Shown here: positions 1 through 40,013 of the stretch, in pieces
Numbering within the stretch: the stretch's first letter is position 1
Layout: every line of letters starts with the position of its first letter
NCBI GenBank assembly: GCA_964592945.1
Contig: CAZQGK010000001.1
Span: 9,224-49,236, forward strand
Source of the DNA: an uncultured Candidatus Saccharibacteria bacterium
Lineage (GTDB): Bacteria > Patescibacteriota > Minisyncoccia > Phycocordibacterales > UBA2100
Direction: 5' to 3'
Length of the DNA stretch: 40,013 nucleotides
Notes under the pieces: model-generated
Told to the model about the DNA's origin: nothing
Seen by the model: the letters and a program-made list of their open reading frames with translations, nothing else
The model's database searches: none
Program-made: the position numbers and the translations under genes

Positions 1-201
1 ATCAATGGTCTTGGCCGTACCGGTATAGAAGGGGTGTGACGCGCTCGAGATTTCTACCTGAAAAACAGGGTATTCTTTGCCGTCGTCCCACTTGTCCTTC
101 TTCGTTGTCTCTATCGTTGAACCAATGAGAAAACGCTTCCCCGAAGTGGAATCTTCGAAGATGACCATTCGGTATGTATCCGGATGAATGTCTTTTTTCA
201 T
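1..201 (-). CDS. rpmE: 50S ribosomal protein L31, type B (no CxxC zinc motif); C-terminus runs off the window start
   Basis: Open-ended, so absent from the ORF track. The reverse-strand ATG at 201..199 translates to [28 protein letters not shown]...[18 protein letters not shown]. This shows the L31 N-terminus MKKDIHP and the HPFYTG motif. Confidence 0.8.
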
Positions 202-248
202 GACTGGCAGAGAATACACGAAAAATCGGAAAAAGACAATGTTTGGCG

Positions 249-1583
249 TCACTGATTCAAAATATCTATCTCGGCCTGGATCTTGTCTACCAGCTCCATG
301 ACGCTGTCCCCGTAGAACGCGTTGGCGCGGCTGTTCCAATTGCTGCCTGCAAAATACTTCAATGCGGCGCGGCGTTCCGCCGTGCGCGTGCCTCCGGCCG
401 CGCCGTTGTCTTTCATGAGAAGCCCTGTCGCCAAAATAGCCGTCTGTGCATTCCACGGGTCGGGGAAATCGACCCCTGTCAGCTGTGAGAGCCGCGCTTT
501 ATAGAGCATCCACGTCGACGGAATGAATTGCGACGGTCCCATTGCTCCGCCATACCCTATGCTTTGCGGACATGATACTTGTGTTGTCGTCCAGTCCATG
601 CCGAGCGCCTCCGTAATCGTAACGAACGGCTGCGTGTCCCGCGGCGCTTTCATAACCTTTGCGAACGCCTTGCCGGTGTTCTTCCCCACTCCGCTGCCGG
701 TCGTTAAGTCGCGCACGTAGCATGAGCCGGTATTTTCCCCCAGATTGGATTCTTGGGTCAATATCGCGAGTATAAGCGCGGGGCGCACGCCTGTGTCGTT
801 CGATGCCTTTTTTGCGTAGTCATAGGCGGTGCCAAAGGGGATTGCGCCGGTATCCCGGAGACCGAAGAGTGCGGCGCGTATCGCGGCCGCTTGTTTTTTC
901 TTGTCGGCGATTATCTGCTGGTAGGTTTTCTCCTGACCCTTGGTGGCCGAGAGGATGGACTGCTTCTCTTTTTCATCATCCTGCACGGCCTTCTTCGCGA
1001 GTACCTGTACCTGCCGTACTTTCTCGGTCTCGTTCTGCTTGTCTTCGAGCGCCGCTTTGCGGCCCGCAAGGTCGGCTCGCAGTATAGCCATCTCAGTGAA
1101 AGACTCTCCGAGCGCCCGCTGAATGGATTGAAAGTCGTCAATATCCTGAAAAAAATTGTCGAGGCTACTGCCGAGTGCCATCTGGACAAGTGAGAGGTCG
1201 TCTATCTCGCGCGTGCGACGGAGAAGCTGTGCGAGCGATGCCTCACTTCGCGCGACTTTCGCATCCACCTGCGCGATTGATTGTTTCTTCTCGGAAATAT
1301 TCCCCTTAAGTTGCGTGAGTGTGACGTCGCTTTGTTTTATCTGGAGCTGCGCGATACGTATTTTATTGTCCAGTATCGCGATATCACGTTCAAGCGTTGT
1401 ACGCTGCTGCTGCAGAGTACTCAGCGTTCCTTGATTGTTGGCTATGTCTTTTTCGATCTGGTCAAGCTGCGCCTGAAGAGCGGCGCGTTCTTCTACGCTC
1501 GTCGCGGCACGCGCCTCAAATGGCACGAACGCCTGCCCAGCACAGAGAAGTACAACAAAAAGACCGACGCGAATGAAGCGCAT
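249..1583 (-). CDS. Secreted coiled-coil protein with a C-terminal MltB/SLT_2-like lytic transglycosylase domain
   Basis: 444-aa ORF with a signal peptide ([26 protein letters not shown]) and a long Q/E/K/L-rich coiled-coil region. The C-terminal ILTQESNLG (Glu-Ser) and [13 protein letters not shown] resemble the lytic murein transglycosylase B signature. Confidence 0.65.
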
Positions 1584-1606
1584 AATCCGTCAGTATAACA
1601 GACGGC

Positions 1607-2287
1607 CTATTCCTTCTTTTCTTTCTTTTCCCCCTTTCCCGGAGAGGCGGGACCGCCTTCGGCGGATGCGACTCCTTCTCCCCCCTCAGCAACTTTTTCG
1701 GTCGTGATGACGGTTTCCGGCGCCGGCGTTACCTCCACCGGTTCTTCTTTGAACTCCGTGACGGATGCGACGATCTCTTCGCCGTGTGTAATGAGCGAGG
1801 CGCTTGGAGGGAGGGCGATCTGCGCGGCAGTTATGTGGTCGCCGACGTTCGCGAGCTTCAGGAGGTCCACGACGAGATGGTGCGGCAATTCCGCCGGCGC
1901 CACTTCTATCTCGACTTCATGGAGCGCTTTGACAACGATGTGGCCGGCCTTTTCCGCCGGAGCGACGCCTTCGAATTCAAGCGGCACTTTGATCTTTATC
2001 TTCTTGCCTTTTTCGAGCACATAGAAATCGGCGTGGAGAAGCTGGCCGGTTACAGGATGAAATTGTGCGTCATGAATGAGTGTATCTTTGTCTTCACCGA
2101 GGCCCTTCAGGGTGACAATCGTCGTTTCGCCAGCCTCACGCCACACAGCGCTTAGCTTGCGTGCGTCTACCGAGATCGGTGTCGCCGCTTCTTTTGGACC
2201 GTAGAAAACGGCCGGCACGGCGCCGTTCTTCCTCAGCGTATCTGCGGATTCATTCTCCACTCGCGGTTTGACTTCAATCGCTAACAT
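1607..2287 (-). CDS. rplY: 50S ribosomal protein L25, Ctc form
   Basis: 226-aa ORF with LRKNGAVPAVFYGPKE near the N-terminus, two-domain Ctc-type length and a K/E-rich tail. TATACT lies 7 nt upstream of the ATG. Confidence 0.9.
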   Translation of the reverse strand: MLAIEVKPRVENESADTLRKNGAVPAVFYGPKEAATPISVDARKLSAVWREAGETTIVTLKGLGEDKDTLIHDAQFHPVTGQLLHADFYVLEKGKKIKIKVPLEFEGVAPAEKAGHIVVKALHEVEIEVAPAELPHHLVVDLLKLANVGDHITAAQIALPPSASLITHGEEIVASVTEFKEEPVEVTPAPETVITTEKVAEGGEGVASAEGGPASPGKGEKKEKKE

Positions 2288-2344
2288 GGGCAGCAGTATA
2301 CGGATTTGCGGCGCAAAAGCAAATATCCGGGCACAAAATTCTTG

Positions 2345-2353
2345 TGCTACAAT
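2345..2353 (+). promoter_or_regulatory. Extended -10 element (TGcTACAAT) upstream of the PfkB kinase gene
   Basis: tgctacaat at 2345..2353 lies in the divergent L25/PfkB intergenic region. It is followed by a 7-bp hairpin (gccgcgt...acgcggc, 2359..2385) that abuts the ATG at 2386. Confidence 0.35.
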
Positions 2354-2385
2354 AAAGAGCCGCGTTTCAAAGGACGGTACGCGGC

Positions 2386-3387
2386 ATGATTTCGCAAAAT
2401 CACATGCAATACGACTTCGTCGCTATCGGTGACATCACGACCGATGCTTTTATCAAGCTCAAGGATGCGGAGGAATTGATGAATCACGGCACGCGCGAGC
2501 TGTGTGTGCGTTTCGCTGACAAAGTGCCGTATGAGGAGGTCATCGAAGTACGCGCGGTGGGCAACGCGGCGAACGCCGCCGTCGCGGCGTCGCGCATTGG
2601 ACTTACCTCGGCCCTCATCGCACGCGTGGGCGACGACGAGAATGGTAGGAATTGCCGCGAGACCCTCAAAGGCAACGGCGTCGCCGACGAGTACGTCGAG
2701 ACGCAAGCGGGACTTCCGACCAACTATCACTATGTCCTCTGGTTCGGCGCGGAGCGTACGATACTCGTCAAACAAACGAAGTTCACCTATTCGATGCCGG
2801 ACTTCGATACTCCCCCGAAGTACATCTACCTGACATCGCTCGGAGAAAGTGCAAAGGATTTTCATCACGAGGTCGCGGCCTATGTCGCCGCACATCCAGA
2901 GACCAAGCTCGCCTTCCAGCCAGGCACCTTCCAGATAAAACTTGGTGCGGAAGCGCTCAAGGACGTCTACGCTGTCACTGAGATATTTTTCTGCAATAAA
3001 GAGGAAGCACAGCTCATACTCAAGACAAAAGAGGCGGACGTAAAGAAGCTCATGGAGGAACTTCGCGCACTCGGGCCAAAGACTGTCGTCGTAACGGACG
3101 GTCCGAACGGCTCGAATATTTTGAACGAGAGCGGCGTATGGCACGTGCCAATGTATCCCGACCCCGCTCCCCCGGTCTCCCGCACGGGTGCAGGTGACGC
3201 CACCGCGTCAACGACCGTTTCTTTTATCCACCTCGGACTGCCCGCGGGCGAAGCGCTCTTGAGAGGAATGATAAACGCCGCATCCGTCGTCCAAGGCGTT
3301 GGCGCGCAGACCAAGCTCCTCACCCGCACCGAGATAGAAGATTGGTACGCAAAAAAACCGTCGGATTTCAAAGCGACGCAGCTTTAA
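2386..3387 (+). CDS. PfkB-family carbohydrate kinase (ribokinase/fructokinase-like)
   Basis: 333-aa ORF with VGNAANAAVAASRIG (PfkB signature 1 region) and RTGAGDATAS (the DTxGAGD-type ATP/anion-hole motif). Confidence 0.8.
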   Translation: MISQNHMQYDFVAIGDITTDAFIKLKDAEELMNHGTRELCVRFADKVPYEEVIEVRAVGNAANAAVAASRIGLTSALIARVGDDENGRNCRETLKGNGVADEYVETQAGLPTNYHYVLWFGAERTILVKQTKFTYSMPDFDTPPKYIYLTSLGESAKDFHHEVAAYVAAHPETKLAFQPGTFQIKLGAEALKDVYAVTEIFFCNKEEAQLILKTKEADVKKLMEELRALGPKTVVVTDGPNGSNILNESGVWHVPMYPDPAPPVSRTGAGDATASTTVSFIHLGLPAGEALLRGMINAASVVQGVGAQTKLLTRTEIEDWYAKKPSDFKATQL

Positions 3388-4376
3388 GTTTTTTTCCGCG
3401 TAATGGCTTTTTTAGCCGCCGCGACAATGTGCGACACTCCCATGCCGTAGTGCTCCACCAATTCCGTCGGTTCGCCGCTCTGGCCGAACTTGTCGTGCAC
3501 GCCGATGAATTCTACCGGGAGCGGGCATTCTTGCGCCAGAAGCTCCGCCACGGCGGAGCCGAAGCCGCCTGCTATCTGATGTTCTTCGACGGTAACAATC
3601 GCACCCGCGGCGCGCGCTTCGCGGAGAATTGTCTCTTTGTCCAGCGGTTTTATCGTGTGCACATTGGTAACAGTGACCGCGATACCCTCGCCCTCGAGCT
3701 GCCGCGCCGCGAGAAGCGACTGGTAGACGAGGTGCCCAGTTGCGAAAATGGCCGCCCGGGGTGATTCTGACTTCCACAATACATTTGCCTTCCCTATTTC
3801 GAACGGTGTGTCCGGTGTCGTCATGATAGGTGTTTTGTCGCGGCCCCATCGCATGTAGACGGGGCTACCGAGTTTTGCCGCGGCAATGGTCGCCTTGCGG
3901 CCCTCTTCTGAATCACATGCCGAGATGACCGTGAAGTGCGGGAGTGCGCGCATCAGCGCCATATCTTCGAGCGCTTGATGTGTCGCGCCGTCGGGGCCTA
4001 CCGAGACGCCCGCGTGCATGCCGCAAACTATGGCGGGGACGTTGTTGATGCCTATCGTGGTGCGTATCTGCTCCCAATTCCTGCCCGGTGAGAACGTCGC
4101 ATAGGAAGTGAAGAAAGGTATTTTGCCGTACAAAGCCATGCCGGCGGCGACCGTCGCCATATTCTGCTCGGCAACGCCGCACTGGATGAACCGCTCCGGA
4201 AATGCCTTTTGAAAATGGTGTGCCTGCGTGCTCTCCGCCAAGTCGGCGGTCAAGACGACGACGCGCTCATCCGAGGTACCCGCTTCGACAACGCCTTTGC
4301 CGAATCCCTCGCGCGTCGAAGCCATTGCGGGCTTATCGAAAATATTCGCCGCCAATTTTGCGTCCGGGTCTATCAT
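3384..4376 (-). CDS. tkt: Transketolase, C-terminal (pyrimidine-binding plus C-terminal domain) subunit
   Basis: 330-aa ORF with FIQCGVAEQNM, GPDGATHQALEDMALMRALP and the typical split-transketolase subunit length. Confidence 0.9.
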   Translation of the reverse strand: MIDPDAKLAANIFDKPAMASTREGFGKGVVEAGTSDERVVVLTADLAESTQAHHFQKAFPERFIQCGVAEQNMATVAAGMALYGKIPFFTSYATFSPGRNWEQIRTTIGINNVPAIVCGMHAGVSVGPDGATHQALEDMALMRALPHFTVISACDSEEGRKATIAAAKLGSPVYMRWGRDKTPIMTTPDTPFEIGKANVLWKSESPRAAIFATGHLVYQSLLAARQLEGEGIAVTVTNVHTIKPLDKETILREARAAGAIVTVEEHQIAGGFGSAVAELLAQECPLPVEFIGVHDKFGQSGEPTELVEHYGMGVSHIVAAAKKAITRKKT

Positions 4377-4804
4377 ACGGTGACGTTGATGAGGTTAAGG
4401 CCGATATCTTCATCATAGCCGCGCAGTAGCGGTTGGGTCACCTGCCAGAGGCATAGTTCGAGCGTCACGGCAACGACCGCCGATCGTATATGCCCGCCGA
4501 GGCATTCAAGCGTCTCGTCGCAACGCGAGAGAACGGCGTGTGCGTGGACCTGTGGTACCTCGTTGAACTCGGTTATGTTGCCATCCATGCTCGCGACCTC
4601 GAATGGGCCCGGTTCGCTGCGGAATACGTATTCGCGGTTGGGCAGGTCATAGTAGCCGATCTCGACGTTCTCGACGGCACCGATCGCCTGGAATTGCCCC
4701 CAGTGGACTTCGTTCTCCTCACAAAAACGGACAAGGGTGGGGATGAACTCCTCGCCCCGCTCGAAGACCAGAAAGTAACCGTTGTGTATCTGTACCGCTT
4801 GCAT
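4373..4804 (-). CDS. PPC-domain (DUF296) protein
   Basis: 143-aa ORF. Its pattern (FIPTLVRFCEENEVHWGQFQAIGAV...VHAHAVLS...GGHI) resembles PPC/DUF296 family proteins. It shares a 4-nt stop/start overlap with the downstream transketolase subunit. Confidence 0.55.
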   Translation of the reverse strand: MQAVQIHNGYFLVFERGEEFIPTLVRFCEENEVHWGQFQAIGAVENVEIGYYDLPNREYVFRSEPGPFEVASMDGNITEFNEVPQVHAHAVLSRCDETLECLGGHIRSAVVAVTLELCLWQVTQPLLRGYDEDIGLNLINVTV

Positions 4805-4808
4805 AGTC

Positions 4809-5663
4809 CTATGAAAGTTCGCTGAGGAACGTATCTTTTTGCTTATCTGCGGGGATCTTGTCGGTGGGCCCCTTACCCGGTGGATTTCCGTGCCAGCGAT
4901 AATCGCCCTCTATTTCGCGGATACCTTTGCCCGGAATGGTATGTGCAAGGATCAATGTCGGCTTCTCACGAATTGCCCTCGCCTCGTCGCATGCCGCGAT
5001 GAATTGCGGGATGTTGTGGCCGTCCACCTCGATGACATGCCAATTAAATGCTTCATATTTATCGCGCAAGGGCTCCAGCGGCATGATGTCTTCGGTGTTA
5101 CCGTCTATTTGAATGTTGTTGCGGTCCATAATGCCGACGAGATTTGCGAGGCGGTACTTTCCCGAAAACATCACCGCCTCCCATGTATTCCCTTCTTCGT
5201 GCTCGCCGTCGGACATCGCGCAAAAAACACGGAAGCCTTTTCCGTCCATGCGCGCAGCATATGCGTATCCGGCGGACTCCGAGAGGCCTGAGCCGAGCGG
5301 CCCGGACGTCGTCTCGAGACCGGGCAGCATGTCGCGCTCCGGATGCCCCTGGAGCCGCGAGCCGAATTTGCGTAGTGTGAGGCATTCTACCACGGGAAAA
5401 TACCCTGCATGCGCCATTGTTGCATAGCGCACGGGTACGATATGACCGTTGGAAAGGATGAGGCGGTCGCGTTCCGGCCAGTCCGGATTTTTTGGGTCGT
5501 GCTTCAAGACGTGAAAGTACAGCGCGGTGAAAATATCCGCCATGCCGAGAGGGCCAGCGGTATGACCCGAACCCGCGGCGGCAAGCATCTCGATTATCGT
5601 CCGGCGTATCGCATTGGCACGTACTCCAAGCTCGCGCACCTCCTCGTCTGTCAGCGGCACCAT
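4809..5663 (-). CDS. tkt: Transketolase, N-terminal (TPP-binding) subunit
   Basis: 284-aa ORF with GSGHTAGPLGMADI, LILSNGH, GPLGSGL and SDGEHEEGNTWEA, which are classic TPP-binding motifs. Confidence 0.9.
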   Translation of the reverse strand: MVPLTDEEVRELGVRANAIRRTIIEMLAAAGSGHTAGPLGMADIFTALYFHVLKHDPKNPDWPERDRLILSNGHIVPVRYATMAHAGYFPVVECLTLRKFGSRLQGHPERDMLPGLETTSGPLGSGLSESAGYAYAARMDGKGFRVFCAMSDGEHEEGNTWEAVMFSGKYRLANLVGIMDRNNIQIDGNTEDIMPLEPLRDKYEAFNWHVIEVDGHNIPQFIAACDEARAIREKPTLILAHTIPGKGIREIEGDYRWHGNPPGKGPTDKIPADKQKDTFLSELS

Positions 5664-5667
5664 TGCC

Positions 5668-6372
5668 CTATTCTAGCGCACTTTCAGCTATAGATTTCAA
5701 CCGCTCGTAGGCGGCTTTGGGATCTTCGGCCTTTGTAATCGCAGAACCAACGCCGAAGCGCCTCGCCCCGGCGCGCGTGAGCTCCGCTATATTCTTTGTT
5801 GAGACCCCGCCGTCCACGCTGATGGTGAGCTCGGGATACTTCGAGTGTAATTCCTGGATACGTGCGATCGCCCGTACATCATACGGCGCACCCTGCTTGC
5901 CGAGCGTGGCGATAGACATCACCTGTACAACATCGCACGCCGGTACCACCCACTCCAATACGGGAAGCGGTGTATCGAGAAGTACCGCAAGTCCGGCCTC
6001 CTGCGCTCCCGCGCTGCGCCACGCGCCGAGCGCCTCAAGTATTTCCTTTTCGTCGGCAAATGCTTCCACATGCCCGATTACCCGCTGTATCCCCGCCTGT
6101 GCGAGACGCAAGCCAAGCTCACGAGGTTCTTCCACCATGAGGTGCGTTTCGTATTTCAGATTTCCGGCTGAAGGGAGTTTCGACGGGTCGTCGGAGAGCG
6201 TCTCGAGCTCGGCCCATTGCCCTTCCGCATACGGCCATGAACGCTCCGGTGTGAACATCCCGTCGCTGATGTCGAGCTGGACCCATTCCGAAAAACCGGC
6301 AAAAAATGCGGAGCGCCGCGAGAGCTCCGCAAGATCGGGCGGACACGTATTCGTCGGGACAATCTCGATCAT
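5668..6372 (-). CDS. rpe: Ribulose-phosphate 3-epimerase-like protein
   Basis: 234-aa ORF with LDISDGMF, THLMV, VMSIATLGKQG, SVDGGV and VGSAI, which align with the Rpe TIM-barrel motifs. Confidence 0.75.
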   Translation of the reverse strand: MIEIVPTNTCPPDLAELSRRSAFFAGFSEWVQLDISDGMFTPERSWPYAEGQWAELETLSDDPSKLPSAGNLKYETHLMVEEPRELGLRLAQAGIQRVIGHVEAFADEKEILEALGAWRSAGAQEAGLAVLLDTPLPVLEWVVPACDVVQVMSIATLGKQGAPYDVRAIARIQELHSKYPELTISVDGGVSTKNIAELTRAGARRFGVGSAITKAEDPKAAYERLKSIAESALE

Positions 6373-6381
6373 GAGGACGTA

Positions 6382-6843
6382 CTATGGACCGACAACATAA
6401 TTGCCTGCAGGTGCAGCTCCATTGAGTCCGGTCGCTCCTATGTTGCAGGATGAAATAGGGAGGGGCGTCGTCTCCATGGTGGCACCAAGACAGTAAAACT
6501 GGTTGTCGGATTTGAGCGCATATGAGTATGGGGCATTTGTCCCTGGGTCTTTCGGTTCCGCCGCAATGGCACCAGCGCTGACAACCGCGGCGATGGTGGC
6601 TGGATATGCGGGTATTGTCTGCTGACTGTAATAGAGCTCCATGGCTACCTGCAGCTGCTTGAGGTCCGCCATGCGGCGGGCGTCACGACCCTTCTTTCTG
6701 GCGCCGTTGAGGGATGAAAGAACGACCGACGAAAGGAGCCCGATAATCGCGATGACGACGAGAAGTTCGATTAAAGTAAAACCTTTGGTTTTACTTGTAC
6801 GTGCTTGCGTGAAGCCGCGGGATTTTTGTGCACGAGAATACAT
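6382..6843 (-). CDS. Type IV pilin / pseudopilin-like protein (prepilin N-terminal cleavage/methylation domain)
   Basis: 153-aa ORF containing KG|FTLIELLVVIAIIGLLSSVVL, the canonical class III signal and hydrophobic helix. The true start may be internal. Confidence 0.75.
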   Translation of the reverse strand: MYSRAQKSRGFTQARTSKTKGFTLIELLVVIAIIGLLSSVVLSSLNGARKKGRDARRMADLKQLQVAMELYYSQQTIPAYPATIAAVVSAGAIAAEPKDPGTNAPYSYALKSDNQFYCLGATMETTPLPISSCNIGATGLNGAAPAGNYVVGP

Positions 6844-6864
6844 ACAAATTTCTTTATCGCTGCA

Positions 6865-7107
6865 CTAGTAGGTATTGGCCCCCCAGTTCGGTGTGGTGGG
6901 TACATCCGAGGCTCCCGAACCGCTTACATACACAAAGATCGCAATTATGATAACAACCGCGGCGACCCCTATCAGCACATACTCCGCTTGCTGCCGCGTG
7001 GATGCGATTCCCCACTTGATAAGCAAGCCGCTTAGATCGAACCCTCCTGAAGCTACGGGCGGCCTGCCGAACTCATCTGTCTGGTCCTGAAATTGCATCT
7101 CACTCAT
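6865..7107 (-). CDS. Hypothetical small membrane protein with one C-proximal TM helix
   Basis: The track ORF 6865..7167 would overlap the rpiB 3' end, so the internal ATG at 7107 (MSEMQFQDQ...) is preferred. It has one TM helix (YVLIGVAAVVIIIAIFVYV). I recognise no family. Confidence 0.4.
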   Translation of the reverse strand: MSEMQFQDQTDEFGRPPVASGGFDLSGLLIKWGIASTRQQAEYVLIGVAAVVIIIAIFVYVSGSGASDVPTTPNWGANTY

Positions 7108-7157
7108 GTTGTCAATTGTATACGTTAGAACTACCCTGTACAACCTGGCTGGGGATA

Positions 7158-7658
7158 CTAGAGGCACCCGTCAATCTTCCGTATGCGTCTTTGATGGCGT
7201 TCTTCACCCGAAAATGGCCTCTCGAGCCATTCTTTGAGAGCTTCTCTTGCCTCTTCAATCGAGAGGAACCGGGCGCCGAGCGAGAGCGCGTTGGCGTCGT
7301 TGTGTTCGCGGGTCGAGGCGAGCATGCTGAGTTGACGCCCGGAGAGGTCGGTCTGCTCGCGGCCTGGCTTTCCATAATAGAGCGCGCAACGTACGCCTTT
7401 AAAACGATTTGCGACCATGGCCTCTCCCTGACCGGAAGCGCCTATCACGACGGCACGGCTATTGCGCTCTTGCACCGCATCCGCGGAGAGCTTTCGCGCC
7501 GCGCCTGCGATAATTTCCGGATAGTCATCGCTCGGGTCATTGACGAATGCACCGCAGTCTTCGACATCGTATTTCAATTCATCACGCACGTAGGCAAGAA
7601 GGATGTTTTTCAATTCGAATCCCGCGTGGTCGGTGGCAAAATAGACACGCATGGTCAT
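7158..7658 (-). CDS. rpiB: Ribose-5-phosphate isomerase B
   Basis: MTMRVYFATDHAGFELKN... is the RpiB/LacAB N-terminus. The start at 7658 gives an ATGA overlap with the gap stop; the track's longer start (7730) lies inside gap. Confidence 0.85.
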   Translation of the reverse strand: MTMRVYFATDHAGFELKNILLAYVRDELKYDVEDCGAFVNDPSDDYPEIIAGAARKLSADAVQERNSRAVVIGASGQGEAMVANRFKGVRCALYYGKPGREQTDLSGRQLSMLASTREHNDANALSLGARFLSIEEAREALKEWLERPFSGEERHQRRIRKIDGCL

Positions 7659-8674
7659 TTTAGACGCTTGGCGACTTCTGTGACATGTTCGATGAGCGTG
7701 TGTACGTACCCCATTTCGTTGTCGTACCACGCCATCACTTTGACGAGCGTTCCGTCTACGACGCGTGTCATCGCGAGGTCGGCTATGGCACCATATGGCA
7801 ATCCCAAAATATCGGCGGAGACGAGCGGCTCGTCGGAGACCGCAAAGACACGCTTCCAGCGGTCACTCGACGCACCCTTGCGGAGCGCGTCGTTCACTTC
7901 TTCGACGGTCGTCGGTCGATTCGACACAAAAGTGATATCGACGAGCGAGCCGCTCGGCACCGGCACGCGTACCGAAACACCGTCGAATTTTCCTTTGAGC
8001 TGCGGGTAGACGAGCGTCGTTGCCTTAGCGGCGCCCGTCGAGGTCGGCACCATGTTCTGTGCGGCGGCTCTTTGCTCGCGGAGGTCTTTTGCCTTGCCTC
8101 CGTCAACCAGACTTTGGCTCGCGGTATAGGCATGGGTCGTGTTGAGTATAGCCCGCTCGATGCCGACGGCCTCATCGAGAATACCGACGAGTGGGTTCGC
8201 GGCGTTCGTAGTGCACGAGGCATTTGAGGTGATGGGGCCGCAGGTGGCGAATTTTTCCTCATTCGCACCGATGAGTATGGTCTCCACACCCTCACCTTTG
8301 CCCGGTGCCGAGATGACGACCTGTTTCGCTCCCGCCTCAAGGTGCACCTTTGCCTTTTCCGCGTCGGTGAAAAGCCCGGTGCACTCGACGACGATATCTA
8401 TTTGGTGTTCCTTCCACGGCAACTTTACGGGCTCACGTTCCGCACTGAGCGTTATCTTTTTCCCGTCGACGAGCAATCCGCCCTCAGCGACGGCGACCGT
8501 AAACGGAGAGCGCCCGTAGACAGTGTCGTATTTTAAAAGGTATGCGAGATTTTCAGCCGACGCGAGGTCGTTGATAGCGACGACTTCAAACTCCTTCCGC
8601 CCGTGGGCGGCGCGCAAAAACCCCCTGCCGATACGTCCGAACCCGTTTATTGCTATTCGTGTCATGCTCGCCAT
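7655..8674 (-). CDS. gap: Type I glyceraldehyde-3-phosphate dehydrogenase
   Basis: 339-aa ORF with INGFGRIGR, the SNASCTTN active site and WYDNEMGY. Confidence 0.95.
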   Translation of the reverse strand: MASMTRIAINGFGRIGRGFLRAAHGRKEFEVVAINDLASAENLAYLLKYDTVYGRSPFTVAVAEGGLLVDGKKITLSAEREPVKLPWKEHQIDIVVECTGLFTDAEKAKVHLEAGAKQVVISAPGKGEGVETILIGANEEKFATCGPITSNASCTTNAANPLVGILDEAVGIERAILNTTHAYTASQSLVDGGKAKDLREQRAAAQNMVPTSTGAAKATTLVYPQLKGKFDGVSVRVPVPSGSLVDITFVSNRPTTVEEVNDALRKGASSDRWKRVFAVSDEPLVSADILGLPYGAIADLAMTRVVDGTLVKVMAWYDNEMGYVHTLIEHVTEVAKRLK

Positions 8675-8680
8675 TCTACA

Positions 8681-10081
8681 CTATTCCTGAGGGTGCATCC
8701 GCGACATGGGTGCTGTGGATGTCGCAGTCGCCGACGGTATGAATCCTTCCTGCTCACGTGCCTCTTTCCGGATGCGGCCGCCCTGCATGATGAGGTCCAT
8801 TTCCTCCGGAGTCGTGTCGGCAATTACAACGTCGTCGGTAAGGTAAGGCCTGTCCTTCACGTCGATGTGTTCAGAGCCTAGGAAGTCCGGCTGCTTCTCA
8901 AGGCGCCATATGCTCCTGTTAAACGGAAGAAAGAAGACGCTCGGATGGCTACGCATTAAGAGCCCGAACAAGAGCGAATACTCCTTGAACTCGCCGAGGG
9001 CGAGGCGTTCGCGGGTGTGAATGATGTACGTCCGTATATCGCTCGCACCGGTAACGAGAAAAAGGTCGAGTAAGCTTGAGCGCTCCGACTCGACGAGGTG
9101 CCGGTCGAGATGCGGTCGACGCACACGGTCTACCATTGTCAGCATATCCGCCCAGTATCGCTGGTCCCGTGCCGTATACAGAAAAGTCGCCGGCTGATAA
9201 AAATACCGGAACCCCCGCTTGATAAGCAATTCGAACGGCGACTTGCCTATGCCGCCGAAACGCGCCTTCGGCCCGGCAATGGGCAGAAAATAGAAACGGT
9301 CAACGAGAGAAATTCTGGCGGCGGGGAGGCCGTTCGCGGGATCGCGCATGATGTACAGCATAAAAAGGTGCTTTGCCGCCACACCGTCAAAGTGCGGTAG
9401 CTCGTACCAAAACGGACCGTGCGTTTCAAGGATTTCTCCTTGCATGAATGTCGAATGCTTCACCTCCATGGCATGAAGATGCGCGTGTACCGGCGACATA
9501 TCGCCCGTCCGGAATCCGGGAAGAGACAAAACGGGCACCGGGGTGTCCGCGTGGGACGCGCCCCCCGCGAGCATTCGTTCACGTCCGTTCACCGCCAGCT
9601 CAAGTTGCTCCGCATTTTGCTTCATCAGGGCCAACATCCGGTTGACATCAGTGAGTGTGGTCCGGTTCCCCGTCATGTCGTTGAACACAAACGAGTCCGG
9701 CTGTTTCTCAAAAGCATAGAACAGGCGGTGCATGAGTATGTACCGATTGACGCTCTTGGCATATGCGTCAGACGCGACACGCCATCCGGCAAGTAATCGT
9801 TGTGCGTTCTCTTCGGTCGGAGCCGCAATGAAAACCCGGCGACGACGTTCGCTCTCTACGAACGCCCGCAAGAAAGGGAGCGGTACCGCATATTTCGCAA
9901 GCGGGTATCGGACAAGAAAGAGTCTGCGGCGCCATGAGCCCTCCGACAGAAGCGACTCGAGGTCGAGAATGGCCGACTCAAGTTCGTCAAGTGCCCGCCC
10001 TGCGCCCTCGAGATCCAGGCCATCGGCGGCGAACAAGGGGTCCGTGCGCACCAAAGAATCGAATCCCTTGAACGGCTGCAT
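8681..10081 (-). CDS. E-family protein E1: uncharacterised, no TM helix, paralogue of 24083..25441 and distant homologue of the D family
   Basis: The start is set at ATG 10081 (MQPFKGFDSLVRTDPLFAADG...), which aligns with the E2 N-terminus. TATAAT lies 7 nt upstream. The track's 552-aa version would overlap the permease gene. The stop is only 6 nt from the gap start. Confidence 0.7.
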   Translation of the reverse strand: MQPFKGFDSLVRTDPLFAADGLDLEGAGRALDELESAILDLESLLSEGSWRRRLFLVRYPLAKYAVPLPFLRAFVESERRRRVFIAAPTEENAQRLLAGWRVASDAYAKSVNRYILMHRLFYAFEKQPDSFVFNDMTGNRTTLTDVNRMLALMKQNAEQLELAVNGRERMLAGGASHADTPVPVLSLPGFRTGDMSPVHAHLHAMEVKHSTFMQGEILETHGPFWYELPHFDGVAAKHLFMLYIMRDPANGLPAARISLVDRFYFLPIAGPKARFGGIGKSPFELLIKRGFRYFYQPATFLYTARDQRYWADMLTMVDRVRRPHLDRHLVESERSSLLDLFLVTGASDIRTYIIHTRERLALGEFKEYSLLFGLLMRSHPSVFFLPFNRSIWRLEKQPDFLGSEHIDVKDRPYLTDDVVIADTTPEEMDLIMQGGRIRKEAREQEGFIPSATATSTAPMSRMHPQE

Positions 10082-10088
10082 GCCGATG

Positions 10089-10094
10089 ATTATA
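10089..10094 (-). promoter_or_regulatory. -10 box (TATAAT) placed 7 nt from the E1 ATG; implies a leaderless transcript
   Basis: The reverse strand reads tataat-catcggc-ATG. There is no SD, and the box sits directly after the terminator hairpin of the upstream gene. Confidence 0.45.
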
Positions 10095-10097
10095 CAT

Positions 10098-10129
10098 AAA
10101 AAGGACCGGTGCGGGCCGCTGGCCCGCAC
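10098..10129 (-). terminator. Rho-independent terminator after the permease gene
   Basis: Perfect 9-bp stem (gtgcgggcc / ggcccgcac, 10109..10129) with a 3-nt loop. On the minus strand it is followed by cggtcc and then TTTTT. Confidence 0.6.
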
Positions 10130-10137
10130 AGAAAAAA

Positions 10138-11541
10138 TCATTTCAGGATGACATCGCGTTCCGAACACGGATGATACCACCGCCACACTGCCCCGAGGAC
10201 ACAGAAGACAAGCGGCACCGAGAACGCGACGATTGCGCCGAGCGGCGGGTTGTGCTCCACGAAGGTGAAGTACGGACCCGCGATGGCGCCGCCGACAACC
10301 CCGATGAGAACCACCCACGGAGATACCGCCCTTGGCCACAACAAGACGACGAAGATTGCAACGATTTGCTCACCCCTTACGATGCTCATGTTTTGAAGAA
10401 GTACTGCGATGTCGTTGACACGCAACGCCATCACAAATCCTCCGATGAGAGTGATGAACATGAATGCACGGCTCCACGCTATCGTTTCTTCTTCGCTCGA
10501 ACCTAAACCAAACCGCTTTACGATTTCTGTTCCCCATACCGTTCCGGCGCTCGCGAGCTGCGAAGCCAGAGAGGAAATGAGCACGACCGTTACGATCAGA
10601 ATCACTAAGGGTTCTGCGGCCGGCAGAAATTTGACGATCTCAAGCGCCGGCAGCTGGTCCTTCATCAAACCCATTCCAAGCATCCGTGCCAAGAAACCAA
10701 GCGAACCGTAGGCAACCAGGATAATCGAGAAGAGTACGACCGACACAGTGCCGGAGAGCACGAGACGGCTCTTTTCGATCGCATAGTTTCGTTCAACCAT
10801 CTCCGGTTTTGATATGGCACCGCCTATCAAAGACACCGCGAACGGGACGCCGAACACCCAGAACACATTCATCGGCGAAAGGTCCGGAAGCGGGATCGCG
10901 AAATCAAACGGCGCAACGGGAAAGATCCACAACAGGGCGATACCCGCTGCACCCAGGAATATGAAGAAGATCTTTCCGATATCTCCTATCATTGTTCCCC
11001 GCATACCGTGCGGCGTTGCCCACAGATACGCAATAACCCCGGCGAGGATGGAAAGTGTAAGCATGCTTACACCAAGATGCTCGCCAATCCACAGACGGAG
11101 TGTCTCCTGATTGGCCGCCTGCAGCATCGTCAGGTTGAGCGCCATCGTGTATGCGAGACTGATGATGGCGAAGATGGCGAAGACGGTGCGTAGCAACCCT
11201 CCCGAAACGCCCCGGGACACGTGCCCGAAGACCTCCGGGAGCGTGTACCCGTCTCCCTTTGCATTGTGCAGAGCCGGGCCGATTATCATCGTGAGAGCGA
11301 GGGCGAACACGTTCGGGACCGCAAAGGCGAGAAAGTGCCAAGGGCTTAGGAAGGCAAACGTGCCGCTCGCAAACAACGCAAGCGGCTGGGTCCAGTCTGC
11401 CGTGTAGGCAAAAGACCCGCGCAGCCAACCAAGATTCCTGTTGTGCACGAAGAAAGACTCGAGAGTCCGCGCAGCACGCGGGGCCACGAGCACGAGGGCC
11501 GTGAGGATGGTCAGCGTCCCTATGATCATAGATGTGGTCAT
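10138..11541 (-). CDS. Polytopic membrane permease, sodium:solute symporter (SSS)-like
   Basis: About 467 aa from ATG 11541, with AAGGAA 6 nt upstream. It is hydrophobic throughout, with roughly 12-13 predicted helices. The N-terminal LESFFVHNRNLGW...TADWT resembles the SSS family start (FFxxxRxLG). The family call is tentative. Confidence 0.5.
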   Translation of the reverse strand: MTTSMIIGTLTILTALVLVAPRAARTLESFFVHNRNLGWLRGSFAYTADWTQPLALFASGTFAFLSPWHFLAFAVPNVFALALTMIIGPALHNAKGDGYTLPEVFGHVSRGVSGGLLRTVFAIFAIISLAYTMALNLTMLQAANQETLRLWIGEHLGVSMLTLSILAGVIAYLWATPHGMRGTMIGDIGKIFFIFLGAAGIALLWIFPVAPFDFAIPLPDLSPMNVFWVFGVPFAVSLIGGAISKPEMVERNYAIEKSRLVLSGTVSVVLFSIILVAYGSLGFLARMLGMGLMKDQLPALEIVKFLPAAEPLVILIVTVVLISSLASQLASAGTVWGTEIVKRFGLGSSEEETIAWSRAFMFITLIGGFVMALRVNDIAVLLQNMSIVRGEQIVAIFVVLLWPRAVSPWVVLIGVVGGAIAGPYFTFVEHNPPLGAIVAFSVPLVFCVLGAVWRWYHPCSERDVILK

Positions 11542-11641
11542 GATGGATTCCTTGTTGGTGTATGATTTTTTAAGGAAGAACGGCCGCTTTTTTGAGACAA
11601 CTTCCAAGAGTTTACCACGAAGGTTTCCGGAAGAAAATAGA

Positions 11642-12751
11642 TTACTGGGAAATCAGCCGGATCTTGATATCTTTGTTTTCTTGCGTGAAAGGTCCCGCTG
11701 TTTGTACAATTTCAAGCGGTAAAAAGACACCTTTTTGTACGAGTTCAAACAAAGTCTGCGTCGGTGTGAGGAACAACTCACGCGAGAACTTATTCTTCGT
11801 TTCCTCCAGAAGCGCATCCGTCATCGTAGCGCCGCGACGGTACAGTCTCAGGGTAATTTGGCCTTTGGGCGAGCCGCCAGACTGGACCTCGCGGGCTTCC
11901 ACACGATAGTCGTCGACATACGGGAACAATCCAACAACGCGGTCGAACTCCTCACGCCGCAAGGTGGCTCCGGCGAGCTTTACATAATCACGGCCTGTGC
12001 GTCCGACAAGCTCAAATGTAACCGGCGCACCACACCGGCATTGCGGCAAAAACCGCGCAACATCTCCTACGCGGTACTGTCTAATATGTTCATCCTCTAT
12101 CGTAGTACTTATGTACACTTCCCCCGCCCCGCTCTCGTCAGGACCGACGATGTCGATCGTGACACCCTCTCCGGGATGATACTGGTTGCGCCTAAGGTAG
12201 CGGCAATTATCGAGTGATGACAGTCCTCCGAGTTCGCTCGTTACATAGAGCATGCGTACTGCGGCATCCGGCGTCTTTTCCGCAAATACACGCGCACGAT
12301 AGGCGGTAAGCATTTCGCCGGTAAGGAAGACATTTTTTATTCTTAGCCGTGCGGCGGTAGAAAGAGTCTCCAGTACTGCGGTGATAAACGATGGTACCCC
12401 GCGGAATGTATCCGGAGCAAAATCATCGAGAAGCATCCCTACCTCGGGTACCAGATCTCTGATATCGGTCGCCATGACTCGTATCGGCGCATTGCCCTCG
12501 CAGTAGCGCACTGAGAATACATTCGTAAGACGCGTGCTCATCGTGCCCATACAGGCGACCGGCCGTACCGAGTTTTTGAATATACTGAAAAGACGCGGCC
12601 GAGATAGTGTCGCGATGACCAGCGGCCAATCCCCCGTCGTTCCGGAGGTCGTGCGCACTATATATTGCCGCGCTTCCTCTGGCTTGAGATTAGCCGAGCG
12701 TAGTCGCGCGAGCGACCGTTCTCCAATTTCTATCAGATCAGCACGTTCCAT
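11642..12751 (-). CDS. Short PaaK/F390-synthetase-like adenylate-forming ligase A1
   Basis: 369 aa with RTTSGTTGDWP (P-loop), YRVGDVARF, CRCGAPVTFELVGRTGRDYVKLAG and a C-terminal NKDIKIR lysine. It lacks the N-terminal FY..LY segment present in A5 and A6. Confidence 0.8.
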   Translation of the reverse strand: MERADLIEIGERSLARLRSANLKPEEARQYIVRTTSGTTGDWPLVIATLSRPRLFSIFKNSVRPVACMGTMSTRLTNVFSVRYCEGNAPIRVMATDIRDLVPEVGMLLDDFAPDTFRGVPSFITAVLETLSTAARLRIKNVFLTGEMLTAYRARVFAEKTPDAAVRMLYVTSELGGLSSLDNCRYLRRNQYHPGEGVTIDIVGPDESGAGEVYISTTIEDEHIRQYRVGDVARFLPQCRCGAPVTFELVGRTGRDYVKLAGATLRREEFDRVVGLFPYVDDYRVEAREVQSGGSPKGQITLRLYRRGATMTDALLEETKNKFSRELFLTPTQTLFELVQKGVFLPLEIVQTAGPFTQENKDIKIRLISQ

Positions 12752-12753
12752 AC

Positions 12754-13491
12754 TTAAATTAAAACCGTGTCCGCCGGTATCCCCGTCCGGTACTTTACGA
12801 TCGGCGTCACAAGCTGCGCCAGCTTCGTGACGACAAGTTCGCCGTTATTGTTTTCAAGGACGCAATTCGAAAGCGGCCTCATAATAGGCTCCGAAAGTGT
12901 CGCCTCAGCTATCGCCCCCGTCTCCGGAAGAGCGAGAACGCAGCGTACGGTCCGCGCATATGGTGAGTATTGCGTGAGCGAGTTTCTATCAAATGCGGCG
13001 CCGACAAGCGTGATTGCTTCAAGTTGTTCGCTACGGCCGTCAAGGTACGGCCGTAGCCGCTCAAGAGCAGCAACATCCGTGATGAGCTGATCGACCTGAT
13101 ACCTAGATGCCGCATACGATGCTATGTCCGCGTCCTTTTCGCCTATCAGCGGCACCATGCCTCTGTCATAGCACCACATCGACTTCTCAAGCGCCTCATG
13201 CGGATCCGTCATATAGACCATCGGCCGCTTTGACTTCACTCCCCACGGCTCCCGCGCGATGTCCTCAAAACTCCATTCGGAAAGGAACGGCCCACCGGAA
13301 TTGTGCACGATCTTCACGAACGCCCGCTCGTCTTTGTAACGGCGCTGTGACAAAGGGGCGTGTATGAAGTCCGCCCGCGACACGTGCGGCAAGTTGGGAA
13401 GCCCCTTCGCACGGCCCCAGTGCCCGCTATAAAAAGACGAGGGGGCCCTCCGTACCCAAGTGATAAGTTCTTCTATCTGCTCGTCCGACAT
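12754..13491 (-). CDS. B-family protein B1: N-domain-only ligase paralogue with no P-loop
   Basis: 245 aa with a PaaK-like N-terminus (SFYSGHWG...LPHVSRADF). The P-loop position is degenerate (VHNSGGPF), and GELVVTKL...KYRTG is retained. The stop lies 2 nt before the A1 start. Confidence 0.75.
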   Translation of the reverse strand: MSDEQIEELITWVRRAPSSFYSGHWGRAKGLPNLPHVSRADFIHAPLSQRRYKDERAFVKIVHNSGGPFLSEWSFEDIAREPWGVKSKRPMVYMTDPHEALEKSMWCYDRGMVPLIGEKDADIASYAASRYQVDQLITDVAALERLRPYLDGRSEQLEAITLVGAAFDRNSLTQYSPYARTVRCVLALPETGAIAEATLSEPIMRPLSNCVLENNNGELVVTKLAQLVTPIVKYRTGIPADTVLI

Positions 13492-13611
13492 AGACTATCT
13501 GTGAAGGCTAGTGAAGTGAGTCTACCACGCGGTGTTTGCCTACGATGCGTAGCGACGGTATCATGCGAGCACACGAGTAGCATGTTCATTATTGGAAGGG
13601 AGGACGGAGTA

Positions 13612-13917
13612 ATGACCGAACCGTTGCCTGGTACGTCGCCGGCTGAATGCCAAGTATCCATCGGGGAACTCGGCATGGAAATGCTGTGGAGCCTGGTGAG
13701 AGCGGTGTGCGTCACCGTCATTCTGATCGGCCTATCGTGTGGTCCGGTCATTGCGATGGCGCAATTCGGCTTGGTCGGCCCGGGTACCCACCCGGGAACA
13801 CTGACGCTGGCATTCGCTCTTGTCATGACAGCAGTCGGAACACTGACCGGTGCGATAACATGTATCGCACTTATCGGCTCCCGGGTCCGGCTTACCGCGA
13901 ACGATATCGCGATGTGA
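13612..13917 (+). CDS. Hypothetical small two-TM membrane protein
   Basis: ATG 13612 is preceded by GGAAGGGAGGACGGAG. It has two hydrophobic helices (AVCVTVILIGLSCGPVIAMA and LAFALVMTAVGTLTGAITCIALIG). A good terminator follows. I recognise no family. Confidence 0.45.
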   Translation: MTEPLPGTSPAECQVSIGELGMEMLWSLVRAVCVTVILIGLSCGPVIAMAQFGLVGPGTHPGTLTLAFALVMTAVGTLTGAITCIALIGSRVRLTANDIAM

Positions 13918-13929
13918 GCGACACATAGC

Positions 13930-13971
13930 GACCGGCGCCATCTAGGATGGTGCCGGTCGTTCGACTTTTTT
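13930..13971 (+). terminator. Rho-independent terminator
   Basis: 13-bp stem (gaccggcgccatc / gatggtgccggtc, one mismatch) with a 3-nt loop, followed by gttcgacTTTTTT. Confidence 0.6.
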
Positions 13972-14046
13972 GAAATGGGAGACCGTGTCTCACCTTGTAT
14001 ACGAAGAACGTTCTCGCTTCGGTTCAACAGGCCTTATACCGGCTTC

Positions 14047-14075
14047 TTGAACAACATATCCCCTTGGGTTATAGT
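14047..14075 (+). promoter_or_regulatory. Sigma70-like promoter of TctC-1 (TTGAAC, 17 nt, TATAGT)
   Basis: ttgaac at 14047..14052, a 17-nt spacer, and tatagt at 14070..14075. It lies about 50 nt upstream of an SD-led ATG. Confidence 0.4.
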
Positions 14076-14126
14076 CGTGCCTGTGGTCGTTCGATTATCG
14101 GATGATCGGGAGAGGGAGAACACTAG

Positions 14127-15068
14127 ATGCGCTTTATTCGAATGATGCTCACTTACGCGTTCGCGTGCATTGTCTCAGGTCCGGCACTCGGGGAAACCTT
14201 TCCCAGCCGGGCCATTACGGTCATCGTCCCCACTACGCCGGGGTCCGGGACCGATATCGGCACGCGGCTCATCGCCGACCATATGTCCAAGACCCTGGGT
14301 CAGCCAGTGGTTATTGAGAACGTGGGCGGTGCCATCGGGATTGTCGGGACGAGGCGCTGTGCAGACGCGACGGCGGACGGCTATACGATCTGCGCCACCA
14401 ACTACGGCCAGATCGTTCTCGCGCCCTTCGACTACAAGGCACGGGGCGAGAAACTGGGCTACGAAGTGTCGTCGCTTAGGCCGGTGGCACGAACACTGCT
14501 GTTCGATTTCGTGCTCGTCGCGCACAAGAATGTGGGCGCCACGCTTCCCGAAGTGCTCGCGTACGCGCGCGCACACAACGGGCTTACCGTCGGTAACGGC
14601 GGTACGACCGGTGAGTACGCCACAAAACTACTGCGTGGCCTGCAAGCCACAAAAGTGGTTTTCGTGCCGTACCGCGGCGACCCGCTTGCAATGGCGGACG
14701 TCCTCAACGGAAGCATCAACGCCGCCTTCATGACGGCCACTGTCGCACTGCCGCACCTCAAGAGCGACATAGTGCGCGTGGTCGGCACAGTGGGAAGGAA
14801 AAAAAGCGCCCTTCTGCAGACCGTCCCCACCCTGTACGAACAAGGGTGCCTGGCCTGCGGAGACCTCGACTCATGGGGCGGTATGTTTGCCCCGAATGGC
14901 GTGCCGGAGGACAGGATGCGTATCCTGAGCCGGGCGGTTCTTGCGGCGCTCCATGACCCGGGCGTCATCGAGAAGCTGGAAAAGGCCAAGCTTACGGCAT
15001 ATCCAGCAGCCCCCGACGTGTTCGCGAACGTCATCAAGCACAACATCGCGGAGGCTCAGAAACGTTGA
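14127..15068 (+). CDS. Bug/TctC-family periplasmic solute-binding protein (TctC-1), orphan
   Basis: 313 aa with a signal peptide, then FPSRAITVIVPTTPGSGTDIGTRLIA and ...VENVGGAIG..., which are Bug-family N-terminal hallmarks. SD GGGAGAGGGAG lies upstream. Confidence 0.85.
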   Translation: MRFIRMMLTYAFACIVSGPALGETFPSRAITVIVPTTPGSGTDIGTRLIADHMSKTLGQPVVIENVGGAIGIVGTRRCADATADGYTICATNYGQIVLAPFDYKARGEKLGYEVSSLRPVARTLLFDFVLVAHKNVGATLPEVLAYARAHNGLTVGNGGTTGEYATKLLRGLQATKVVFVPYRGDPLAMADVLNGSINAAFMTATVALPHLKSDIVRVVGTVGRKKSALLQTVPTLYEQGCLACGDLDSWGGMFAPNGVPEDRMRILSRAVLAALHDPGVIEKLEKAKLTAYPAAPDVFANVIKHNIAEAQKR

Positions 15069-15083
15069 GCCCTATGACCTACC

Positions 15084-15116
15084 CCGGCGGCACGCGAGTG
15101 TCGCCGGAACATTTTT
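15084..15116 (+). terminator. Rho-independent terminator of TctC-1
   Basis: 10-bp stem (ccggcggcac / gtgtcgccgg, one G-U pair), GCGA tetraloop, then aacaTTTTT. Confidence 0.65.
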
Positions 15117-15145
15117 AATTACAAGACGGGCACACCTCGTGCAGA

Positions 15146-16561
15146 CTATTTACACTCGGTCGGATACACAGGGAGGCATCCTGTTGTTACCGGCGCCGAG
15201 AGCGTGCTGTGGAGGTCGTTCTCGACATGTTCCCGGAGCTTGTCTTTCAGAGTGGTTGCCTTCGCGACCTCTTTCGTGATGAGGTTTTCTTTTTCGCGCG
15301 GGTCGGTATTCAAGTTGTAGAGTTCTTCTTTGCCGTTTTCCAACGTAATGATGTATTTCCAACCATCCGCAGTGCGCACGCCGCGCTTGTGCGTGAAGTC
15401 GCGATAATCCGTCTCGATGAATACATCCCTGCCGGCGGTGGCAGCTCCCGTGATGTACGGCAAGAGACTTTTGCCTTCAAGCTGTCCGGCGAACGTGCCC
15501 GACGCCATTCCGAGCATCTGCACGAGTGTCGGTGCGACGTCCATCATGCTTACCTGCGCGGAAATTTTCACTCCTCCGCGCGTGCCGGGGATGCTCACTA
15601 TGACGGGCACATGCACGAGCTCGTCGTACAGCGTATGCCCGTGGTCGATGCCGCCGTGTTCATGCCACTCTTCGCCATGGTCGGATAGGACCACGATGAC
15701 CGTATTTTTGAGGAGTCCCCGCCCGTCCAGTGCGGCGATAAAATCCCCCACCCCGGCATCAGCCGCACGGATTTTGCTGTCGTAAAGGCCGTTCCAAAAC
15801 GCGACATCGGCGGGGGTAAGCGAGAGCGGGGAAACGAGTTGGTCCTCGCGGAGTTTTGCTTCCTCCTGCGGCGAGCCCGTGTACGGACCCTTGTAATCTT
15901 TCGGGACGAAAGACTCCGAACTGGTGGCGAGCTTGAACTGACCGTGGAGGTCATAGCCGTGGAAGAACATGAAAAACTTTTGATTCTTCGGAAGTGTGTC
16001 GAGCCACGCAAGCGCGTGCGTCTCGCTGTTGCCCAAGCCGCCGAATGTTTCCGCGTCGGTATAGATATCAAATCCCAGTCCGTAGCCGAACGCGTGCCCA
16101 ACACCCGCGTCTCCCGTAAACCCGCCGGTTACATATCCTGCGGCCTTCATCGCCTGCGCCAGCGTTTCTATCTGCGGCGAGAGTGCGCGCAGATCAGATA
16201 ATATTTGCTTCTTCGGGTCCTTCGGATCGTACTCGACATACTTGTTCGTCACCTTGTGCACGGAAGGGTAGGCGCCCGTCATGACGGACATGAACGCGGG
16301 CACCGTCCAGCTCGAGGCGGATATGGCGTTCACAAAGCTGTATCCCCCCGCCGCCAAGGCGTCGATGTGGGGAGTGGTCTCACGCGGGTACCCGAACGAA
16401 TGCACGCGGTCGGCACGCAATGTGTCTATACCGATGATGATGACGTTGCAGTCTTTGCACGATATGTCCGAAGACGTAGGCGAGCCTTTTCCGGACACAG
16501 CGAGACCGAGTGTGATGACGACAATGAATAAAACCGCCCCGAACAGCGCGCGCGTAACCAT
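15146..16561 (-). CDS. Membrane-anchored sulfatase-fold (alkaline-phosphatase superfamily) ectoenzyme AP-1
   Basis: 471 aa with an N-terminal TM helix, then NVIIIGIDTLRADRV...TPHIDAL and DHGEEWHEHGGIDHG. SSWTVPAF occupies the position of the sulfatase CxPxR motif. Confidence 0.8.
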   Translation of the reverse strand: MVTRALFGAVLFIVVITLGLAVSGKGSPTSSDISCKDCNVIIIGIDTLRADRVHSFGYPRETTPHIDALAAGGYSFVNAISASSWTVPAFMSVMTGAYPSVHKVTNKYVEYDPKDPKKQILSDLRALSPQIETLAQAMKAAGYVTGGFTGDAGVGHAFGYGLGFDIYTDAETFGGLGNSETHALAWLDTLPKNQKFFMFFHGYDLHGQFKLATSSESFVPKDYKGPYTGSPQEEAKLREDQLVSPLSLTPADVAFWNGLYDSKIRAADAGVGDFIAALDGRGLLKNTVIVVLSDHGEEWHEHGGIDHGHTLYDELVHVPVIVSIPGTRGGVKISAQVSMMDVAPTLVQMLGMASGTFAGQLEGKSLLPYITGAATAGRDVFIETDYRDFTHKRGVRTADGWKYIITLENGKEELYNLNTDPREKENLITKEVAKATTLKDKLREHVENDLHSTLSAPVTTGCLPVYPTECK

Positions 16562-16577
16562 AGTGCCCGGGAGTATA

Positions 16578-18164
16578 TCAAAAATATGGCTGGATTTCCT
16601 GCACGGGAGTCGGACCGGGAGTCGCCCCTCTCATTTTTACTTCCCAGTCTTCGAGCTTTGCGCGTAGCGCGACGATATCCGCATCATGCGCATGCGCGCT
16701 GTATATATTGCGTGTCTCGCCCGGATCGTTCGCGAGATCGTAGAGTTCGTACTCGGGCAACACGACAGGCTTTCCTGTGAGCCACCCCCACCAGGAATAT
16801 TTCAGGAGGGCCGTGCGCGCGAGACGATGAATGAGTTTCCATTTCTCTGTGCGTATCGCGGTGTCGTAGTAATGTTCCTTATTGTCGGCGGTTACAAATT
16901 GCGCCCACGCGGTCGATTCGATAGGCATGGATGATGGAAGAAAGATTGCCCTGCCCTGGAACGTAGACGAGAAAAGGCGCTCCCATAAGGGCGTGCGTGA
17001 CAGATACACCTCCCGCCGCGGCTGTGTCGAGGTTGCCCCCGTGAAGAAAGGCGACAGGTCGACACCGTCCACGACAGGTGCCGGTATACGCAGGAGCGAG
17101 AGCACGGTCGGCAGTACATCAACTCCGGAGGTCAGCGTCTCGATACGCCGCCCCGCGAGGGCCGGCATTTTGATGATGAGCGGCGTGTGGACCGTCTCGT
17201 CATAGATATCATAGTGCGCAATGTAGCCGCGCTCGCCCAAGGTCTCGCCGTGTTCCGACTGCAAAATGACAACTGTCCGGTCGGCAAGTCCAGTTTTTTT
17301 TATATAGTCGAAGAGTTCACCGACGATGCGGTCGGTGAGCACTAATCCGTCATCATAGCGCCCGTTCACATAGTCGATGTCTTCCTTCCCCACCGACCCC
17401 ACGGAGCGCACAGGCGTCGTTGTCGAGTAGAGGACGCCCCGGTATGCGAATCCGAGGTTGTCGCGCCACGTCATGCCTGTCCTTTTTACATCGTCAGTGT
17501 TGAGAAAACCGTCATAGGCGGGGTCGGAGAAGTGATTCGGTTCGTCCTGCCCATAGGGCCAATGCGCCGAGCCGATAGCGACCCACAAGAAGAACTGTTC
17601 GCGGTTGTGCCCGTCTATCCAAGCGATCGCGTCGGCAACCGGATTACCTCCGTGCTGATAGTATTTTGTATCTGATGCCGACGAGAGCACATACGTGTCA
17701 AATCCGCGCGTGAAGCCGGCTTTAAGGGCCGGATAATTGTAGAACTCCGGCGAGGATAAGAACGCCGCCGTCTGCATACCGTTGCTTTTAAAAATCTGCG
17801 CCATCGTGGGTACACTGTCGCGCAACACAGACTGAAAATTAATAACTCCGCTAGTGAATGGGTAGTTCCCGGTATGCACACTCATCTCACTAATAGGAGT
17901 GAGGAAACTCGTAGAAAAGTTATTACCGAAAACAATTCCATCCTTGGCCCACGCATCAATGTTGGGTGTGGTATCGCGTCCGTACCCGAAAAGGCCCATG
18001 TGGTCGGCGCGCACGCTGTCGACACTGATGAGAACCACATTCAGTTTGTCCGGCCGCAAAACGGCGGGCCGGTTTTTGTTTCCTATCAATAACGCGGCGG
18101 CCACCAGTACCACCGCCAGCGCCAGCGCCACTCCAAGTCGTCGCATGACCGAAGTATAGTACAT
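16578..18164 (-). CDS. Membrane-anchored sulfatase-fold (alkaline-phosphatase superfamily) ectoenzyme AP-2
   Basis: The start is set at ATG 18164 (MYYTSVMRRLGVALALAVVLVAAALL), 7 nt after the B2 stop. The track's 609-aa start overlaps B2. Motifs are NVVLISVDSVRADHM...TPNIDAW and SEHGETLGERGYIAH. SFLTPIS replaces CxPxR. Confidence 0.8.
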   Translation of the reverse strand: MYYTSVMRRLGVALALAVVLVAAALLIGNKNRPAVLRPDKLNVVLISVDSVRADHMGLFGYGRDTTPNIDAWAKDGIVFGNNFSTSFLTPISEMSVHTGNYPFTSGVINFQSVLRDSVPTMAQIFKSNGMQTAAFLSSPEFYNYPALKAGFTRGFDTYVLSSASDTKYYQHGGNPVADAIAWIDGHNREQFFLWVAIGSAHWPYGQDEPNHFSDPAYDGFLNTDDVKRTGMTWRDNLGFAYRGVLYSTTTPVRSVGSVGKEDIDYVNGRYDDGLVLTDRIVGELFDYIKKTGLADRTVVILQSEHGETLGERGYIAHYDIYDETVHTPLIIKMPALAGRRIETLTSGVDVLPTVLSLLRIPAPVVDGVDLSPFFTGATSTQPRREVYLSRTPLWERLFSSTFQGRAIFLPSSMPIESTAWAQFVTADNKEHYYDTAIRTEKWKLIHRLARTALLKYSWWGWLTGKPVVLPEYELYDLANDPGETRNIYSAHAHDADIVALRAKLEDWEVKMRGATPGPTPVQEIQPYF

Positions 18165-18171
18165 CCGCCTT

Positions 18172-18921
18172 TCAAACAGTGTCCGCCAAGTCGCCGGTGT
18201 AATATTTAATAATGGGGGTGGTGAGCGGCCTGTCTTTCGTGACCGTAAATCCTTCCTTGGTAGCGACCAGGAGGCAACCGGGAACAGGGATAAAAACAGG
18301 TTCGAGTGCGAACTCGGCTTCGGCAAATGCGCCGACCGCGGCTGCGGCGCGTACCAAGCGCATCCGACGCGCGTACGCGGTGAACGGCTGTAGTGTTCGT
18401 GTGTCAAAAGTCTCTCCTATGACCGTTATCGCCTCGAGCATTTCCTCCCGCTCCGCAAGGTATGGTGCGAGCTTTGTGAGCGCCCGTTCATCGGTGATGA
18501 GCGAATCGACGTTATACTTTCGAGCCGCAAAGGCGGCAATGTCGGGATCGGCCTCGCCGACGAGAGGGACCATGCCGTTCTCGTAACACCACACCGACTT
18601 CTCGAGTGCCTCATGAGAGTTCTCCATGTACACCAGCGGCCGCTTTGAGATGACGCCGAACGGTTCACGCGCAATATCCTCAAAGGCCCACTCGGAAAGA
18701 AACGATCCGTTCGCAGTATGAATAATCTTTACGAGAGAGATGTCGTCTTTGTATCTGCGTGTGGGAAGCGGAGCGCGCACGAAGTCGTCAATGGTAACAA
18801 GCGGCAACTCGTCGAAGGTGCGCTTGCCTCCCCATAGTTCCCGGTAAAAGGAAGCCTGAGGGTGGCTGGCAACAGCAGCGATGAGCCGCTCTATCTTATT
18901 GTTATCACGTAATTCAGGCAT
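18172..18921 (-). CDS. B-family protein B2: ligase paralogue with no P-loop
   Basis: 249 aa, alignable along its length with B1 and B3 (SFYRELWG, RRYKDD, FLSEWAFEDIAREPFG, HEALEKSVWCYENGMVPL, KYYTGD). The P-loop position reads IHTANGSF. Confidence 0.75.
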   Translation of the reverse strand: MPELRDNNKIERLIAAVASHPQASFYRELWGGKRTFDELPLVTIDDFVRAPLPTRRYKDDISLVKIIHTANGSFLSEWAFEDIAREPFGVISKRPLVYMENSHEALEKSVWCYENGMVPLVGEADPDIAAFAARKYNVDSLITDERALTKLAPYLAEREEMLEAITVIGETFDTRTLQPFTAYARRMRLVRAAAAVGAFAEAEFALEPVFIPVPGCLLVATKEGFTVTKDRPLTTPIIKYYTGDLADTV

Positions 18922-18923
18922 AG

Positions 18924-20039
18924 TTACGTGCGTTGCATAACCTTTACCTCTTTGAATTTGGCGGGAAAGGGTTCGGACACGAACTCGACAACGAGCGGGA
19001 GGAAGTTCTTTTCCGATACAAGTTCCCCGAGTGTCCGCGTAGGAGTGAGAAACAGGTTTTGGGATACCAATTCGGCGATGTGTGCACCTAATTGCGGATC
19101 TGAAACTCCATCGGCGCGGAACACGCGTAGCACGATCTTCCCCGTGATGCGGCCGTCAACTAATTCTTCCGAGGCCTCGGCACGATAGTCGTCGGCCATT
19201 CCCGGCTCCAGTGAAAGTACCCTGTCGAATTCCTCGCGTCGCAAAATCGTCCCGGCAATTTTCAAGTAGTCGAACCCACGCCTGCCGACAATTTCAAAAG
19301 TAATCGCCTCACCGCACGGGCAGGGACCGCACATACGCACAATATCGCCGGTGCGATATCTTTCTATCGTAACTCCCTGCGGTAAATGTCTCGTCACCAG
19401 GAGGTCGCCGTACCCGTGCTCGTCCGGCTCGCGTATTTCTATCGTTACGTCCTTGGCGGGATGGTACTGGTTCAGAGGAGTGTGCCCGCACGACGGCAAC
19501 GACACGGGCAAAAACAATTCCGTCACATTGTACATAGTCCGGATGCGGGCAAAAGGGAAACTCTCGCGCAGTAATTTTACCCGTGGTTCGGTCATCACCT
19601 CGCCTGCGACATCCATAGTACTCACTCCGCGTCGAACATCCTCAGGAACGTTCGACGAGAGCTTGATGGCGAACGATATGAGCCCGCGTATATGGTCGGG
19701 TGCGAATTCACTGAGCAGACGGGGAAGCTCCGGAGTGAAATCGTCGTAATCCAGGGCAAGCGATGCAGATCTGTTGCACGCAGGGTTGCTCCTCATTATA
19801 ACGAGATACCTCAAACGTATGCTTCGCGTACCGACACAGGTAAGACGCCGTCTTGAGTCGCCCACCCAATCCGGCGCAAGACGCCCGGCCGCAACGGCCA
19901 GCATGAGCCCCTTACCTGTGCTTCCGGAGGTCGTACACAAGCAATACGCATACACGTCTTTGTGCCCTTCACGTATCACTTCAGCAAGAAGAGGATCGCA
20001 TATGACCCGCGGCGCGTCTTTACGCTCTAATATCTCCAT
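18924..20039 (-). CDS. Short PaaK/F390-synthetase-like adenylate-forming ligase A2
   Basis: 371 aa with CTTSGSTGKG (P-loop), YRTGDIVRM, CPCGEAITFEIVGRRGFDYLKIAG and a C-terminal KFKEVKV. The start lies 6 nt after the C1 stop. Confidence 0.8.
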   Translation of the reverse strand: MEILERKDAPRVICDPLLAEVIREGHKDVYAYCLCTTSGSTGKGLMLAVAAGRLAPDWVGDSRRRLTCVGTRSIRLRYLVIMRSNPACNRSASLALDYDDFTPELPRLLSEFAPDHIRGLISFAIKLSSNVPEDVRRGVSTMDVAGEVMTEPRVKLLRESFPFARIRTMYNVTELFLPVSLPSCGHTPLNQYHPAKDVTIEIREPDEHGYGDLLVTRHLPQGVTIERYRTGDIVRMCGPCPCGEAITFEIVGRRGFDYLKIAGTILRREEFDRVLSLEPGMADDYRAEASEELVDGRITGKIVLRVFRADGVSDPQLGAHIAELVSQNLFLTPTRTLGELVSEKNFLPLVVEFVSEPFPAKFKEVKVMQRT

Positions 20040-20045
20040 AGCGCC

Positions 20046-20270
20046 CTACTCCAAAAAACCTCCGCAACTAACAAAGAGTATCTTATTCGGATTTTGTTTC
20101 GGCGCTTGTTGCACGCCGCTATCGGGCGAGCACTCATTGTCCGAAGCAAGTTTCGGCGTATTGTTGTGAGCGAAAAATTGCTGTACGTATATATATGTGT
20201 ACAAGAGCGCGGCAAACACGAAGGCCGCAGCGACGATGACCATTTGGCGGATAGTGATGCGCTCTCGCAT
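20046..20270 (-). CDS. Tail peptide C1: 74-aa N-terminally membrane-anchored peptide ending ...NPNKILFVSCGGFLE
   Basis: It has a basic N-terminus (MRERITIRQ) and a TM helix (MVIVAAAFVFAALLYTYIYV). The C-terminal SCGGF is shared with three other small ORFs but encoded by different codons. TACAAT lies 6 nt upstream of the ATG. Confidence 0.75.
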   Translation of the reverse strand: MRERITIRQMVIVAAAFVFAALLYTYIYVQQFFAHNNTPKLASDNECSPDSGVQQAPKQNPNKILFVSCGGFLE

Positions 20271-20276
20271 AATTTC

Positions 20277-20282
20277 ATTGTA
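20277..20282 (-). promoter_or_regulatory. -10 box (TACAAT) 6 nt from the C1 ATG; TTGCCC lies 16 nt further upstream
   Basis: The reverse strand reads TTGCCC-16 nt-TACAAT-gaaatt-ATG, with no SD. The spacer contains the 20288..20303 inverted repeat. Confidence 0.4.
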
Positions 20283-20324
20283 GCGCGTGCCCGTACGCGG
20301 GCAAGCCGCGGCTATATTACCGCC

Positions 20325-22031
20325 ATGTTACAATGGGGCACCATGTGTTTTTCTCCGAAGGAGCTTCCGAGCGGAGCCGTTTTGGGAGGATGTCTACTGG
20401 CCGTTCTTGCTCTTGCTCTGCTGGGAGTGTTCATATTCCGGGAGTGGACGACCTCTTTCTTCAGCTCCGCATTGCAACAAGCTAACGTCATCGAAACCGT
20501 AAGCGTACAAGGGGGCACCTACCATGTCGATCGCGGCTTCGTCTCAACATCAGATGCCGTTCCGGTCCAACCCGCACGAAAGATCGGGGCGCTCCGCCTT
20601 GCATACGCACTTACGCTTGCGAAGCGTTCGCCTCTCATCGCCCTTGCGGGAACGGATGCGGACAAACTGGATACGGCAACCACGCAATTGGAGGCGGTGC
20701 AGAATGCATTGGCCGATTTACAGAGCGAAGAAAACGACAAGAGACTGATCCGGAATACGCTCTTTCCCATACGTTGGCTCCGGGCGCTTGCGGATACCGA
20801 ACGGGCCCGGCAGGCATTTCTCACGAACAGTTCCGATCAAAATGAGACGAGGTATCGTGCGGCGCTTGAAGCTGCCGCCGTGGCTTTTGAGAGCGATTTG
20901 AGCCGGTACCGTGCGGCATTTGCGCAGACTGCGATTCCTTCCCAACGGATTGCCGTGATGAGCGGGATCGAAACCACGGAGAGCATTCTGCATGCGATAG
21001 ATGAGGCCGGGGCAGGCATGCAGGCAACGGGGTCGCGTCTGCGCAATCGAGAACGTTGCCTTTCGGGTCTCTTTTGGTTTTGTGGTGAGCGGGATCTCGC
21101 CATTCCTGCACTGGACGAACCACGCGACGTGCGATCGGGTGCGGCATCTCGCCTTCCCGCGGACGTGAACGATATGCTCGATCTATACGCCGCGGTCTTT
21201 GGGTTACCGGCGCTGAAGAACCGGACGGTATTTGCCATCAGTGACGATTCTTGTATCGAACCGAGACCGCTACCGCATTATTTCGTGATACCTCCGGACA
21301 ATGGAGCTGGTGTCCCCGACCTAGTACCCCCGATGCTATTTGTGGGAGACACGACTATTAACCGCATTGTAGAGCCGTCTGCGAATTGGAGAACGTTTAA
21401 TCAATATCTTTTGGATCTTGGCGTGAAATATACGCCGGGGAATCCGATCAGCTATTATCAATGTCCTGAGCTAAGAGGTCTTCAGGGGCATATCTTCGGT
21501 ATCGACGCCGTGTTCGAGGAAATACAAAAGGATCCGTCGTGGGCGAAACGCTTCGGTCATGTTTCCGTGGCCGGCACGCGCGTGATATCAGATGGTGACA
21601 TCACCGCATTCCTTGCCTCGACGACGCGCGCCGCGTCCGGGAACGGATCACCGTCGTCCGAGCGCGATCTTCTGACCGAGTTATCACTCATGGTCAAGAA
21701 TCGAAGTGCGGCGCTTGATCGGCTGGTCGCAGCAATTGCAACCATAGATCGTACAATTCCCGGACTGAAACAGTACGGCATTCACGAGGGATTTGACGCG
21801 AACTACCTTCTGATCGCTAAAAGCGGTTTTCCACAACTTTTTGAGACCCAAAATCCGTCGGTCGTCGGCACTACATCAATCTCAGTATTTGTCGGTAAGG
21901 GCTCTCCTCGTCCTTCGAACTCGCTGTGGTATTCACAATTGCCGGAGGAAGAAAAAATCACGGCCATGTCCGACTTGAAGGTGTGGGTCCGGCTGCATCG
22001 AGAATTCCTTAAGTCCGGCGTTGCTCCGTGA
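20325..22031 (+). CDS. D-family protein D1: membrane-anchored, uncharacterised, four conserved Cys
   Basis: The start is set at ATG 20325, with TATATT 6 nt upstream. The track start 20094 overlaps the divergent C1 gene. It has a TM helix (AVLGGCLLAVLALALLGVFIF) and blocks shared with D2 and D3: ALRLAYA..A.RSPL.AL.GTD, C-x2-G-x4-C and Y.C.E. Confidence 0.7.
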   Translation: MLQWGTMCFSPKELPSGAVLGGCLLAVLALALLGVFIFREWTTSFFSSALQQANVIETVSVQGGTYHVDRGFVSTSDAVPVQPARKIGALRLAYALTLAKRSPLIALAGTDADKLDTATTQLEAVQNALADLQSEENDKRLIRNTLFPIRWLRALADTERARQAFLTNSSDQNETRYRAALEAAAVAFESDLSRYRAAFAQTAIPSQRIAVMSGIETTESILHAIDEAGAGMQATGSRLRNRERCLSGLFWFCGERDLAIPALDEPRDVRSGAASRLPADVNDMLDLYAAVFGLPALKNRTVFAISDDSCIEPRPLPHYFVIPPDNGAGVPDLVPPMLFVGDTTINRIVEPSANWRTFNQYLLDLGVKYTPGNPISYYQCPELRGLQGHIFGIDAVFEEIQKDPSWAKRFGHVSVAGTRVISDGDITAFLASTTRAASGNGSPSSERDLLTELSLMVKNRSAALDRLVAAIATIDRTIPGLKQYGIHEGFDANYLLIAKSGFPQLFETQNPSVVGTTSISVFVGKGSPRPSNSLWYSQLPEEEKITAMSDLKVWVRLHREFLKSGVAP

Positions 22032-22047
22032 CCCGTACGTGGAGATG

Positions 22048-22425
22048 TCACACAGGAAATTCGCGTCTCTCAACCTCGCGAACCCTCTCCGGCTTAAAGT
22101 ACTTCTTAGCCAGCACAAAAAAACGCTCCGCTTTGGCGTCGTTATTTTCTGAATAATGACAATAAAACAGACGGATATGTGCGGTGCCGGCTTCGGGCCA
22201 TGTGTGTATGTCAACGCTGGATTCTCCAATTATCACAGAGACCGTCACTCCGCCTGCACCCTCAAACTTTTTACTCGCGACCGGCTCATATACCGTAAAG
22301 CCGGCCTTGCGCACGAGTCCTGCAAACGCAGCGCCTAGATCTGCATCGGTCAGTGCTGCGACATTCGCACAGTCCTGAAAAATCCAGCCGCGATCGATGC
22401 TTATGGTATCGTTCATGGTCCGCAA
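22048..22425 (-). CDS. speH: S-adenosylmethionine decarboxylase proenzyme (small, pyruvoyl-dependent type)
   Basis: 125 aa with VIIGESSVDIHTWPE, which is the self-cleavage Glu-Ser site and the HTWPE motif. Confidence 0.85.
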   Translation of the reverse strand: MRTMNDTISIDRGWIFQDCANVAALTDADLGAAFAGLVRKAGFTVYEPVASKKFEGAGGVTVSVIIGESSVDIHTWPEAGTAHIRLFYCHYSENNDAKAERFFVLAKKYFKPERVREVERREFPV

Positions 22426-22428
22426 ATC

Positions 22429-24093
22429 TTACGGAGTACTAATGATGCTCGGTAATCCGCGTTCGTATTCTAACTGTCGGACCGCATTAAATCTATACTG
22501 TGGCTGAAGGAATTGAGAAACAGCGGGATTGCGGTCAGTGGATATGATGTCCTTATGAGTGTCAAAATACCGGCGCTCAAACGGCGGCATGTGGAACAGT
22601 CCGGCATGCCTGGAGGATTCGTACCAATGATCCCCCTCAACAACTTTCTTCCTGCGAACGACGCGCGGATCGTATGCATCACTTGCAATGACCGATGCTT
22701 GGATTGCATCTGTCGTGCTACGTATTCCTCCCGCATATTCATACCGGTAGGTATATTTGAACACAGATCGTATGGTGGCTAAAATTACCGTCTGCGCCTC
22801 CAGATACTGGTTATTTGGTATGTGCGGGACAAGTATTCCGCCGGGAGAGAGGCGTGTCTTAGCAAGTTCATAAAACTCCTTCGACCACATACTGCTAAGC
22901 TGTGCCCTGCGCGGAGCAGGCACGTCGACGATTATTATGTCGAACTGTTGGTCGGTTTGTTGAAGGAACGTACGCCCATCCATGAAATGGCGTTCAATAC
23001 GTGGGTCATCAAAAACGCCGCCATTCATCTTTTGCAGATATTTTCGCGAAAGATTCACAAGCTTCTCGTCTATGTCCACATGCACAATGTGCGGGATGCC
23101 GGCGCGAACCAGTTGATACAGCGCTCCCCCGTCACCTCCACCGATGACCAATACTCGTTGCGCATCCGGATGTGCATTCACGGCCGGGAGGACGGAAAAT
23201 TCATGGTATGCGCGCGAAACCGTTCCTACGAATAACGTATCATCGAAATACAGGGAGATCCCGAAGGTGGGGTGGTCTATTATGGCGCTGTATTGAAATG
23301 GGGAGTGCGCGGCCTCGATCGGATTATAACGTGTTGCTAAACGAAAGAACGAGAGACTCGCTTCGGTAAAATACTTCTGAGAGCCGAAAAGAAGCGTACT
23401 TCCTCCAATTAATACCGCGATAGAAAGCACTATCCCGAATAGCTTTTTCTTCTCAACAAGGGAAAAAATGAGGAATACCGTGGCCGCATTTAGAATACCG
23501 CCTGCAATCATTGTCCCTTCGAGTCCAAGGAGCGGAATGAAGAAAATGCCTGCAGTTAACGCTCCGAGTACACCACCTAGGGTGTCCCCGGCATACACAA
23601 CACCGACATGCGTCCCGGAATGGGTCTCGCCTCGCTCCAACCATTGAACGGCCACCGGCAACTCGATACCCATGAGAAACGAGGGAAAAAGCAACGCCCA
23701 TGAAATGAACAGCGACTTCATCGCGAAAGTGGAAGAGTATATCCCGAGTGCCTCGGCAAGCGCAAAAAAAGAAAAGCCGTATAGCGCTATAAGCGCCTCG
23801 GCAACAACAAACAACAGAAGGAGGGGGTACTTGCGTCGCGTATACCAGGCGCCGGCAAATGCACCGAGCCCCAATCCTCCCATGAACCCTCCGATGACCA
23901 TGCCGGCGGAAAATTCAGTAATACCGACGAGGGTGGTTACAAATGAAAGCAACACCACTTCGTACATAATGCTCGCCATCCCGGTAGCAAAGAGGATAAG
24001 AAATAACAATGTGAGCGCGGTCGAATAGCCGACGTACGTGCCTGCATATGAACGAATCAACTGCAACATAATGGTCCGGATATTAATGTGCAT
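22429..24093 (-). CDS. speE: Polytopic membrane domain fused to a spermidine/polyamine synthase domain
   Basis: 554 aa. The N-terminal ~220 aa are multi-TM. The C-terminal part has VLVIGGGDGGALYQLV, VDIDEKLV and DIIIVDVPAP (aminopropyltransferase fold). The start at 24093 overlaps the E2 stop by 11 nt; ATG 24069 is an alternative. Confidence 0.8.
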   Translation of the reverse strand: MHINIRTIMLQLIRSYAGTYVGYSTALTLLFLILFATGMASIMYEVVLLSFVTTLVGITEFSAGMVIGGFMGGLGLGAFAGAWYTRRKYPLLLLFVVAEALIALYGFSFFALAEALGIYSSTFAMKSLFISWALLFPSFLMGIELPVAVQWLERGETHSGTHVGVVYAGDTLGGVLGALTAGIFFIPLLGLEGTMIAGGILNAATVFLIFSLVEKKKLFGIVLSIAVLIGGSTLLFGSQKYFTEASLSFFRLATRYNPIEAAHSPFQYSAIIDHPTFGISLYFDDTLFVGTVSRAYHEFSVLPAVNAHPDAQRVLVIGGGDGGALYQLVRAGIPHIVHVDIDEKLVNLSRKYLQKMNGGVFDDPRIERHFMDGRTFLQQTDQQFDIIIVDVPAPRRAQLSSMWSKEFYELAKTRLSPGGILVPHIPNNQYLEAQTVILATIRSVFKYTYRYEYAGGIRSTTDAIQASVIASDAYDPRVVRRKKVVEGDHWYESSRHAGLFHMPPFERRYFDTHKDIISTDRNPAVSQFLQPQYRFNAVRQLEYERGLPSIISTP

Positions 24094-25441
24094 AGGATTC
24101 TGTATGGCCCGCAGCCTTCCGGGCCTCTTCGCGAATACGGCCGCTTTGCATGATGAGCTCCAACTGTTCCGCGGTAGTATCTTCGAGTATCGCGTCCGCC
24201 GATCGATATAGTATGCCTTCCGGCTTTACCCTGCCGGAACCGAGGAAATTGGGCTTTTCAGCAATCCTCCACACGCTCTCATTAAACGGTAGATAGTAGA
24301 TGCTCGGATGAGTGCGCATGAGAACCCAGTACCATGCAAGGTGGGACGTGAACGTACCGTGCCGCATATGATCTTTCGCGTTCTCAAGGACGGTCTGGTG
24401 GTCCTCTACGCATGCTCCGAGAAGCAGATCGATCAGGCTCGATTTTTGCGCCCGCAGTGCTTGCGCGTCGAGCGACGGCCTGCGATGGATATCAACGATC
24501 GTCGAAACATCCGCCCAATATGTCTGATCGCGCATCGTATAAAAGTTTGTTGACGGCTGATACCAATATGGTATCCCCTTGCCTCTGAGATGCGCCAGTG
24601 AGCTCAGTTTTGTTGTATCAGGACCGATTTTCTGGAAGAGAAATAGATCAAGCGCAGAGATTTTGAGGCTCACGGTGCCGCTCCGATCATCGCGCACGAT
24701 ATAGAGCATGAACGGGTGTGTGGTCGGCGTACCGTCAAACTGTGATAGTTCGTATGCAAAAGGTCCGTGCTTCTCGAGGATGGTGCTGCGTCGAAATGGT
24801 AAGGAATGAGTGAGCTCGAGTTCGTGAAGGTGGGCGTAGCGTGCGGGGGCAGTACACTGCCGGTATTTCAGATCTGTTTCCGCAGTAGTTGGCTTTGGGA
24901 TCCGGGAACATTCCTTCCCCGCGGCAATCTCTTGGCGTGCTATAAGCTCGACACGCAGCCGATCTGCATTCGCACGAAGCGTCCGTAACGTGTGGTTAAT
25001 ATCCGAAAGAGTACTCGTGTTGCCATGCATATCCTGCAGCGGAGCCGCTTCTGCATTCTTGCGGTCAAGGCTGAGAAGTATGCGGTGCATCCGCGTGAAG
25101 CGCGCGACATCGGCACCATACGCGCTGCACGTAACATCCCATGCTTCAAGCAGATCACGCTGTGAGCGCCCGGTCGGGTTCGCGAGAAAGTGCCGGCGGC
25201 AGCGCTCGCTCTCGATGAACGCCCGAATGAACGACAGGGGAATGGCGTACCGCGTAAGCGGGTACCGCGTAAGGAACAAGCGTCGCATGAGCGAATGACC
25301 GCCGACTGCCTCCTCGAATTCACGGGCGACCGACTGAATGGCATCAAGCGCCGTCTCGGCGCGCTCAAGGTCCATGCCCACAGCGGCAAAGAGAGGGTCG
25401 TTTCGCACCAGATCAACAAATGTTTCCGTAACGCCTTTCAT
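24083..25441 (-). CDS. E-family protein E2 (paralogue of E1)
   Basis: The start is set at ATG 25441 (MKGVTETFVDLVRNDPLFAAVG), which aligns with the E1 N-terminus. TATACT lies 6 nt upstream. The track start 25465 adds 8 aa. It is collinear with E1 to the C-terminus (TTAEQLELIMQSGRIREEAR versus TTPEEMDLIMQGGRIRKEAR). Confidence 0.7.
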   Translation of the reverse strand: MKGVTETFVDLVRNDPLFAAVGMDLERAETALDAIQSVAREFEEAVGGHSLMRRLFLTRYPLTRYAIPLSFIRAFIESERCRRHFLANPTGRSQRDLLEAWDVTCSAYGADVARFTRMHRILLSLDRKNAEAAPLQDMHGNTSTLSDINHTLRTLRANADRLRVELIARQEIAAGKECSRIPKPTTAETDLKYRQCTAPARYAHLHELELTHSLPFRRSTILEKHGPFAYELSQFDGTPTTHPFMLYIVRDDRSGTVSLKISALDLFLFQKIGPDTTKLSSLAHLRGKGIPYWYQPSTNFYTMRDQTYWADVSTIVDIHRRPSLDAQALRAQKSSLIDLLLGACVEDHQTVLENAKDHMRHGTFTSHLAWYWVLMRTHPSIYYLPFNESVWRIAEKPNFLGSGRVKPEGILYRSADAILEDTTAEQLELIMQSGRIREEARKAAGHTESYAH

Positions 25442-25542
25442 GGCGATAGTATACCCTTTTGCCAAGGCAAAACGATTAGTATAGTATCAGCCACTGGTTC
25501 AAATCGTGGCGGATATCCGTCACAAGTACAAGGAGAAGGACA

Positions 25543-26535
25543 TTGAAAATACTTGCAAGAGTGGCTGCTGCGGCCGTGTTGGTCGTTGCATCTCTTGGGT
25601 TCGCGCAAGCGTATCCCGATGGGCCGGTGCGCGTTATAGTCCCGACGCAGGCCGGTAACCCGGCTGATATCGTGACGAGGATCTTGTGCGACAAGTTGAG
25701 TGAGATCCTCGGGGCTCGATTCTTCGTCGAAAACCGCCCCGGAGCATTCGGCGAGATCGCGTTCCGTGACCTCGTGCGGGCAGCTCCGGACGGTTACACG
25801 TTGGGGCACTCCGGCAACGGCCCGATAACTATCCTACCCGCTGCGCGAGTTGCAGCGGATATGCCGAAAGACAAGATCCCGTACGACCCGATACGGGATC
25901 TCGAGCCCATCAACTTCACCGCTTACGACCAATTCGTCTTTGCGGTGCCGAGGAGTAGTCCATTTCGCTCCTCGAAAGAGCTGGTGGACTATGCCCGGGC
26001 ACATCCCGATGAGCTCGCGATAGCCGCGGGTACACCGAGCGGCAGGTTGGCGGTTGCCTTCCTCAACGCAATCCCTGGCGTGCGCGTCAGGGAAATCGGA
26101 TCCGGACAAGGAGAGGAAACAGCGTACCGGGATATCCGTAGCGGCGAGAAGATTGACGGTATCTTCTCCACGGTGCTCGGGGCTCTTCCGAAAGAAGACA
26201 TCGTGCGACCGCTTGCCCTCGTCGGCGGGACCAGAACCCCACTGTTTCCAAACGTGCCAACGATGGTCGAAGAAGGATTCGAGACCTTCGACGCGAGAAT
26301 GGAAGCCTGGTACGCCTTCACCGGGCCGAAGGGACTTCCAAAGCCCATCATCGAGAAGCTGAGTAAGGCGATCGATACGGCCGTGCGCGATCCGCGCGTC
26401 CAAGAAAGGTTGGCGAAAATCGGCATCACGACTCGCCATTCGACAACCGCGGTTCTCAGCGATGAGATTGCGCGGCAGTACAAGGGACTGGCGGCGTTTA
26501 TGAAGGAGAACGGGGTCAAGTTGCTCGGTAAGTAG
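25543..26535 (+). CDS. Bug/TctC-family solute-binding protein (TctC-2), orphan
   Basis: 330 aa with a TTG start after AGGAGAAGGA. The signal peptide ends FAQA and is followed by YPDGPVRVIVPTQAGNPADIVTRIL. Confidence 0.85.
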   Translation: MKILARVAAAAVLVVASLGFAQAYPDGPVRVIVPTQAGNPADIVTRILCDKLSEILGARFFVENRPGAFGEIAFRDLVRAAPDGYTLGHSGNGPITILPAARVAADMPKDKIPYDPIRDLEPINFTAYDQFVFAVPRSSPFRSSKELVDYARAHPDELAIAAGTPSGRLAVAFLNAIPGVRVREIGSGQGEETAYRDIRSGEKIDGIFSTVLGALPKEDIVRPLALVGGTRTPLFPNVPTMVEEGFETFDARMEAWYAFTGPKGLPKPIIEKLSKAIDTAVRDPRVQERLAKIGITTRHSTTAVLSDEIARQYKGLAAFMKENGVKLLGK

Positions 26536-26562
26536 TCACCGTATTCTCCACCGACATGAAAA

Positions 26563-26591
26563 GGCGGCAGCGAAATCTGCCGTCTTTTTTT
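26563..26591. terminator. Bidirectional intrinsic terminator between convergent TctC-2 and A3
   Basis: 8-bp stem (ggcggcag / ctgccgtc, one G-U pair) with a 6-nt loop. It is flanked by AAAA upstream and TTTTTTTATTTTT downstream. Confidence 0.65.
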
Positions 26592-26605
26592 ATTTTTACT
26601 GCGCT

Positions 26606-27724
26606 CTATTGCGAGACTCGTCTAAGCTTCACGTCTTTATGTTTTTGAGGAAAGGGCTTGGCGGAAAATGTAACAGTAAGCGGCAAAAACGCGCCCTTCC
26701 CAACCAGGTCGGCAAGCGTCTGCGTGGGCGTAAGAAATACCGCGCGGGAAAAATTGCGGGCAATTTCTTCGGCGAGCGCGGGCGTGCCCTGCCCTTTGCG
26801 AGAGAAGACGTGCAGAATGATACTGCCTTTAAGTTTTCCATTGACAAGCTTTTCCCCCGCTTCCACTCGATAATCATCGATAGAATGCGCAAAGAGCGCG
26901 GCAACCCGATCAAATTCTTCGCGGCGGACGATGGTGCCTGAGATCTTGATATAGTCGTTGCCACCGCGGCCAAGATGTTCAAATGTGACCGGAGCGCCGC
27001 ATACGCACGGCTCGTTACTCAAGCGGCCTATATCGCCGATCGCATATCGCTCAATGTGTTCTCCGTACGAAAGGATTTTGGAGACGATAATATCGCCTAC
27101 TTCCGTTTCGTCCCTATCAATAATATCGATTTTGACGTCGGGTGCCTCGTGGTAGACATTTGGCGGGAGGTTTGTGCACTGCACGCCGATGAGGCCGATC
27201 TCGTTCGTCCCGTAGAACATCGTGATGCGGGCAAGCGGCGCAAGCGACCGGAAGGATTTGAGGCGCGCTGGCTCCAGGCGCTCGCCGGCGAGTCGGAACG
27301 TGCGAATAGCCTGAGGTACGACGGGCGTGGAAACCTTGAGTACGAGCCCGATAAACGATGCGGTCCCCGATACCTCGTCGGGCATAAGATCCTCGAGTAT
27401 GTTTCCGAGTCGCGGAACATCCTCATTATCAATGTTCAATACTGATCTCGGTTTCTCGCCGCGCGCGTGTCTGAAGTGGAGCGTGTTTGCCAGCCGGACA
27501 TTTCGTGAGCCCATACAGATGAGGAGATTTGAAGTCTCCGCGTACTTCGAAAACTGTCGGTCACCGTACTCTAGGACTGAGACGATAGGAGTGTCAGACG
27601 TCCCAGACGTAAGCCTGATGCCGAACCGGCAAGCCTCACGTGGCACAGAGGCAATAAAATCTTCGAGTAGCCGCGCATCGACCGCCGCGATATCTGTGCG
27701 ATCTACGAATCCTCCATCCGTCAT
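26606..27724 (-). CDS. Short PaaK/F390-synthetase-like adenylate-forming ligase A3
   Basis: 372 aa with RLTSGTSDTP (a variant P-loop), FYGTNEIG, YAIGDIGRL, CVCGAPVTFEHLGRGGNDYIKISG and a C-terminal KHKDVKL. It has an ATGA overlap with the B3 stop. Confidence 0.75.
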   Translation of the reverse strand: MTDGGFVDRTDIAAVDARLLEDFIASVPREACRFGIRLTSGTSDTPIVSVLEYGDRQFSKYAETSNLLICMGSRNVRLANTLHFRHARGEKPRSVLNIDNEDVPRLGNILEDLMPDEVSGTASFIGLVLKVSTPVVPQAIRTFRLAGERLEPARLKSFRSLAPLARITMFYGTNEIGLIGVQCTNLPPNVYHEAPDVKIDIIDRDETEVGDIIVSKILSYGEHIERYAIGDIGRLSNEPCVCGAPVTFEHLGRGGNDYIKISGTIVRREEFDRVAALFAHSIDDYRVEAGEKLVNGKLKGSIILHVFSRKGQGTPALAEEIARNFSRAVFLTPTQTLADLVGKGAFLPLTVTFSAKPFPQKHKDVKLRRVSQ

Positions 27725-28470
27725 ACGACCGTGATATCACGGATATCCGTGCGGTATCGAATGACCGGCGTAATCAGGCGTGTGAGCTTCGTGACGACAA
27801 GAGTGCCGTCCTCCGATTCGACAAACGTATTAGGCACCGTGCGGAATACAGGTTTATCGGCAAGCGGCGCTTCGGCAATCGCTCCCACCTCGGGCAACCG
27901 CAAAACGAAGCGGACCGTTCGCGCGAAATCCGAGAACGGCATGAGCGTCGGCGCGTCGAATGAATCGCCGAGAACGGTAAGCGACATGAGTTTTTCCCCG
28001 CGACGTTTCAAATATGGCAACAATTTCGGGAGAGATGCGGTGTCTGTGATAAGCTGGTCGATACGATACTTCCCCGCCGCGAACATCGCGATATCGGCAT
28101 CACGTTCGCCGATGAGCGGCACCATGTTGTTTTCATAGCACCACATGGATTTCTCCAATGCCTCGTGCGAGTCCTCCAGATAGACCATTGGACGCTTCGA
28201 TGGTACGCCCCATGGTTCTTGCCCGATGTCATCGAAACTCCATTCTGAAAGGAACGGGCCCTCTGGTGTGTGAACGATTTTCACCAGCGCTTTCTCATCT
28301 TTATATCGCCGCTTGGAGAGCGGCACTTTCAGAAAATCGTTCCGTGAGACCAAAGGGAGCTCGTCAAAATTTGCAACTCTCCCCCAGATTTCGCGGTAGA
28401 ATCCGGACATTCCGCTTTTCATCACGTCATCTACGAATGCTGATATGCTGTTTTTTATTCCGTGTTCCAT
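27721..28470 (-). CDS. B-family protein B3: ligase paralogue with no P-loop
   Basis: The start is set at ATG 28470 (MEHGIKNS...), 4 nt after the A4 stop, which gives 249 aa like B1 and B2. The track start 28548 overlaps A4. Motifs are GFYREIWG, RRYKDE and FLSEWSFDDIGQEPWG. The P-loop position reads VHTPEGPF. Confidence 0.75.
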   Translation of the reverse strand: MEHGIKNSISAFVDDVMKSGMSGFYREIWGRVANFDELPLVSRNDFLKVPLSKRRYKDEKALVKIVHTPEGPFLSEWSFDDIGQEPWGVPSKRPMVYLEDSHEALEKSMWCYENNMVPLIGERDADIAMFAAGKYRIDQLITDTASLPKLLPYLKRRGEKLMSLTVLGDSFDAPTLMPFSDFARTVRFVLRLPEVGAIAEAPLADKPVFRTVPNTFVESEDGTLVVTKLTRLITPVIRYRTDIRDITVV

Positions 28471-28474
28471 GGAG

Positions 28475-29626
28475 CTATATTCGTTGCGACAACCTGACCT
28501 CTTTGCCCTTCTCCTTCTCAAGCTCCGCTCCTCCAAACTCAACCGCAAGCGGCATTATATAACCGGACTCCACGAGTGTATTAAGCGTTTTGGCGGCGGT
28601 TACAAATAACTCCTCGGAAAAACGCCGCCGTATTCGCTCTAAAAGAGCGGCGTCACCCTGTCCATCTTTCCGGTATATCTTTAGGGTTATTCTGCCTTTG
28701 AGCTTTCCCCCCGACATGACACTGTCAACGTGGACGAAATAATCATCCATCAAATCGCTGCACAACAGTGCCACCCTGTCGAATTCCTCCCTTCGCAATA
28801 TTACGCCGGCCACTTTGAGGTAATCGGACCCGCGTTTCCCCACCACTTCGAAGGTGACCTTTTCACCGCATGCGCATTCTATACTATGGAGTCTGCCAAC
28901 ATCTCCGATTTTGTACCGTTGTATGGAAATATTTCTGTTGAAATTTTTTGAGATCAATATATCACCAACCCCGCTATCGTCGGGTCCGGCTATCTCCACC
29001 GTCACGCCATCGTGCGGGTGGTACTGATTCGGAGGCAGAAATCCGCAAGAGGGTTTTGATATCTGACCGGTTTCTCCGGAAGAATATAGCATCCGTATTT
29101 CCGCGTAGGGGAAAGAAGTGCGTATCAGTATCTCGGCCTTTTTTGACAGACCCTCCCCCGTAAACCGCAGACTGTTGATTTTTCTTCTCGCCTCTTCGTC
29201 CAAATAGTCGGTCATTTTGGAGATAAAGAATGGAAATCCATACAATCTGTCGGGCGCAAAATCAGAAAGTAGCTCGGAAACACCCTGTATCATATCGCGC
29301 GCATCCATAACAATAACGCGGGACGGACTGCCCGGATCACTGTTCCTCAAGAAAAGAAGCGAGCCAAGCCTCATTCCCAATACACCTTGGCAGAGGAGCG
29401 TTCTTTTTGCGCCGGCGGGAAATGTATGGATGTTGACCCCGCTTCCCCATGCGAGAAGAAGCGGTTCGCCGCCTGATGTGCCGGACGTCATGCGCAGACC
29501 ACAACGCTTGGCCTCTTCTTTCGGCGCGGACAAAAGGTCCGCCAGCATTTTTTCGGCCACAGGCTTAAAATCCCCGCGCTCCATGACGGAAGCAGTACGC
29601 ATTTCACTTTTCTTGAAGCTTTTCAT
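28475..29626 (-). CDS. Short PaaK/F390-synthetase-like adenylate-forming ligase A4
   Basis: 383 aa with RMTSGTSGGEP (P-loop), LYSSGETG, YKIGDVGRL, CACGEKVTFEVVGKRGSDYLKVAG and a C-terminal KEKGKEVRL. Confidence 0.8.
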   Translation of the reverse strand: MKSFKKSEMRTASVMERGDFKPVAEKMLADLLSAPKEEAKRCGLRMTSGTSGGEPLLLAWGSGVNIHTFPAGAKRTLLCQGVLGMRLGSLLFLRNSDPGSPSRVIVMDARDMIQGVSELLSDFAPDRLYGFPFFISKMTDYLDEEARRKINSLRFTGEGLSKKAEILIRTSFPYAEIRMLYSSGETGQISKPSCGFLPPNQYHPHDGVTVEIAGPDDSGVGDILISKNFNRNISIQRYKIGDVGRLHSIECACGEKVTFEVVGKRGSDYLKVAGVILRREEFDRVALLCSDLMDDYFVHVDSVMSGGKLKGRITLKIYRKDGQGDAALLERIRRRFSEELFVTAAKTLNTLVESGYIMPLAVEFGGAELEKEKGKEVRLSQRI

Positions 29627-29748
29627 TTTTTACCCCACGGAATCGCGCCTTATCATAAAGACAATTGGCGTGGAGTTCACCGGGTCGAGCAATCGTATCA
29701 CCGGGGCATATGTCCTGCAAAGCAGCAGGTTCTTGTACGCACATGGAA

Positions 29749-29777
29749 TTGACAGTTTTACACATACCACGTATGGT
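29749..29777 (+). promoter_or_regulatory. Sigma70-like promoter of TctC-3 (TTGACA, 17 nt, TATGGT)
   Basis: A perfect -35 ttgaca at 29749..29754, a 17-nt spacer, and tatggt at 29772..29777. It lies about 50 nt upstream of the SD-led GTG. Confidence 0.5.
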
Positions 29778-29830
29778 TTTCATCGGCTTGTTCCCAAGCC
29801 AAAATATTTGTGGACACAAGGGAGGAATCG

Positions 29831-30799
29831 GTGCACAAATTCATCATCGGTCTTTACGCACTTGTTCTGTCCGGGATAGCTTGGTCCGCGCAGGCCGCGG
29901 AACATGCCTACCCCAACAGGACCGTTACGATTGTCGTGCCCTTCACTGCGGGCGACGGAGCGGATGTGGCCGCCAGACTTGCGGCGGAGGCACTCGCAAA
30001 GGCCCTCAAGGGGAACTTCGTCGTGATGAACAGGCCGGGCGCCGGTGGCGCTATCGGTGTGGAGTCGGTACTTCAGTCGCCGAAGGACGGCTACACGATT
30101 TTGTTCACGACCAATACCCCGTTGACGATCCGTCGCGTGGTGTATCCGGGTACGACATCCTACGATCCCTTCAAGGATCTTGTTCCGCTCGGGGTCATAG
30201 CACGTTTCCCGAGCATCCTTGCGGTACGAAACGACTCACCATACAAGAACCTGCGCGAGTTGGTCGAATACGGCAAAGGCCATCCCGGGGCGCTTGGCTT
30301 CAGCACTCCGGGATTCGGTAGTCTCGGTCAGCTGAACCTCGCGATTCTGAATGCGCAAAGCGGTGCCGGCATACGAGCCATCCTCGAATACAAGGGGTCC
30401 ACCCCGGCTGTCACCGACCTGCTCGGCGGACATGTGGACGGCGTGGCAACATCGCTCGGTGCTGCAAGCAGCCACATACGGGGAGGCGCTCTGCGGGCAA
30501 TCGCGATATCGAAAAAGTTTCCCGGTTTCGATATTCCGACACTCACGGAATCCGGATACCGGGAGGATATCCTCGGTCTCTGGGTGGGTTTCTTCGCAGT
30601 CGCGGGCACTCCGCAAGAGACGGTGGACCGTCTCGTACCGGCAATCAAGCGGATGACGGACGACCGCGGGCTCTCCGAGAAACTTCTCGGAAACGGCATG
30701 CTGTTGGAATATATTCCGCCGGCGGCCGTGGAAAAGGAGCTCGACTGGGAAACAAAAACGGTCGCGAGCATCGTTAAAAAGCTGACAGCGCCAAAGTAA
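29831..30799 (+). CDS. Bug/TctC-family solute-binding protein (TctC-3), orphan
   Basis: GTG 29831 is preferred because GGAGG lies 5 nt upstream; the track start is 29810. The signal peptide (HKFIIGLYALVLSGIAWSAQA) is followed by AEHAYPNRTVTIVVPFTAGDGADVAARL. Confidence 0.85.
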   Translation: MHKFIIGLYALVLSGIAWSAQAAEHAYPNRTVTIVVPFTAGDGADVAARLAAEALAKALKGNFVVMNRPGAGGAIGVESVLQSPKDGYTILFTTNTPLTIRRVVYPGTTSYDPFKDLVPLGVIARFPSILAVRNDSPYKNLRELVEYGKGHPGALGFSTPGFGSLGQLNLAILNAQSGAGIRAILEYKGSTPAVTDLLGGHVDGVATSLGAASSHIRGGALRAIAISKKFPGFDIPTLTESGYREDILGLWVGFFAVAGTPQETVDRLVPAIKRMTDDRGLSEKLLGNGMLLEYIPPAAVEKELDWETKTVASIVKKLTAPK

Positions 30800-30820
30800 G
30801 CTGACGCTGGCAAGCATTCA

Positions 30821-30851
30821 GAGGGGGGCCCGACGGCCCTCCTTGTTTTTT
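30821..30851 (+). terminator. Rho-independent terminator of TctC-3
   Basis: 10-bp G/C-rich stem (gaggggggcc / ggccctcctt, two G-U pairs), cgac loop, then gTTTTTT. Confidence 0.6.
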
Positions 30852-30858
30852 ATGTATC

Positions 30859-31095
30859 TCACTCAATAAATCCCCCACAGCTGATGAAAAGCATTTTGTT
30901 CGGGTTTTCTTGCTGAGCCTGAAACGATGGGTCGGTGCATGCTCTTCCAATGGCAAAGGAGAGCGTCTGGTATACCGTACGGGTAACAAACCCGTGAACG
31001 TAGAGATATGCGCCCAGAATGACGCCAAAGAGAGCCGCGGCAAACAAAACTGGGTATGTCCGCAGGTAGTGCAACACACCGTCATCGTACCACAA
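30859..31095 (-). CDS. Tail peptide C2: membrane-anchored peptide ending ...NPNKMLFISCGGFIE
   Basis: The track start is TTG 31095 (78 aa). GTG 31077, with TACGAT 6 nt upstream, is an alternative, so the start is uncertain. It has a TM helix (VLFAAALFGVILGAYLYV), and the last 15 residues are near-identical to C1. Confidence 0.7.
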   Translation of the reverse strand: MWYDDGVLHYLRTYPVLFAAALFGVILGAYLYVHGFVTRTVYQTLSFAIGRACTDPSFQAQQENPNKMLFISCGGFIE

Positions 31096-31132
31096 AAGGG
31101 CTGAACCGCGCCTATGATAGTATCAACATTTC

Positions 31133-32797
31133 ATGGCCCTCCGACCAACACCTCCTTCTCAGTTCTTTACCCCAGTGATAGGCATTGTTTGTGCATTGTT
31201 ACTTGCGTCCGGATGGTATATGTATACCTCAAAACATGACCGGACCGCTCACGCTTTTTTCTTGGAGTCCCTGACCAAGGCCGGCATACCGGCCTCGGAT
31301 AACGACTCTCTTTCGGCACTTAAACTTGCGTATGCAAAGGCACTCGCGGGGCGGTCTCCGCTTATGGCCCTCGCCGGAACCGATCCGGAGACGATGTCAC
31401 TGTCCGTGGACAAACTGGAGCAGTCGGTCGTCCGACTTTCTACCTTGCAGAAAGACCGTAACGCGGATGAACTCGTACGCTCATCGCTATATCCGATCGC
31501 ATTTCTGCGCTCCATGGCGAACCTTGAAGCAGAACGCCTTCGATTTGTTTCGTCGGGAAGCGACACGGATGAACTCGCATACGAGACCGCCCAGTACGCG
31601 GCGATACGCGCATATAAAGACGATCTGCAAAGGTTCAGACGTGCATTTTTGCGCATAGTACCCGCTGACACCGCAGAGTTTACCAACGACTCAACAGTCA
31701 TAAGCCGGGACGGCATTATACGGGCCCTTGATGAACTCGGAAACAAAATCTCGAAAACCGAAGGAGCGCTACGACAAAGAAACCGCTGTCTTGCGGGATT
31801 CATATCCGCCTGCGACAGGAACAGCCTTACTCTTCCTATTGTTCCGGTTGTCAAGGATTTTCCGGTACATGCCGAAGACATTTCCCGCGCAGAGAAGATT
31901 CGTTCAATGTTGGGCGCCGCGTTCAACAACCCAACGATCGGGAACGCGCCGATCATTCAACTTTCCCGCAGCGCTTGCACGGAGTCTATCGGACTTCCGC
32001 CGCTTTTTGTTGTGCACACAGCCCAACCGTCGCCGACAAATGATGCAACGGGTTTGCGTGTGTCTTTTGTGGGGGACCTCAAGCTATTAAAAAGCGACCT
32101 CTATAATGAGGTGCCATTTTTCAAGTACTTTGCCGATCATGGCATCAGCTACGTGTATACGCCGATGTCGTTCTACACGTGTTCCGAAACAGGCTACGAT
32201 TTTGAGCGTGTTCTTGGCGTACGCTCGGTCAGTGAGTTTTCAAATGAGTTCAACGTGAGCCAGTATGTGAGCGGCACGACGAGCGCCGCTTTGCGGAAAC
32301 TTGAGCGGGTGCTCGCGCCGACAAATAGCATCTTGCGCGAATCGGACGCAATGCAATATCTCGCTGAAACGCAGGCGCTTATAACGAGCGGTGCACTCCC
32401 CCGACCGCCTGCCGGCGCCATTGAGTACCTATCGCTACAAATAGCAAACAGGACATCAAAGTTTGATTTCATCCTCGAAAATATTGCAGTCATTGAGGAT
32501 CACAACGTCAGGCTGGCACACAGAAATATACCGGTCGCGCTGAGTGCGCAGTACCTGTTCTTTACCCGCAGTGCGTTCCCACTTCTATTTATGAGTAGTA
32601 ATACTTCCGTCAGTGGACGATACGACCGGCCTTTCAAGGAAAATAACGCGGCGTTTAAAGAGCAAGCGTACACGCTTTATTCGTCGCTCCCTGATACGGA
32701 ATCAACACGCAACAAGCTTATACGCGAAATACGCATGTATACCAATCTTCATACTTCTCCTGAAAGCGTCCCCACGGAAGAGATACTCAATAGATGA
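31133..32797 (+). CDS. D-family protein D2: membrane-anchored, uncharacterised, four conserved Cys
   Basis: 554 aa with a TM helix (VIGIVCALLLASGWYMY). Motifs are ALKLAYAKALAGRSPLMALAGTD, RCLAGFISAC, SACTES and FYTCSE. It is divergent from C2 across a 37-nt gap. Confidence 0.75.
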   Translation: MALRPTPPSQFFTPVIGIVCALLLASGWYMYTSKHDRTAHAFFLESLTKAGIPASDNDSLSALKLAYAKALAGRSPLMALAGTDPETMSLSVDKLEQSVVRLSTLQKDRNADELVRSSLYPIAFLRSMANLEAERLRFVSSGSDTDELAYETAQYAAIRAYKDDLQRFRRAFLRIVPADTAEFTNDSTVISRDGIIRALDELGNKISKTEGALRQRNRCLAGFISACDRNSLTLPIVPVVKDFPVHAEDISRAEKIRSMLGAAFNNPTIGNAPIIQLSRSACTESIGLPPLFVVHTAQPSPTNDATGLRVSFVGDLKLLKSDLYNEVPFFKYFADHGISYVYTPMSFYTCSETGYDFERVLGVRSVSEFSNEFNVSQYVSGTTSAALRKLERVLAPTNSILRESDAMQYLAETQALITSGALPRPPAGAIEYLSLQIANRTSKFDFILENIAVIEDHNVRLAHRNIPVALSAQYLFFTRSAFPLLFMSSNTSVSGRYDRPFKENNAAFKEQAYTLYSSLPDTESTRNKLIREIRMYTNLHTSPESVPTEEILNR

Positions 32798-32822
32798 GAG
32801 GGACGTGCACACTGCACGTTCG

Positions 32823-32851
32823 TTGACAGCTGCATGAGCTGCCTCTACGAT
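32823..32851 (+). promoter_or_regulatory. Sigma70-like promoter of TctC-4 (TTGACA, 17 nt, TACGAT)
   Basis: A perfect -35 ttgaca at 32823..32828, a 17-nt spacer, and tacgat at 32846..32851. A 7-3-7 inverted repeat lies immediately upstream at 32803..32819. Confidence 0.45.
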
Positions 32852-32908
32852 GCGCGCAGGCACGTACAAATATCTGTTCCGACGTGCTGAATCAGGGAGA
32901 ACGAACGC

Positions 32909-33883
32909 ATGAAGCTACGACCTGTGGCCGCGGCGCTCATCGCGCTCGCGTGCCTTGCTGCCTCTCCGGCGAAAGCCGCGGAGGAATACCCGTGCCAAGG
33001 AACGGTTCGTTTCGTCGTCGGACTCCCGGCGGGATCCACGACGGACGCCATCGTGCGTCAGATAGCGGGTGAGATGGCACCGCTTCTGAAGCGGACGATT
33101 ATCGTTGAGAACATCGTGGGCGCCGACGGTGCCCTCGGTGCGCGAAACGCGCTCGCAAGTGCAGCCGACGGGTGCAACTACCTGGCGGCGACCAACGGCA
33201 TGCTCGGCATCGAACAGAGGCTGGGGCCGCAAGGCTTCGACCTCGAAAAAGCGGTGCCGGTCGGCATGTTCGCCCGCAACTACCAAGTGCTCGTAGTTCA
33301 CCCGGCGGTTGCCGCGAATTTGGGCGAGTTGCTCGCGTACGTGAAAGCGAATCCCGGGACGCAATTCGCGCGTTCCGCGACTTCAAGTCTCATCGCTTGC
33401 GCCTACTTCGCAAAGAAGGCGGGGCTTGCGATGAAAGACATCTTCTACAAAGGCGATCCGCTGCTGATGCAGGACGTAGTTGCCGGACGTGTGCCCGTGG
33501 CATGCCCGTTCCTGTATCCGGTCCGCGGACAAATCGAGGCCGGTGCATTGCGGGCGCTCGCCATCCTTGGGCCCGGGCCGTTCAGCGAGTTGCCGACCGT
33601 CCCGGCGATTACCAATGTGCTTCCGGGCTCCGAAAAGCTCGGGGCGCTCGAGGGCCGCGGTTTCTTCGTGTGTCCTCCAGGATGTCCGGAGGCGGCCGTC
33701 GAGATGTTCTCGCGATATCTGCGGGAAATTCTCGCAAAGCCTGCAACGGTTACCCGCTTCCGCGAAAGCAGCGCGGAGGCGGTCTACATGACGCCGGGAG
33801 CAACGGCGTTGTACATCAAGTCGCAAAAAGCCCTTTTTACCGAAGTGGTGCGGGAAATCGGGCTGGAGTTCAAACCAAAATGA
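32909..33883 (+). CDS. Bug/TctC-family solute-binding protein (TctC-4), orphan
   Basis: 324 aa with SD AGGGAG upstream. The signal peptide ends PAKA and is followed by AEEYPCQGTVRFVVGLPAGSTTDAIVRQI and ...VENIVGADG. Confidence 0.8.
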   Translation: MKLRPVAAALIALACLAASPAKAAEEYPCQGTVRFVVGLPAGSTTDAIVRQIAGEMAPLLKRTIIVENIVGADGALGARNALASAADGCNYLAATNGMLGIEQRLGPQGFDLEKAVPVGMFARNYQVLVVHPAVAANLGELLAYVKANPGTQFARSATSSLIACAYFAKKAGLAMKDIFYKGDPLLMQDVVAGRVPVACPFLYPVRGQIEAGALRALAILGPGPFSELPTVPAITNVLPGSEKLGALEGRGFFVCPPGCPEAAVEMFSRYLREILAKPATVTRFRESSAEAVYMTPGATALYIKSQKALFTEVVREIGLEFKPK

Positions 33884-33897
33884 CCACGCTGGATTTG

Positions 33898-33929
33898 CCG
33901 GCGGCGCCCCTGGGTGCCGCCGGTTTCTT
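33898..33929 (+). terminator. Rho-independent terminator of TctC-4
   Basis: 11-bp stem (ccggcggcgcc / ggtgccgccgg, one G-U pair), cctg loop, then TTTCTTACTT. Confidence 0.55.
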
Positions 33930-33968
33930 ACTTGGAAGAATGTCCGCCGTGCAATACCATACGTTGAA

Positions 33969-34700
33969 ATGAGCAAAGTAGTCACAGCGCCGGAGATGTT
34001 TGTCGAATTCCTCTCTTCTGTTGAAAAACATATCCCAGAAATGGAGTGTCGTGTTTTCCCCTCCTCTTTCGATGCCAACGACCCAAATCTGCGGGCAATT
34101 CCGCGACCGGTGGATTGGCAATGGACATCGTGTGAGCGGGCGCTCCGGCACGCTAATTCCAAAGGCGTGATGATGCGGCTACCGACATTTTGGCAAATCG
34201 GATTACCGCTTCATGCTGCATGTCGTGCGGTGGGGATTCCCATTTTCGTGAACGAGCCGGAAAATATTCCCGTCGGCGCCATGGCCCTCAAAACAGGCGG
34301 CATTGATACGGTCGTCACGGAAAATCGCGACGCGGCCGCATTTGCGGAGTACCTCGTCGCGCAAAAACTGCCCATGCCGCGATTGGGAATACTCGTGCAC
34401 CGAATTGAAGACGCATGGGACGTGTCCCGCGTAGTTCTCGATACGTGGAGTCTCGTCGCGCAAGAGGTGCACGCATTTCCCGGAGTACCCGTACTCGAAC
34501 AGTGCGCCGCGCTTTCAGCAGAGAAGGCCTCGCGATTCCATCTCTCCGATTCCTATCTCTGGGAAATTACCGGCGACGAGACATTGATAACGGGCAAGAG
34601 TGGCGACCCGATACCGCTTTCCCGATACCGGCTTCCCTGTTCCCTCAAAAAATCAGGGGAATGCTCTTGCGGAAAACCCGTATTCGAGCGACGCCTATGA
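33969..34700 (+). CDS. F-family protein F1: N-domain-only ligase paralogue with no P-loop, second type
   Basis: 243 aa. The pattern EVHAFPGVPVLEQCAAL...FHLSDSYLWEI...LSRYRL...GECSCGK follows the PaaK N-domain and stops at the CxCG motif. There is no TSGTTG-type P-loop. The stop overlaps the A5 start (ATGA). Confidence 0.7.
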   Translation: MSKVVTAPEMFVEFLSSVEKHIPEMECRVFPSSFDANDPNLRAIPRPVDWQWTSCERALRHANSKGVMMRLPTFWQIGLPLHAACRAVGIPIFVNEPENIPVGAMALKTGGIDTVVTENRDAAAFAEYLVAQKLPMPRLGILVHRIEDAWDVSRVVLDTWSLVAQEVHAFPGVPVLEQCAALSAEKASRFHLSDSYLWEITGDETLITGKSGDPIPLSRYRLPCSLKKSGECSCGKPVFERRL

Positions 34701-35962
34701 TGACGCTTCAACAACTGCATGACGTGGTCGAGCTCTGCACGAAAAGCGGTACTTCCCCTTTTTACCGGAAGCTCTACGGGATGAGTGCGGACGAACCGCC
34801 GAGAAATATCACGACGTGGGACGACTGGCTCTCACTCCCCGTGTTCGGCAAAGAGCATCTGACGGGACAGACGCTTCCGGGCCGCGCCTTTCCACCGCTC
34901 CGGAACATCGACGCCGTACTCGCCTCCTCCGGTACATCCGGCAATCCTCCCGTATACAGCCCGTGGACGCTCAATGACGGCTACGGGTACCGCCTGCAGT
35001 ATCACGATTTCAAAAAGGCGACACTTTCCTCGATGCCGACACCGTTTCAGCAGGATTGGATACTGAGCAAACACCAGCAGAAAGGACGACTGATAATTTT
35101 AGACCCGCGACGGCACAAAGCATCGCTCCATCTCGCGCAGGTCATGGGTGTCGACAGTATGTTCCTTATTCTCCACCATCTGCCCGTCATTGCGGAGGAA
35201 ATGGTGCGCCTCGGCATGAACGAAAACATACGCTTCATTGAAATTGCGGGAGAGACGTGCTCGCGCTCACTATTTCTCTATATACAAAAGACGTTCCCGA
35301 ATGCGGTCGTCTGCCCCATTTACGGCTCGACCGACGTTGAGACAAGTCCTATCGGGATACCGTGCAGGCCAATTACCGGTGAAGAGCCGCTCGAGGTGTA
35401 CCACGAAGGAGAGCGCACTCACCTCGAGATAATCGACAGCGGAACAGGCGCGGTCCTGCCGGTAAAAAAAGGAGCCGAGGGCGATCTTGTCATCACTGCA
35501 TACGCCGGCGAGACAGCTACATTCCCGCTTCTACGATACAAAATCGGAGACACCGTTCGTGTTGTAGAAGAGAAATGTGAAAAACACGGGACGTGGTCGT
35601 TCACCGTTCTCGGACGCACGGAGATGGACTTTCTGAAAGTCCCCGGCGGGATCCTGCGGGCGGACTCGGTTGAGCGCACGCTTCGGGCGTTTAGCAACGT
35701 CGTATCGGACCGGTTCGAATTGCACCGGTACGAGCGCAGTACCGCGGAGGGCCTTAAGGTTGAGGTGGTGCTACATATCGAGGCGGCACGGAACACTGAC
35801 ATGGAGGCACTGGCGGGTAAGATTTCAAGCGCGTTGCATGTGGGCGCTTCGTACACGTATAACGACGGTGTAAAAGAAGGTTTGTATCTCCCCCTCATTT
35901 GTGTTCCTCTCTCGGAATCGCCGTCGAGAACGGGAAAACGCGTACGAATGTTCCGACATTAA
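34697..35962 (+). CDS. Full-length PaaK/F390-synthetase-like adenylate-forming ligase A5
   Basis: 421 aa from ATG 34697; the track start 34415 lies inside F1. Motifs are FYRKLYG...WDDWLSLPVFGKEHL, SSGTSGNPP (P-loop), YGSTDVETSP, YKIGDTVRV, GRTEMDFLKVPGG and a C-terminal GKRVR. Confidence 0.8.
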   Translation: MMTLQQLHDVVELCTKSGTSPFYRKLYGMSADEPPRNITTWDDWLSLPVFGKEHLTGQTLPGRAFPPLRNIDAVLASSGTSGNPPVYSPWTLNDGYGYRLQYHDFKKATLSSMPTPFQQDWILSKHQQKGRLIILDPRRHKASLHLAQVMGVDSMFLILHHLPVIAEEMVRLGMNENIRFIEIAGETCSRSLFLYIQKTFPNAVVCPIYGSTDVETSPIGIPCRPITGEEPLEVYHEGERTHLEIIDSGTGAVLPVKKGAEGDLVITAYAGETATFPLLRYKIGDTVRVVEEKCEKHGTWSFTVLGRTEMDFLKVPGGILRADSVERTLRAFSNVVSDRFELHRYERSTAEGLKVEVVLHIEAARNTDMEALAGKISSALHVGASYTYNDGVKEGLYLPLICVPLSESPSRTGKRVRMFRH

Positions 35963-35985
35963 ACGTAGTTCTGTACCGCCCCGCT

Positions 35986-36013
35986 TTGACAACACCTTGG
36001 AAGCCGCTACAAT
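35986..36013 (+). promoter_or_regulatory. Promoter of C3 (TTGACA, 16 nt, TACAAT) with the -10 box 7 nt from the ATG
   Basis: ttgaca at 35986..35991, a 16-nt spacer, and tacaat at 36008..36013, followed by cggagct and ATG 36021. This predicts a leaderless or near-leaderless mRNA. Confidence 0.55.
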
Positions 36014-36020
36014 CGGAGCT

Positions 36021-36272
36021 ATGCACAGGCTATCTCTTTCCGGGGTACGTCTTGTTTTGGTTGGTATTGCGGCGTTCGTTCTGGGAGTTATAGGTTTCTT
36101 TTCGTATACAGGTACGTCGCCGTCCTTCCAGAAACTATCCTGCAGCGTGCGCGACGCACTTACGAGCGTAAATATATTCCGCGATTCATCTCCTATCGCG
36201 TCTGCCGGATGTGAGAACAAAACCGGCGAGGATGGCGAGATATACTACGTAAGCTGTGGTGGCTTCTTCTGA
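36021..36272 (+). CDS. Tail peptide C3: 83-aa membrane-anchored peptide ending ...GEIYYVSCGGFF
   Basis: ATG 36021 lies within track ORF 35901..36272. It has a basic N-terminus and a TM helix (LVLVGIAAFVLGVIGFF). The C-terminal VSCGGFF is identical to C4. Confidence 0.7.
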   Translation: MHRLSLSGVRLVLVGIAAFVLGVIGFFSYTGTSPSFQKLSCSVRDALTSVNIFRDSSPIASAGCENKTGEDGEIYYVSCGGFF

Positions 36273-37002
36273 TAGGCGCACAACGCCGGAAATGCTGATT
36301 GCGGAGCTCTCCGCAATTGAGCCGCGCATTCCGGAAATGGAGTGCCGCATTTTCCCATCCTCGTTCAATCCAAAGGACACTGATCTGCGCGCCTTTCCGC
36401 GGGCGATACATTGGCGATGGACTTCGTGTGAGCGCATGCTTCGATTCTTCGGTGCACAGGCGGTCATGACGCGAGTCCCGAACTTTTGGCAGCTTGAGTC
36501 GCTCGTTCACGCGTGTTGCCGGAATATCGGTGCGCCGCTTTTTACAAACGAACCGGAGAACCTGGCCTTGGGCGCGGCGGCTATCGTTTCTGCAAACGTC
36601 AACGCGATAATCAGCGAAGCGTCAGAGACCGCTCCATTCGTATCGTTTCTTCTTGAGCGGGATGTGCCGCTACCCGCGCTGTGGCTTCTCATCCATAAAG
36701 CGGACGCGCGCGAATGGAGTGTCCCTCCTTCGCTTATACAAAATGGAATTACCGTAGCGCAAGAGGTCCACCTATTTCCCGGGGTCCCAATTCTCCATCA
36801 ATGCCCGGCTCTCGCGAGCGACAAAAAACCCCTATTCCATGTGTCTGATGAGTACGAGTGGGAGATGTTGGAAAGCGAGACGCTTATTACGAGCGCCGGC
36901 GGCGACCCGCTTCCACTACACCGGCTGCTCCTGCCCATTTCTATCCATGCCGCCGGGGAATGCGCGTGCGGAAAAACAATTGTTCAAAAGCGCACCGTAT
37001 GA
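36256..37002 (+). CDS. F-family protein F2 (paralogue of F1)
   Basis: 248 aa from GTG 36256, which overlaps the last codons of C3; ATG 36292 is an alternative. It is collinear with F1 (IPEMECRIFPSSF, EVHLFPGVPILHQCPAL, GECACGK). The stop overlaps the A6 start (ATGA). Confidence 0.65.
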   Translation: MVASSDRRTTPEMLIAELSAIEPRIPEMECRIFPSSFNPKDTDLRAFPRAIHWRWTSCERMLRFFGAQAVMTRVPNFWQLESLVHACCRNIGAPLFTNEPENLALGAAAIVSANVNAIISEASETAPFVSFLLERDVPLPALWLLIHKADAREWSVPPSLIQNGITVAQEVHLFPGVPILHQCPALASDKKPLFHVSDEYEWEMLESETLITSAGGDPLPLHRLLLPISIHAAGECACGKTIVQKRTV

Positions 37003-38252
37003 ACCTCGAAGCCCTCAGTTCCCTCGTTACCCGCGCAACGGCCCCGGGCCGTTTCTACCGCCGCTTGTACGGCATGAAGGAAGGTGATGCGCCGCTTTCA
37101 ATCAATTCATGGGAGGAGTGGAAAACGCTGCCGCTCCTTACGAAAAGCGACCTGCTCAATGAGCCGCTTTCTGAGCGATCGTTCTTGCCAATCCGCGACG
37201 TTGACTATCTGACATCAACCTCCGGCACGACGGGGACGCTCCCTTTATTCAGTCCTCGTACCCAACTGCTCGAATATGAGTTCCGAACGGAATTTTACGA
37301 TGCCGCGGGACCGGTATTTTCATCCAAACTAGTTCCACACCAGCAGGAACAATTCCTCTCCGCGCGCAATCTCTGGCCGCGTGTTGTCGTCATAGACCCG
37401 CGCAACCCCGAAAGCTCCGTACGCCTCGCGCGCGCGGCCGGAGTCGACGCCATTTTTGCCTTCCTCTCTCACATTCCGCTCGTTGCCGGGCATATGGTGC
37501 GGGAAAGCATTGCAGAGAACATCCGGTTTATCGAGGTTGCAGGCGAGACCTGCTCGCGGGCGCAATTTGAATATATGCACAGGACATTCCCGAACGCGGT
37601 CATTATCTCAACCTATGGATTGAGCGAAGTGGAAAACTCTCCAGTCGGCATTCCCTGCCGCCCCATGACTGCCGGGAATCCGCTCCCTGTGTACCATGCA
37701 AAAGATGGCGTCTATTTAGAACTCCTCGATACCAAAACGGGTACAGTGCTCGAACCGGAAGCGGGCGTTGAGGGAGAATTGGTCATCACCGCATATCGTG
37801 GCGAACCGGCGGCATTCCCGACTCTCCGGTATAAGAGCGGCGACACCGTGCGCGTTGTTGACGAACACTGCACCGCTCATGGCTCATGGTCATTCACTGT
37901 CCTCGGGCGCTCCGACATTGATTTTGTGAAGATCCCCGGCGGCATGCTCAAAGTCGACGAAATTGGACGCACTCTTCGCGCCCTGAACGATGTGGTCACG
38001 GACAATTTTGTTCTGCATCTTCGAAACGCCGCTGACGGAGCACGGACACGGGCAATACTGCATGTCGAGCCGCATGCGGCGGTTGATCTCGCTGTTTTAG
38101 CCGGCCGTATCGCCATTGAATTGCGTGTCTCGCCCACTTCTAGCTATGCCGACGGCGTCGCACAAGGTCTCTACGAACCGCTGATATGCCAACTCCTCGA
38201 CAAAGCACGAGGCGACATATATAAGCAAAAGAGCATCATCCTCGAGCCGTAG
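36999..38252 (+). CDS. Full-length PaaK/F390-synthetase-like adenylate-forming ligase A6
   Basis: 417 aa from ATG 36999; the track start 36858 lies inside F2. Motifs are FYRRLYG...WEEWKTLPLLTKSDL, TSTSGTTGTLP (P-loop), YGLSEVENSP, YKSGDTVRV and GRSDIDFVKIPGG. Confidence 0.8.
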   Translation: MNLEALSSLVTRATAPGRFYRRLYGMKEGDAPLSINSWEEWKTLPLLTKSDLLNEPLSERSFLPIRDVDYLTSTSGTTGTLPLFSPRTQLLEYEFRTEFYDAAGPVFSSKLVPHQQEQFLSARNLWPRVVVIDPRNPESSVRLARAAGVDAIFAFLSHIPLVAGHMVRESIAENIRFIEVAGETCSRAQFEYMHRTFPNAVIISTYGLSEVENSPVGIPCRPMTAGNPLPVYHAKDGVYLELLDTKTGTVLEPEAGVEGELVITAYRGEPAAFPTLRYKSGDTVRVVDEHCTAHGSWSFTVLGRSDIDFVKIPGGMLKVDEIGRTLRALNDVVTDNFVLHLRNAADGARTRAILHVEPHAAVDLAVLAGRIAIELRVSPTSSYADGVAQGLYEPLICQLLDKARGDIYKQKSIILEP

Positions 38253-38284
38253 GCATGCGGCTCCCATGTCCCGCTGCTACCCCG

Positions 38285-38293
38285 TGGTAAAAT
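38285..38293 (+). promoter_or_regulatory. Extended -10 element (TGgTAAAAT) 6 nt from the C4 ATG
   Basis: tggtaaaat at 38285..38293, followed by caccgt and ATG 38300, with no SD. Confidence 0.4.
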
Positions 38294-38299
38294 CACCGT

Positions 38300-38536
38300 A
38301 TGGTCGGACATCCTACAGCTCGTACTGTGCGATACGCGGCGCTTGGGGTCGTCTCGTGCATATTGACCATCATCGGCCTGCAGACCCTCACCCCGCGCTC
38401 GGCGACATTGCAAAGGATTCTTCACGTAAGCACGTCGGGGGACGGGGTCTTCGCCGACAGTGGTTCCGCCTGCATCGTTGCAAAGAAGAGCTTGAAGAAT
38501 GAGGTTTTCTTCGTGAGTTGCGGAGGGTTCTTCTAG
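38300..38536 (+). CDS. Tail peptide C4: 78-aa membrane-anchored peptide ending ...NEVFFVSCGGFF
   Basis: It has a basic N-terminus, a TM helix (LGVVSCILTIIGL) and the C-terminal VSCGGFF. D3 starts 27 nt downstream. Confidence 0.7.
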   Translation: MVGHPTARTVRYAALGVVSCILTIIGLQTLTPRSATLQRILHVSTSGDGVFADSGSACIVAKKSLKNEVFFVSCGGFF

Positions 38537-38563
38537 CTTTCCCCGATACGATACAATGCCCCT

Positions 38564-40013
38564 ATGCAACGGGGCCGTCGAGTCTGGTGGGTAGCAGCCG
38601 CTTGCGCCGTCGTTATACTTGCCGCCATTGCGTGGATCGTGCATGTTAAACGGTATGACTCGGTTGATATCTTTTTCGCTACGGCGCTACGACAGGAACA
38701 CATCAAGGAACGCGTCGTCGTGGATGGGATCGTATATGCCGTGTCAGACGGACAGGTGGTGCGCGAAGGCAAGGGAACGGTGACCGGAAAGAATGCCACC
38801 GACGCACTCCGGATCGCCTACGCGCTTGCCATAACCCGCCGGAATCCGCTCCTGTCGCTTGAAGGTACCGACCCGGACAGGCTTGAGCGTGCGATTGTGG
38901 AGTTGCAGTCCGTCCAGCAGGCGCTCCATGATGCACAAGCAGAAGAGGCGGACGCACGGGCCGTAGGCTCCGCACTTTATCCTATTGAATTCCTCAAGAC
39001 TGCGGCTCGCGTAGAACGTGCGCGACGGTTATTCCTCAAAACAGGGGACCAAAAAGATTGGGAGGCTTACCGGCTGGTGCAGACAGAGACGGCGCGTGCA
39101 TATGATTCCGACGCAAGACGATTTGAACAGGCATTTATTGAAACGGTTCCCTCGGATGCGGAAAAGATTAATGTTGTGGGGGGAGGAAAGATCTTGAGCA
39201 GGGAAAGCGAGCTTGCAGCAATAGCGGGAATAAAACACAACGCCGGCCTCGTTCGGAAAGCTCTGGAGGCGCGGAGTAGTTGTGTATCAGGGACGGTATC
39301 TGCATGCGAGGAGAGTGACATTGCGCTCCCTATTGTAGAAACAAATCAAACAACTGCGGCGTCGAGCACGTCTCTTGCCCTCGCCGAAGAGGTAGAAGAA
39401 ATATTAATTCAGTCTACTCTTGCGCCGTCGCAGAACGGAACGGAAAGACCCGCGGCTGCAACAAAGCAAAGACCTGTAGAGCTATCGCAAAGCTTTTGCA
39501 TCAACTCATCGGCCGCTAGTAAGATATTTTCCGTTCGCGAGCAGAAAAACGAGAATGGGGCGGAGGTAGTATTCGTCAGCCTTATCAGTAACATACCTTT
39601 CATCAAGGCAAGTTCGTTCGCCGGTACACGTTATTTTGACTATCTTCTTTCCAAAGGCATCGAGTTCGTCCCCCTTTGGCTGACATCTACCTATACATGC
39701 GCCGAGTTGGGGAGCGACTATGGCGTCGCGCTCGTAATGCTCTCTGTCGACGAGAGTGTGCGTACGCACCCTTTCAGCGCCTTGCTGAAAAACAACACAT
39801 TGCAACTCGCTCAAGTAGAGAAAATGATATCGGATGCGCCCGTCATACGTGAATCCGATATCCGGCGCTACCTCGCCCTGGTGCGTGAATCCATGATCGG
39901 AGACAACTGTGTGGTCGGTTATTCCACAGAAATCGCGCGCTCCTTCATTGGCGACGATTGCTGGTTCCACAGCAACTACGTGGGCGACACCGTGATGGGC
40001 GACGACGTGAGTT
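38564..40013 (+). CDS. D-family protein D3 (3'-partial), with an in-frame hexapeptide-repeat (LbH)-like segment at the window end
   Basis: Open-ended, so absent from the ORF track. ATG 38564 has TACAAT 6 nt upstream. I translated it by hand with no stop through 40013. It has a TM helix (VWWVAAACAVVILAAIAWIV) and the motifs ALRIAYALAITRRNPLLSLEGTD, SCVSGTVSAC, SFCINS and TYTCAE. The last ~40 codons read MIGDNCVVGYSTEIARSFIGDDCWFHSNYVGDTVMGDDV. Confidence 0.7.
   Translation, partial: MQRGRRVWWVAAACAVVILAAIAWIVHVKRYDSVDIFFATALRQEHIKERVVVDGIVYAVSDGQVVREGKGTVTGKNATDALRIAYALAITRRNPLLSLEGTDPDRLERAIVELQSVQQALHDAQAEEADARAVGSALYPIEFLKTAARVERARRLFLKTGDQKDWEAYRLVQTETARAYDSDARRFEQAFIETVPSDAEKINVVGGGKILSRESELAAIAGIKHNAGLVRKALEARSSCVSGTVSACEESDIALPIVETNQTTAASSTSLALAEEVEEILIQSTLAPSQNGTERPAAATKQRPVELSQSFCINSSAASKIFSVREQKNENGAEVVFVSLISNIPFIKASSFAGTRYFDYLLSKGIEFVPLWLTSTYTCAELGSDYGVALVMLSVDESVRTHPFSALLKNNTLQLAQVEKMISDAPVIRESDIRRYLALVRESMIGDNCVVGYSTEIARSFIGDDCWFHSNYVGDTVMGDDVS

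Follow-up and report, generated by a model that had tools for sequence, protein, structure and literature searches.

Gene content of the locus

In positions 8681–40013 of the window (the whole stretch of DNA that was analysed, 40,013 nt), an ORF map combined with all-vs-all BLASTP placed nearly all genes in families with two to six copies in the window. These are PaaK-like ligases (A, n=6), truncated pseudo-ligases (B, n=3, and, less firmly assigned, F, n=2), microproteins of ~75 aa (C, n=4), D/E proteins (n=5), TctC proteins (n=4) and sulfatase-family enzymes (n=2). All of the gene sets listed in an initial annotation of the sequence were found where it had placed them, and no ORF is broken by an internal stop; for E1, D1, E2, B3, AP2, A5, A6 and C3, the true start is further downstream than that of the longest ORF. 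The features are:

8681..10081, minus: E1, cytoplasmic D/E-family member, 466 aa, no TM helix, 0 Cys (41% identity to E2)
10138..11541, minus: divergent sodium:solute symporter (SSF), accessory (profile vs PDB; PF00474 in homologues)
11642..12751, minus: A1, PaaK-like adenylate-forming ligase, short form lacking the N-terminal microdomain (motifs, family profile)
12754..13491, minus: B1, truncated pseudo-ligase, ANL N-terminal domain only, degenerate P-loop (hhalign B vs A)
14127..15068, plus: TctC1, TTT-type solute-binding protein with signal peptide, accessory (PF03401, E 7e-38)
15146..16561, minus: AP1, TM-anchored sulfatase/alkaline-phosphatase superfamily enzyme, accessory (PF00884, E 5e-39)
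16578..18146, minus: AP2, second sulfatase-superfamily enzyme (PF00884, E 4e-40; start checked)
18172..18921, minus: B2, pseudo-ligase (53–54% identity to B1 and B3)
18924..20039, minus: A2, PaaK-like ligase (37–39% identity to A1, A3 and A4; motifs kept)
20046..20270, minus: C1, 74-aa microprotein, N-terminal TM helix, tail ...NPNKILFVSCGGFLE*, type Ca (ORF, family alignment)
20325..22031, plus: D1, extracytoplasmic TM-anchored D/E-family protein, divergent from C1 (28% identity to D2 over 507 aa)
22048..22425, minus: SpeH-like S-adenosylmethionine decarboxylase (PF02675, E 1e-14)
22429..24093, minus: membrane-fused spermidine-synthase-like protein, polytopic N-terminus and SpeE domain (PF01564, E 2e-32, residues 295–451)
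24083..25441, minus: E2, cytoplasmic D/E-family protein (41% identity to E1)
25543..26535, plus: TctC2 (PF03401, E 4e-33)
26606..27724, minus: A3, PaaK-like ligase (BLASTP paralogy and motifs)
27721..28470, minus: B3, pseudo-ligase, stop overlapping the A3 start by 4 nt (BLASTP paralogy, ORF map)
28475..29626, minus: A4, PaaK-like ligase (BLASTP paralogy and motifs)
29810..30799, plus: TctC3 (PF03401, E 3e-45)
30859..31095, minus: C2, 78-aa microprotein, tail ...NPNKMLFISCGGFIE*, type Ca (ORF, family alignment)
31133..32797, plus: D2, TM-anchored D-family protein, divergent from C2, used for modelling (AF2 model)
32909..33883, plus: TctC4 (PF03401, E 5e-25)
33969..34700, plus: F1, candidate second type of truncated ligase-like partner (47% identity to F2)
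34697..35962, plus: A5, full-length PaaK-like ligase, A' type with N-terminal microdomain (phmmer vs PDB PaaK)
36021..36272, plus: C3, 83-aa microprotein, tail ...EIYYVSCGGFF*, type Cb (ORF, family alignment)
36256..37002, plus: F2 (47% identity to F1)
36999..38252, plus: A6, A'-type ligase (45% identity to A5; sub-threshold PF00501)
38300..38536, plus: C4, 78-aa microprotein, tail ...EVFFVSCGGFF*, type Cb (ORF, family alignment)
38564..39894, plus: D3, TM-anchored D-family protein, reliable only to 39894 (family alignment; L038 comparison)

The paralogues share 21–60% protein identity and almost no DNA identity, and comparison of the window with itself using blastn gave just six short matches (43–299 nt, 70–81% identity) within the most conserved coding parts, indicating that the copies are old paralogues, as had been proposed, and neither recent repeats nor assembly duplicates. 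Tight packing had also been described, and this holds for the core ligase, pseudo-ligase and peptide neighbours, which are 2, 2, 4 or 6 nt apart or overlap by 4 nt (three cases), whereas the remaining junctions are 16–100 nt. As GC content is even across the window (0.51–0.59) and the locus is syntenic in relatives, the term 'island' should not be taken to mean a horizontally acquired element. The 31-kb region is a syntenic locus that is specific to the lineage and expanded here, and no mobile island.

An independent assembly (L038) is 100% identical to the window from 33814 to 39894, but diverges after 39894, where it completes D3 as a 571-aa protein followed by two more D genes. The final 119 bases of the window (39895–40013) are thus not part of D3, which had been taken to run to the window end, and probably represent a chimeric assembly junction.

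Pfam thresholds were passed by the four TctC, the two Sulfatase, the AdoMet_dc and the Spermine_synth matches. No entry matching C, B, F, D or E was found in Pfam, NCBIfam, PADLOC or the PDB, and a literature search found no publication describing such a system, in agreement with the earlier view that no characterised system combines these families. The TctC proteins, sulfatase-like enzymes, symporter and SpeE/SpeH are accessory and not part of the core. TctC1–4 share 24–34% identity and AP1 and AP2 30% (BLASTP), and AP1 lacks the CxPxR formylglycine motif, that place reading T-V-P-A-F. The gene first called a permease does encode a transporter, refined here to a divergent sodium:solute symporter, as a profile of five homologues matched DUR3, vSGLT and CHT1 in the PDB (E about 1e-16) and PF00474 was detected in three of the five; it recurs in related loci, though it is missing from most. 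SpeE and SpeH, which share one string with E2 in the window, are also missing from most related loci, and SpeH was absent from those examined, being known in this locus only from the window. TctC and DctP, two unrelated carboxylate-binding families, hold the same place in different genomes. The four bona fide TctC proteins here and DctP at the same locus in relatives recall the TTT (TctABC) and TRAP (DctPQM) systems, but these binding proteins are orphans, with no TctA/TctB or DctQ/DctM seen in the window or in related loci.

Ligases, truncated partners and microproteins

A1–A4 share 37–41% identity, A5 and A6 (type A') 45%, and the two groups 21–28% (BLASTP). The A proteins keep all ANL catalytic motifs (P-loop TSGTTG, YxxxE, RYxxGD, GRxxDxxKxxG and the C-terminal Lys). 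Closest in sequence to A and A' are PaaK and PaaK-like ANL ligases, in which P-loop, hinge and catalytic Lys are likewise found; among solved structures the A family profile matched phenylacetate-CoA ligases (E 2.6e-16) and DltA (2e-5), and A5 matched PaaK in the PDB using phmmer (E 2e-6). However, A1 gave only sub-threshold NCBIfam matches and A5, which matched the NCBIfam PaaK models at 1e-15, fell far under the cut-offs, as did the PaaK-like ligases for every equivalog (57 bits vs a cut-off of 700; 43 vs 646). These ligases further differ from PaaK in that A1–A4 lack the N-terminal microdomain, which A' (A5) has, in that they have truncated pseudo-ligases and a microprotein as obligate neighbours, and in that paa pathway genes are absent here.

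The B proteins (53–60% mutual identity, BLASTP) were aligned to A by hhalign (probability 92%, E 7e-7) over 229 columns corresponding to the ANL N-terminal domain, and the P-loop is degenerate and the C-terminal domain absent, which supports the earlier suggestion that B is a truncated pseudo-ligase. The B family is rare, with 49 clusters in all among 5.8e9 proteins; those few that carry a name are from Paceibacterota. The same suggestion for F (F1/F2, 47% identity, BLASTP) carries over in part, as hhalign matched F to A (80%, E 1.5e-5) but across 66 columns, spanning the hinge and CxCG region, and to B at 57%; F may be a truncated ligase-like partner.

The C peptides share 31–39% identity (BLASTP, family alignment) and an invariant tail with the consensus (L/F)F(I/V)(S/T)-C-(G/A)-G-(F/I/Y)-x(1-2)-COOH. 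The Cys flanked by S/T and G/A-G is the best-conserved part, the terminal residues being less conserved, and the linker and TM segments drift freely while the tail stays invariant in >40 loci. The position of the Cys from the C-terminus is fixed for each type, at -6 in Ca and -5 in Cb. Ca tails, immediately preceded by a conserved NPNK motif, end in F[LIF][EDQ] and adjoin A and B, and Cb tails end in [IF][YF] and come after F-A'; C1 is 6 nt upstream of A2. Lys/Arg residues flanking the helix in 27 peptides number 55 on the N-flank versus 44 on the other, which weakly favours an N-in/C-out orientation with the tail outside. With the tail outside, and A, B and F lacking signal peptides, modification would have to come before membrane insertion. 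In most C peptides the linker contains another Cys, and this could form a disulfide bond with the tail Cys.

The D/E family and related loci

E1 and E2 share 41% identity, D1 and D2 28%, and D and E 23–27% (BLASTP). The 'D/E family' of the initial annotation is a multi-copy family, but D and E are homologous over their full length and represent extracytoplasmic (D) and cytoplasmic (E) forms of a single family. An N-terminal TM helix and four family-invariant Cys set D apart from E, which has neither. Both keep E132, R135, R216, D315, Y340, Y348, Y409, N490 and S492, suggesting that the same site may act on both sides of the membrane, and the Tyr, Ser and Asp among these are the only obvious nucleophile candidates. 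No match to the family was found in Pfam or NCBIfam, and an AF2 model of D2 built from a 125-sequence alignment (pLDDT 95.5, pTM 0.93) gave no structural neighbour using Foldseek in the PDB (best E 0.11, TM <= 0.13) or BFVD (best E 0.04, TM <= 0.16); the predicted fold of D matches no solved structure. The D family includes 939 representative clusters, and one member is fused to a Cys-rich secreted family that adjoins many of the loci.

Related loci were collected via three independent anchors (B, D and the C tail), and more than 30 repeat the modules D divergent from C-A-B(-A-E), and F-A'-C-D-D, all being from CPR/Paceibacterota where named. The linkage in relatives is thus a conserved gene order and the families are not scattered. 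A adjoins C in 13 of ~14 C-anchored loci with sufficient flank, and C is directly next to A in about 30 loci; this conserved linkage, together with the rarity of B, makes chance adjacency negligible. Protein identities among related loci are 30–60%, excluding redundant copies of one genome, and in several genomes the same GAPDH/pentose-phosphate genes lie next to the locus. In the window, the interrupted string C2-A4-B3-A3-E2, with E2 at its end, has the canonical C-A-B-A-E order of loci L023, L027 and L031. The region is an expanded version of a system that is conserved in, and specific to, Paceibacterota (CPR) and centred on the membrane microprotein C.

Possible roles of the microprotein tail

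In LuxE, an acyl-protein synthetase related to PaaK, the acyl group passes from acyl-AMP to Cys364 of the flexible C-terminal TRxxKGCxLS motif, forming a thioester with no use of CoA, and the tail then swings to a partner enzyme (PMC9157457). Here, a Cys beside Gly is also found in a short C-terminal tail encoded next to PaaK-like ligases, but the tail belongs to a membrane microprotein distinct from the enzyme, A has the C-terminal domain and Lys whereas LuxE lacks the ANL C-terminal subdomain, and a LuxC-type reductase is absent; Pfam and PDB searches gave no significant sequence match to LuxE. In the Dlt system (DltA, DltC, DltB, DltX, DltD), the membrane microprotein DltX uses its C-terminal hexapeptide to pass an acyl group on to DltD, which is TM-anchored (PMC12148441). 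This system likewise combines a cytoplasmic ANL ligase, an invariant-tail microprotein and a TM-anchored extracellular enzyme, and the DltA proteins are the next-best solved relatives of the A profile after PaaK. However, the Dlt shuttle residue is Tyr in FxYxxF in place of Cys in SCGGF, a DltC-type carrier, MBOAT (DltB) and SGNH (DltD) are absent here, and the modelled D fold is unrelated.

A tentative reading is that the invariant tail Cys of C may receive an acyl group from the ligase pairs, with D/E then processing the loaded tail. The tail would be the working part of C, and each C type would have its own cytoplasmic ligase set (Ca with A/B, Cb with A'/F). The PaaK-like ligase would adenylate a carboxylic acid using ATP, and the acyl group would pass to the tail Cys, with its small flanking residues, and not to CoA, as happens at the C-terminal Cys of LuxE itself; B or F, lacking a P-loop, may serve as a dimer or docking subunit. 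The acyl-loaded or otherwise modified tail would be taken over by E in the cytoplasm and by D outside the membrane, a role comparable to that of DltD receiving cargo from the 'acyl-shuttle' DltX, and TctC or DctP, the symporter and the sulfatase-superfamily enzymes may supply or release the acid. We infer C to be the substrate and its Cys the acceptor, as we do the identity of the acid and the D/E roles. Consistent with this are the conserved linkage, C type tracking ligase type, tail conservation centred on the Cys, intact A motifs, B as an N-domain with degenerate P-loop, the LuxE and DltX precedents, the residues shared by D and E, and the interchange of TctC and DctP. However, adjacency of A and C alone is no proof of a substrate relationship, the topology is awkward, the linker Cys offers the tail Cys another partner, D/E have few obvious shared nucleophiles, TctA/B or DctQ/M are missing, and no MBOAT-like channel, recognisable acyltransferase or thioesterase is present.

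Only slightly less probable is that the locus serves only to scavenge small acids, with the binding proteins, symporter and sulfatase-like enzymes taking host-derived organic acids, A+B or A'+F making CoA thioesters or amides (e.g. with SpeE/SpeH polyamines) in place of any peptide chemistry, and C, D and neighbouring secreted proteins forming a separate envelope complex that shares only regulation. PaaK-family enzymes usually use small aromatic or acyl acids, TctC, DctP and the symporter recur across loci, SpeE, SpeH and E2 are in one string, and the fusion of a D member to the Cys-rich secreted family points to an extracellular complex; however, this would leave unexplained why a given ligase type comes with a given peptide type, why C is so consistently placed next to A, and why the cytoplasmic D paralogue E ends the C-A-B-A-E operon, and SpeE/SpeH, the symporter and the TctA/B or DctQ/M partners are missing from most or all related loci. 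Far less probable still is that there is no functional unit, the stretch being either an assembly artefact or part of a rapidly evolving CPR genome that is rich in paralogues, with small ORFs that are not genes. CPR genomes do abound in lineage-specific families with no assigned function, and the window ends in a probable chimeric junction, but gene order is kept in many species-level genomes and metagenomes under each of the three anchors, the independent assembly reproduces 33814–39894 exactly, and the small ORFs are intact and keep their tail while the rest drifts.

Maturation resembling that of RiPPs is a further reading, somewhat less probable than small-acid scavenging. In it, A would adenylate the C-terminal carboxylate, and not the thiol, of C as a ribosomal precursor, and the activated end would be taken up by the tail Cys, forming an AIP-like thiolactone, or by an amine. 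The rings would be C-G-G-I-Y or C-G-G-F-L-E, B or F would be a catalytically dead peptide-binding partner, and the N-terminal signal-anchor would export a product that D trims or recognises outside. As in RiPP and AgrD-AgrB systems, a small precursor-like gene lies immediately upstream of ATP-using modifying enzymes in one operon, in several copies, and an inactive paralogue (B) is present as a partner; inactive enzyme paralogues recall RiPP recognition partners. The Cys-to-C-terminus distance is constant for each type, and at 5–6 residues resembles AgrD, staphylococcal autoinducing peptides having a five-residue thiolactone ring; C type co-varies with ligase type, the basic N-terminus and hydrophobic helix of C resemble an export signal, and NPNK is a possible cleavage site. 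However, we know of no ANL enzyme that adenylates a peptide C-terminus, and conservation falls off from the Cys-Gly-Gly core to the last residues (E/D/Q, Y/F). A near-invariant 'core' with a variable, membrane-spanning 'leader' across distant genomes is the opposite of most signalling RiPPs. AgrB, YcaO, E1-like, radical-SAM and lanthionine enzymes are absent here, and none of the loci examined showed a protease, ABC exporter, RRE domain or receptor kinase.

Whether or not its tail Cys is loaded with an acyl group, as tentatively preferred here, C is at the centre of a system conserved among a small group of ultra-small CPR bacteria that pairs ATP-dependent ligases with tiny Cys-Gly-Gly-tailed membrane proteins and a fold-orphan family.

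Gene content and paralogy of the region

The first 8.7 kb of the window was found to carry ordinary CPR-style housekeeping genes, for L25, a PfkB kinase, a split transketolase, an RPE-like product, a pilin-like protein and GAPDH. A 143-aa ORF (4373–4804, minus strand) lies between the two transketolase halves (3384–4376 and 4809–5663). From position 8681 to the end of the window, 29 genes were mapped. They include predicted PaaK-like ligases, short (A1–A4) or of a full-length type (A', comprising A5 and A6), truncated pseudo-ligase partners (B and F), transmembrane (TM) microproteins with an invariant Cys tail (C), a protein family with two branches (D and E), binding proteins (TctC) and sulfatase-superfamily proteins (AP), in the following order.

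Gene order from position 8681 to the window end
E1, SSF-type permease, A1, B1
TctC1
AP1, AP2, B2, A2, C1
D1
SpeH, membrane-SpeE, E2
TctC2
A3, B3, A4
TctC3
C2
D2, TctC4, F1, A5, C3, F2, A6, C4, D3

This order matches the sets of genes described in the initial annotation, and the multi-copy families noted there were confirmed by all-against-all BLASTP. The window holds six ligases, five partners, four peptides and at least five D/E genes. A1–A4 share 37–41% amino acid (aa) identity and A5 and A6 share 45%, with 21–28% between the two groups. The B proteins are 53–60% identical and the F proteins 47%; the corresponding values are 41% for E1/E2, 28% for D1/D2, 23–27% for D against E, 24–34% for TctC, 30% for AP and 31–39% for C. 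When the window was compared with itself at the DNA level, only six short matching stretches were found (70–81% identity); the duplications are therefore old, and a recent duplication or an assembly repeat is ruled out by the same comparison. Genes for ligases, pseudo-ligases and peptides are separated by 2–6 nt or overlap by 4 nt, and other gaps are 16–100 nt. A small membrane protein of ~100 aa with two or three hydrophobic segments may be encoded at 13612–13917 (plus strand), a short way upstream of TctC1 in the 635 nt that separate this gene from B1. No Pfam match was obtained for it even at an E-value of 10; it might conceivably act like TctB, although this idea is unsupported.

A horizontally acquired island was considered and rejected, as the GC content is flat across the window, no tRNA or Rfam features were found in it, and in two related loci (L003 and L005) the system adjoins GAPDH, RpiB, RPE and split transketolase genes, as it does here.

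At the other end, an independent assembly (ERZ27247837, locus L038) is 100% identical to window positions 33814–39894 and then diverges, continuing with a full 571-aa D3 and two further D paralogues (572 and 553 aa). In the window, the D3 frame enters a hexapeptide-repeat (LbH)-like sequence (39895–40013; weak PF25084 match) without a stop codon. The last 119 bases of the window thus probably result from chimeric joining, a variant junction or a strain rearrangement in this contig.

Core and accessory protein families

The C genes are ORFs of 68–91 aa. In the encoded proteins, a short basic N-terminal segment is followed by a single hydrophobic helix, a linker that varies and usually includes one Cys, and an invariant tail. 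The tail reads ...NPNKxLF(I/V)(S/T)CGGF(L/I/F)(E/D/Q) in type Ca (in the window, C1 and C2) and ...(I)(F/Y/L)F(I/L/V)(S/T)CGG(I/F)(Y/F) in type Cb (C3 and C4), in both cases followed by the stop codon, and takes the form SCAGFLE or SCAGYLD in more distant genomes. As the motif forms the extreme C-terminus, ending 1–2 residues past G-(F/I/Y), and the single TM helix is N-terminal to it by 30–45 residues, a lipobox or a C-terminal sorting signal for sortase, exosortase or rhombosortase is ruled out. A ubiquitin-like 'GG' carrier was also rejected, given the hydrophobic N-terminus, the residues beyond GG and the lack of an E1-like enzyme. The charges flanking the helix (K/R 55 vs 44) weakly favour an orientation with the tail outside.

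The core motifs of the ANL superfamily are all kept in A1–A6, namely the P-loop (T/S)SG(T/S)(T/S)G, YxxxE, the hinge RYxxGD, GRxxDxxKxxG and the C-terminal catalytic Lys. Among solved structures, a profile of A matched PaaK (E-values 2.6e-16 and 1.8e-12) and DltA (2e-5), and A5 alone matched PaaK at 2e-6. By these features, A and A' are predicted to be distant PaaK-like ANL ligases. They are not PaaK equivalogs, scoring far under every curated PaaK cut-off: against the NCBIfam models TIGR02155 (cut-off 646 bits) and NF041878 (700 bits), the best scores for A5 were 43 and 57 bits, and A1 matched neither model. All six ligases also share an invariant Cys, an invariant 'YH' His and a CxC(G) motif just past the hinge (C183, H192, C238 and C240 in A1), with a CxxH in A5 and A6, and F and distant homologues of B also have CxCG at their C-terminal ends. 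These residues could form a structural zinc site, one that typical PaaK enzymes lack.

B aligns to the N-terminal domain of A', including the hinge and an N-terminal microdomain that A1–A4 lack (hhalign 92%, E-value 7e-7). F matched A in hhalign at 80% probability (E-value 1.5e-5) over the hinge and CxCG region only, and is probably a second truncation of the same kind. B and F both lack the ANL C-terminal domain and a tail Cys motif, and their P-loops are degenerate. B is better conserved than A, with a mean column identity of 53% and window paralogues at 53–60% vs 37–41%, and it includes a HEAxEKSxWCY motif (residues 99–108 of B1) that is nearly invariant and contains a conserved Cys. B may itself act in catalysis or as a relay and not be a passive scaffold.

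D and E are homologous over their full length and form one family. A TM helix at the N-terminus and four invariant Cys residues are present in D and absent from E; D is therefore read as extracytoplasmic and E as cytoplasmic. Both share a constellation of polar residues (E132, R135, R216, D315, Y340, Y348, Y409, N490 and S492 in D2). Word-indexed searches with a single D sequence or a profile returned 2–3 matches, and an exhaustive HMMER search was needed to recover the 939 representative clusters of the D family. No Pfam domains were found in ten sampled members. A very confident AlphaFold2 model of D2 built from a 125-sequence alignment (pLDDT 95.5, pTM 0.93), which replaced a discarded model from seven sequences (pLDDT 53), is mostly helical with a small sheet. 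In Foldseek searches it found nothing comparable in the PDB (best E-value 0.11, TM-score at most 0.13) or BFVD (best E-value 0.04), and a D profile had no match among PDB sequences. The predicted fold is thus probably new, in the sense that neither solved structures nor predicted viral ones include a counterpart.

A Cys-rich, signal-anchored family of ~390 aa, which has no member in the window, lies beside the system at 12 of 17 loci, in up to ~8 tandem copies.

Sites of the Cys-rich ~390-aa family (among others)
L003, 1–1020
L005, 112–1290
L009, 14–6913
L018, 242–9968

In one representative of the D family (P0145, 954 aa), D is fused to a member of this Cys-rich family; together with the flanking copies, this suggests that the two work together outside the cell.

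Among the remaining genes, Pfam recognised only TctC (four genes), Sulfatase (two), AdoMet_dc and Spermine_synth. The permease is a divergent sodium:solute symporter, as a profile of five homologues matched DUR3, vSGLT and CHT1 at ~1e-16 and PF00474 was found in three of the five. PF03401 was detected in the four TctC proteins with E-values of 5e-25 to 3e-45. The only large permease in the window is the SSF-like one, TctA and TctB were absent from the window and from the tables of related loci, and a complete TTT or TRAP transporter was rejected as no membrane subunits were found. TctC (TTT-type) and DctP (TRAP-type), which are unrelated carboxylate-binding families, exchange at the same locus between genomes, with no cognate membrane subunits nearby. 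Orphan carboxylate-binding proteins are unusual in genomes so small.

Carboxylate-binding protein genes
TctC, window 14127–15068
TctC, window 25543–26535
TctC, window 29810–30799
TctC, window 32909–33883
DctP, related loci L003–L005 and L020

AP1 and AP2 match PF00884 (E-value ~1e-39). They are not true sulfatases, since the formylglycine motif C/S-x-P-x-R is missing, its place being taken by T-V-P-A-F in AP1 and L-T-P-I-S in AP2; on this reading of the sequences they resemble phospho- or sulfo-transferases or hydrolases with a Thr/Ser nucleophile. SpeE and SpeH were excluded from the core, as they are missing from every related locus examined.

Linkage in related genomes

Related loci were gathered using three independent anchors, and the window families were mapped to them by tblastn and a regular expression for the tail. 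The B anchor gave three long contigs from the list of B homologues and 14 GTDB species representatives, all with CPR names (Kaiserbacteria, Nomurabacteria, Parcubacteria, Paceibacterota and some MAGs labelled 'Saccharibacteria'). The D anchor gave two loci (L020 and L021) and the C tail 16 metagenome loci. The window itself is assigned to the CPR by these relatives and by the style of its housekeeping genes.

Two modules were found to recur. In the first, D is divergent from C(a)-A-B, often lengthened to C-A-B-A-E, and the second is F-A'-C(b)-D-D. TctC or DctP genes lie between or beside the modules, with an SSF permease and sulfatase-like enzymes as frequent extras, and C directly adjoins A/B or A'/F in more than 30 loci. 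In the window, C2-[TctC3]-A4-B3-A3-[TctC2]-E2 is the canonical C-A-B-A-E string broken by two TctC genes on the opposite strand. Relatives mostly have a single copy of each module. In the window there are about three ligase sets of the Ca type and two of the Cb type, and the system is thus expanded here. As B forms only 49 clusters among 5.8 billion proteins, the linkage cannot be due to chance. The co-occurrence of these families beyond chance in CPR and metagenome loci, proposed as a check in the initial annotation, was thus borne out, and its view of the region as retained sets of paralogues matching no characterised system is supported.

In several relatives, two genes for small TM-anchored proteins (~135–150 aa) come after B; the sequence of one of these proteins terminates in ...(L/I)FGNPL. 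A third gene then encodes a polytopic membrane protein of ~610 aa whose C-terminus is TPR-like. The window lacks all three.

Small TM proteins and polytopic protein after B
L003, 11850–14625
L004, 10765–13500
L005, 10741–13462

Comparison with known systems and possible function

Two described systems offer precedents. LuxE, which is related to PaaK, moves an acyl group from acyl-AMP not to CoA but to Cys364 in a flexible C-terminal motif (PMC9157457), and the membrane microprotein DltX uses a C-terminal hexapeptide to carry an acyl group to the TM-anchored DltD (PMC12148441). However, LuxE has lost the ANL C-terminal subdomain, carries the Cys motif itself and has LuxC as a partner, whereas A keeps the C-terminal domain and its Lys; no LuxE or LuxC Pfam matches were found in the window. 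The Dlt system includes DltB (MBOAT), DltD (SGNH), DltC (a Ppant carrier) and a microprotein with an FxYxxF motif, whereas here the tail is SCGGF, there is no Tyr in the Ca tails, and MBOAT, SGNH and Ppant carrier domains were absent from the window and the neighbour tables of related loci. For Lux, Dlt, Agr, TOMM, TTT and TRAP alike, a defining component was sought and not found. PADLOC gave no match to an anti-phage defence system for A, B, C, D, E or F, and Pfam, NCBIfam, PADLOC and PDB sequence searches with A–F gave nothing over threshold except weak ANL matches for A. Literature searches on the tail motif, PaaK-like enzymes with precursor peptides and Patescibacteria ligases retrieved nothing relevant. 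The ensemble, whose function is hypothetical, is therefore rated as lying outside the known kinds of system, with one of its six core families falling in a known superfamily.

Any mechanism has to accommodate several features. Tail type and ligase type go together, and the conserved centre of the tail is a Cys with small residues on both sides, close to the free C-terminal end and at an unvarying distance from it. A retains everything needed for catalysis, and the gene that obligatorily adjoins it encodes a dead half-ligase. D and E represent one protein in an outside and a matching inside version with a common polar site, and two unrelated carboxylate-binding families are interchangeable in the locus. 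These features and the LuxE and DltX precedents lead us to favour, tentatively, an acyl relay, in which we infer every step beyond the adenylate-forming activity of A. An acid would be converted to acyl-AMP on A with B or F as a partner, the acyl group would pass to the C tail as a thioester, and E inside or D outside would transfer it onward. The pointers to acyl transfer from acyl-AMP to a protein Cys in this system are the invariant Cys tail and gene adjacency, and the main difficulty is the topology of C, as the tail is weakly favoured to lie outside. The ligases have no signal peptides, so loading of C would have to precede membrane insertion.

The ligases may instead act on small acids only, and C and D may belong to an envelope complex of their own, a reading we consider possible though doubtful. 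Rather unlikely is a RiPP-like maturation of the C-terminus of C, for instance to a thiolactone with a ring of AIP size; a short precursor-like gene does lie beside putative modifying enzymes in more than 30 loci, but Pfam and NCBIfam identified no recognisable RiPP enzyme class, leader protease or exporter in the window or neighbouring genes. That the genes form no functional unit is contradicted by the linkage data and is very improbable. A more elaborate and distinctly speculative proposal is that the C proteins are protein-borne thiol carriers that replace CoA or ACP in reduced episymbionts. At the membrane, ligase pairs would attach scavenged organic acids, fatty acids among them, to the tail Cys, and D and E would be acyltransferases of a new fold that hand these on to lipids or envelope polymers at either membrane face. 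To our knowledge, CPR bacteria cannot make membrane lipids; if this proposal were true, it would provide a previously unknown route for them to build or remodel their envelope.

The system is real, conserved and undescribed and belongs to CPR bacteria, its mechanism being hypothetical. The CPR, or Patescibacteria, make up a large share of bacterial diversity. The locus defines a testable multi-gene system that combines an ATP-dependent ligase and its inactive partner, a microprotein whose Cys tail is invariant, and a D/E family of ~940 clusters in matched inside and outside versions, and the paralogues in the window are ready natural variants for biochemistry. Any mechanism, whether an acyl shuttle, peptide maturation or another, would add a new enzyme or carrier logic and probably a new fold.

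Follow-up and report, generated by a model that had tools for sequence, protein, structure and literature searches.

Genes and features of the locus

The analysed stretch of DNA, referred to here as the window, comprises 40,013 nucleotides from an uncultured Candidatus Saccharibacteria bacterium and carries genes of two related protein types, D and E, among genes for tail microproteins (C), ligase-related proteins (A/B and A'/B'), TctC-type binding proteins (T) and a multi-pass membrane protein (M1) (Table 1). The preliminary description of this DNA counted five members of the D/E family. All five genes lie where it had placed them, but the count is too low, as an independent assembly brings the number in this genome to at least seven. 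That assembly is 100% identical to window positions 33814-39894, gives a full length of 571 aa for D3, and contains beyond D3 two more tandem D genes (572 and 553 aa, each with four cysteines). The remainder of the window, 39895-40013, is a foreign left-handed-beta-helix-like sequence in frame with D3, and the join at 39894 is probably chimeric. In public gene calls, D1 starts further upstream and has 621 aa, and an overlapping ORF in another frame is chosen at the C4 locus.

Table 1. Features of the window, numbered from its first nucleotide.
Feature	Position	Strand	Description
E1	8681-10081	-	466 aa, cytoplasmic-type, no hydrophobic helix
M1	10138-11607	-	multi-pass membrane protein, 489 aa, between B1 and E1
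B1	11642-12751	-	ligase pair with A1, E1 cassette
A1	12754-13491	-	ligase pair with B1, E1 cassette
T1	14127-15068	+	TctC/Bug-type solute-binding protein, signal peptide; PF03401 E 6.9e-38
A2	18172-18921	-	ligase pair with B2, downstream of C1
B2	18924-20039	-	ligase pair with A2, downstream of C1
C1	20046-20270	-	74 aa; basic N-terminus, TM helix, mid Cys, tail ...FVSCGGFLE; directly upstream of B2
D1	20325-22031	+	568 aa from the ATG used; anchored, N-terminal TM helix, four Cys
E2	24083-25465	-	460 aa, cytoplasmic-type; 452 aa in public gene call
T2	25543-26535	+	TctC-type binding protein beside E2
B3	26606-27724	-	B-A-B ligase block between D2/C2 and E2
A3	27721-28470	-	same block
B4	28475-29626	-	same block
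T3	29810-30799	+	TctC-type binding protein beside C2
C2	30859-31095	-	78 aa; tail ...FISCGGFIE
D2	31133-32797	+	554 aa, anchored
T4	32909-33883	+	TctC-type binding protein downstream of D2
A'1	33969-34700	+	second ligase type
B'1	34697-35962	+	second ligase type; B' is a full-length PaaK-like enzyme
C3	36021-36272	+	83 aa; tail ...YVSCGGFF; directly downstream of B'1, not beside a D
A'2	36256-37002	+	ligase pair with B'2
B'2	36999-38252	+	ligase pair with A'2
C4	38300-38536	+	78 aa; tail ...FVSCGGFF; downstream of B'2, 27 bp upstream of D3
D3	38564-39894	+	anchored; truncated in the window by junction 39894/39895

Homology and distribution of the D and E proteins

The proposed homology of the five genes, for which profile-profile comparison had been set beforehand as the test, is borne out by hhalign, BLASTP and predicted secondary structure alike. 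A 5-sequence D alignment and a 17-sequence E alignment matched in hhalign with a probability of 98.5% and an E-value of 2.7e-15 over 377 aligned columns, which is nearly full-length (D2 68-520 aligned to E2 16-424). The BLASTP identities are 27-32% across 380-507 aa for D-D pairs, 41% across 447 aa for the E1-E2 pair, and 23-28% across 108-307 aa, at no more than 49.7 bits, for D-E pairs. The predicted secondary structures of D and E agree at 79% of 423 aligned positions, compared with 43% in shifted controls. The sequence blocks quoted for D (AL[RK][LI]AYA...SPL.AL.GTD, LYPI.FL...E..R.F, C-x2-G-x4-C, S.C and Y..C.E) and for E (DPLFAA.G.DLE and RYP...P..F.RAF.ESER.RR.F) were recovered, as was the contrast between RERMLAGG in E1 and RNRCLAGF opposite it in D2. 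Taken together, these comparisons show that D and E belong to a single protein superfamily, in which they form two ancient branches.

The residues conserved in both branches are P76, G82, D84, P121, F124, E132, R135, Y348, N490 and S492 (D2 numbering), and D retains ten E-conserved positions, among them the polar E132, R135, Y348, N490 and S492, at 85-100%. However, 23 of the 33 positions conserved at 90% or more in E are without conservation in D, and therefore D and E may have no activity in common.

The family comprises at least 906 clusters at 50% identity, 906 relatives having been detected when 1.84 billion protein representatives were scanned. The 150 matches listed of these 906 include 147 long sequences, 84 of D-type and 63 of E-type, and the nearest neighbour is of the same type for every one of the 147. 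All named loci come from Patescibacteria, and the superfamily appears so far to occur only in this group (CPR). In agreement with the earlier impression that neither protein has a recognisable domain, D1, D2, E1 and E2 gave no family match at E<=0.01 in Pfam-A, NCBIfam and PADLOC, the family matches of D3 come only via its foreign LbH-like end, and no Pfam family was matched by more than two of 70 diverse members, even at E<=1. A D/E profile search of PDB sequences gave no match either. Confident AF2 models were obtained for D2 (pLDDT 87.3, pTM 0.87), predicted as a helical bundle with an antiparallel sheet, and for E2 (pLDDT 90.3, pTM 0.91); neither has a Foldseek match in the PDB, nor has E2 one in BFVD (both at E<=0.001). 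As far as these models go, the searches show that the D/E fold is not recognisable among solved structures. Moreover, D/E are related neither to A and B (hhalign probability below 1%) nor to TctC. D/E is a large, previously undescribed protein superfamily.

Cysteines and membrane topology of the two branches

Conservation of the four D cysteines outside the window had been set as a further test of the preliminary description. All four are invariant in each of the 84 D-type proteins among the matches listed, and C219, C227, C282 and C350 of D2 were invariant in the first two D homologues from outside. Counted over 163 non-redundant sequences, the four D positions hold four cysteines in 84 proteins, none in 74 and one in 5, with no protein having two or three. 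Exactly four cysteines and no others are present in 41 of the 84 D-type proteins, and the full set is absent from every E-type protein among the matches listed. The statement that soluble forms have none thus holds at these four positions but not elsewhere, as E1 has no cysteine at all and E2 has five.

The N-terminal TM helix claimed for D was found as a clear hydrophobic helix (a 19-residue window scoring at least 1.6) in 72 of the 84 D-type representatives, the remaining 12 having a weaker helix or an N-terminally truncated gene call; E-type proteins lack a membrane anchor, as had been claimed. On the N-terminal side of the D helix the net flank charge is +2.5, compared with +0.14 over the 15 residues that follow it, and in 62 of 69 D proteins the N side carries the more positive charge, predicting the N-in, C-out orientation that agrees with the suggested extracytoplasmic location. 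Two features tested for in an exported protein are accordingly present in D, namely an N-terminal anchor oriented N-in, C-out and an even number of cysteines restricted to the exported forms. From these sequence features, the body of D with its four invariant cysteines is predicted to lie outside the membrane behind an N-terminal signal-anchor helix, and the E-type proteins, with no anchor and none of those cysteines, are cytoplasmic. The cysteines may form two disulfides, C219-C227 and C282-C350, which would stabilise the exported form, and C282 appears to sit in a D-specific insertion. Four invariant cysteines could equally coordinate a metal such as Zn, with a D body that may face the cytoplasm. 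This is nevertheless very improbable, considering that the spacing C-x7-C ... C-x67-C is unlike known CxxC-type sites, that these cysteines are confined to signal-anchor forms whose flank charges point to the opposite orientation, and that the cytoplasmic paralogs manage without them.

A conserved cassette with C microproteins and paired ligases

The genes around D and E form a cassette of C, the A/B ligase pair and D/E, often with T and sometimes with M, which recurs in 12 loci from Paceibacterota, Nomurabacteria, Kaiserbacteria, Giovannonibacteria, Sungiibacteriota and a Saccharibacteria-labelled MAG. Of 13 E genes, 12 have A/B genes at a distance of no more than about 3 kb, and type-2 cassettes (A'-B'-C-D) are without E. 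T is present in 7 of the 12 loci, and 4 have a relative of M1 at the corresponding place; no Pfam match was obtained for M1 and two orthologues even at E<=5. B' matches the PaaK structure 2y4o (E 2.2e-6) and NCBIfam PaaK models (E 1e-15), the matches of B/B' to PaaK, DltA and ANL models being weak, far below family cut-offs, and indicative of superfamily-level membership only. B is homologous to B' (hhalign E 2.4e-46), whose N-terminal domain in turn is homologous to A, a protein of 245 aa (hhalign 98.3%, E 1.6e-14). A is a truncated, non-catalytic paralog paired with the PaaK-like adenylate-forming B.

The C genes are closely tied to D. Three of the four in the window are adjacent to a D gene, with C1/D1 and C2/D2 divergent and C4/D3 in tandem as first described, and the pairing extends beyond the window, since a C gene lies at most about 100 bp from 13 of 16 D genes in the 12 loci, which span several Patescibacteria lineages, and beside none of 13 E genes. 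C is predicted to be a membrane microprotein with its N-terminus inside and its C-terminus extracellular. The Cys-Gly-Gly of its tail is invariant, and the mid Cys is aligned in 13 of 14 sequences and displaced in one. The tail consensus is [FY][VI][ST]CGG[FLI].., without an invariant Tyr, and the tails of type-2 cassettes end in CGGIY, CGGFF or CGGLF; this link between tail type and ligase type comes from two cassette lineages only and is effectively one evolutionary event.

D and E also differ in how they evolve. D genes have multiplied in tandem (a run of three in the source genome and of two at another locus) and diverge faster, with a mean identity within type of 27% versus 32% in E and 23 versus 33 conserved columns, and E keeps a syntenic position next to GAPDH and pentose-phosphate genes in several lineages. 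Such a pattern would suit a D that is a diversifying, disulfide-stabilised adhesin or receptor of the episymbiont, presented with C at the surface for host contact, and an E that, as its relative in the cytoplasm, has another, housekeeping-like role, without implying any common chemistry. Retention in D of the ten E-conserved positions would be unusual for a purely adhesive protein, and D accompanies the ligase cassette in nearly every locus, which makes this reading decidedly unlikely.

Comparison with known systems

In the Dlt system, too, the microprotein gene (dltX) lies directly upstream of the ligase gene. The cassette resembles the Dlt relay in logic and not in ancestry, an analogy rather than membership. 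The mechanism of Dlt and a microprotein shuttle motif at the extracellular C-terminus have been described (PMC12148441). Similar parts are seen in the cytoplasmic ANL-superfamily adenylating enzyme, to which B/B' correspond at superfamily level, in the membrane microprotein with a conserved extracellular C-terminal motif, to which C is similar, and in the N-anchored extracellular protein acting on that motif and the multi-pass membrane protein, to which D and M are comparable (PMC12148441). In contrast to Dlt, the cassette has no carrier protein, M has no MBOAT match, D matches no Pfam family and thus not SGNH/DltD, the C tail is [ST]-C-G-G-aromatic and not FXYXXF with an invariant Tyr, and both a cytoplasmic paralog (E) and a truncated ligase paralog (A) are present, which Dlt lacks.

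The likeness to PaaK phenylacetate-CoA ligases (ANL) concerns the neighbours B/B' and not D/E, and differs in that B is paired with the 245-aa, N-terminal-domain-only paralog A. In the precursor peptides mycofactocin MftA (...CGVY) and PQQ PqqA, it is the C-terminal residues that matter functionally. C is similar in being a short gene beside modifying-enzyme genes with a conserved extreme C-terminus, but it has a membrane anchor and a second Cys, and the comparison serves only as a lead; no class-defining RiPP enzyme (such as YcaO, LanB/C/M, radical SAM or ATP-grasp) was found in Pfam/NCBIfam scans of cassette proteins. Finally, the four secreted TctC-family proteins of the island recall tripartite tricarboxylate transporters and 'Bug' proteins, but only TctC (PF03401), and neither TctA nor TctB, was found among the scanned cassette proteins.

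Possible functions of the cassette

The T proteins raise the possibility of carboxylate scavenging, in which T would bind an external acid, M would import it with C as a small subunit, and the PaaK-like A/B pair would activate it. D and E would then be paralogous enzymes or binders of a small molecule or its conjugates, not of the C tail, with D freeing or capturing the ligand outside and E converting it inside. TctC/Bug proteins bind carboxylates, PaaK-type enzymes activate small aromatic or aliphatic acids, the polar conserved core common to D and E suits a site for a small ligand, the large number of paralogous cassettes agrees with there being several substrates, and CPR bacteria depend on scavenging. 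Even so, this explanation seems somewhat unlikely, given that the C genes are separated by 0-70 bp from ligase and D genes and do not abut T or M, that T is absent from 5 and M from 8 of the 12 loci, that M matches neither TctA nor any transporter family, and that the invariant C tail is left without a role.

The overall account that we favour, albeit tentatively, is that of a two-branch D/E superfamily in a cassette with a tail-handling relay. With low confidence, we suggest that the C tail, or a group that it carries, is what E handles inside the cell and D outside it. Both proteins would recognise one and the same chemical object, E on one side of the membrane and D on the other, the likeliest candidate being the conserved C tail or a group attached to it. 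The A/B ligase would activate a carboxylate in the cytoplasm, where E would act with it; the Cys-Gly-Gly tail of C would present or carry the product at the outer face; and D, encoded beside C, would bind or process the tail there. As the C tail is predicted to be outside and the ligase and E inside, a direct reaction between ligase and tail would need pre-export timing or a relay through M, the latter being hampered by the presence of M in just 4 of the 12 loci. Furthermore, if both cysteines of C form a disulfide, the tail Cys would not be a free nucleophile. A Patescibacteria-specific trans-membrane relay consisting almost entirely of unrecognised parts, in which a heterodimeric PaaK-like ligase activates a carboxylate, the thiol-bearing C tail carries it at the outer face, and loading and unloading fall to the homologous, new-fold proteins E (inside) and D (outside), must be regarded as unlikely.

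Implications

A large part of bacterial diversity belongs to Patescibacteria, most of whose lineage-specific proteins are without an assigned role. The new superfamily has confident structure models and no relative in Pfam, NCBIfam or PADLOC, and its single fold, occurring in cytoplasmic and exported versions distinguished by four invariant cysteines, constitutes a natural experiment. The microprotein genes are overlooked or assigned a wrong frame in automated gene calling, and recognition of a cassette that is conserved across several CPR classes and multiplied in one genome turns 'hypothetical proteins' into a testable system. The cassette would bear on how minimal episymbionts build or signal at the host interface, provided that D and C are active on the cell surface. 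Should the relay prove true, it would modify the episymbiont cell surface or make a signal, and would mean that the Dlt-type 'microprotein shuttle' principle had been invented a second time, independently.

Two Forms of One Superfamily

The anchored four-Cys proteins of the window (D1-D3) and its anchor-less proteins (E1 and E2) belong to one superfamily with two topological forms. Comparison of a D profile, built from the three window genes and two outside homologues, with an E profile of 17 sequences gave an hhalign probability of 98.5% (E 2.7e-15); the 377 aligned columns cover nearly the whole E protein. Pairwise BLASTP identities are 27-32% between D proteins, 41% between E1 and E2, and 23-28% between D and E. 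Compared with E, the D proteins are extended by ~80 residues at the N-terminus and carry ~55 inserted residues following the Y-x-C motif. The homology claimed in the preliminary description is thus upheld by profile-profile comparison, and every D and E motif quoted there was found in the alignments. Kinship of D/E with the neighbouring PaaK-like ligase proteins (A and B), the multi-pass membrane protein (M), or the TctC-type binding protein (T) was ruled out, as the hhalign probabilities are below 1%.

The family size became clear only through an exhaustive HMMER scan over 1.84 billion representatives with a joint D/E profile, in which 906 proteins were matched at E<=1e-3, 772 of them reaching E<=1e-10 and 265 reaching E<=1e-30. 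A word-indexed homologue search under-sampled the family, finding only two D and 15 E relatives from outside the window, to which the joint profile added none. The 150 matches listed of the 906, together with the window genes, provided 163 non-redundant sequences, in which the number of Cys residues at the four D positions (C219, C227, C282, and C350 in D2) is all or nothing: four in 84 proteins, none in 74, and one in 5. A clear N-terminal hydrophobic helix is present in 72 proteins of this set, all of which have the four Cys, and the 12 other proteins with all four show a weaker anchor or a truncated N-terminus. Among the matches listed and the window genes, 147 long sequences formed two clusters and no more, one of 84 D and the other of 63 E proteins, the nearest neighbour always being of the same type, with mean identities of 27% for D-D, 32% for E-E, and 16% for D-E. 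The net charge of the short N-terminal flank of the D helix is +2.5, compared to +0.14 for the following 15 residues, and the N side is the more positive in 62 of 69 D proteins, which predicts an N-in, C-out topology. Collectively, the four Cys are strictly tied to the exported form, and their presence in 84 D-type proteins extends beyond the window a restriction to anchored forms that had been noticed within it. We infer that they form two disulfides.

Ten of the 33 columns conserved at 90% or more in E are also kept at 85-100% in D, namely P76, G82, D84, P121, F124, E132, R135, Y348, N490, and S492 in D2 numbering. Other invariant polar residues of E, such as D273, D313, D325, R329, W399, and R400 (E2 numbering), are absent in D. 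The set conserved in D only consists of Y67, Y120, and Y150 in addition to the four Cys, of which C282 is located in a stretch gapped in every E protein.

Structure Models and Search for Known Relatives

In the searches run, the D/E family showed no known relative, whether by sequence or by fold. Scans with Pfam, NCBIfam, and PADLOC gave no match for D or E, even a relaxed threshold of E<=1 left no Pfam family matched by more than two of 70 diverse members, and sequence profile searches of the PDB with D/E found nothing, in agreement with the earlier statement that no functional domain is recognisable. AlphaFold2 models are confident for both E2 (pLDDT 90.3, pTM 0.91) and D2 (pLDDT 87.3, pTM 0.87). 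The two models, which share one alignment and are therefore not independent of each other, show the same order of elements, i.e., a long-helix bundle, a small hairpin, an antiparallel sheet, and more helices. The predicted secondary structures of D2 and E2 agree at 79% of 423 aligned positions, compared to 43% for shifted controls. The structural comparison proposed in the preliminary description was carried out with Foldseek and revealed no match at E<=0.001 in the PDB for either model or in BFVD for the E2 model; the best matches (STAT cores, PDK2/PDK3, and MFS transporters) had E values above 0.3 and TM-scores of 0.2 or less and were rejected as noise. An origin from mobile elements is without support, since tblastn found no relatives of E2 in phage records or of D2 in plasmid records. 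Literature searches for Patescibacteria/CPR with TctC, PaaK, or RiPP, and for the tail strings VSCGGF and ISCGGF, also found nothing.

Gene Content of the Window

The window, with a G+C content of 55%, starts with ordinary core genes, followed by an island of paralogous genes. Besides D and E, the island contains four microprotein genes (C1-C4), five ~245-aa genes (A and A'), six 370-420-aa genes (B and B'), four TctC-family genes (T), one multi-pass membrane gene (M1), two sulfatase-family genes, and a membrane-fused spermidine synthase with an AdoMet decarboxylase. A tRNA scan and an Rfam scan of the window found nothing.

Coordinates of features in the window
Feature	Position	Strand	Remark
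Core genes	1-8674		L25, PfkB kinase, split transketolase, Rpe, RpiB, GAPDH, lytic transglycosylase-like gene
Island of paralogous genes	8681 to window end
E1	8681-10081	-	working gene call
M1	10138-11607		489-aa multi-pass membrane protein
A/B ligase gene block	11642-13491
Gap at expected C site	13492-14126		635 bp
Small hydrophobic ORF in gap	~13600-13917	+
Stretch between cassettes	15146-18407
A/B ligase gene block	18172-20039
D1	20325-22031	+	working gene call
Stretch between cassettes	22048-24093
E2	24083-25465	-	working gene call
A/B ligase gene block	26606-29626
D2	31133-32797	+	working gene call
A'/B' ligase gene block	33969-38252
C3	36021-36272
C4	38300-38536
D3	38564->	+	working gene call

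The core block is syntenic with Patescibacteria MAG contigs (L005/L007, L018, and L020), in which an E gene also abuts or is near GAPDH. By this synteny, the organism of the window is a Patescibacterium in spite of its 55% G+C. The position of the E1 cassette beside GAPDH and pentose-phosphate genes, common to L007, L018, and L020, argues for vertical inheritance.

The two membrane-anchored sulfatase-family genes, the spermidine synthase, and the AdoMet decarboxylase are located between cassettes, at 15146-18407 and 22048-24093. Window-derived models of the sulfatases and the spermidine synthase have no match in the other 11 loci. All four genes are therefore treated as probable neighbours and not as parts of the system.

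The earlier count of five members was too low. The independently assembled locus L022, from the same population, matches window positions 33814-39894 at 100% identity and continues with the remainder of D3 (571 aa at full length) and, in tandem, two further D genes of 572 and 553 aa, so the genome has at least five D and at least two E genes. Window positions 39895-40013 instead hold a left-handed-beta-helix (GlmU/LbH-like) stretch in frame with D3, and the source contig probably contains a chimeric join at 39894/39895.

Conserved Cassettes and Neighbour Genes

Twelve independent loci were annotated with HMMs built from the window paralogs; pattern-based locus scans, which under-sampled the family, gave only seven genome and four metagenome loci. 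Two cassette types recur across the 12 loci. In type 1, D is divergent from C (tail ...[VI][ST]CGGF[LI][EDNQ]), accompanied by A and B in either order (often B-A-B, a triplet recurring in three loci), optional T and M, and then E. Type 2 consists of an optional T, then A', B', C (tail ...CGG[FLI][FY]), and D in tandem. Of 16 D genes, 13 have a C gene within ~100 bp, which carries the D-C adjacency described earlier beyond the window; none of 13 E genes adjoins a C gene. A/B genes are within ~3 kb of 12 of the 13 E genes, and one of the E genes stands alone next to a transposase. The association between D and C is tight and widespread, as is that between E and the A/B ligase, and overall the preliminary description was confirmed and its interpretation supported.

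B and B' are remote PaaK/ANL enzymes, of which the N-terminal domain of B' is homologous to A (hhalign 98.3%, E 1.6e-14) and A' (93.3%), the ~245-aa proteins being its truncated paralogs. The A copies in the window are without the [ST]SG[ST]TG motif, by which the ligase is probably a catalytic/non-catalytic pair; homology and motif loss together suggest a heterodimer of this kind. Relatives of M1 occupy the same cassette position in L008, L011, L013, and L018, and M1 has no match in Pfam, NCBIfam, or PDB sequences.

The C proteins are 54-86 aa long and basic at the N-terminus, with a single TM helix and, close to the end, an invariant Cys-Gly-Gly; the mid Cys aligns in 13 of 14 sequences and is displaced in the remaining one. 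For C genes directly upstream of A/B, the tail ends with E, D, N, or Q in 8/8 cases (CGGF[LI][EDNQ]), and for those directly downstream of B', it ends with F or Y in 6/6 (CGG[FLI][FY]); two odd tails, ...GFID in L004 and ...GFFE in L015, are next to A'/B'. This correlation with ligase type is striking, yet it reflects only two cassette lineages. The D subfamilies showed no clear relation to the tail type of the neighbouring C. Across genomes, D paralogs are grouped in part by orthology and not by cassette type, D3 with L004c (38%) and D2 with L004b and L015a (34-37%).

The E1-M1-B1-A1 cassette has no C or D gene, and the gap at the expected C site contains only a small hydrophobic ORF with no family match. 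On matching contigs, public calls give an overlapping 78-aa ORF in another frame (38266-38502) for C4 and omit C3, so that this conserved microprotein family is partly invisible to automated annotation.

Possible Function and Distribution

As a tentative proposal, possible but somewhat short of even odds in our judgement, E inside and D outside could act on the C tail or on a group carried by it. D and E would recognise the same object on opposite sides of the membrane, most likely this tail or its group, and the ligase would supply an activated carboxylate. The Dlt pathway comprises an ANL enzyme, the microprotein DltX, which shuttles an acyl group by means of its extracellular C-terminal motif, and the N-anchored extracellular transferase DltD (PMC12148441). 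It is a precedent for the logic only; the cassette is not a Dlt member, as none of MBOAT, SGNH, and FXYXXF was found in it. Several observations speak against such handling of the tail: the C tail is predicted outside and the ligase and E inside, M is often absent, and type-2 cassettes are without E, L004 (16 kb; four D genes, no E) being the sole locus with type-2 cassettes only. The two Cys of C may, moreover, be no more than disulfide partners. In the main rival reading, D/E would act on a small molecule within a pathway of carboxylate scavenging and activation.

Patescibacteria account for all seven named genome loci (Paceibacterota, Nomurabacteria, Kaiserbacteria, Giovannonibacteria, Sungiibacteriota, a Saccharibacteria-labelled MAG, and one unclassified), and the D/E family is widespread in CPR bacteria.

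What the first reader, a model, noticed from the sequence alone, without database searches (positions are those of the whole stretch)
11642..29626. Each short ligase is coupled to a truncated paralogue that lacks a P-loop (B family)
B1, B2 and B3 are 245-249 aa. They keep PaaK-like N-terminal features (FY..[HEL]WG, LP.V.R.DF) and the GELVVTKL...KY[RY]TG block. The phosphate-binding loop position reads HNSGGP, HTANGS or HTPEGP instead of [ST]SG[ST][ST]G, and the C-terminal subdomain with the catalytic Lys is missing. B genes are fused to A genes by 2-4 nt gaps or an ATGA overlap, in the orders B-A, A-B and A-B-A. The short A proteins lack the N-terminal segment that B retains, which suggests an obligate A/B complex of active enzyme and pseudo-enzyme. 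PaaK-type enzymes are known to dimerise through their N-terminal region.
Basis: partly seen in the sequence, partly recalled or inferred. Interest (0 to 1): 0.7.

Follow-up and report, generated by a model that had tools for sequence, protein, structure and literature searches.

The report
Dead ligase paralogue paired with ligases
In this candidate-phyla-radiation (Kaiserbacteria-like) genome, each short PaaK-like adenylating ligase sits next to a conserved 250-residue paralogue that keeps only the ligase's N-terminal domain and has lost every ATP-binding element. It most likely works as a non-catalytic partner subunit, which I found no description of for this enzyme superfamily.

Summary
Seven minus-strand genes (A1-A4, 369-383 aa; B1-B3, 245-249 aa) are joined by 2-4 nt gaps or an ATGA overlap.

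B has no Pfam, NCBIfam or PDB sequence match. Its AlphaFold2 model (pLDDT 96) is the N-terminal domain of PaaK-type ANL ligases (ClxA, BT_0428, AjiA1, EhpF).

Across 121 family representatives:
- the P-loop is replaced by a tight hairpin;
- the adenine Tyr, phosphate Thr and ribose Asp are replaced;
- the C-terminal domain is absent.

B is not decaying: dN/dS is 0.17, and 177 clusters exist, all those traced being in Patescibacteria. About 30 of 31 informative B genes abut an A gene, and A-B-A triplets recur.

A keeps all catalytic motifs but lacks most of the PaaK N-terminal microdomain, which B keeps.

An A/B heteromer is the best reading, because PaaK-type enzymes need N-domain dimerisation. 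It is untested: no multimer run was possible.

Two new facts change the picture. A second pair type (D truncated plus C full-length ligase) shows that microdomain complementation is not the general rule. A conserved microprotein, S, ending in ...LF[IV]SCGGF.., precedes most A/B operons.

The parts
11642..12751 (-). A1, short PaaK-like ANL ligase (369 aa), downstream of B1
   Evidence: ORF. A-family HMM score 476 bits. TSGT P-loop at residue 35. Weak NCBIfam ANL hits.
12754..13491 (-). B1, N-domain-only paralogue without a P-loop (245 aa)
   Evidence: ORF. B-family HMM score 380 bits. 2 nt gap to A1.
18172..18921 (-). B2, N-domain-only paralogue without a P-loop (249 aa)
   Evidence: ORF. B-family HMM score 362 bits. 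2 nt after the A2 stop.
18924..20039 (-). A2, short PaaK-like ANL ligase (371 aa), upstream of B2
   Evidence: TSGS at residue 37.
20046..20270 (-). S_AB microprotein (74 aa). One N-terminal hydrophobic helix, two Cys, C-terminus ...NPNKILFVSCGGFLE. It ends 6 nt upstream of A2.
   Evidence: Motif scan of all six frames. The same ORF sits directly upstream of the A/B operon in about 25 related loci. Tail conservation is given. No Pfam or NCBIfam hit.
26606..27724 (-). A3, short PaaK-like ANL ligase (372 aa), downstream of B3
   Evidence: AF2 model has pLDDT 90 with N- and C-domains. Foldseek to BT_0428 gives E 7.5e-18, with ClxA and PaaK1 also hit. ATGA overlap with B3.
27721..28470 (-). B3, N-domain-only paralogue without a P-loop (249 aa from the ATG)
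   Evidence: AF2 model has pLDDT 96. Residues 61-78 form a tight beta-hairpin where the P-loop should be. Foldseek to ClxA gives E 9.3e-12 and TMq 0.73.
28475..29626 (-). A4, short PaaK-like ANL ligase (383 aa), upstream of B3
   Evidence: TSGT at residue 47. 4 nt gap to B3.
33969..34700 (+). D1, a second kind of truncated ANL N-domain protein (243 aa). It ends just after the C.CG motif.
   Evidence: No Pfam or NCBIfam hit. hhalign D versus B gives 88% / E 3e-6. ATGA overlap with C1. The family has 39 proteins.
34697..35962 (+). C1, full-length PaaK-like ligase (421 aa) with a complete N-terminal microdomain and an ASSGTSGNP P-loop
   Evidence: NCBIfam PaaK E 1.6e-15. hhalign A versus C gives 99.9%. 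Start set by the ATGA overlap.
36021..36272 (+). S_CD microprotein (83 aa) ending ...GEIYYVSCGGFF, downstream of C1
36256..37002 (+). D2, truncated ANL N-domain protein (248 aa from a GTG; the start may be the ATG at 36289)
   Evidence: ATGA overlap with C2.
36999..38252 (+). C2, full-length PaaK-like ligase (417 aa)
   Evidence: NCBIfam PaaK E 5e-16..
38300..38536 (+). S_CD microprotein (78 aa) ending ...NEVFFVSCGGFF, downstream of C2
24083..25465 (-). E2, conserved protein of unknown function (context). The paralogue E1 lies within ORF 8681-10339 (-). E follows the A/B operon on the same strand in many related loci.
   Evidence: No Pfam, NCBIfam, PDB or PADLOC hit. Neighbourhood map.
31133..32797 (+). 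F2, membrane-anchored protein of unknown function (context). The paralogue F1 is at about 20325-22031 (+), divergent from S-A2-B2.
   Evidence: No hits. F lies divergently upstream of the A/B operon in many loci. Weak collinear similarity to E, E 0.006.

Best explanation
B is a stand-alone, catalytically dead paralogue of the N-terminal domain of PaaK-type adenylate-forming (ANL) ligases. It keeps the fold, the three-helix N-terminal microdomain and the beta-hairpin that normally carries the P-loop. It has lost the P-loop, the adenine-, phosphate- and ribose-binding residues and the entire C-terminal domain with the hinge Arg and catalytic Lys, so it cannot adenylate anything.

It is made from the same transcript as one or two catalytically complete but N-terminally shortened ligases (A). 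It most likely binds them through the N-domain interface that PaaK-type enzymes use to homodimerise. That would give an active/inactive heteromer (A:B, or A:B:A') in which B stabilises or positions A, and possibly recruits its substrate.

Shown here: the fold, the loss of the nucleotide site, family-wide conservation under purifying selection, conserved adjacency and translational coupling.

Inferred: physical association, the interface used and any effect on activity.
For: Fold and homology
- B3's AF2 model has pLDDT 96.
- Foldseek against PDB hits ClxA 9s3l (E 9.3e-12, TMq 0.73), BT_0428, AjiA1 and EhpF 3hgv.
- hhalign of B against the full-length ligase family C gives 88.6% / E 2.6e-6 over B 5-174 = C 3-191. 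The C P-loop SSGTSGNP aligns to a B segment 5 residues shorter.
- hhalign gives E 4e-5 for B versus A and 88% for B versus D.

Dead nucleotide site, in 121 representatives
- No P-loop motif, apart from two chance partial matches.
- A5 Tyr is replaced by Leu190 in 107/121.
- A5 Thr is replaced by Pro193 in 103/121.
- A7 Asp is replaced by Ile or Leu at position 243 in 103/121.
- No member extends past the C.C motif.
- The roles of these residues are taken from the ClxA structure paper, PMC12519233.

A is competent
- TSGT, Y..ExG, GD, GR..D..K and K363 are invariant or nearly so.
- The model has two domains, and Foldseek gives E 1e-17 to PaaK-type structures.

B is functional
- 177 clusters at 50% identity, all about 245-300 aa.
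- dN/dS is 0.17 for B against 0.14 for the neighbouring A.

Linkage
- 2-4 nt gaps or an ATGA overlap.
- 29-30 of about 31 informative B genes abut an A gene on the same strand, including 8 A-B-A triplets.
- Three of three loci seeded from A also carry B.

Plausibility of the interface
- In PaaK1 the isolated P-loop makes N-domain dimerisation necessary, and HCL dimerises through a shared seven-stranded sheet (PMC8388817).
- The hairpin strands are among B's best conserved segments (K64 in 101/121).
Against: - No complex was predicted or measured.
- No natural B-A fusion exists among the 177 representatives.
- One B gene (L003) is separated from its nearest A by about 3 kb and an opposite-strand gene.
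- In the closest structural relatives of B (ClxA, NatL2, AjiA1), the catalytic Lys reaches into the partner's active site (PMC12519233). If A worked that way, a 1:1 A:B dimer would leave A without a Lys.
- The A/B distance-matrix correlation (r 0.79) is confounded by species phylogeny and adds nothing.
- B's many conserved polar residues (R54, R93, E106, E122, D143, E194, E218) would also fit a ligand site of its own.
Confidence: 0.55

Rival explanations
1. B is a substrate-recruiting or presenting subunit, not merely a structural half-dimer. It would bind the conserved microprotein S, or another acceptor, through its retained microdomain and remodelled former active-site cleft, and hand it to the ligase(s). 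This resembles how RiPP recognition elements or MbtH-like proteins serve their enzymes. It overlaps with the best explanation and differs in what B binds.
For: - S sits directly upstream of the A/B operon in about 25 loci, and its last 15 residues are almost invariant.
- The S subtype tracks the ligase-pair type. NPNK.LF.SCGGF[LI][ED] goes with A/B, and GEI.F.SCGG[FI][FY] goes with D/C.
- B keeps conserved polar residues, including E194 and G196 at the former A5 motif.
- The PaaK microdomain has been proposed to recruit other proteins (PMC7497051).
Against: - The positive-inside rule puts S's C-terminal tail outside the cell in 22 of 29 sequences.
- 28 of 29 S sequences have two Cys 14-26 residues apart, suggestive of an extracellular disulfide. 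That tail would then be out of reach of cytoplasmic A and B.
- Two of the three A/B operons in this window have no S gene.
Confidence: 0.2
2. B is an enzyme in its own right with a new, non-adenylating activity. For example, it could be a transferase or hydrolase acting on the acyl-adenylate or on the product made by A. In that case it is functionally coupled to A but not a stable subunit.
For: - Strong conservation of charged residues across 121 representatives: R54 120/121, R93 113, E106 108, E194 116, E218 109.
- B paralogues are more conserved than A paralogues at deep divergence, 43% against 35% mean identity.
- EhpF (3hgv), a structural hit 346 residues long, is a free-standing protein of similar build. 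From my own memory, unverified, it is a C-domain-less ANL protein.
Against: - No recognisable catalytic motif.
- Several conserved residues (R54, Y56, Y25, P39) are also conserved in ordinary PaaK-like ligases of family C, so they are probably structural.
- Tight translational coupling, including ATGA overlaps, is more typical of subunits made in fixed ratio.
Confidence: 0.15
3. B is an evolutionary relic, a decaying duplicate with no function.
For: Loss of every catalytic element.
Against: - Intact ORFs in 177 clusters.
- dN/dS of 0.17.
- A model with pLDDT 96.
- Conserved position next to A in about 30 loci.
Confidence: 0.02

Closest known systems
PaaK-type phenylacetate-CoA ligases (PaaK1/PaaK2, PDB 2Y27/2Y4N/2Y4O; BT_0428, 4R1L; HCL, 6HE0)
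   Same: - A and B both have the PaaK-type N-domain fold.
- B also has the N-terminal three-helix microdomain and the R.[YF] and LP...[KR]..[LF] features.
- A has all the ANL core motifs.
- The known enzymes depend on N-domain dimerisation (PMC8388817).
   Different: - The known enzymes are homodimers (or monomers) of one full-length chain.
- Here one chain (A) lacks most of the microdomain, and the other (B) lacks the P-loop, the nucleotide contacts and the C-domain.
- Sequence similarity is too low for Pfam or NCBIfam thresholds.
ClxA / NatL2 / AjiA1 amide- and ester-forming PaaK-like ligases (9S3L, 6SIX, 6WUQ)
   Same: - They are the best structural match of B and the best sequence match of the A profile, E 1.2e-10.
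- They are obligate dimers with composite active sites (PMC12519233).
   Different: - They are homodimers in which each subunit donates its C-terminal Lys to the other.
- B has no C-terminal domain to donate.
- Whether A's K363 acts in cis or in trans is unknown.
EhpF (PDB 3HGV), phenazine-pathway ANL protein
   Same: It is a free-standing ANL N-domain-type protein of about 346 residues and a significant structural hit to B (E 5e-7).
   Different: - My recollection that EhpF lacks the C-terminal domain rests on memory and was not verified here.
- It is not known to be paired with a full ligase.
- There is no detectable sequence similarity to B.
Dead-paralogue activators ('prozymes'), e.g. trypanosomatid AdoMetDC/prozyme
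   Same: It shares the concept: a catalytically inactive paralogue heterodimerises with the active enzyme and is needed for its activity (PMC5201418).
   Different: It is an unrelated fold and lineage. No such case turned up for the ANL superfamily in the literature searches.
MbtH-like proteins of NRPS adenylation domains
   Same: They are small non-catalytic partners encoded next to ANL adenylating enzymes and often required for their solubility or activity. This rests on my own knowledge. A structure with such a partner (6EA3) appears among the hits.
   Different: They are not homologous to the enzyme they assist, are about 70 aa, and bind a different surface.
dlt operon (dltX-dltA-dltB-dltC-dltD) and the DltX acyl-shuttle microprotein
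   Same: - The gene order matches: microprotein, then ANL ligase.
- S, like DltX, has one N-terminal membrane helix and a highly conserved extreme C-terminal motif with hydrophobic-x-nucleophile-x-x-F spacing. S has [IV]-S-C-G-G-F; DltX has F-X-Y-X-X-F (PMC12148441).
   Different: - S has Cys where DltX has Tyr.
- S is longer and has a second Cys.
- No MBOAT, SGNH protein or carrier protein was found in the cluster.
- This is a resemblance only.

Membership tests
ANL superfamily, PaaK-like subfamily (tested for B) | N-terminal domain fold | tested here: met
   Foldseek against ClxA gives E 9.3e-12 and TMq 0.73, and 97 PDB hits have E <= 1e-3; all 50 listed are ANL proteins.
ANL superfamily, PaaK-like subfamily (tested for B) | A3 phosphate-binding loop [ST][ST]G[ST][ST]G | tested here: not met
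   It is replaced by a hairpin 5 residues shorter. It is absent in 119 of 121 representatives, and the other two carry only partial strings.
ANL superfamily, PaaK-like subfamily (tested for B) | A5 YGxTE (adenine Tyr, phosphate Thr, Mg Glu) | tested here: not met
   B reads L-x-L-P-E-x-G. Tyr is replaced by Leu in 107/121 and Thr by Pro in 103/121. Only the Glu (116/121) and Gly (120/121) are kept.
ANL superfamily, PaaK-like subfamily (tested for B) | A7 Y-x-T-G-D (ribose-binding Asp) | tested here: not met
   Y239 and T241 are kept, but the Asp position is Ile or Leu in 103/121.
ANL superfamily, PaaK-like subfamily (tested for B) | C-terminal domain with the A8 hinge Arg and the A10 catalytic Lys | tested here: not met
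   B ends 10-27 residues after Y239. Among the 177 family clusters no listed member exceeds 302 aa.
ANL superfamily, PaaK-like subfamily (tested for B) | PaaK-type N-terminal helical microdomain | tested here: met
   Three helices (residues 2-17, 24-29, 43-48) precede the hairpin. They align to the N-terminus of the full-length ligases C. The microdomain is described in PMC8388817.
ANL superfamily, PaaK-like subfamily (tested for A) | Core motifs A3, A5, A7, A8 and A10, and a two-domain fold | tested here: met
   S40, G41, E175, G230, D231, G252, D257 and K363 are invariant, and T39, T42, Y171, R253 and K260 nearly invariant (>=90%), in 23 sequences. Foldseek gives E 7.5e-18 to BT_0428, with PaaK1 and ClxA also hit.
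ANL superfamily, PaaK-like subfamily (tested for A) | Curated sequence thresholds (Pfam AMP-binding; NCBIfam PaaK) | tested here: not met
   Pfam PF00501 scores 9.9-11.8 bits against a cut-off of 29.9. NCBIfam hits are far below their cut-offs.
ANL superfamily, PaaK-like subfamily (tested for A) | PaaK-type N-terminal microdomain (about 70 residues before the P-loop) | tested here: not met
   The P-loop starts at residue 33-40 in 22 of 23 members (22 in P0065), against Ser94 in PaaK1. The model has one helix, residues 9-25 (PMC8388817).
Active enzyme / dead-paralogue heteromer ('prozyme'-type) | The inactive partner is a paralogue of the enzyme and lacks catalytic residues | tested here: met
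Active enzyme / dead-paralogue heteromer ('prozyme'-type) | Conserved co-occurrence, and selection acting on the inactive partner | tested here: met
   Adjacency in about 30 of 31 loci. dN/dS of 0.17.
Active enzyme / dead-paralogue heteromer ('prozyme'-type) | Physical complex, and dependence of activity on the partner | not testable with these tools
This needs AF-Multimer, pull-down and enzyme assays.
Dlt-type acyl-shuttle pathway (tested for the S microprotein and the cluster) | Membrane microprotein with a conserved C-terminal FXYXXF motif | tested here: not met
   The architecture and spacing are similar, but the nucleophile position is Cys and the motif is LF[IV]SCGGF (PMC12148441).
Dlt-type acyl-shuttle pathway (tested for the S microprotein and the cluster) | MBOAT transferase, carrier protein and SGNH transferase in the cluster | tested here: not met
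   No such Pfam domains appear in any window ORF tested. The 489-aa membrane protein has no Pfam or PDB match.

The most novel reading that the evidence does not exclude
The A/B pairs, and the parallel D/C pairs, are the cytoplasmic part of a Patescibacteria-specific pathway built around the ribosomally made microprotein S. In this reading the ligase pair activates a carboxylate, perhaps one captured by the neighbouring TctC-type binding proteins. It then loads it onto, or ligates it to, the invariant ...SCGGF tail of S.

S would then be a peptide-borne thiol or C-terminus that replaces CoA or phosphopantetheine as acyl acceptor. This parallels the dltX-dltA acyl-shuttle logic, with B or D as the non-catalytic subunit that docks S. 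That would be a new kind of acyl-carrier or envelope-acylation system in organisms that, from my own knowledge, often lack CoA biosynthesis.
Probability: 0.12. Interest if true: 0.85.

Novelty: new variant of a known kind. Interest (0 to 1): 0.6.

Why it matters
ANL adenylate-forming enzymes are among the best studied enzyme superfamilies, including acyl-CoA ligases, NRPS adenylation domains and luciferases. I found no report of one that works with a dedicated catalytically dead paralogue.

A conserved, strongly selected family of this kind would add a new quaternary solution to the PaaK-type requirement for dimerisation. The evidence for its scale:
- 177 clusters of B, plus a second truncated family, D;
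- always found next to ligases.

It also flags an uncharacterised gene cluster that takes up more than 25 kb of a small candidate-phyla-radiation genome:
- 11 ANL-derived genes;
- 3 microproteins;
- 4 TctC-type binding proteins;
- two families of unknown function.

That suggests something central to how these episymbiotic bacteria acquire or attach carboxylic acids. The hypothesis can be tested directly with AF-Multimer, co-purification and adenylation assays.

Tried and rejected
- **Family and sequence searches on B.** Pfam, NCBIfam and PADLOC gave nothing above noise, only 30-residue matches at the C-terminal block. Sequence searches of PDB with 3- and 45-sequence B profiles gave nothing significant.
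- **hhalign with only the window paralogues.** It gave 4% probability. Family alignments were needed.
- **Mirror-tree test.** The Mantel correlation of adjacent A and B distances was r 0.79, p 1e-4. I rejected it as evidence for interaction because three close genome pairs and one outgroup clade drive it, which is species signal.
- **Rosetta-stone search.** No B-A fusion exists among the 177 representatives. The 302-aa P0119 is B followed by low-complexity, frameshift-like sequence.
- **'Exactly one microdomain per pair' (B long + A short; C long + D short).** It holds in this window. I rejected it as a rule because most D-family members keep a Y..WG N-terminal remnant.
- **Position-specific A subfamilies.** A genes downstream of B are somewhat more alike (39.6%) than those upstream (35.5%), p 2e-4. 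The effect is small and I treat it only as a hint.
- **Literature.** No paper was found on ANL pseudo-enzyme partners or on these genes in the candidate phyla radiation. The primary PaaK1/2 structure paper is not held.
- **E, F and the 489-aa membrane protein.** No Pfam, NCBIfam or PDB matches, and no PADLOC match where tested.
- **First dN/dS script.** It timed out and was rerun.

Full report
**What is there**

The region 11642-29626 holds seven minus-strand genes.
- Four are about 370-aa proteins: A1 11642-12751, A2 18924-20039, A3 26606-27724 and A4 28475-29626.
- Three are about 247-aa proteins: B1 12754-13491, B2 18172-18921 and B3 27721-28470.

- TAA-GT-ATG (B1>A1)
- TAA-CT-ATG (A2>B2)
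- TAG-CTCC-ATG (A4>B3)
- an ATGA overlap (B3>A3)

The B proteins are 53-57% identical to each other and the A proteins 37-42%.

**Where the window comes from**

The left end of the window is syntenic with a Candidatus Kaiserbacteria contig. It carries GAPDH, the prepilin-type N-methylation gene, ribulose-phosphate epimerase, split transketolase, PCC and L25. Every genome hit for B in the species-representative collection is a Patescibacteria (CPR) MAG.

**What A is**

The A proteins fall below the Pfam and NCBIfam thresholds. Other evidence places them clearly.
- A four-sequence profile hits ClxA (9s3l, E 1.2e-10) and BT_0428 (4r1l, E 2.4e-7).
- The AF2 model of A3 (pLDDT 90) is a two-domain ANL enzyme. 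Its best structural matches are BT_0428, ClxA, NatL2, AjiA1 and PaaK1/2, with E about 1e-17.
- In 23 family members the P-loop T-S-G-T, the A5 Y...E.G, the A7 G-D, the A8 G-R..D..K and a C-terminal Lys (K363) are invariant or nearly so.

By motif criteria, A is therefore a competent adenylating enzyme.

A's P-loop begins at residue 33-40 in 22 of the 23 members (residue 22 in P0065). In PaaK1 the P-loop serine is Ser94, preceded by a microdomain of about 70 residues forming a three-helix bundle (PMC8388817). The A3 model has one helix (residues 9-25) before the P-loop strand. Where B precedes A, no longer reading frame is available for A. 'Short' is therefore real, not a start-codon artefact.

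**What B is**

B has no Pfam or NCBIfam family and no sequence match in PDB.
- A search of 5.8 billion proteins found 52 relatives, all unnamed and about 245-260 aa.
- An exhaustive profile search of 1.84 billion cluster representatives found 177, all about 245-300 aa apart from fragments.
- The AF2 model of B3 is very confident (pLDDT 96, pTM 0.92).
- Foldseek places it on the N-terminal domain of PaaK-type ligases. Hits are ClxA (E 9.3e-12, TMq 0.73), BT_0428, AjiA1, EhpF 3hgv, and then dozens of other ANL enzymes.

Profile-profile comparison makes the homology explicit.
- B aligns over residues 5-174 with residues 3-191 of the full-length ligases C in the same window (88.6%, E 2.6e-6). This includes the whole N-terminal microdomain (FYR..[WY]G, LP...[RK]..[FL], R.[YF]).
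- In that alignment the C P-loop SSGTSGNP faces a B segment five residues shorter.
- In the model this segment is a tight beta-hairpin, with strands at 61-68 and 71-78.
- B also aligns with the A family from residue 90 to the A7 block (E 4e-5).

I mapped the nucleotide contacts listed for ClxA (adenine Y219, phosphate T222, ribose D281, Lys from the C-terminal extension; PMC12519233) through that alignment onto 121 B representatives.

| Contact | State in B |
|---|---|
| Adenine Tyr | Leu in 107/121 |
| Phosphate Thr | Pro in 103/121 |
| Ribose Asp | Ile or Leu in 103/121 |
| P-loop | absent |
| C-terminal domain | never present |

Only the Glu and Gly of the A5 motif survive (116 and 120 of 121). 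That condition is not met.

**B is not a relic**

- In the one genome pair with unsaturated dS, dN/dS is 0.17 for B and 0.14 for the adjacent A.
- At deep divergence B is more conserved than A, 43% against 35% mean identity over 15 pairs.

**Linkage**

I fetched 15 genome loci and 25 metagenome loci seeded from B. With family HMMs I found that 29-30 of about 31 B genes with informative flanks abut an A gene on the same strand.
- 9 have A only upstream.
- 8-9 have A only downstream.
- 8 are A-B-A triplets like the one in the window.

The one clear exception is L003. Three loci seeded from A instead all have B next to it, and two of those are triplets. No B-A fusion protein was found.

**Mechanism**

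[quoted passage not shown] The relative HCL dimerises through a seven-stranded sheet shared by the two subunits (PMC8388817). ClxA and NatL2 even complete each other's active sites (PMC12519233).

B keeps the hairpin strands, which are well conserved, while its turn is variable. It also keeps the N-domain core.

The best-supported reading is therefore that B takes the place of the second subunit of a PaaK-type dimer. That gives an active/inactive heteromer with the A made from the same mRNA, conceptually like a 'prozyme' (PMC5201418). The recurrent A-B-A triplets suggest that one B can serve two different ligases.

This step is inference. I could not run a multimer prediction, and the mirror-tree signal (r 0.79) is explained by species relatedness. 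One caveat: if A's catalytic Lys works in trans as in ClxA, a simple 1:1 A:B dimer would not be productive.

(i) Downstream, on the plus strand, there are two further translationally coupled pairs with ATGA overlaps.
- D1 33969-34700 pairs with C1 34697-35962.
- D2 36256-37002 pairs with C2 36999-38252.
- C is a full-length PaaK-like ligase with the complete microdomain (NCBIfam PaaK E about 1e-15; 99.9% hhalign to A).
- D is another orphan family of about 245-270 aa (39 relatives, no names). It is related to B (88%, E 3e-6) and to A (E 9e-5). It has no P-loop (PSSF remnant) and ends just after the C.CG motif.
- D-C pairs recur in eight other loci.

Truncated dead partners therefore also accompany ligases that have not lost their N-terminus. 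'B supplies what A lacks' cannot be the general reason for the partnership. The tidy idea of one microdomain per pair fails outside this window.

(ii) A conserved microprotein, S, belongs to the operons.
- It is 68-85 aa. It has basic residues and one hydrophobic helix at the N-terminus, and usually two Cys 14-26 residues apart.
- Its extreme C-terminus is almost invariant.
- Type S_AB (...NPNK.LF[IV]SCGGF[LI][ED]*; Cys 25/25, following Gly-Gly 22 and 25 of 25, Phe 24/25) lies directly upstream of the first gene of the A/B operon in about 25 loci. In the window it is at 20046-20270, 6 nt from A2.
- Type S_CD (...GEI[FY][FY][VL]SCGG[FI][FY]*) lies directly downstream of C. In the window it is at 36021-36272 and 38300-38536. 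It also occurs in L003 and L044.
- S has no known family.

The co-variation of S type with ligase-pair type argues for a specific functional link.

The arrangement microprotein-then-ANL-ligase, and the hydrophobic-x-nucleophile-x-x-Phe tail, recall dltX-dltA and the DltX FXYXXF acyl-shuttle motif (PMC12148441). However, the nucleophile would be Cys, no MBOAT, SGNH or carrier protein is present, and the predicted topology puts the tail outside the cell. This is a lead, not a classification.

**Neighbourhood**

The cassettes are embedded in a conserved set of genes.
- F is divergent from the operon, membrane-anchored and of unknown function.
- E follows on the same strand, is of unknown function, and is weakly similar to F.
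- TctC-type binding proteins occur four times in the window.
- The window also has two sulfatases and an AdoMet decarboxylase next to a membrane-fused spermidine-synthase-like protein.

**Verdict**

- The structural part of the interpretation (truncated, P-loop-less, catalytically dead paralogue; shortened A) is supported.
- The obligate-complex idea is the best explanation but unproven (confidence about 0.55).
- The N-terminal complementation rationale is at best partial.

I could not find this arrangement described for the ANL superfamily. I rate it a new variant of a known kind.

Noticed in passing
window 33969-38252 (+): There is a second kind of coupled pair. D1 and D2 are truncated, P-loop-less ANL N-domain proteins of 243 and 248 aa. 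Each overlaps by ATGA the start of a full-length PaaK-like ligase, C1 (421 aa) or C2 (417 aa). D is an orphan family of 39 unnamed relatives, related to B. D-C pairs recur in L003, L011, L012, L017, L032, L034 and L044.
   Followed up: partly
window 20046-20270 (-), 36021-36272 (+), 38300-38536 (+); also about 25 related loci: A conserved microprotein S belongs to the operons. It has an N-terminal membrane helix, two Cys and an almost invariant C-terminus. ...NPNK.LF[IV]SCGGF[LI][ED] is found upstream of A/B operons, and ...GEI.F.SCGG[FI][FY] downstream of D-C pairs. It has no known family. Gene order and tail spacing resemble dltX-dltA and the DltX acyl-shuttle motif, with Cys in place of Tyr.
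   Followed up: partly
window 8681-10339 (-), 24083-25465 (-), ~20325-22031 (+), 31133-32797 (+): Two paralogous families have no Pfam, NCBIfam or PDB match. E is about 460 aa and soluble. F is about 555-570 aa with an N-terminal membrane anchor. E usually follows the A/B operon on the same strand and F lies divergently upstream. E and F show weak collinear similarity (BLASTP E 0.006). The ORF 20094-22031 as listed overlaps S, so F1 probably starts at the ATG near 20325.
   Followed up: partly
window 14127-15068, 25543-26535, 29810-30799, 32909-33883 (all +): Four TctC/Bug-family solute-binding proteins (Pfam PF03401, E 5e-25 to 3e-45) are interleaved with the ligase cassettes. No TctA or TctB membrane component was recognised in the window. 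TctC also flanks A/B operons in related loci. These proteins bind carboxylates, which are the substrate class of ANL ligases.
   Followed up: partly
window 22048-24093 (-): An S-adenosylmethionine decarboxylase (125 aa, PF02675) lies directly downstream of a 554-aa protein. That protein joins a multi-helix membrane domain to a spermidine-synthase domain (PF01564). This is a polyamine module inside the island and a possible source of amine acceptors for amide-forming ligases.
   Followed up: no
window 15146-16561 and 16578-18407 (-): Two sulfatase-family proteins lie between cassettes. The longer ORF's TTG start overlaps B2 by 236 nt, so its real start is probably further downstream. An arylsulfotransferase occupies a similar place in the Kaiserbacteria locus L001.
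   Followed up: no
window 10138-11607 (-): A 489-aa multi-helix membrane protein lies directly downstream of A1, with no Pfam, NCBIfam or PDB match. Homologues sit next to the cassette in L004 and L030. It could be the transporter or transferase of the system.
   Followed up: partly
A genes in window and loci L001-L046: A genes located downstream of B are more similar to each other (mean 39.6% identity) than A genes located upstream of B (35.5%, equal to the between-class value). The permutation p is 2e-4, and 22 of 29 nearest neighbours are of the same positional class. This hints that A-B-A is an old unit with two distinct ligase lineages.
   Followed up: partly
window 1-8674: The left part of the window is ordinary core metabolism: lytic transglycosylase, L25, split transketolase, PCC domain protein, ribulose-phosphate epimerase, a prepilin-type protein and GAPDH. 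It is syntenic with Kaiserbacteria contig JACRFK010000003. The ligase island begins right after GAPDH in both genomes.
   Followed up: partly

What the first reader, a model, noticed from the sequence alone, without database searches (positions are those of the whole stretch)
14047..33929. Four orphan TctC/Bug binding proteins are each self-contained expression units unlike their neighbours
All four TctC-like genes have three things in common. Each has a -35/-10 promoter with a 17-nt spacer, and the -35 is a perfect TTGACA for TctC-3 and TctC-4. Each has a ~50-nt leader with a strong SD. Each has its own G/C-rich intrinsic terminator. Most other genes here, including L25, E1, E2, C1, C3, C4, D1 and D3, have a -10 box only 6-9 nt from the start codon and no SD. 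By eye, the TctC genes are also more GC-rich than the neighbouring D and C genes; I did not compute this. No TctA or TctB membrane components are present. Large orphan Bug families are best known from Betaproteobacteria, so four copies in a CPR-like context, all beside carboxylate-activating ligases, is unusual. They may be acquired genes that capture the carboxylate substrates, or they may be unrelated insertions.
Basis: partly seen in the sequence, partly recalled or inferred. Interest (0 to 1): 0.65.

Follow-up and report, generated by a model that had tools for sequence, protein, structure and literature searches.

The report
Self-contained TctC binding-protein genes in Kaiserbacteria
Four exported carboxylate-binding (TctC/Bug) genes of a Kaiserbacteria-like ultra-small bacterium each carry their own full promoter, leader, ribosome-binding site and terminator among otherwise leaderless genes; this layout is kept in every relative examined, and the genes belong to a conserved, undescribed gene module built around PaaK-like ligases.

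Summary
All four genes are true TctC/Bug-family binding proteins. Only they, one small membrane ORF and PfkB have a strong Shine-Dalgarno site, out of 34 genes. Fifteen of the 34 have a -10 box 3-12 nt before the start codon, so they are leaderless. The four TctC terminators are among the five strongest hairpins in the window.

The organism is a Candidatus Kaiserbacteria relative (core proteins 72-78% identical). In related loci, every TctC homologue has an SD-type leader, none has a -10 box next to its start, and all that could be scored have a strong terminator. All unique copies are about 5% richer in GC than their locus. Neighbouring gene families, including DctP-type binding proteins, are mostly leaderless and lack terminators.

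The TctC genes are not random insertions. They recur inside a conserved module: a small Cys-motif protein, PaaK-like ligases, degenerate ligase partners and a protein of unmatched fold. In that module TctC, DctP or an SSS-type permease fills the substrate-acquisition position. No TctA/B or DctQ/M lies near any copy. No close donor exists (39% identity at most), so recent transfer is unlikely. Function remains inferred.

The parts
14047..15117 (+). TctC-1 expression unit. Promoter TTGAAC-17-TATAGT at 14047-14075, a leader of about 45 nt, SD GGGAGAGGGAGA at 14108-14119, CDS 14127-15068 (313 aa, signal peptide) and terminator hairpin 15084-15107 followed by a T-run.
25459..26601 (+). TctC-2 expression unit. 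Promoter TTGCCA-17-TAGTAT at 25459-25487, SD AAGGAGAAGG at 25530-25539, CDS 25543 (TTG)-26535 and terminator 26558-26589, which is usable in both directions. It lies on the opposite strand between C3 and E_b.
29749..30853 (+). TctC-3 expression unit. Promoter TTGACA-17-TATGGT at 29749-29777, SD GGGAGG at 29820-29825, CDS 29831 (GTG)-30799 and terminator 30821-30844. It lies on the opposite strand between small gene S-b and ligase C4.
32823..33934 (+). TctC-4 expression unit. Promoter TTGACA-17-TACGAT at 32823-32851, SD AGGGAG at 32894-32899, CDS 32909-33883 and terminator 33897-33924.
13536..13971 (+). A fifth unit of the same style. Promoter TTGCCT-17-TATCAT, SD AAGGGAGGA, a 101-aa ORF at 13612-13917 with 2-3 predicted membrane helices, and a 16-bp terminator at 13927-13961. 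It has no family match and is not conserved in relatives.
10138..11541 (-). M489, a 12-TM permease. It is a divergent member of the sodium:solute symporter family. It has its own terminator at 10129-10109.
11642..13491 (-). D1-C1 operon. D1 (12754-13491) is a degenerate ligase-like partner. C1 (11642-12751) is a PaaK-like ligase. The two are translationally coupled.
18172..20270 (-). S-a / C2 / D2 operon. It holds the small Cys-motif protein S-a (about 20270-20046), ligase C2 (20039-18924) and D2 (18921-18172).
26606..29626 (-). C4-D3-C3 ligase operon.
30859..31078 (-). S-b, a small protein ending in NPNKMLFISCGGFIE. It is separated from C4 by the TctC-3 unit.
33969..38252 (+). Dp1-Cp1, S-c (36021-36275) and Dp2-Cp2. 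The C' genes are full-length PaaK-like ligases and the D' genes are their partners.
8681..10081 (-). E_a, a soluble member of the E family. Other copies are E_b 24083-25441 (-) and the membrane-anchored long forms E_c 20325-22031 (+) and E_d 31133-32797 (+).

Best explanation
The four genes encode genuine exported TctC/Bug-type binding proteins for carboxylic acids in a Candidatus Kaiserbacteria-like CPR bacterium. They are long-resident parts of a lineage-specific, multi-copy gene module.

The module contains:
- a small Cys-motif protein (S);
- PaaK-like adenylating ligases (C and C');
- degenerate ligase-like partners (D and D');
- a protein family with no match among solved structures (E, plus a membrane-anchored long form).

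In this module the substrate-acquisition position is filled by a TctC protein, a DctP-type binding protein or an SSS-type permease.

Each TctC gene is an autonomous one-gene transcription unit. It has a full -35/-10 promoter, a 45-51-nt leader with a Shine-Dalgarno site, an ORF with a signal peptide and a strong intrinsic terminator. Nearly everything around it is leaderless (a -10 box just before the ATG) or translationally coupled without an SD.

Shown: this architecture and the GC excess are kept in all divergent homologues, so they are maintained traits.

Inferred:
- Selection keeps the architecture, and it does so to give each binding protein a high, independently set output that is insulated from neighbours and works in either orientation within the module.
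- The proteins capture extracellular carboxylic acids.
- A membrane partner that is not encoded next to them takes the acids in. This could be the SSS-like permease, or TctAB elsewhere in the genome.
- The adjacent ligases then activate the acids.
For: Family membership. Pfam PF03401. The profile matches all solved Bug structures over their full length, E from 6e-75 to 6e-46.

Architecture in the window.

Architecture across the lineage. The counts below include three copies seen twice in overlapping or near-identical loci; 14 homologues are unique.
- 18 TctC homologues: median SD energy -7.4 kcal/mol, 0% with a -10 box next to the start, 16 of 16 scorable with a terminator of -12 kcal/mol or stronger. 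The downstream hairpins, recomputed for 12 of them and the four window genes, range from -18.2 to -28.8.
- E (n=32): median SD energy +0.3, 72% leaderless, 7% with a terminator.
- C, D, C' and D': 0-8% with a strong SD.
- DctP (n=9): 78% leaderless.
- Own promoter scoring at least 9.5 in 11 of the 18 unique TctC genes (four in the window, 14 in relatives), against 3.2% of random windows.
- GC excess of +5.3% in 14 of 14.

Module conservation.

Ligases are PaaK-like.

M489 is SSS-like. 41 of 57 relatives hit PF00474.

Native, not chimeric. Depth is uniform and contigs bridge the junctions. T1 and T2 have their best matches in Kaiserbacteria MAGs (182 and 191 bits, against 159 and 169 for the best non-CPR protein). 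The NJ tree pairs them at 59% and 55% bootstrap. A derived change in the carboxylate-clamp motif is shared by 12 of 12 CPR copies and by 36 of 231 generic Bugs.

Bug proteins are among the most abundant proteins in Bordetella (PMC5812351).
Against: - There is no expression data. No RNA run holds the sequence, so transcription starts, leader lengths and abundance are predictions.
- DctP-type binding proteins in the same modules are leaderless. 'Binding proteins need high output' therefore does not explain by itself why only TctC genes are built this way.
- No membrane partner was identified. SSS-like permeases and TctC mostly occur in different loci, and only the window has both. This reads as alternatives more than as partners.
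- Deep phylogeny is unresolved (bootstraps of 12% or less). T3 and T4 score better against non-CPR Bugs than against other CPR copies.
- The second Gly of the Bug clamp motif is replaced in all four proteins, so the type of ligand is uncertain.
- The ligases might act on the small S protein and not on an imported acid.
Confidence: 0.55

Rival explanations
1. Historical legacy. The ancestor of the Kaiserbacteria-like clade took the TctC genes from an SD-using double-membrane bacterium such as a proteobacterium. The promoter, SD, terminator and higher GC are the donor's style, kept because they work. They would not be tuned for any special expression need.
For: - The Bug family is centred on Proteobacteria, and the best non-CPR hits are Rhizobiales and Bradyrhizobium BugD-like proteins.
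- The low-GC clade with the same module has no TctC, so TctC was added later.
- Signal peptides look like cleaved periplasmic ones with no clear lipobox.
- TctC genes stand apart in GC.
Against: - Homologues have diverged to about 25-37% identity, yet all keep the SD, the terminator and the GC excess. Neutral legacy signals and synonymous-site GC should have decayed over that span.
- Codon-usage distance to the core block (0.115-0.148) is close to that of the core genes themselves (0.089-0.140).
- No donor-like sequence above 39% identity turned up in searches of a collection of 5.8 billion proteins.
- This idea explains origin, not maintenance, and is compatible with the main explanation.
Confidence: 0.2
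2. The TctC proteins are not transport components. They could be extracellular sensors or signal receptors, as BctC is with BctE. They could also be scavenging or adhesion proteins, or partners of the membrane-anchored E-long or S proteins.
For: - No TctA/B or DctQ/M is found in the window or among the multi-membrane-helix ORFs of about 494 kb of module-bearing loci.
- The TTT review records genomes with tctC but no tctA, and a signalling role for BctC (PMC5812351).
- E-long and S proteins, each with an N-terminal membrane helix, sit next to TctC.
Against: - TctC shares its position with a DctP-type binding protein or an SSS permease, both of which are uptake components.
- No sensor kinase or chemoreceptor gene is seen in the modules.
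- Absence of TctA/B was tested only locally.
Confidence: 0.13
3. Recent foreign insertions that have nothing to do with the neighbouring ligases.
For: The genes have higher GC, their own expression signals and variable orientation. The TctC-3 unit sits inside an S-to-C spacer that is at most 51 nt long in other loci.
Against: - The association with the module is conserved in at least 9 loci from different environments.
- There is no close donor.
- Depth is uniform and no variant without the genes appears in 4 runs.
- No mobile-element genes or tRNA genes are found nearby.
Confidence: 0.07
4. Chance consensus matches, or an assembly chimera.
For: Single promoter-like and terminator-like matches are common. 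The scan found 18 and 26-29 per 20 kb, against 11-13 and 20-22 expected.
Against: - All four genes carry all three elements in the right order and at the right spacing.
- The pattern repeats in 14 independent homologues.
- Two further assemblies reproduce parts of the region, and per-run contigs bridge every TctC junction.
Confidence: 0.02

Closest known systems
Orphan Bug (TctC-family) binding proteins of Bordetella, Cupriavidus and Rhodoplanes (Antoine et al. 2003; reviewed in PMC5812351; PMC5994714)
   Same: - Same protein family (PF03401) and the same overall sequence pattern as the solved Bug structures.
- Several divergent paralogues with no tctA/tctB next to them.
- Often placed beside enzymes that use carboxylated substrates.
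- Bug proteins can be very abundant.
   Different: - The host is a small-genome CPR bacterium, not a large proteobacterial genome.
- The genes sit in a fixed position of a CPR-specific module.
- The second Gly of the P-F-x-A-G-G-x-x-D clamp motif is replaced in all 12 CPR copies.
- They are the only SD-led, terminator-bounded family in a leaderless setting.
- I found no paper that reports TctC in CPR/Patescibacteria.
Complete TTT systems (tctCBA / bctCBA)
   Same: The binding protein is of the same family and carries a Sec-type signal peptide.
   Different: There is no TctA or TctB in the window, in the extra contig sequence recovered, or in about 494 kb of related loci. The binding-protein gene is monocistronic and is not the first gene of a tctCBA operon.
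acs-yjcH-actP type pairing of an adenylate-forming ligase with an SSS permease (E. coli; from my own knowledge)
   Same: An ANL-superfamily ligase gene lies next to a sodium:solute-symporter-family permease, which suggests uptake followed by activation of a carboxylic acid. In the window this is D1-C1-M489. The same pairing occurs in 9 of the 32 metagenome loci and in genome locus L002.
   Different: The ligases are PaaK-like and not Acs-like, and come with degenerate partner proteins. The permease is too divergent for a direct Pfam hit. Binding proteins replace the permease in many loci.
Differential expression of binding-protein genes through their own strong signals and a hairpin after the gene (for example malE, hisJ; from my own knowledge)
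   Same: A strong hairpin directly after the binding-protein gene uncouples its level from the downstream genes.
   Different: Here the binding-protein gene is fully autonomous, may lie on the opposite strand, and the membrane genes are not downstream at all.
Leaderless-rich transcriptomes of Mycobacterium (PMC3898074, PMC4633059)
   Same: Many genes have a -10 box about 7 nt before the start codon and no SD. SD-led and leaderless genes coexist.
   Different: In this window the SD-led class is a small minority (6 of 34) and is dominated by one protein family. Leaderless use in Kaiserbacteria is inferred from sequence only. I found no report of it.

Membership tests
TctC/Bug solute-binding protein (TTT family, PF03401) | Significant match to the family model over the whole mature protein | tested here: met
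   PF03401 scores of 89-155 bits against a cut-off of 27. The profile of 8 CPR copies matches BugE, TphC, BugD, AdpC, MatC, Bug27 and others end to end, E from 6e-75 to 6e-46.
TctC/Bug solute-binding protein (TTT family, PF03401) | Exported protein with an N-terminal signal peptide | tested here: met
   Read by eye, with no predictor run. All four proteins and 8 relatives start with a basic N-terminus, a hydrophobic stretch of 15-20 residues and an AxA-like site just before the first beta-strand. There is no clear lipobox.
TctC/Bug solute-binding protein (TTT family, PF03401) | Carboxylate-clamp signature P-F-x-A-G-G-x-x-D in the beta1-alpha1 loop (PMC5812351) | tested here: inconclusive
   T1 has PTTPGSGTD, T2 PTQAGNPAD, T3 PFTAGDGAD and T4 GLPAGSTTD. 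The first Gly and the Asp are kept in all four, and the Pro in three. The second Gly is replaced in 4 of 4 window copies and 12 of 12 CPR copies, against 36 of 231 generic Bugs. Ser replacements are described as tolerated in the review.
Complete tripartite tricarboxylate transporter (TctCBA) | Cognate TctA (PF01970) and TctB (PF07331) membrane subunits | tested here: not met
   There is no hit in any window ORF, in the flanking contig, or among the 20 longest unassigned ORFs with four or more predicted membrane helices from about 494 kb of related loci. Presence elsewhere in the genome could not be tested.
Horizontally acquired (foreign) gene | Atypical composition compared with host genes | tested here: inconclusive
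   GC is +4 to +6 points and GC3 +6 to +10 points. Codon-usage distance to the core block is close to the core genes' own range. The GC excess is conserved in 14 of 14 divergent homologues.
Horizontally acquired (foreign) gene | Closest homologues in another lineage (donor identifiable) | tested here: not met
   The best non-CPR identity is 34-39%. T1 and T2 have their best matches in Kaiserbacteria MAGs. T3 and T4 are unresolved.
Autonomous SD-led transcription unit (sigma-70 promoter, leader, SD, intrinsic terminator) | All elements present in the correct order and spacing, more often than chance | tested here: met
   Sequence-level only. Transcription starts and ends were not measured, because no RNA run holds the sequence.
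PaaK-like adenylate-forming ligase (ANL superfamily), for neighbours C and C' | P-loop (T/S)SG(T/S)TG plus homology to the PaaK core | tested here: met
   TSGTTG or TSGSTG is present. The C profile hits PaaK structures 9s3l (7e-18) and 4r1l (9e-10, residues 31-333). C' hits PaaK NCBIfam models at 1e-15, below the curated equivalog cut-offs. Pfam AMP-binding is only weak.
Sodium:solute symporter family (PF00474), for M489 | Match to the family model | tested here: inconclusive
   M489 itself has no Pfam, NCBIfam or PDB hit. Of 57 HMMER relatives, 41 hit PF00474, with a best E of 3e-38. The protein has 12 predicted membrane helices.

The most novel reading that the evidence does not exclude
TctC (and DctP) binding proteins in Kaiserbacteria-like CPR bacteria work without TctAB or DctQM. 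They would be the substrate-capture arm of a previously undescribed system made of a small Cys-motif membrane protein S, a PaaK-like ligase paired with a degenerate partner, and the E protein, which has no structural match in the PDB. The system would import host- or community-derived carboxylic acids and ligate them to an acceptor, possibly the invariant Cys-Gly-Gly-Phe C-terminus of S. The many divergent copies per genome would each have a different specificity.
Probability: 0.2. Interest if true: 0.8.

Novelty: new variant of a known kind. Interest (0 to 1): 0.62.

Why it matters
CPR/Patescibacteria have tiny genomes and are thought to live off other cells, yet how they take up and use metabolites is poorly known. 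This lineage spends tens of kilobases on repeated modules that pair carboxylate-binding proteins or permeases with adenylating ligases and two protein families that match no curated family model. That points to a dedicated route for acquiring organic acids.

The expression contrast gives a clean natural case for two questions. One is why a leaderless-dominated bacterium keeps SD-led genes. The other is how binding-protein levels are uncoupled from their neighbours. In this lineage one protein family is always SD-led and bounded by a terminator, while the rest are leaderless.

The case also adds to the long-standing puzzle of what 'orphan' Bug proteins dock onto.

Tried and rejected
- RNA evidence. 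No public RNA run holds the sequence.
- Riboswitch or structured leader. Rfam finds nothing in the window. The leaders fold no better than shuffled sequences, z from -1.6 to +0.8.
- tRNA genes or integration hallmarks. None found.
- Small membrane ORF 13612 as a TctB analogue. It has no family hit and is not conserved in relatives.
- M489 as TctA. Rejected, because its relatives are SSS-family proteins.
- Recurrent ~610-700-aa proteins with 11-13 predicted membrane helices near TctC in relatives, as hidden TctA/B. Pfam gives only weak TPR or spermine-synthase matches and no TTT or TRAP family.
- E-family function. The AlphaFold model is confident (pLDDT 90.6), but no PDB fold match reaches E of 0.001 or better, and TM-scores normalised to the query are 0.17 or less.
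- D-family structure. The model is poor (pLDDT 46.5) and was not used. Only weak profile links support D as a P-loop-less ANL-like domain.
- A CPR-specific TctC clade from a profile search. The profile of 8 CPR copies pulls in generic Bugs with no score gap. The NJ tree groups 8 of 12 CPR copies, but without bootstrap support.
- Contexts of the best non-CPR hits (L006-L010, L018) are ordinary Bug-rich or LysR-linked loci and are not the module.
- A shared sequence element in the terminators. Only 6 of 16 contain GGCGGC, so the hairpins are conserved in function and not in sequence.
- Literature. I found no paper on TctC, or on leaderless initiation, in CPR.

Full report
**What is in the window**

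The 40-kb window (GC about 0.55) has housekeeping genes at both ends.
- 5' end: L31, SLT, L25, PfkB, a split transketolase with a PCC-domain gene between the halves, RPE, a pilin, RpiB and GAPDH.
- 3' end: a hexapeptide-repeat ORF running off the window.

Between about 8.7 and 38.3 kb lies a block of paralogous families.
- Four TctC genes.
- Four C genes of about 370 aa and two C' genes of about 420 aa.
- Three D and two D' genes of about 245 aa.
- Four E genes. Two are soluble and about 455 aa. Two are about 555-570 aa with an N-terminal membrane helix.
- Two membrane-anchored sulfatase-family genes.
- An AdoMet decarboxylase gene and a membrane-fused spermidine-synthase-like gene.
- A 12-TM protein, M489.

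**Check of the observation**

All four TctC-like ORFs hit PF03401 far above threshold. A profile of them matches every solved Bug/TctC structure end to end.

The promoter scan lists a -35/-10 pair with a 17-nt spacer in front of each gene. The -35 is a perfect TTGACA for T3 and T4. The -10 box ends 51-57 nt before the start codon.

I scored every curated start codon for pairing with the anti-SD sequence. The four TctC genes give -8.2 to -11.3 kcal/mol, which is the top 3% of all 3,726 start triplets in the window. Only two of the other 30 genes reach -8: the small ORF at 13612 and PfkB (Fisher p = 3e-4).

Fifteen of 34 genes have a TAnnnT box 3-12 nt upstream of the start, against 10.8% for background. 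These are leaderless by sequence. They include L25, TK-N, GAPDH, SLT, one sulfatase-like gene, all four E genes and both D' genes.

Operon-internal genes such as C1 and C3 have neither an SD nor a -10 box. They overlap or abut the preceding stop codon.

The four TctC terminators have 10-13-bp GC-rich stems, energies of -18.5 to -24.3 kcal/mol and T-runs. With the hairpin after ORF 13612 they are the five strongest in the window.

GC and GC3 are highest in the TctC genes: 0.605 and 0.709, against 0.566 and 0.645 for the core block and 0.548 and 0.612 for the variable block. Part of this comes from an Ala/Gly/Pro-rich composition (GC2 0.475 against about 0.44). Codon-usage distance to the core block (0.115-0.148) is close to that of the core genes themselves (0.089-0.140).

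The assembly is not chimeric.
- Depth is even in four runs.
- Per-run contigs bridge each TctC gene to its neighbours.
- Two further assemblies reproduce parts of the region: one the T1 segment, the other the core block up to M489.

**Who it is**

A scan of species-representative genomes with the D family returned only CPR MAGs. Two are Ca. Kaiserbacteria with GC 55%, one is labelled Saccharibacteria and one Patescibacteria.

One Kaiserbacteria contig shares the core gene order. Its GAPDH and transketolase halves are 72-78% identical to the window's. Module proteins are only 30-54% identical, and TctC 29-37%. The whole module, TctC included, evolves fast.

**Origin of the TctC genes**

In a search of a collection of 5.8 billion proteins, the best non-self relative of T1 is 36-37% identical. 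These hits are Rhizobiales and Bradyrhizobium BugD-like proteins. No non-CPR protein exceeds 39% identity to any of the four.

T1 and T2 have their best matches in Kaiserbacteria MAGs: 182 and 191 bits, against 159 and 169 for the best non-CPR protein. The NJ tree pairs them with those matches at 59% and 55% bootstrap.

T3 and T4 score better against generic Bugs. T4's nearest sampled relative sits in a LysR/glycosyltransferase context. Deep nodes are unresolved.

All 12 CPR copies examined lack the second glycine of the Bug clamp motif P-F-x-A-G-G-x-x-D. It is replaced mostly by Ser or Asn. That glycine is absent in only 36 of 231 generic Bugs (p = 1e-9; motif from PMC5812351).

**The module**

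The E family has only 27 members in that collection. All are unnamed and none has a Pfam domain.

I collected its genomic contexts from four encoding contigs and 32 metagenome loci. The recurrent core is E-long on one strand and S-C-D-C-E on the other. S is a 71-83-aa protein with an N-terminal hydrophobic helix, 2-3 Cys and the C-terminus NPNKxLF(I/V)SCGGF(L/I/F)(E/D).

The C profile matches PaaK structures (E = 7e-18) and carries the TSGTTG P-loop. C' matches PaaK models at 1e-15. D and D' are weakly related to each other and to the N-domain of C. They lack the P-loop and end at the YRTG hinge.

E_b folds confidently (pLDDT 90.6) but has no PDB fold match.

M489 has no direct family hit, but 41 of its 57 HMMER relatives are SSF (PF00474) proteins.

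Substrate-acquisition genes in the 23 unique module loci of at least 8 kb, the window included (my count):

| Content of the locus | Loci |
|---|---|
| TctC (five of these also have DctP) | 9 |
| SSS-like permease | 9 |
| DctP only | 1 |
| Both TctC and SSS-like permease | 1 (the window only) |
| At least one of the three | 18 |

- Three shorter loci also hold TctC.
- The low-GC clade (0.34-0.45) has the SSS-like permease only.
- TctC often sits between the last ligase gene and E. It is on the same strand in L005, L014 and L017, and on the opposite strand for T2 in the window and in the Kaiserbacteria MAG.
- The TctC-3 unit sits on the opposite strand inside the S-to-C spacer. That spacer is at most 51 nt long in other loci.
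- No TctA, TctB, DctQ or DctM domain occurs in any gene table, or among the 20 longest unassigned ORFs with four or more predicted membrane helices from about 494 kb of these loci.

**The expression architecture across the lineage**

I chose start codons by their position relative to the family HMM, not by SD, and scored all module genes in the related loci. Some copies were sampled twice, so 14 of the 18 TctC homologues are unique.

| Family | n | Median SD energy (kcal/mol) | SD of -7 or stronger | -10 box next to start | Terminator of -12 kcal/mol or stronger |
|---|---|---|---|---|---|
| TctC | 18 | -7.4 | 56% | 0% | 16 of 16 |
| E | 32 | +0.3 | 0% | 72% | 7% |
| D' | 11 | -2.4 | 0% | 73% | 0% |
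| C | 36 | -2.7 | 8% | 19% | 3% |
| DctP | 9 | -2.8 | 0% | 78% | 22% |

- The hairpins after 12 of the relatives' TctC genes and the four window genes, recomputed separately, range from -18.2 to -28.8 kcal/mol.
- Own promoters scoring at least 9.5 occur upstream of 11 of the 18 unique TctC genes (four in the window, 14 in relatives), against 3.2% of random windows. Leaders are about 30-70 nt.
- Every one of the 14 unique TctC homologues is GC-richer than its locus, by 5.3 points on average. All other soluble families sit near zero.
- The terminators are textbook hairpins with unrelated sequences, so function is conserved and sequence is not.

**Interpretation**

The architecture and the GC excess persist across homologues that share only about 25-37% identity. 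They are therefore maintained traits, not an unameliorated trace of recent transfer.

The most economical reading is that each TctC gene is an autonomous, insulated, SD-driven unit. This lets the cell set the level of an exported binding protein independently of the neighbouring leaderless operons, and independently of orientation.

High abundance is typical of Bug proteins (PMC5812351). High output here is still an inference, because no RNA data exist. The leaderless DctP genes show that the rule is specific to this family and not general to binding proteins.

Three things support a functional link to carboxylate uptake and activation.
- The conserved position in the module.
- The interchange with DctP and SSS-type components. 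Both families include carboxylate carriers; this part is from my own knowledge.
- The ANL chemistry of the neighbours.

The membrane partner is unknown. The ligases could instead act on the S protein.

An ancient acquisition of TctC by the Kaiserbacteria-like clade is compatible with all the data. Recent or unrelated insertion is not.

**Comparison with what is known**

This is the orphan-Bug situation known from Bordetella, Cupriavidus and Rhodoplanes, now seen in a CPR lineage for which I found no report. Three features are new.
- A fixed place in an undescribed module.
- A shared change in the clamp motif.
- A family-specific expression architecture in a leaderless background.

Noticed in passing
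window ~20270-20046 (-), 31078-30859 (-), 36021-36275 (+), ~38300-38536 (+); also L002, L003/L011, L005, L014-L017, L020, L022, L024, L025, L041: A conserved family of small proteins (71-83 aa). Each has an N-terminal hydrophobic helix, 2-3 Cys and the C-terminus NPNKxLF(I/V)SCGGF(L/I/F)(E/D). In 12 of the 22 motif hits in relatives the gene lies within 51 nt upstream of a C or D ligase gene. It could be an acceptor or precursor for the ligases, or a membrane tether.
   Followed up: partly
window 24083-25441 (-), 8681-10081 (-), 20325-22031 (+), 31133-32797 (+): The E family has only 27 relatives in a collection of 5.8 billion proteins, all unnamed and with no Pfam domain. The AlphaFold model is confident (pLDDT 90.6, pTM 0.92), but Foldseek finds no PDB match (no E of 0.001 or better; query-normalised TM-scores of 0.17 or less). 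Long forms carry an N-terminal membrane helix.
   Followed up: partly
window 10138-11541 (-): A 12-TM permease with no direct Pfam, NCBIfam or PDB hit. Of its 57 HMMER relatives, 41 are sodium:solute symporter family proteins. It lies next to ligase or E genes in 9 of the 32 metagenome loci and in genome locus L002, and is the only acquisition gene in the low-GC clade.
   Followed up: yes
window 13536-13971 (+): A fifth unit with promoter, SD and terminator encodes a 101-aa protein with 2-3 predicted membrane helices, directly upstream of TctC-1. It has no family hit and is not found in related loci. It has the strongest SD (tied with TctC-3) and the longest terminator stem in the window.
   Followed up: partly
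window 12754-13491, 18172-18921, 27721-28470 (-); 33969-34700, 36256-37002 (+): D and D' proteins look like P-loop-less, truncated relatives of the PaaK N-domain that end at a YRTG hinge. Profile comparison gives D against C at E = 5e-4 and D' against D at E = 1e-5. Each is paired with a ligase gene. The structure model was too poor to confirm this.
   Followed up: partly
window 29749-30853 relative to 30859-31078 and 28475-29626: The TctC-3 unit lies on the opposite strand inside the spacer between S-b and ligase C4. That spacer is at most 51 nt long in other loci. The unit therefore appears to have been placed into an operon.
   Followed up: partly
whole window: Leaderless starts are frequent (a -10 box 6-10 nt before the ATG). 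Operon-internal genes are coupled by overlapping or abutting stop and start codons with no SD. SD-led starts are rare (6 of 34). The strongest promoter (TTGACA-16-TACAAT at 35986-36013) drives a leaderless gene.
   Followed up: partly
L011 13047-14156, L014 4614-6745, L015 4805-5848, L017 7226-8299, L004 1458-2525, L024 1375-2688: Orphan DctP-type (TRAP) binding-protein genes occur in the same modules in relatives with no DctQ/M nearby. Unlike TctC they are mostly leaderless and lack terminators.
   Followed up: partly
window 15146-16561 (-), 16578-18164 (-): Two membrane-anchored sulfatase-family proteins (PF00884 plus SGSH_C) lie next to TctC-1. By eye, the usual Cys/Ser nucleophile position of the CxPxR motif appears to be Thr or otherwise altered. 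One unrelated Bug-rich locus (L006) also has TctC next to a sulfatase gene.
   Followed up: no
window 22048-24093 (-): An AdoMet decarboxylase gene is followed by a 554-aa protein with about 8 membrane helices fused to a spermidine-synthase domain. In relatives, ~610-700-aa proteins with 11-13 predicted membrane helices and weak TPR or spermine-synthase matches recur near TctC genes.
   Followed up: no
window 3384-5663 (-): The transketolase is split into N and C halves, with a PCC-domain (PF03479) gene between them. The same order is found in a second assembly (L012).
   Followed up: no

Follow-up and report, generated by a model that had tools for sequence, protein, structure and literature searches.

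Two described systems bear comparison with the genes analyzed here. In the Dlt pathway, DltX serves as an acyl shuttle through a C-terminal hexapeptide, FxYxxF, in which an invariant Tyr carries the acyl group (PMC12148441). In the fatty-acid reductase complex of bacterial luciferase, the PaaK-related enzyme LuxE transfers the acyl group of acyl-AMP, without CoA, to a Cys thiol that lies in a short, flexible motif at its own C-terminus, and the loaded tail then swings to a partner enzyme (PMC9157457). Here, we followed up a run of five minus-strand genes, in the order C1, A2, B2, AP2, and AP1, within a 40,013-nt stretch of DNA from an ultra-small, uncultured Candidatus Saccharibacteria bacterium (GCA_964592945.1, CAZQGK010000001.1:9224-49236; hereafter, the window). 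An earlier reading made from the sequence alone (the sequence-only reading) had likened these genes to the dltX-dltA layout. We find that C1-A2-B2 forms a single module within a Patescibacteria-specific system and that this C/ligase system, to which ∼30 kb of the window belongs, is a large, undescribed gene system of Patescibacteria (CPR) that is distinct from Dlt.

The gaps between the five genes, when remeasured, were exactly 6, 2, 7, and 16 nt, identical to those given in the sequence-only reading. Upstream of C1 lies a promoter-like site (Table 1); because only 6 nt separate its −10 box from the C1 ATG, the C1 mRNA is probably leaderless. Similar −10 placement, often with the sequence TGnTAnnnT, was found 5′ of most C genes (21 loci), and C is the first, leaderless gene of its unit in most cases. 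The Shine-Dalgarno sequence of A2 falls within the final C1 codons. At the other end, transcription of the unit likely stops at the hairpin 3′ of AP1, and the five genes are probably expressed as a single transcript.

Table 1. Features of the window; coordinates are counted from its first nucleotide.
Feature	Position	Strand	Description	Basis
Y1	8681-10084	-	Cytoplasmic X/Y-family protein	Family alignment
Perm	10138-11529	-	Divergent sodium:solute symporter (SSS)	Homologue annotation, alignment
A1	11642-12751	-	Ligase paralogue	Family alignment
B1	12754-13491	-	Half-ligase paralogue	Family alignment
Bug1	14127-15068	+	TctC-family carboxylate-binding protein with signal peptide	PF03401, E 6.9e-38
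Hairpin	15084-15107	.	GC-rich, between convergent AP1 and Bug1	Sole strong hairpin, 3′ of AP1
AP1	15146-16561	-	Membrane-anchored sulfatase-fold ectoenzyme, 471 aa	PF00884, E 5.3e-39
AP2	16578-18164	-	Membrane-anchored sulfatase-fold ectoenzyme, 528 aa from ATG 18164	PF00884, E 3.9e-40
B2	18172-18921	-	Half-ligase, 249 aa	ANL N-domain homology
A2	18924-20039	-	PaaK-type adenylate-forming ligase, 371 aa	Intact motifs, PDB profile search
C1	20046-20270	-	Type I microprotein, 74 aa; tail ends NPNKILFVSCGGFLE	ORF, family alignment
Promoter-like site	20304-20277	-	TTGCCC-16-TACAAT	Sigma-70-like
X1	20325-22031	+	Membrane-anchored X/Y-family protein	Divergent from C1
Y2	24083-25441	-	Cytoplasmic X/Y-family protein	AF2 model
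Bug2	25543-26535	+	TctC-family binding protein	Pfam
A3-B3-A4 module	26606-29626	-	A3 28475-29626, B3 27721-28470, A4 26606-27724	
Bug3	29810-30799	+	TctC-like, nested between a C gene and its ligases	Family BLAST
Second type I microprotein	30859-31077	-	Tail ends ...NPNKMLFISCGGFIE	
X2	31133-32797	+	Membrane-anchored X/Y-family protein	Divergent from second type I microprotein
Bug4	32909-33883	+	TctC-like binding protein	Family BLAST
Type II modules	33969-38536	+	D1-E1-C and D2-E2-C	E motifs, D-B hhalign
D1	33969-34700	+		Type II module
E1	34700-35962	+		Type II module
Type II peptide of D1-E1	36021-36272	+	Tail ...IYYVSCGGFF	
D2	36256-37002	+		Type II module
E2	36999-38252	+		Type II module
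Type II peptide of D2-E2	38300-38536	+	Tail ...VFFVSCGGFF	

C1, whose C-terminus reads ...LFVSCGGFLE, matched nothing in Pfam or NCBIfam. Its relatives all belong to Patescibacteria (CPR), and among their 36 distinct tails Cys-Gly-Gly is invariant, with 2 to 3 residues following to the C-terminus; the Cys is fixed at position −6 from the end in type I peptides and −5 in type II. The residues on either side of it are small, the preceding one being Ser (Thr in 1/36), with the consensus being phi-F-phi-[S/T]-C-G-G-phi-phi(-D/E), without a conserved Tyr. The sequence-only reading had pointed to a conserved tail Cys or Ser; none of these orthologues has dispensed with the Cys, and the Ser has given way only once, to Thr. 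Since the 24 genomic copies of the seven-residue motif are written in 24 different nucleotide strings, selection on the tail acts at the protein level. C1 is a true coding gene, its conservation far beyond chance. In the AF2 model, residues 2 to 37 are helical and 38 to 74 disordered, a predicted disorder on which we liken the tail to a swinging arm. We infer that the tail is outside the cell: the charge distribution of C1 weakly favors an N-in/C-out topology, and a second, upstream Cys, conserved in 33 of the 36 sequences, hints likewise.

An N-terminal membrane segment ∼45 residues ahead of a conserved C-terminal motif would also suit a leader or translation-arrest peptide governing, in cis, the genes that follow it. 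MifM and SecM have an architecture and spacing that resemble those of C, which is mostly the first gene of its unit and, in C1, shares its last codons with the A2 Shine-Dalgarno sequence. However, the cis position is broken by a convergent TctC gene between C and A/B in three loci (the second module of the window, L009, and L012), C follows the ligases in L013, no structure sequestering the Shine-Dalgarno sequence is predicted (fold z = −0.14), and the downstream genes are not membrane-biogenesis factors. We rejected a MifM/SecM-type arrest peptide on the broken cis position and the fold score, and the idea is scarcely credible.

Homology of A2 to PaaK is detectable only by family profile. The protein matched nothing in Pfam at E ≤ 0.01, and its NCBIfam matches, all PaaK-like, were weak (16 to 23 bits versus cut-offs of 300 to 700). 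The A family profile, in contrast, matched the PDB entries 4r1l (E = 1.5e-16) and 9s3l at E ∼1e-16, whereas DltA chains aligned only across a single short stretch of motif, with E = 4e-4 to 2e-2. A2 carries a TSGSTG P-loop, YxxxE, YRTGD, GRxxD, and the C-terminal Lys; in a 14-sequence A alignment, T37 S38 G39, E174, Y228 G231 D232, G252, D257, and K363 are invariant. The family keeps the A3 P-loop, A5 YxxxE, A7 Y-x-x-G-D, A8 G-R-x-x-D-x-x-K, and A10 Lys, together with the CxCG motif of PaaK. A2 is an intact PaaK-type adenylating enzyme of the ANL superfamily, in line with its earlier description as an adenylate-forming ligase. The earlier view of B2 as a pseudo-ligase also stood: the homology of the B family to A covers only the N-domain (hhalign, 96.9%), and in a 14-sequence alignment it lacks both the P-loop and the C-terminal domain, ending just past the ...Y-R-T position. 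Unlike PaaK, A lacks the N-terminal microdomain, which sits on its partner B (B2 retains the FYRxxWG motif), and is obligately paired with this catalytically dead half-ligase. We considered A2 as a LuxE acyl-protein synthetase and rejected this, since A2 retains the ANL C-terminal subdomain that LuxE lacks, and the Cys tail, which in LuxE (TRxxKGCxLS) is within the enzyme itself, is here on a separate membrane-anchored microprotein; any likeness would be mechanistic only.

The comparison with Dlt is upheld in part. What stands is the layout, a single-pass membrane microprotein with a conserved motif at its extreme C-terminus directly 5′ of an adenylate-forming gene, its tail probably at the outer face; what fails is membership in Dlt, because every defining feature tested is absent. 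C1 was rejected as DltX (FxYxxF and its catalytic Tyr are replaced by [S/T]-C-G-G in the 36 distinct tails) and A2 as DltA, since it groups with PaaK. No Pfam match to MBOAT (DltB) was found among the window proteins scanned, the sole polytopic protein of the system being the SSS symporter, and neither PP-binding (DltC) nor SGNH (DltD) domains occurred among the window proteins or in the Pfam lists for L001 to L004. The sequence-only reading had itself cautioned that MBOAT and a Ppant carrier were missing, and the Pfam scan agrees. In place of the Dlt partners are a half-ligase, X/Y novel-fold proteins, carboxylate-binding proteins, and an SSS permease.

AP1 and AP2 could still tie the locus to a Dlt-like pathway, in which C1 and A2 would act as DltX and DltA counterparts, the acyl group would go to an envelope polymer outside, and AP1 and AP2 would be LtaS-/EptA-like. 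Their assignment as sulfatase-fold ectoenzymes was confirmed by the PF00884 matches, and both carry a Thr where LtaS and EptA have their Thr nucleophile; at the sulfatase C/S-x-P-x-R position, AP1 reads T-V-P-A-F (aligned to 7stt) and AP2 T-P-I-S-E (aligned to 7p24). The lack of this signature, with Thr replacing Cys/Ser, led us to reject both as formylglycine sulfatases (S1). The fold, extracytoplasmic location, and Thr nucleophile resemble LtaS and EptA, as the layout, the probable outside tail, and the probable single transcript resemble Dlt. However, LtaS and EptA have a five-helix membrane domain where AP1 and AP2 each have a single N-terminal hydrophobic anchor, the best matches of the latter are true sulfatases, C-terminal subdomain included, and scores against NCBIfam LtaS and EptA were 17 to 36 bits (cut-offs, 500 to 970). 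Furthermore, AP2-AP1 is missing from 12 of 13 related loci, and the tandem occurs independently in L020 and L022 beside unrelated genes, without ligases nearby. Because it recurs without ligases, AP2-AP1 is an add-on here, a separate two-gene unit joined to the C1-A2-B2 transcript in this genome only; the partnership of AP1 and AP2 with the C/A/B genes is not conserved, and their proposed place in a Dlt-like operon is not upheld. No trans-membrane route for the acyl group was identified either, and we consider a Dlt-like pathway very unlikely.

The gene families of the system show conserved linkage across related loci. The conserved partners of C/A/B are the D/E ligase/half-ligase pair, the X/Y family, TctC/DctP proteins, and the SSS permease. 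None of these partners (X, Y, D/E, the binding proteins, the permease) figured in the sequence-only account. The E family retains the full set of ANL core motifs, and D, weakly related to B (hhalign, 88%), has like B lost the catalytic motifs. Type I peptides adjoin A/B in ∼15/17 cases, and type II peptides lie directly 3′ of D-E in every case seen (L010 holds one further type II tail). Tail ends strictly co-vary with the ligases, ...F[LI][DE] occurring with A/B and ...[FIL][FY] with D/E.

TctC proteins (PF03401) are present four times in the window. The permease is an SSS, related to acetate symporters, that recurs among related loci; PF00474 is found in its homologues, some of which are annotated as cation/acetate symporter. 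A tripartite tricarboxylate transporter (TTT) was rejected, with no TctA or TctB match and an SSS as the associated permease. Genetic coupling of a DctP/TctC binding protein to a cytoplasmic activating enzyme recalls the uptake, activation, and surface display of sialic acid through SiaP (TRAP), but here an SSS permease stands in place of DctQM or TctAB membrane components, and activation would be by ANL adenylation rather than by nucleotidyl transfer to a sugar. The X/Y family appears to have a novel fold: the AF2 model of Y2 is confident (pLDDT 90, pTM 0.91), and Foldseek returned no match to it (best E = 0.9 versus PDB and 0.03 versus BFVD). X adjoins C as consistently as the ligases do and has four conserved Cys not found in Y; these and the net charge of the N-flank point to an outside location of the X1 domain.

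The explanation that we favor, though only tentatively and by analogy with LuxE, is the scavenging of organic acids that are then adenylated and loaded on the tail Cys. The acid substrates, the Cys thioester, the outside tail, and the roles of X and Y are inferred parts of this scheme. Organic acids would be scavenged by secreted TctC/DctP-type binding proteins and the SSS symporter. In the cytoplasm, PaaK-type ligase A or E, with half-ligase B or D, would convert the acid to an acyl-adenylate. The invariant Cys of the flexible [S/T]-C-G-G tail would then take over the acyl group on its thiol, making the microprotein a pantetheine-independent acyl acceptor supplied in trans. The microprotein, only 74 residues long, has to enter the membrane after its translation; the tail can therefore receive its load while still cytoplasmic and would then move outward with the C-terminal half. 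The acyl-peptide would be used outside by membrane-anchored X and inside by its cytoplasmic paralogue Y; this hand-off, to a family whose fold has no match, is purely conjectural. Acyl loading is supported by the invariant and predictedly disordered tail, by the linkage of C to the ligases, by the intact motifs of A and E, by the recurrent SSS permease, and by the nesting of carboxylate-specialized binding proteins inside modules (TctC in the window, DctP in L010 and L012). Against it, ANL ligases usually have a CoA or Ppant thiol as acceptor, importing acids merely for re-export is roundabout, and a tail that has moved outside is beyond the reach of a cytoplasmic ligase for a second loading, so that the carrier would be single-use.

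The same embedding of TctC, DctP, and SSS components in modules fits uptake with metabolic trapping, in which the ligases would turn imported acids into CoA thioesters or amides, with C a nonsubstrate partner. As membrane subunits, C and X would anchor or control the extracytoplasmic components, for instance docking the secreted binding proteins to the permease, and the tail Cys would have a structural role, such as a disulfide bond with X or with the upstream Cys. The probable outside position of both the C tail and X, the X-specific Cys residues, the widespread upstream Cys, and the constant proximity of X to C are consistent with such roles. However, the three family members without the upstream Cys still keep the tail Cys, and a purely structural tether would not usually have an absolutely invariant C-G-G held at a constant spacing from the C-terminus. 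C is also cotranscribed with cytoplasmic ligases, not with binding proteins, and this model gives no reason for the pairing of tail and ligase types. We regard trapping as a serious contender but a doubtful one.

That pairing bears more directly on a RiPP-like alternative, in which the ligase would adenylate the microprotein's own C-terminal carboxylate or, in type I, the side chain of the terminal Glu/Asp. Attack by the Cys 4 to 5 residues upstream would then close a thiolactone ring of the kind found in staphylococcal AIPs, although here with ATP as the driving force. In another version, an amine from outside would be joined to the tail instead. The modified tail would be displayed or released outside. 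The fixed position of the Cys and the strict co-variation of tail and ligase subtypes favor this self-activation, Gly-Gly would ease ring closure, and RiPP clusters typically open with the precursor gene and hold several copies of it. PaaK takes aryl-acid substrates, which a C-terminal Phe or Tyr resembles. AgrD likewise is a small precursor with an N-terminal membrane-associating segment and a Cys 4 residues before the eventual C-terminus, matching a potential 5-residue ring (type II CGGFF). However, there is no AgrB-like protease here, ring closure would need an ATP-driven ANL ligase, and AgrD tails are hypervariable, whereas the C tail, unlike pheromones, is invariant across distant CPR lineages. 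We know of no ANL enzyme that adenylates a peptide C-terminus. Moreover, four divergent A ligases accompany only two nearly identical type I tails, some modules, B1-A1 among them, have no C gene, and the carboxylate-binding proteins and permease are left unexplained. Self-activation is unlikely as a whole, although activation of the peptide C-terminus explains the fixed Cys-to-end distance and the subtype pairing at least as well as acyl loading does.

For loading of acids on the tail Cys, the paralogues within the window add one further point. Identity is 37 to 41% among the A ligases and 23 to 34% among the TctC proteins, versus 53 to 60% among the B half-ligases and near identity among the tails. 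This divergence of A and TctC while B and the tails stayed alike, with ligases outnumbering type I peptides, suggests that many acids are served by one acceptor.

The CPR bacteria (Patescibacteria) account for much of bacterial diversity, yet the function of most of their genes is not known. Here, the C1-A2-B2 genes of the window, which encode a Cys-Gly-Gly-tailed microprotein (C1), a ligase (A2), and a half-ligase (B2), are one exposed part of a much larger system, so far undescribed and restricted to CPR, that is built around the microprotein family C. Linkage was taken from BLAST of every open reading frame in related loci against the window families. The system takes up about 30 kb of the 40-kb window, with at least five paralogous modules between 8.7 and 38.5 kb, in the order Y1, Perm, A1, B1, [TctC], AP1, AP2, B2, A2, C1, X1, followed by SpeD, SpeE, Y2, [TctC], A4, B3, A3, [TctC], C, X2, and finally TctC, D1, E1, C, D2, E2, C (Perm, permease; AP1 and AP2, sulfatase-fold ectoenzymes; see below for the other families). 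A profile search of 5.8 billion proteins returned just 17 relatives of C, none annotated, and a scan of 185,579 species genomes gave 13 C loci, every one in Patescibacteria; the system recurs among Kaiserbacteria, Parcubacteria, Nomurabacteria, Giovannonibacteria, and related bins. We found nothing describing this system in the literature on CPR with PaaK, F390 synthetase, or TctC. An anti-phage defense system was rejected as an identity, with zero PADLOC matches for ten core proteins. One block of housekeeping genes (GAPDH, RpiB, split transketolase, and ribulose-phosphate epimerase) lies beside the system both in the window (3384-8674) and in four related loci (L005, L010, L012, and L013), indicating that its chromosomal position is conserved.

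Genes of the system and its neighbors in the window and in related loci (L numbers)
Feature	Coordinates	Strand	Remarks
C1	20046-20270	-	74 aa; ORF list
A2	18924-20039	-	371 aa; ORF list
B2	18172-18921	-	249 aa; ORF list
AP2	16578-18164	-	528 aa counted from ATG at 18164; ORF list
AP1	15146-16561	-	471 aa; ORF list
C peptide	30859-31077	-	ends ...SCGGF..
C peptide	36021-36272	+	ends ...SCGGF..
C peptide	38300-38536	+	ends ...SCGGF..
TctC-family protein	14127-15068	+	divergent, Bug-like
TctC-family protein	25543-26535	+	divergent, Bug-like
TctC-family protein	29810-30799	+	divergent, Bug-like
TctC-family protein	32909-33883	+	divergent, Bug-like
DctP-family binding protein	L010:1656-2708		same position as window TctC
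DctP-family binding protein	L012:8594-9658		same position as window TctC
X1	20325-22031		X/Y family
X2	31133-32797		X/Y family
Y2	24083-25441		X/Y family
Y2-SpeE-SpeD	22048-25441	-	also L018, L019

Four window peptides, C1 among them, share the ending ...SCGGF..; two tail peptides are NPNKILFVSCGGFLE and EIYYVSCGGFF. Across 36 distinct tails, Cys-Gly-Gly was invariant, the preceding residue was Ser in 35 and Thr in 1, and Phe occupied position -3 in 34. Type I tails stop three residues past the motif (...NPNKxLF[IV]SCGGF[LI][DE]) and type II tails stop two residues past it (...CGG[FIL][FY]). Among 24 genomic copies, the 7-residue motif is encoded by 24 different nucleotide strings; together these use every Gly and Cys codon and both families of Ser codons, indicating selection on the tail at the protein level. 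A second Cys lies about 20 residues before the tail Cys (Cys69 in C1) in 33 of the 36 sequences; three family members do not carry it. AlphaFold2 (AF2) predicted a helix (residues 2 to 37) and a disordered tail (38 to 74) for C1. The sequence-only reading had compared C1 with DltX, a single-pass peptide whose motif acts at the outer membrane face; for C1, simple charge counts weakly favor an N-in/C-out topology (+3/-1 in the N-flank and +1/-1 in the C-flank of C1; family means of ~2 K/R in a short acid-free N-flank versus ~2 K/R plus ~1 D/E in the next 15 residues). A Giovannonibacteria peptide (L014:9899-10069) keeps the tail (...NPNAKLFISCGGFIE), and a clear hydrophobic N-terminal segment was not seen in it. 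The residue pattern of L-F-I-S-C-G-G fits a lipobox; however, it sits ~40 residues past the hydrophobic segment, at the extreme C-terminus, and this reading was set aside. No proteins fused to the tail were found among 204 fetched proteins or the open reading frames of the loci.

Five minus-strand genes, C1-A2-B2-AP2-AP1, had been described with spacers of 6, 2, 7, and 16 nt, an exact match to the ORF list. A promoter-like sequence, TTGCCC-16-TACAAT (20304-20277), ends 6 nt 5' of the C1 ATG, implying that the C1 transcript is probably leaderless, and the Shine-Dalgarno sequence of A2 is located within the final C1 codons. Given this site before C1 and a sole strong hairpin after AP1 (15084-15107, common to a convergent gene), the five genes likely form one transcript. 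In most C genes, a -10 box, often extended (TGnTAnnnT), lies 6 to 8 nt 5' of the start codon, which suggests, at the level of sequence, that leaderless mRNA is a conserved trait of C genes. All four window C genes (e.g., 20271-20304) and those of L001-L012 have a -10 box near the start and no Shine-Dalgarno sequence. That C is instead an arrest or leader peptide is highly improbable, and we rejected it as the main reading, since C is separated from the ligases by convergent genes and a hairpin over the Shine-Dalgarno sequence was not predicted (fold z-score -0.14).

The ligase pair follows the tail subtype. In about 15 of 17 cases, type I peptides adjoin an A/B pair (ligase plus half-ligase) whose order varies, while in the BLAST-compared loci D then E (half-ligase plus ligase) are always directly upstream of type II peptides. 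X (about 550 aa) carries four conserved Cys and is anchored at its N-terminus; its gene is transcribed divergently from those of type I peptides and immediately follows those of type II peptides. A2 had no Pfam match and weak NCBIfam matches, all to PaaK-like ligases. A 14-sequence A-family profile matched phenylacetate-CoA ligase structures (E 1.5e-16) and DltA chains at E 4e-4 or worse, and the P-loop, YxxxE, Y-x-x-G-D, G-R-x-x-D, and C-terminal Lys are all kept in the A alignment, suggesting that A2 is probably an active PaaK-type adenylating enzyme. B2 is homologous to the A N-domain (hhalign 96.9%) and retains the FYRxxWG motif of the PaaK N-terminus; it lacks the P-loop and stops ahead of the C-terminal subdomain, in agreement with its proposed role as a pseudo-ligase partner. 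Likewise, E is a complete PaaK-like ligase in which every motif is kept, and D is related to B (hhalign 88%) and lacks a P-loop. Within the window, the catalytically dead B partners (B1 to B3) are better conserved between paralogues than the active A ligases (A1 to A4).

The modules also embed carboxylate-specialized binding proteins and an importer. Four TctC-family binding proteins (PF03401) are encoded within the window, mostly nested inside ligase modules on the opposite strand, and a recurrent permease has homologues with the SSS family PF00474. Near the TctC and DctP genes, no membrane partners of the TctAB or DctQM type were found. A role for C that is structural in uptake, with C not a substrate at all, is a main rival reading that we consider doubtful.

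The tail presents an invariant thiol on a predicted flexible segment, at a fixed distance from the free C-terminus, and tail subtype is paired with ligase subtype. Within-window identity is 37 to 41% for A ligases and 23 to 34% for TctC proteins versus 53 to 60% for B partners, and the tails are near-identical. Divergent A and TctC proteins set against conserved B partners and tails fit a scheme of "many acids, one acceptor," which we put forward tentatively, as our preferred reading of the sequences, though one that still falls on the unlikely side. Scavenged acids would be adenylated by A or E and the acyl group handed to the tail Cys, with the constant tail possibly held by B or D. At 74 aa, C1 must insert posttranslationally, so the tail could be loaded ahead of membrane crossing. 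A precedent for acyl transfer from an adenylate to a tail Cys is LuxE, which is related to PaaK and forms a thioester, with no need for CoA, on a Cys in a flexible motif at its own C-terminus (PMC9157457).

Alternatively, the peptide's own C-terminus could be activated to give a thiolactone or conjugate. This account best explains the fixed spacing and the pairing of tail and ligase subtypes but poorly explains the excess of divergent ligases, and we regard it as rather unlikely. A version that we consider improbable has the ligase pairs spending ATP to form an intramolecular thioester in the terminal part of the membrane-anchored microprotein, yielding a pre-activated surface tail with X as the outside enzyme acting on it. 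The invariant Cys would be joined to the C-terminal carboxylate or to a Glu/Asp side chain, and after translocation a covalently reactive tail would stand on the cell surface. Such a tail could serve as a chemical warhead or hand-off group, e.g., to bind a host cell covalently or to transfer the anchored peptide to an envelope or host nucleophile. If true, an ultra-small episymbiont would have a novel means of moving ATP-derived chemical energy across its membrane. If the Cys-Gly-Gly tail is either an acyl acceptor or a self-activated thioester, the system would exemplify pantetheine-free carrier chemistry and a possible route for tiny, auxotrophic, host-attached cells to take up organic acids of the host and put them to use. 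Whatever its mechanism, the system is defined and amenable to testing, with short peptides, soluble enzymes, and clear mass-spectrometric read-outs.

The five-gene operon had also been likened to the Dlt pathway (dltX-dltA). In that pathway, D-Ala is borne on an invariant Tyr of the FxYxxF motif of DltX, whose partners are DltB (MBOAT), DltC (carrier), and DltD (SGNH) (PMC12148441). In contrast, the C tail has no conserved Tyr, A2 is not DltA-like, and the permease of this system is of the SSS type; Perm was thus rejected as a hidden MBOAT (DltB analogue). The absence of an MBOAT protein and a Ppant carrier, already noted as weakening the analogy, was confirmed, with no MBOAT, PP-binding, or SGNH protein found among the window proteins. 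The resemblance in layout is real, but C1-A2-B2-AP2-AP1 is not a Dlt system, and the Dlt reading as a whole has partial support only. AP1 and AP2 each have one N-terminal anchor and match Sulfatase PF00884 (E about 1e-39 to 1e-40); however, the formylglycine signature C/S-x-P-x-R is replaced by T-V-P-A-F in AP1 and T-P-I-S-E in AP2, the Thr marking both by sequence as phosphoester-type enzymes with a Thr nucleophile and not sulfatases. Dlt-like acylation of a polymer via AP1/AP2 is very unlikely. Although AP2-AP1 is likely cotranscribed with C1-A2-B2 in this genome, just one of the 13 related loci has AP homologues, and there they lie 9 kb away from the peptide gene. In a metagenome scan with AP2, the AP2-AP1 tandem recurred in two contigs (L020, 48% identity, and L022), and the genes upstream of AP elsewhere were unrelated: L020 encodes a Pro/Glu-rich protein there, and L021 has Sua5-like and TruB-like genes. 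On this comparative context, AP2-AP1 was rejected as a core part of the system, and a conserved functional tie is unsupported. The tandem itself (window 15146-18164; L020:848-2889; L022) is a conserved two-gene unit in related metagenomic contigs.

X and Y (about 450 aa, no anchor) are homologous (hhalign 99.2%). Neither Pfam nor NCBIfam matched them, and ten sampled members had no Pfam match. The Y2 model (pLDDT 90, pTM 0.91) had no Foldseek neighbor in PDB (best E 0.9) or BFVD. A PDB sequence profile search gave nothing significant besides a PPR protein (5iww; E 1.3e-05), a weak and partial match with no single domain passing, which was treated as spurious. At E ≤ 1e-3, 837 of 1.84 billion public cluster representatives belong to X/Y alone, a family that has no Pfam model or structural neighbor. 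Residues conserved in both X and Y, among them E79, D137, H242, Y301, Y308, S334, S335, N387, and S389 (Y2 numbering), hint at an enzyme. Downstream of Y2, at 13- to 14-nt spacing, come first a gene in which a large N-terminal membrane domain precedes a spermidine-synthase-like domain and then the AdoMet decarboxylase gene; these three genes look like a single operon. A polyamine link as part of the core was rejected, as SpeE and SpeD occurred in 0 of 13 related loci.

In relatives, a further membrane-anchored family without a Pfam match recurs close to the system, with 21 ORFs spread over 9 related loci (e.g., L001:8021-9133, L002:3141-4697, and L007:8796-9905); it is absent from the window by tblastn. 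Between B1 and the first TctC gene is a small hydrophobic candidate ORF (13612-13917, + strand; ~100 aa, no family match). Just outside the system lies a type IV pilin-like gene (6382-6843, - strand) with the N-terminal methylation motif PF07963.
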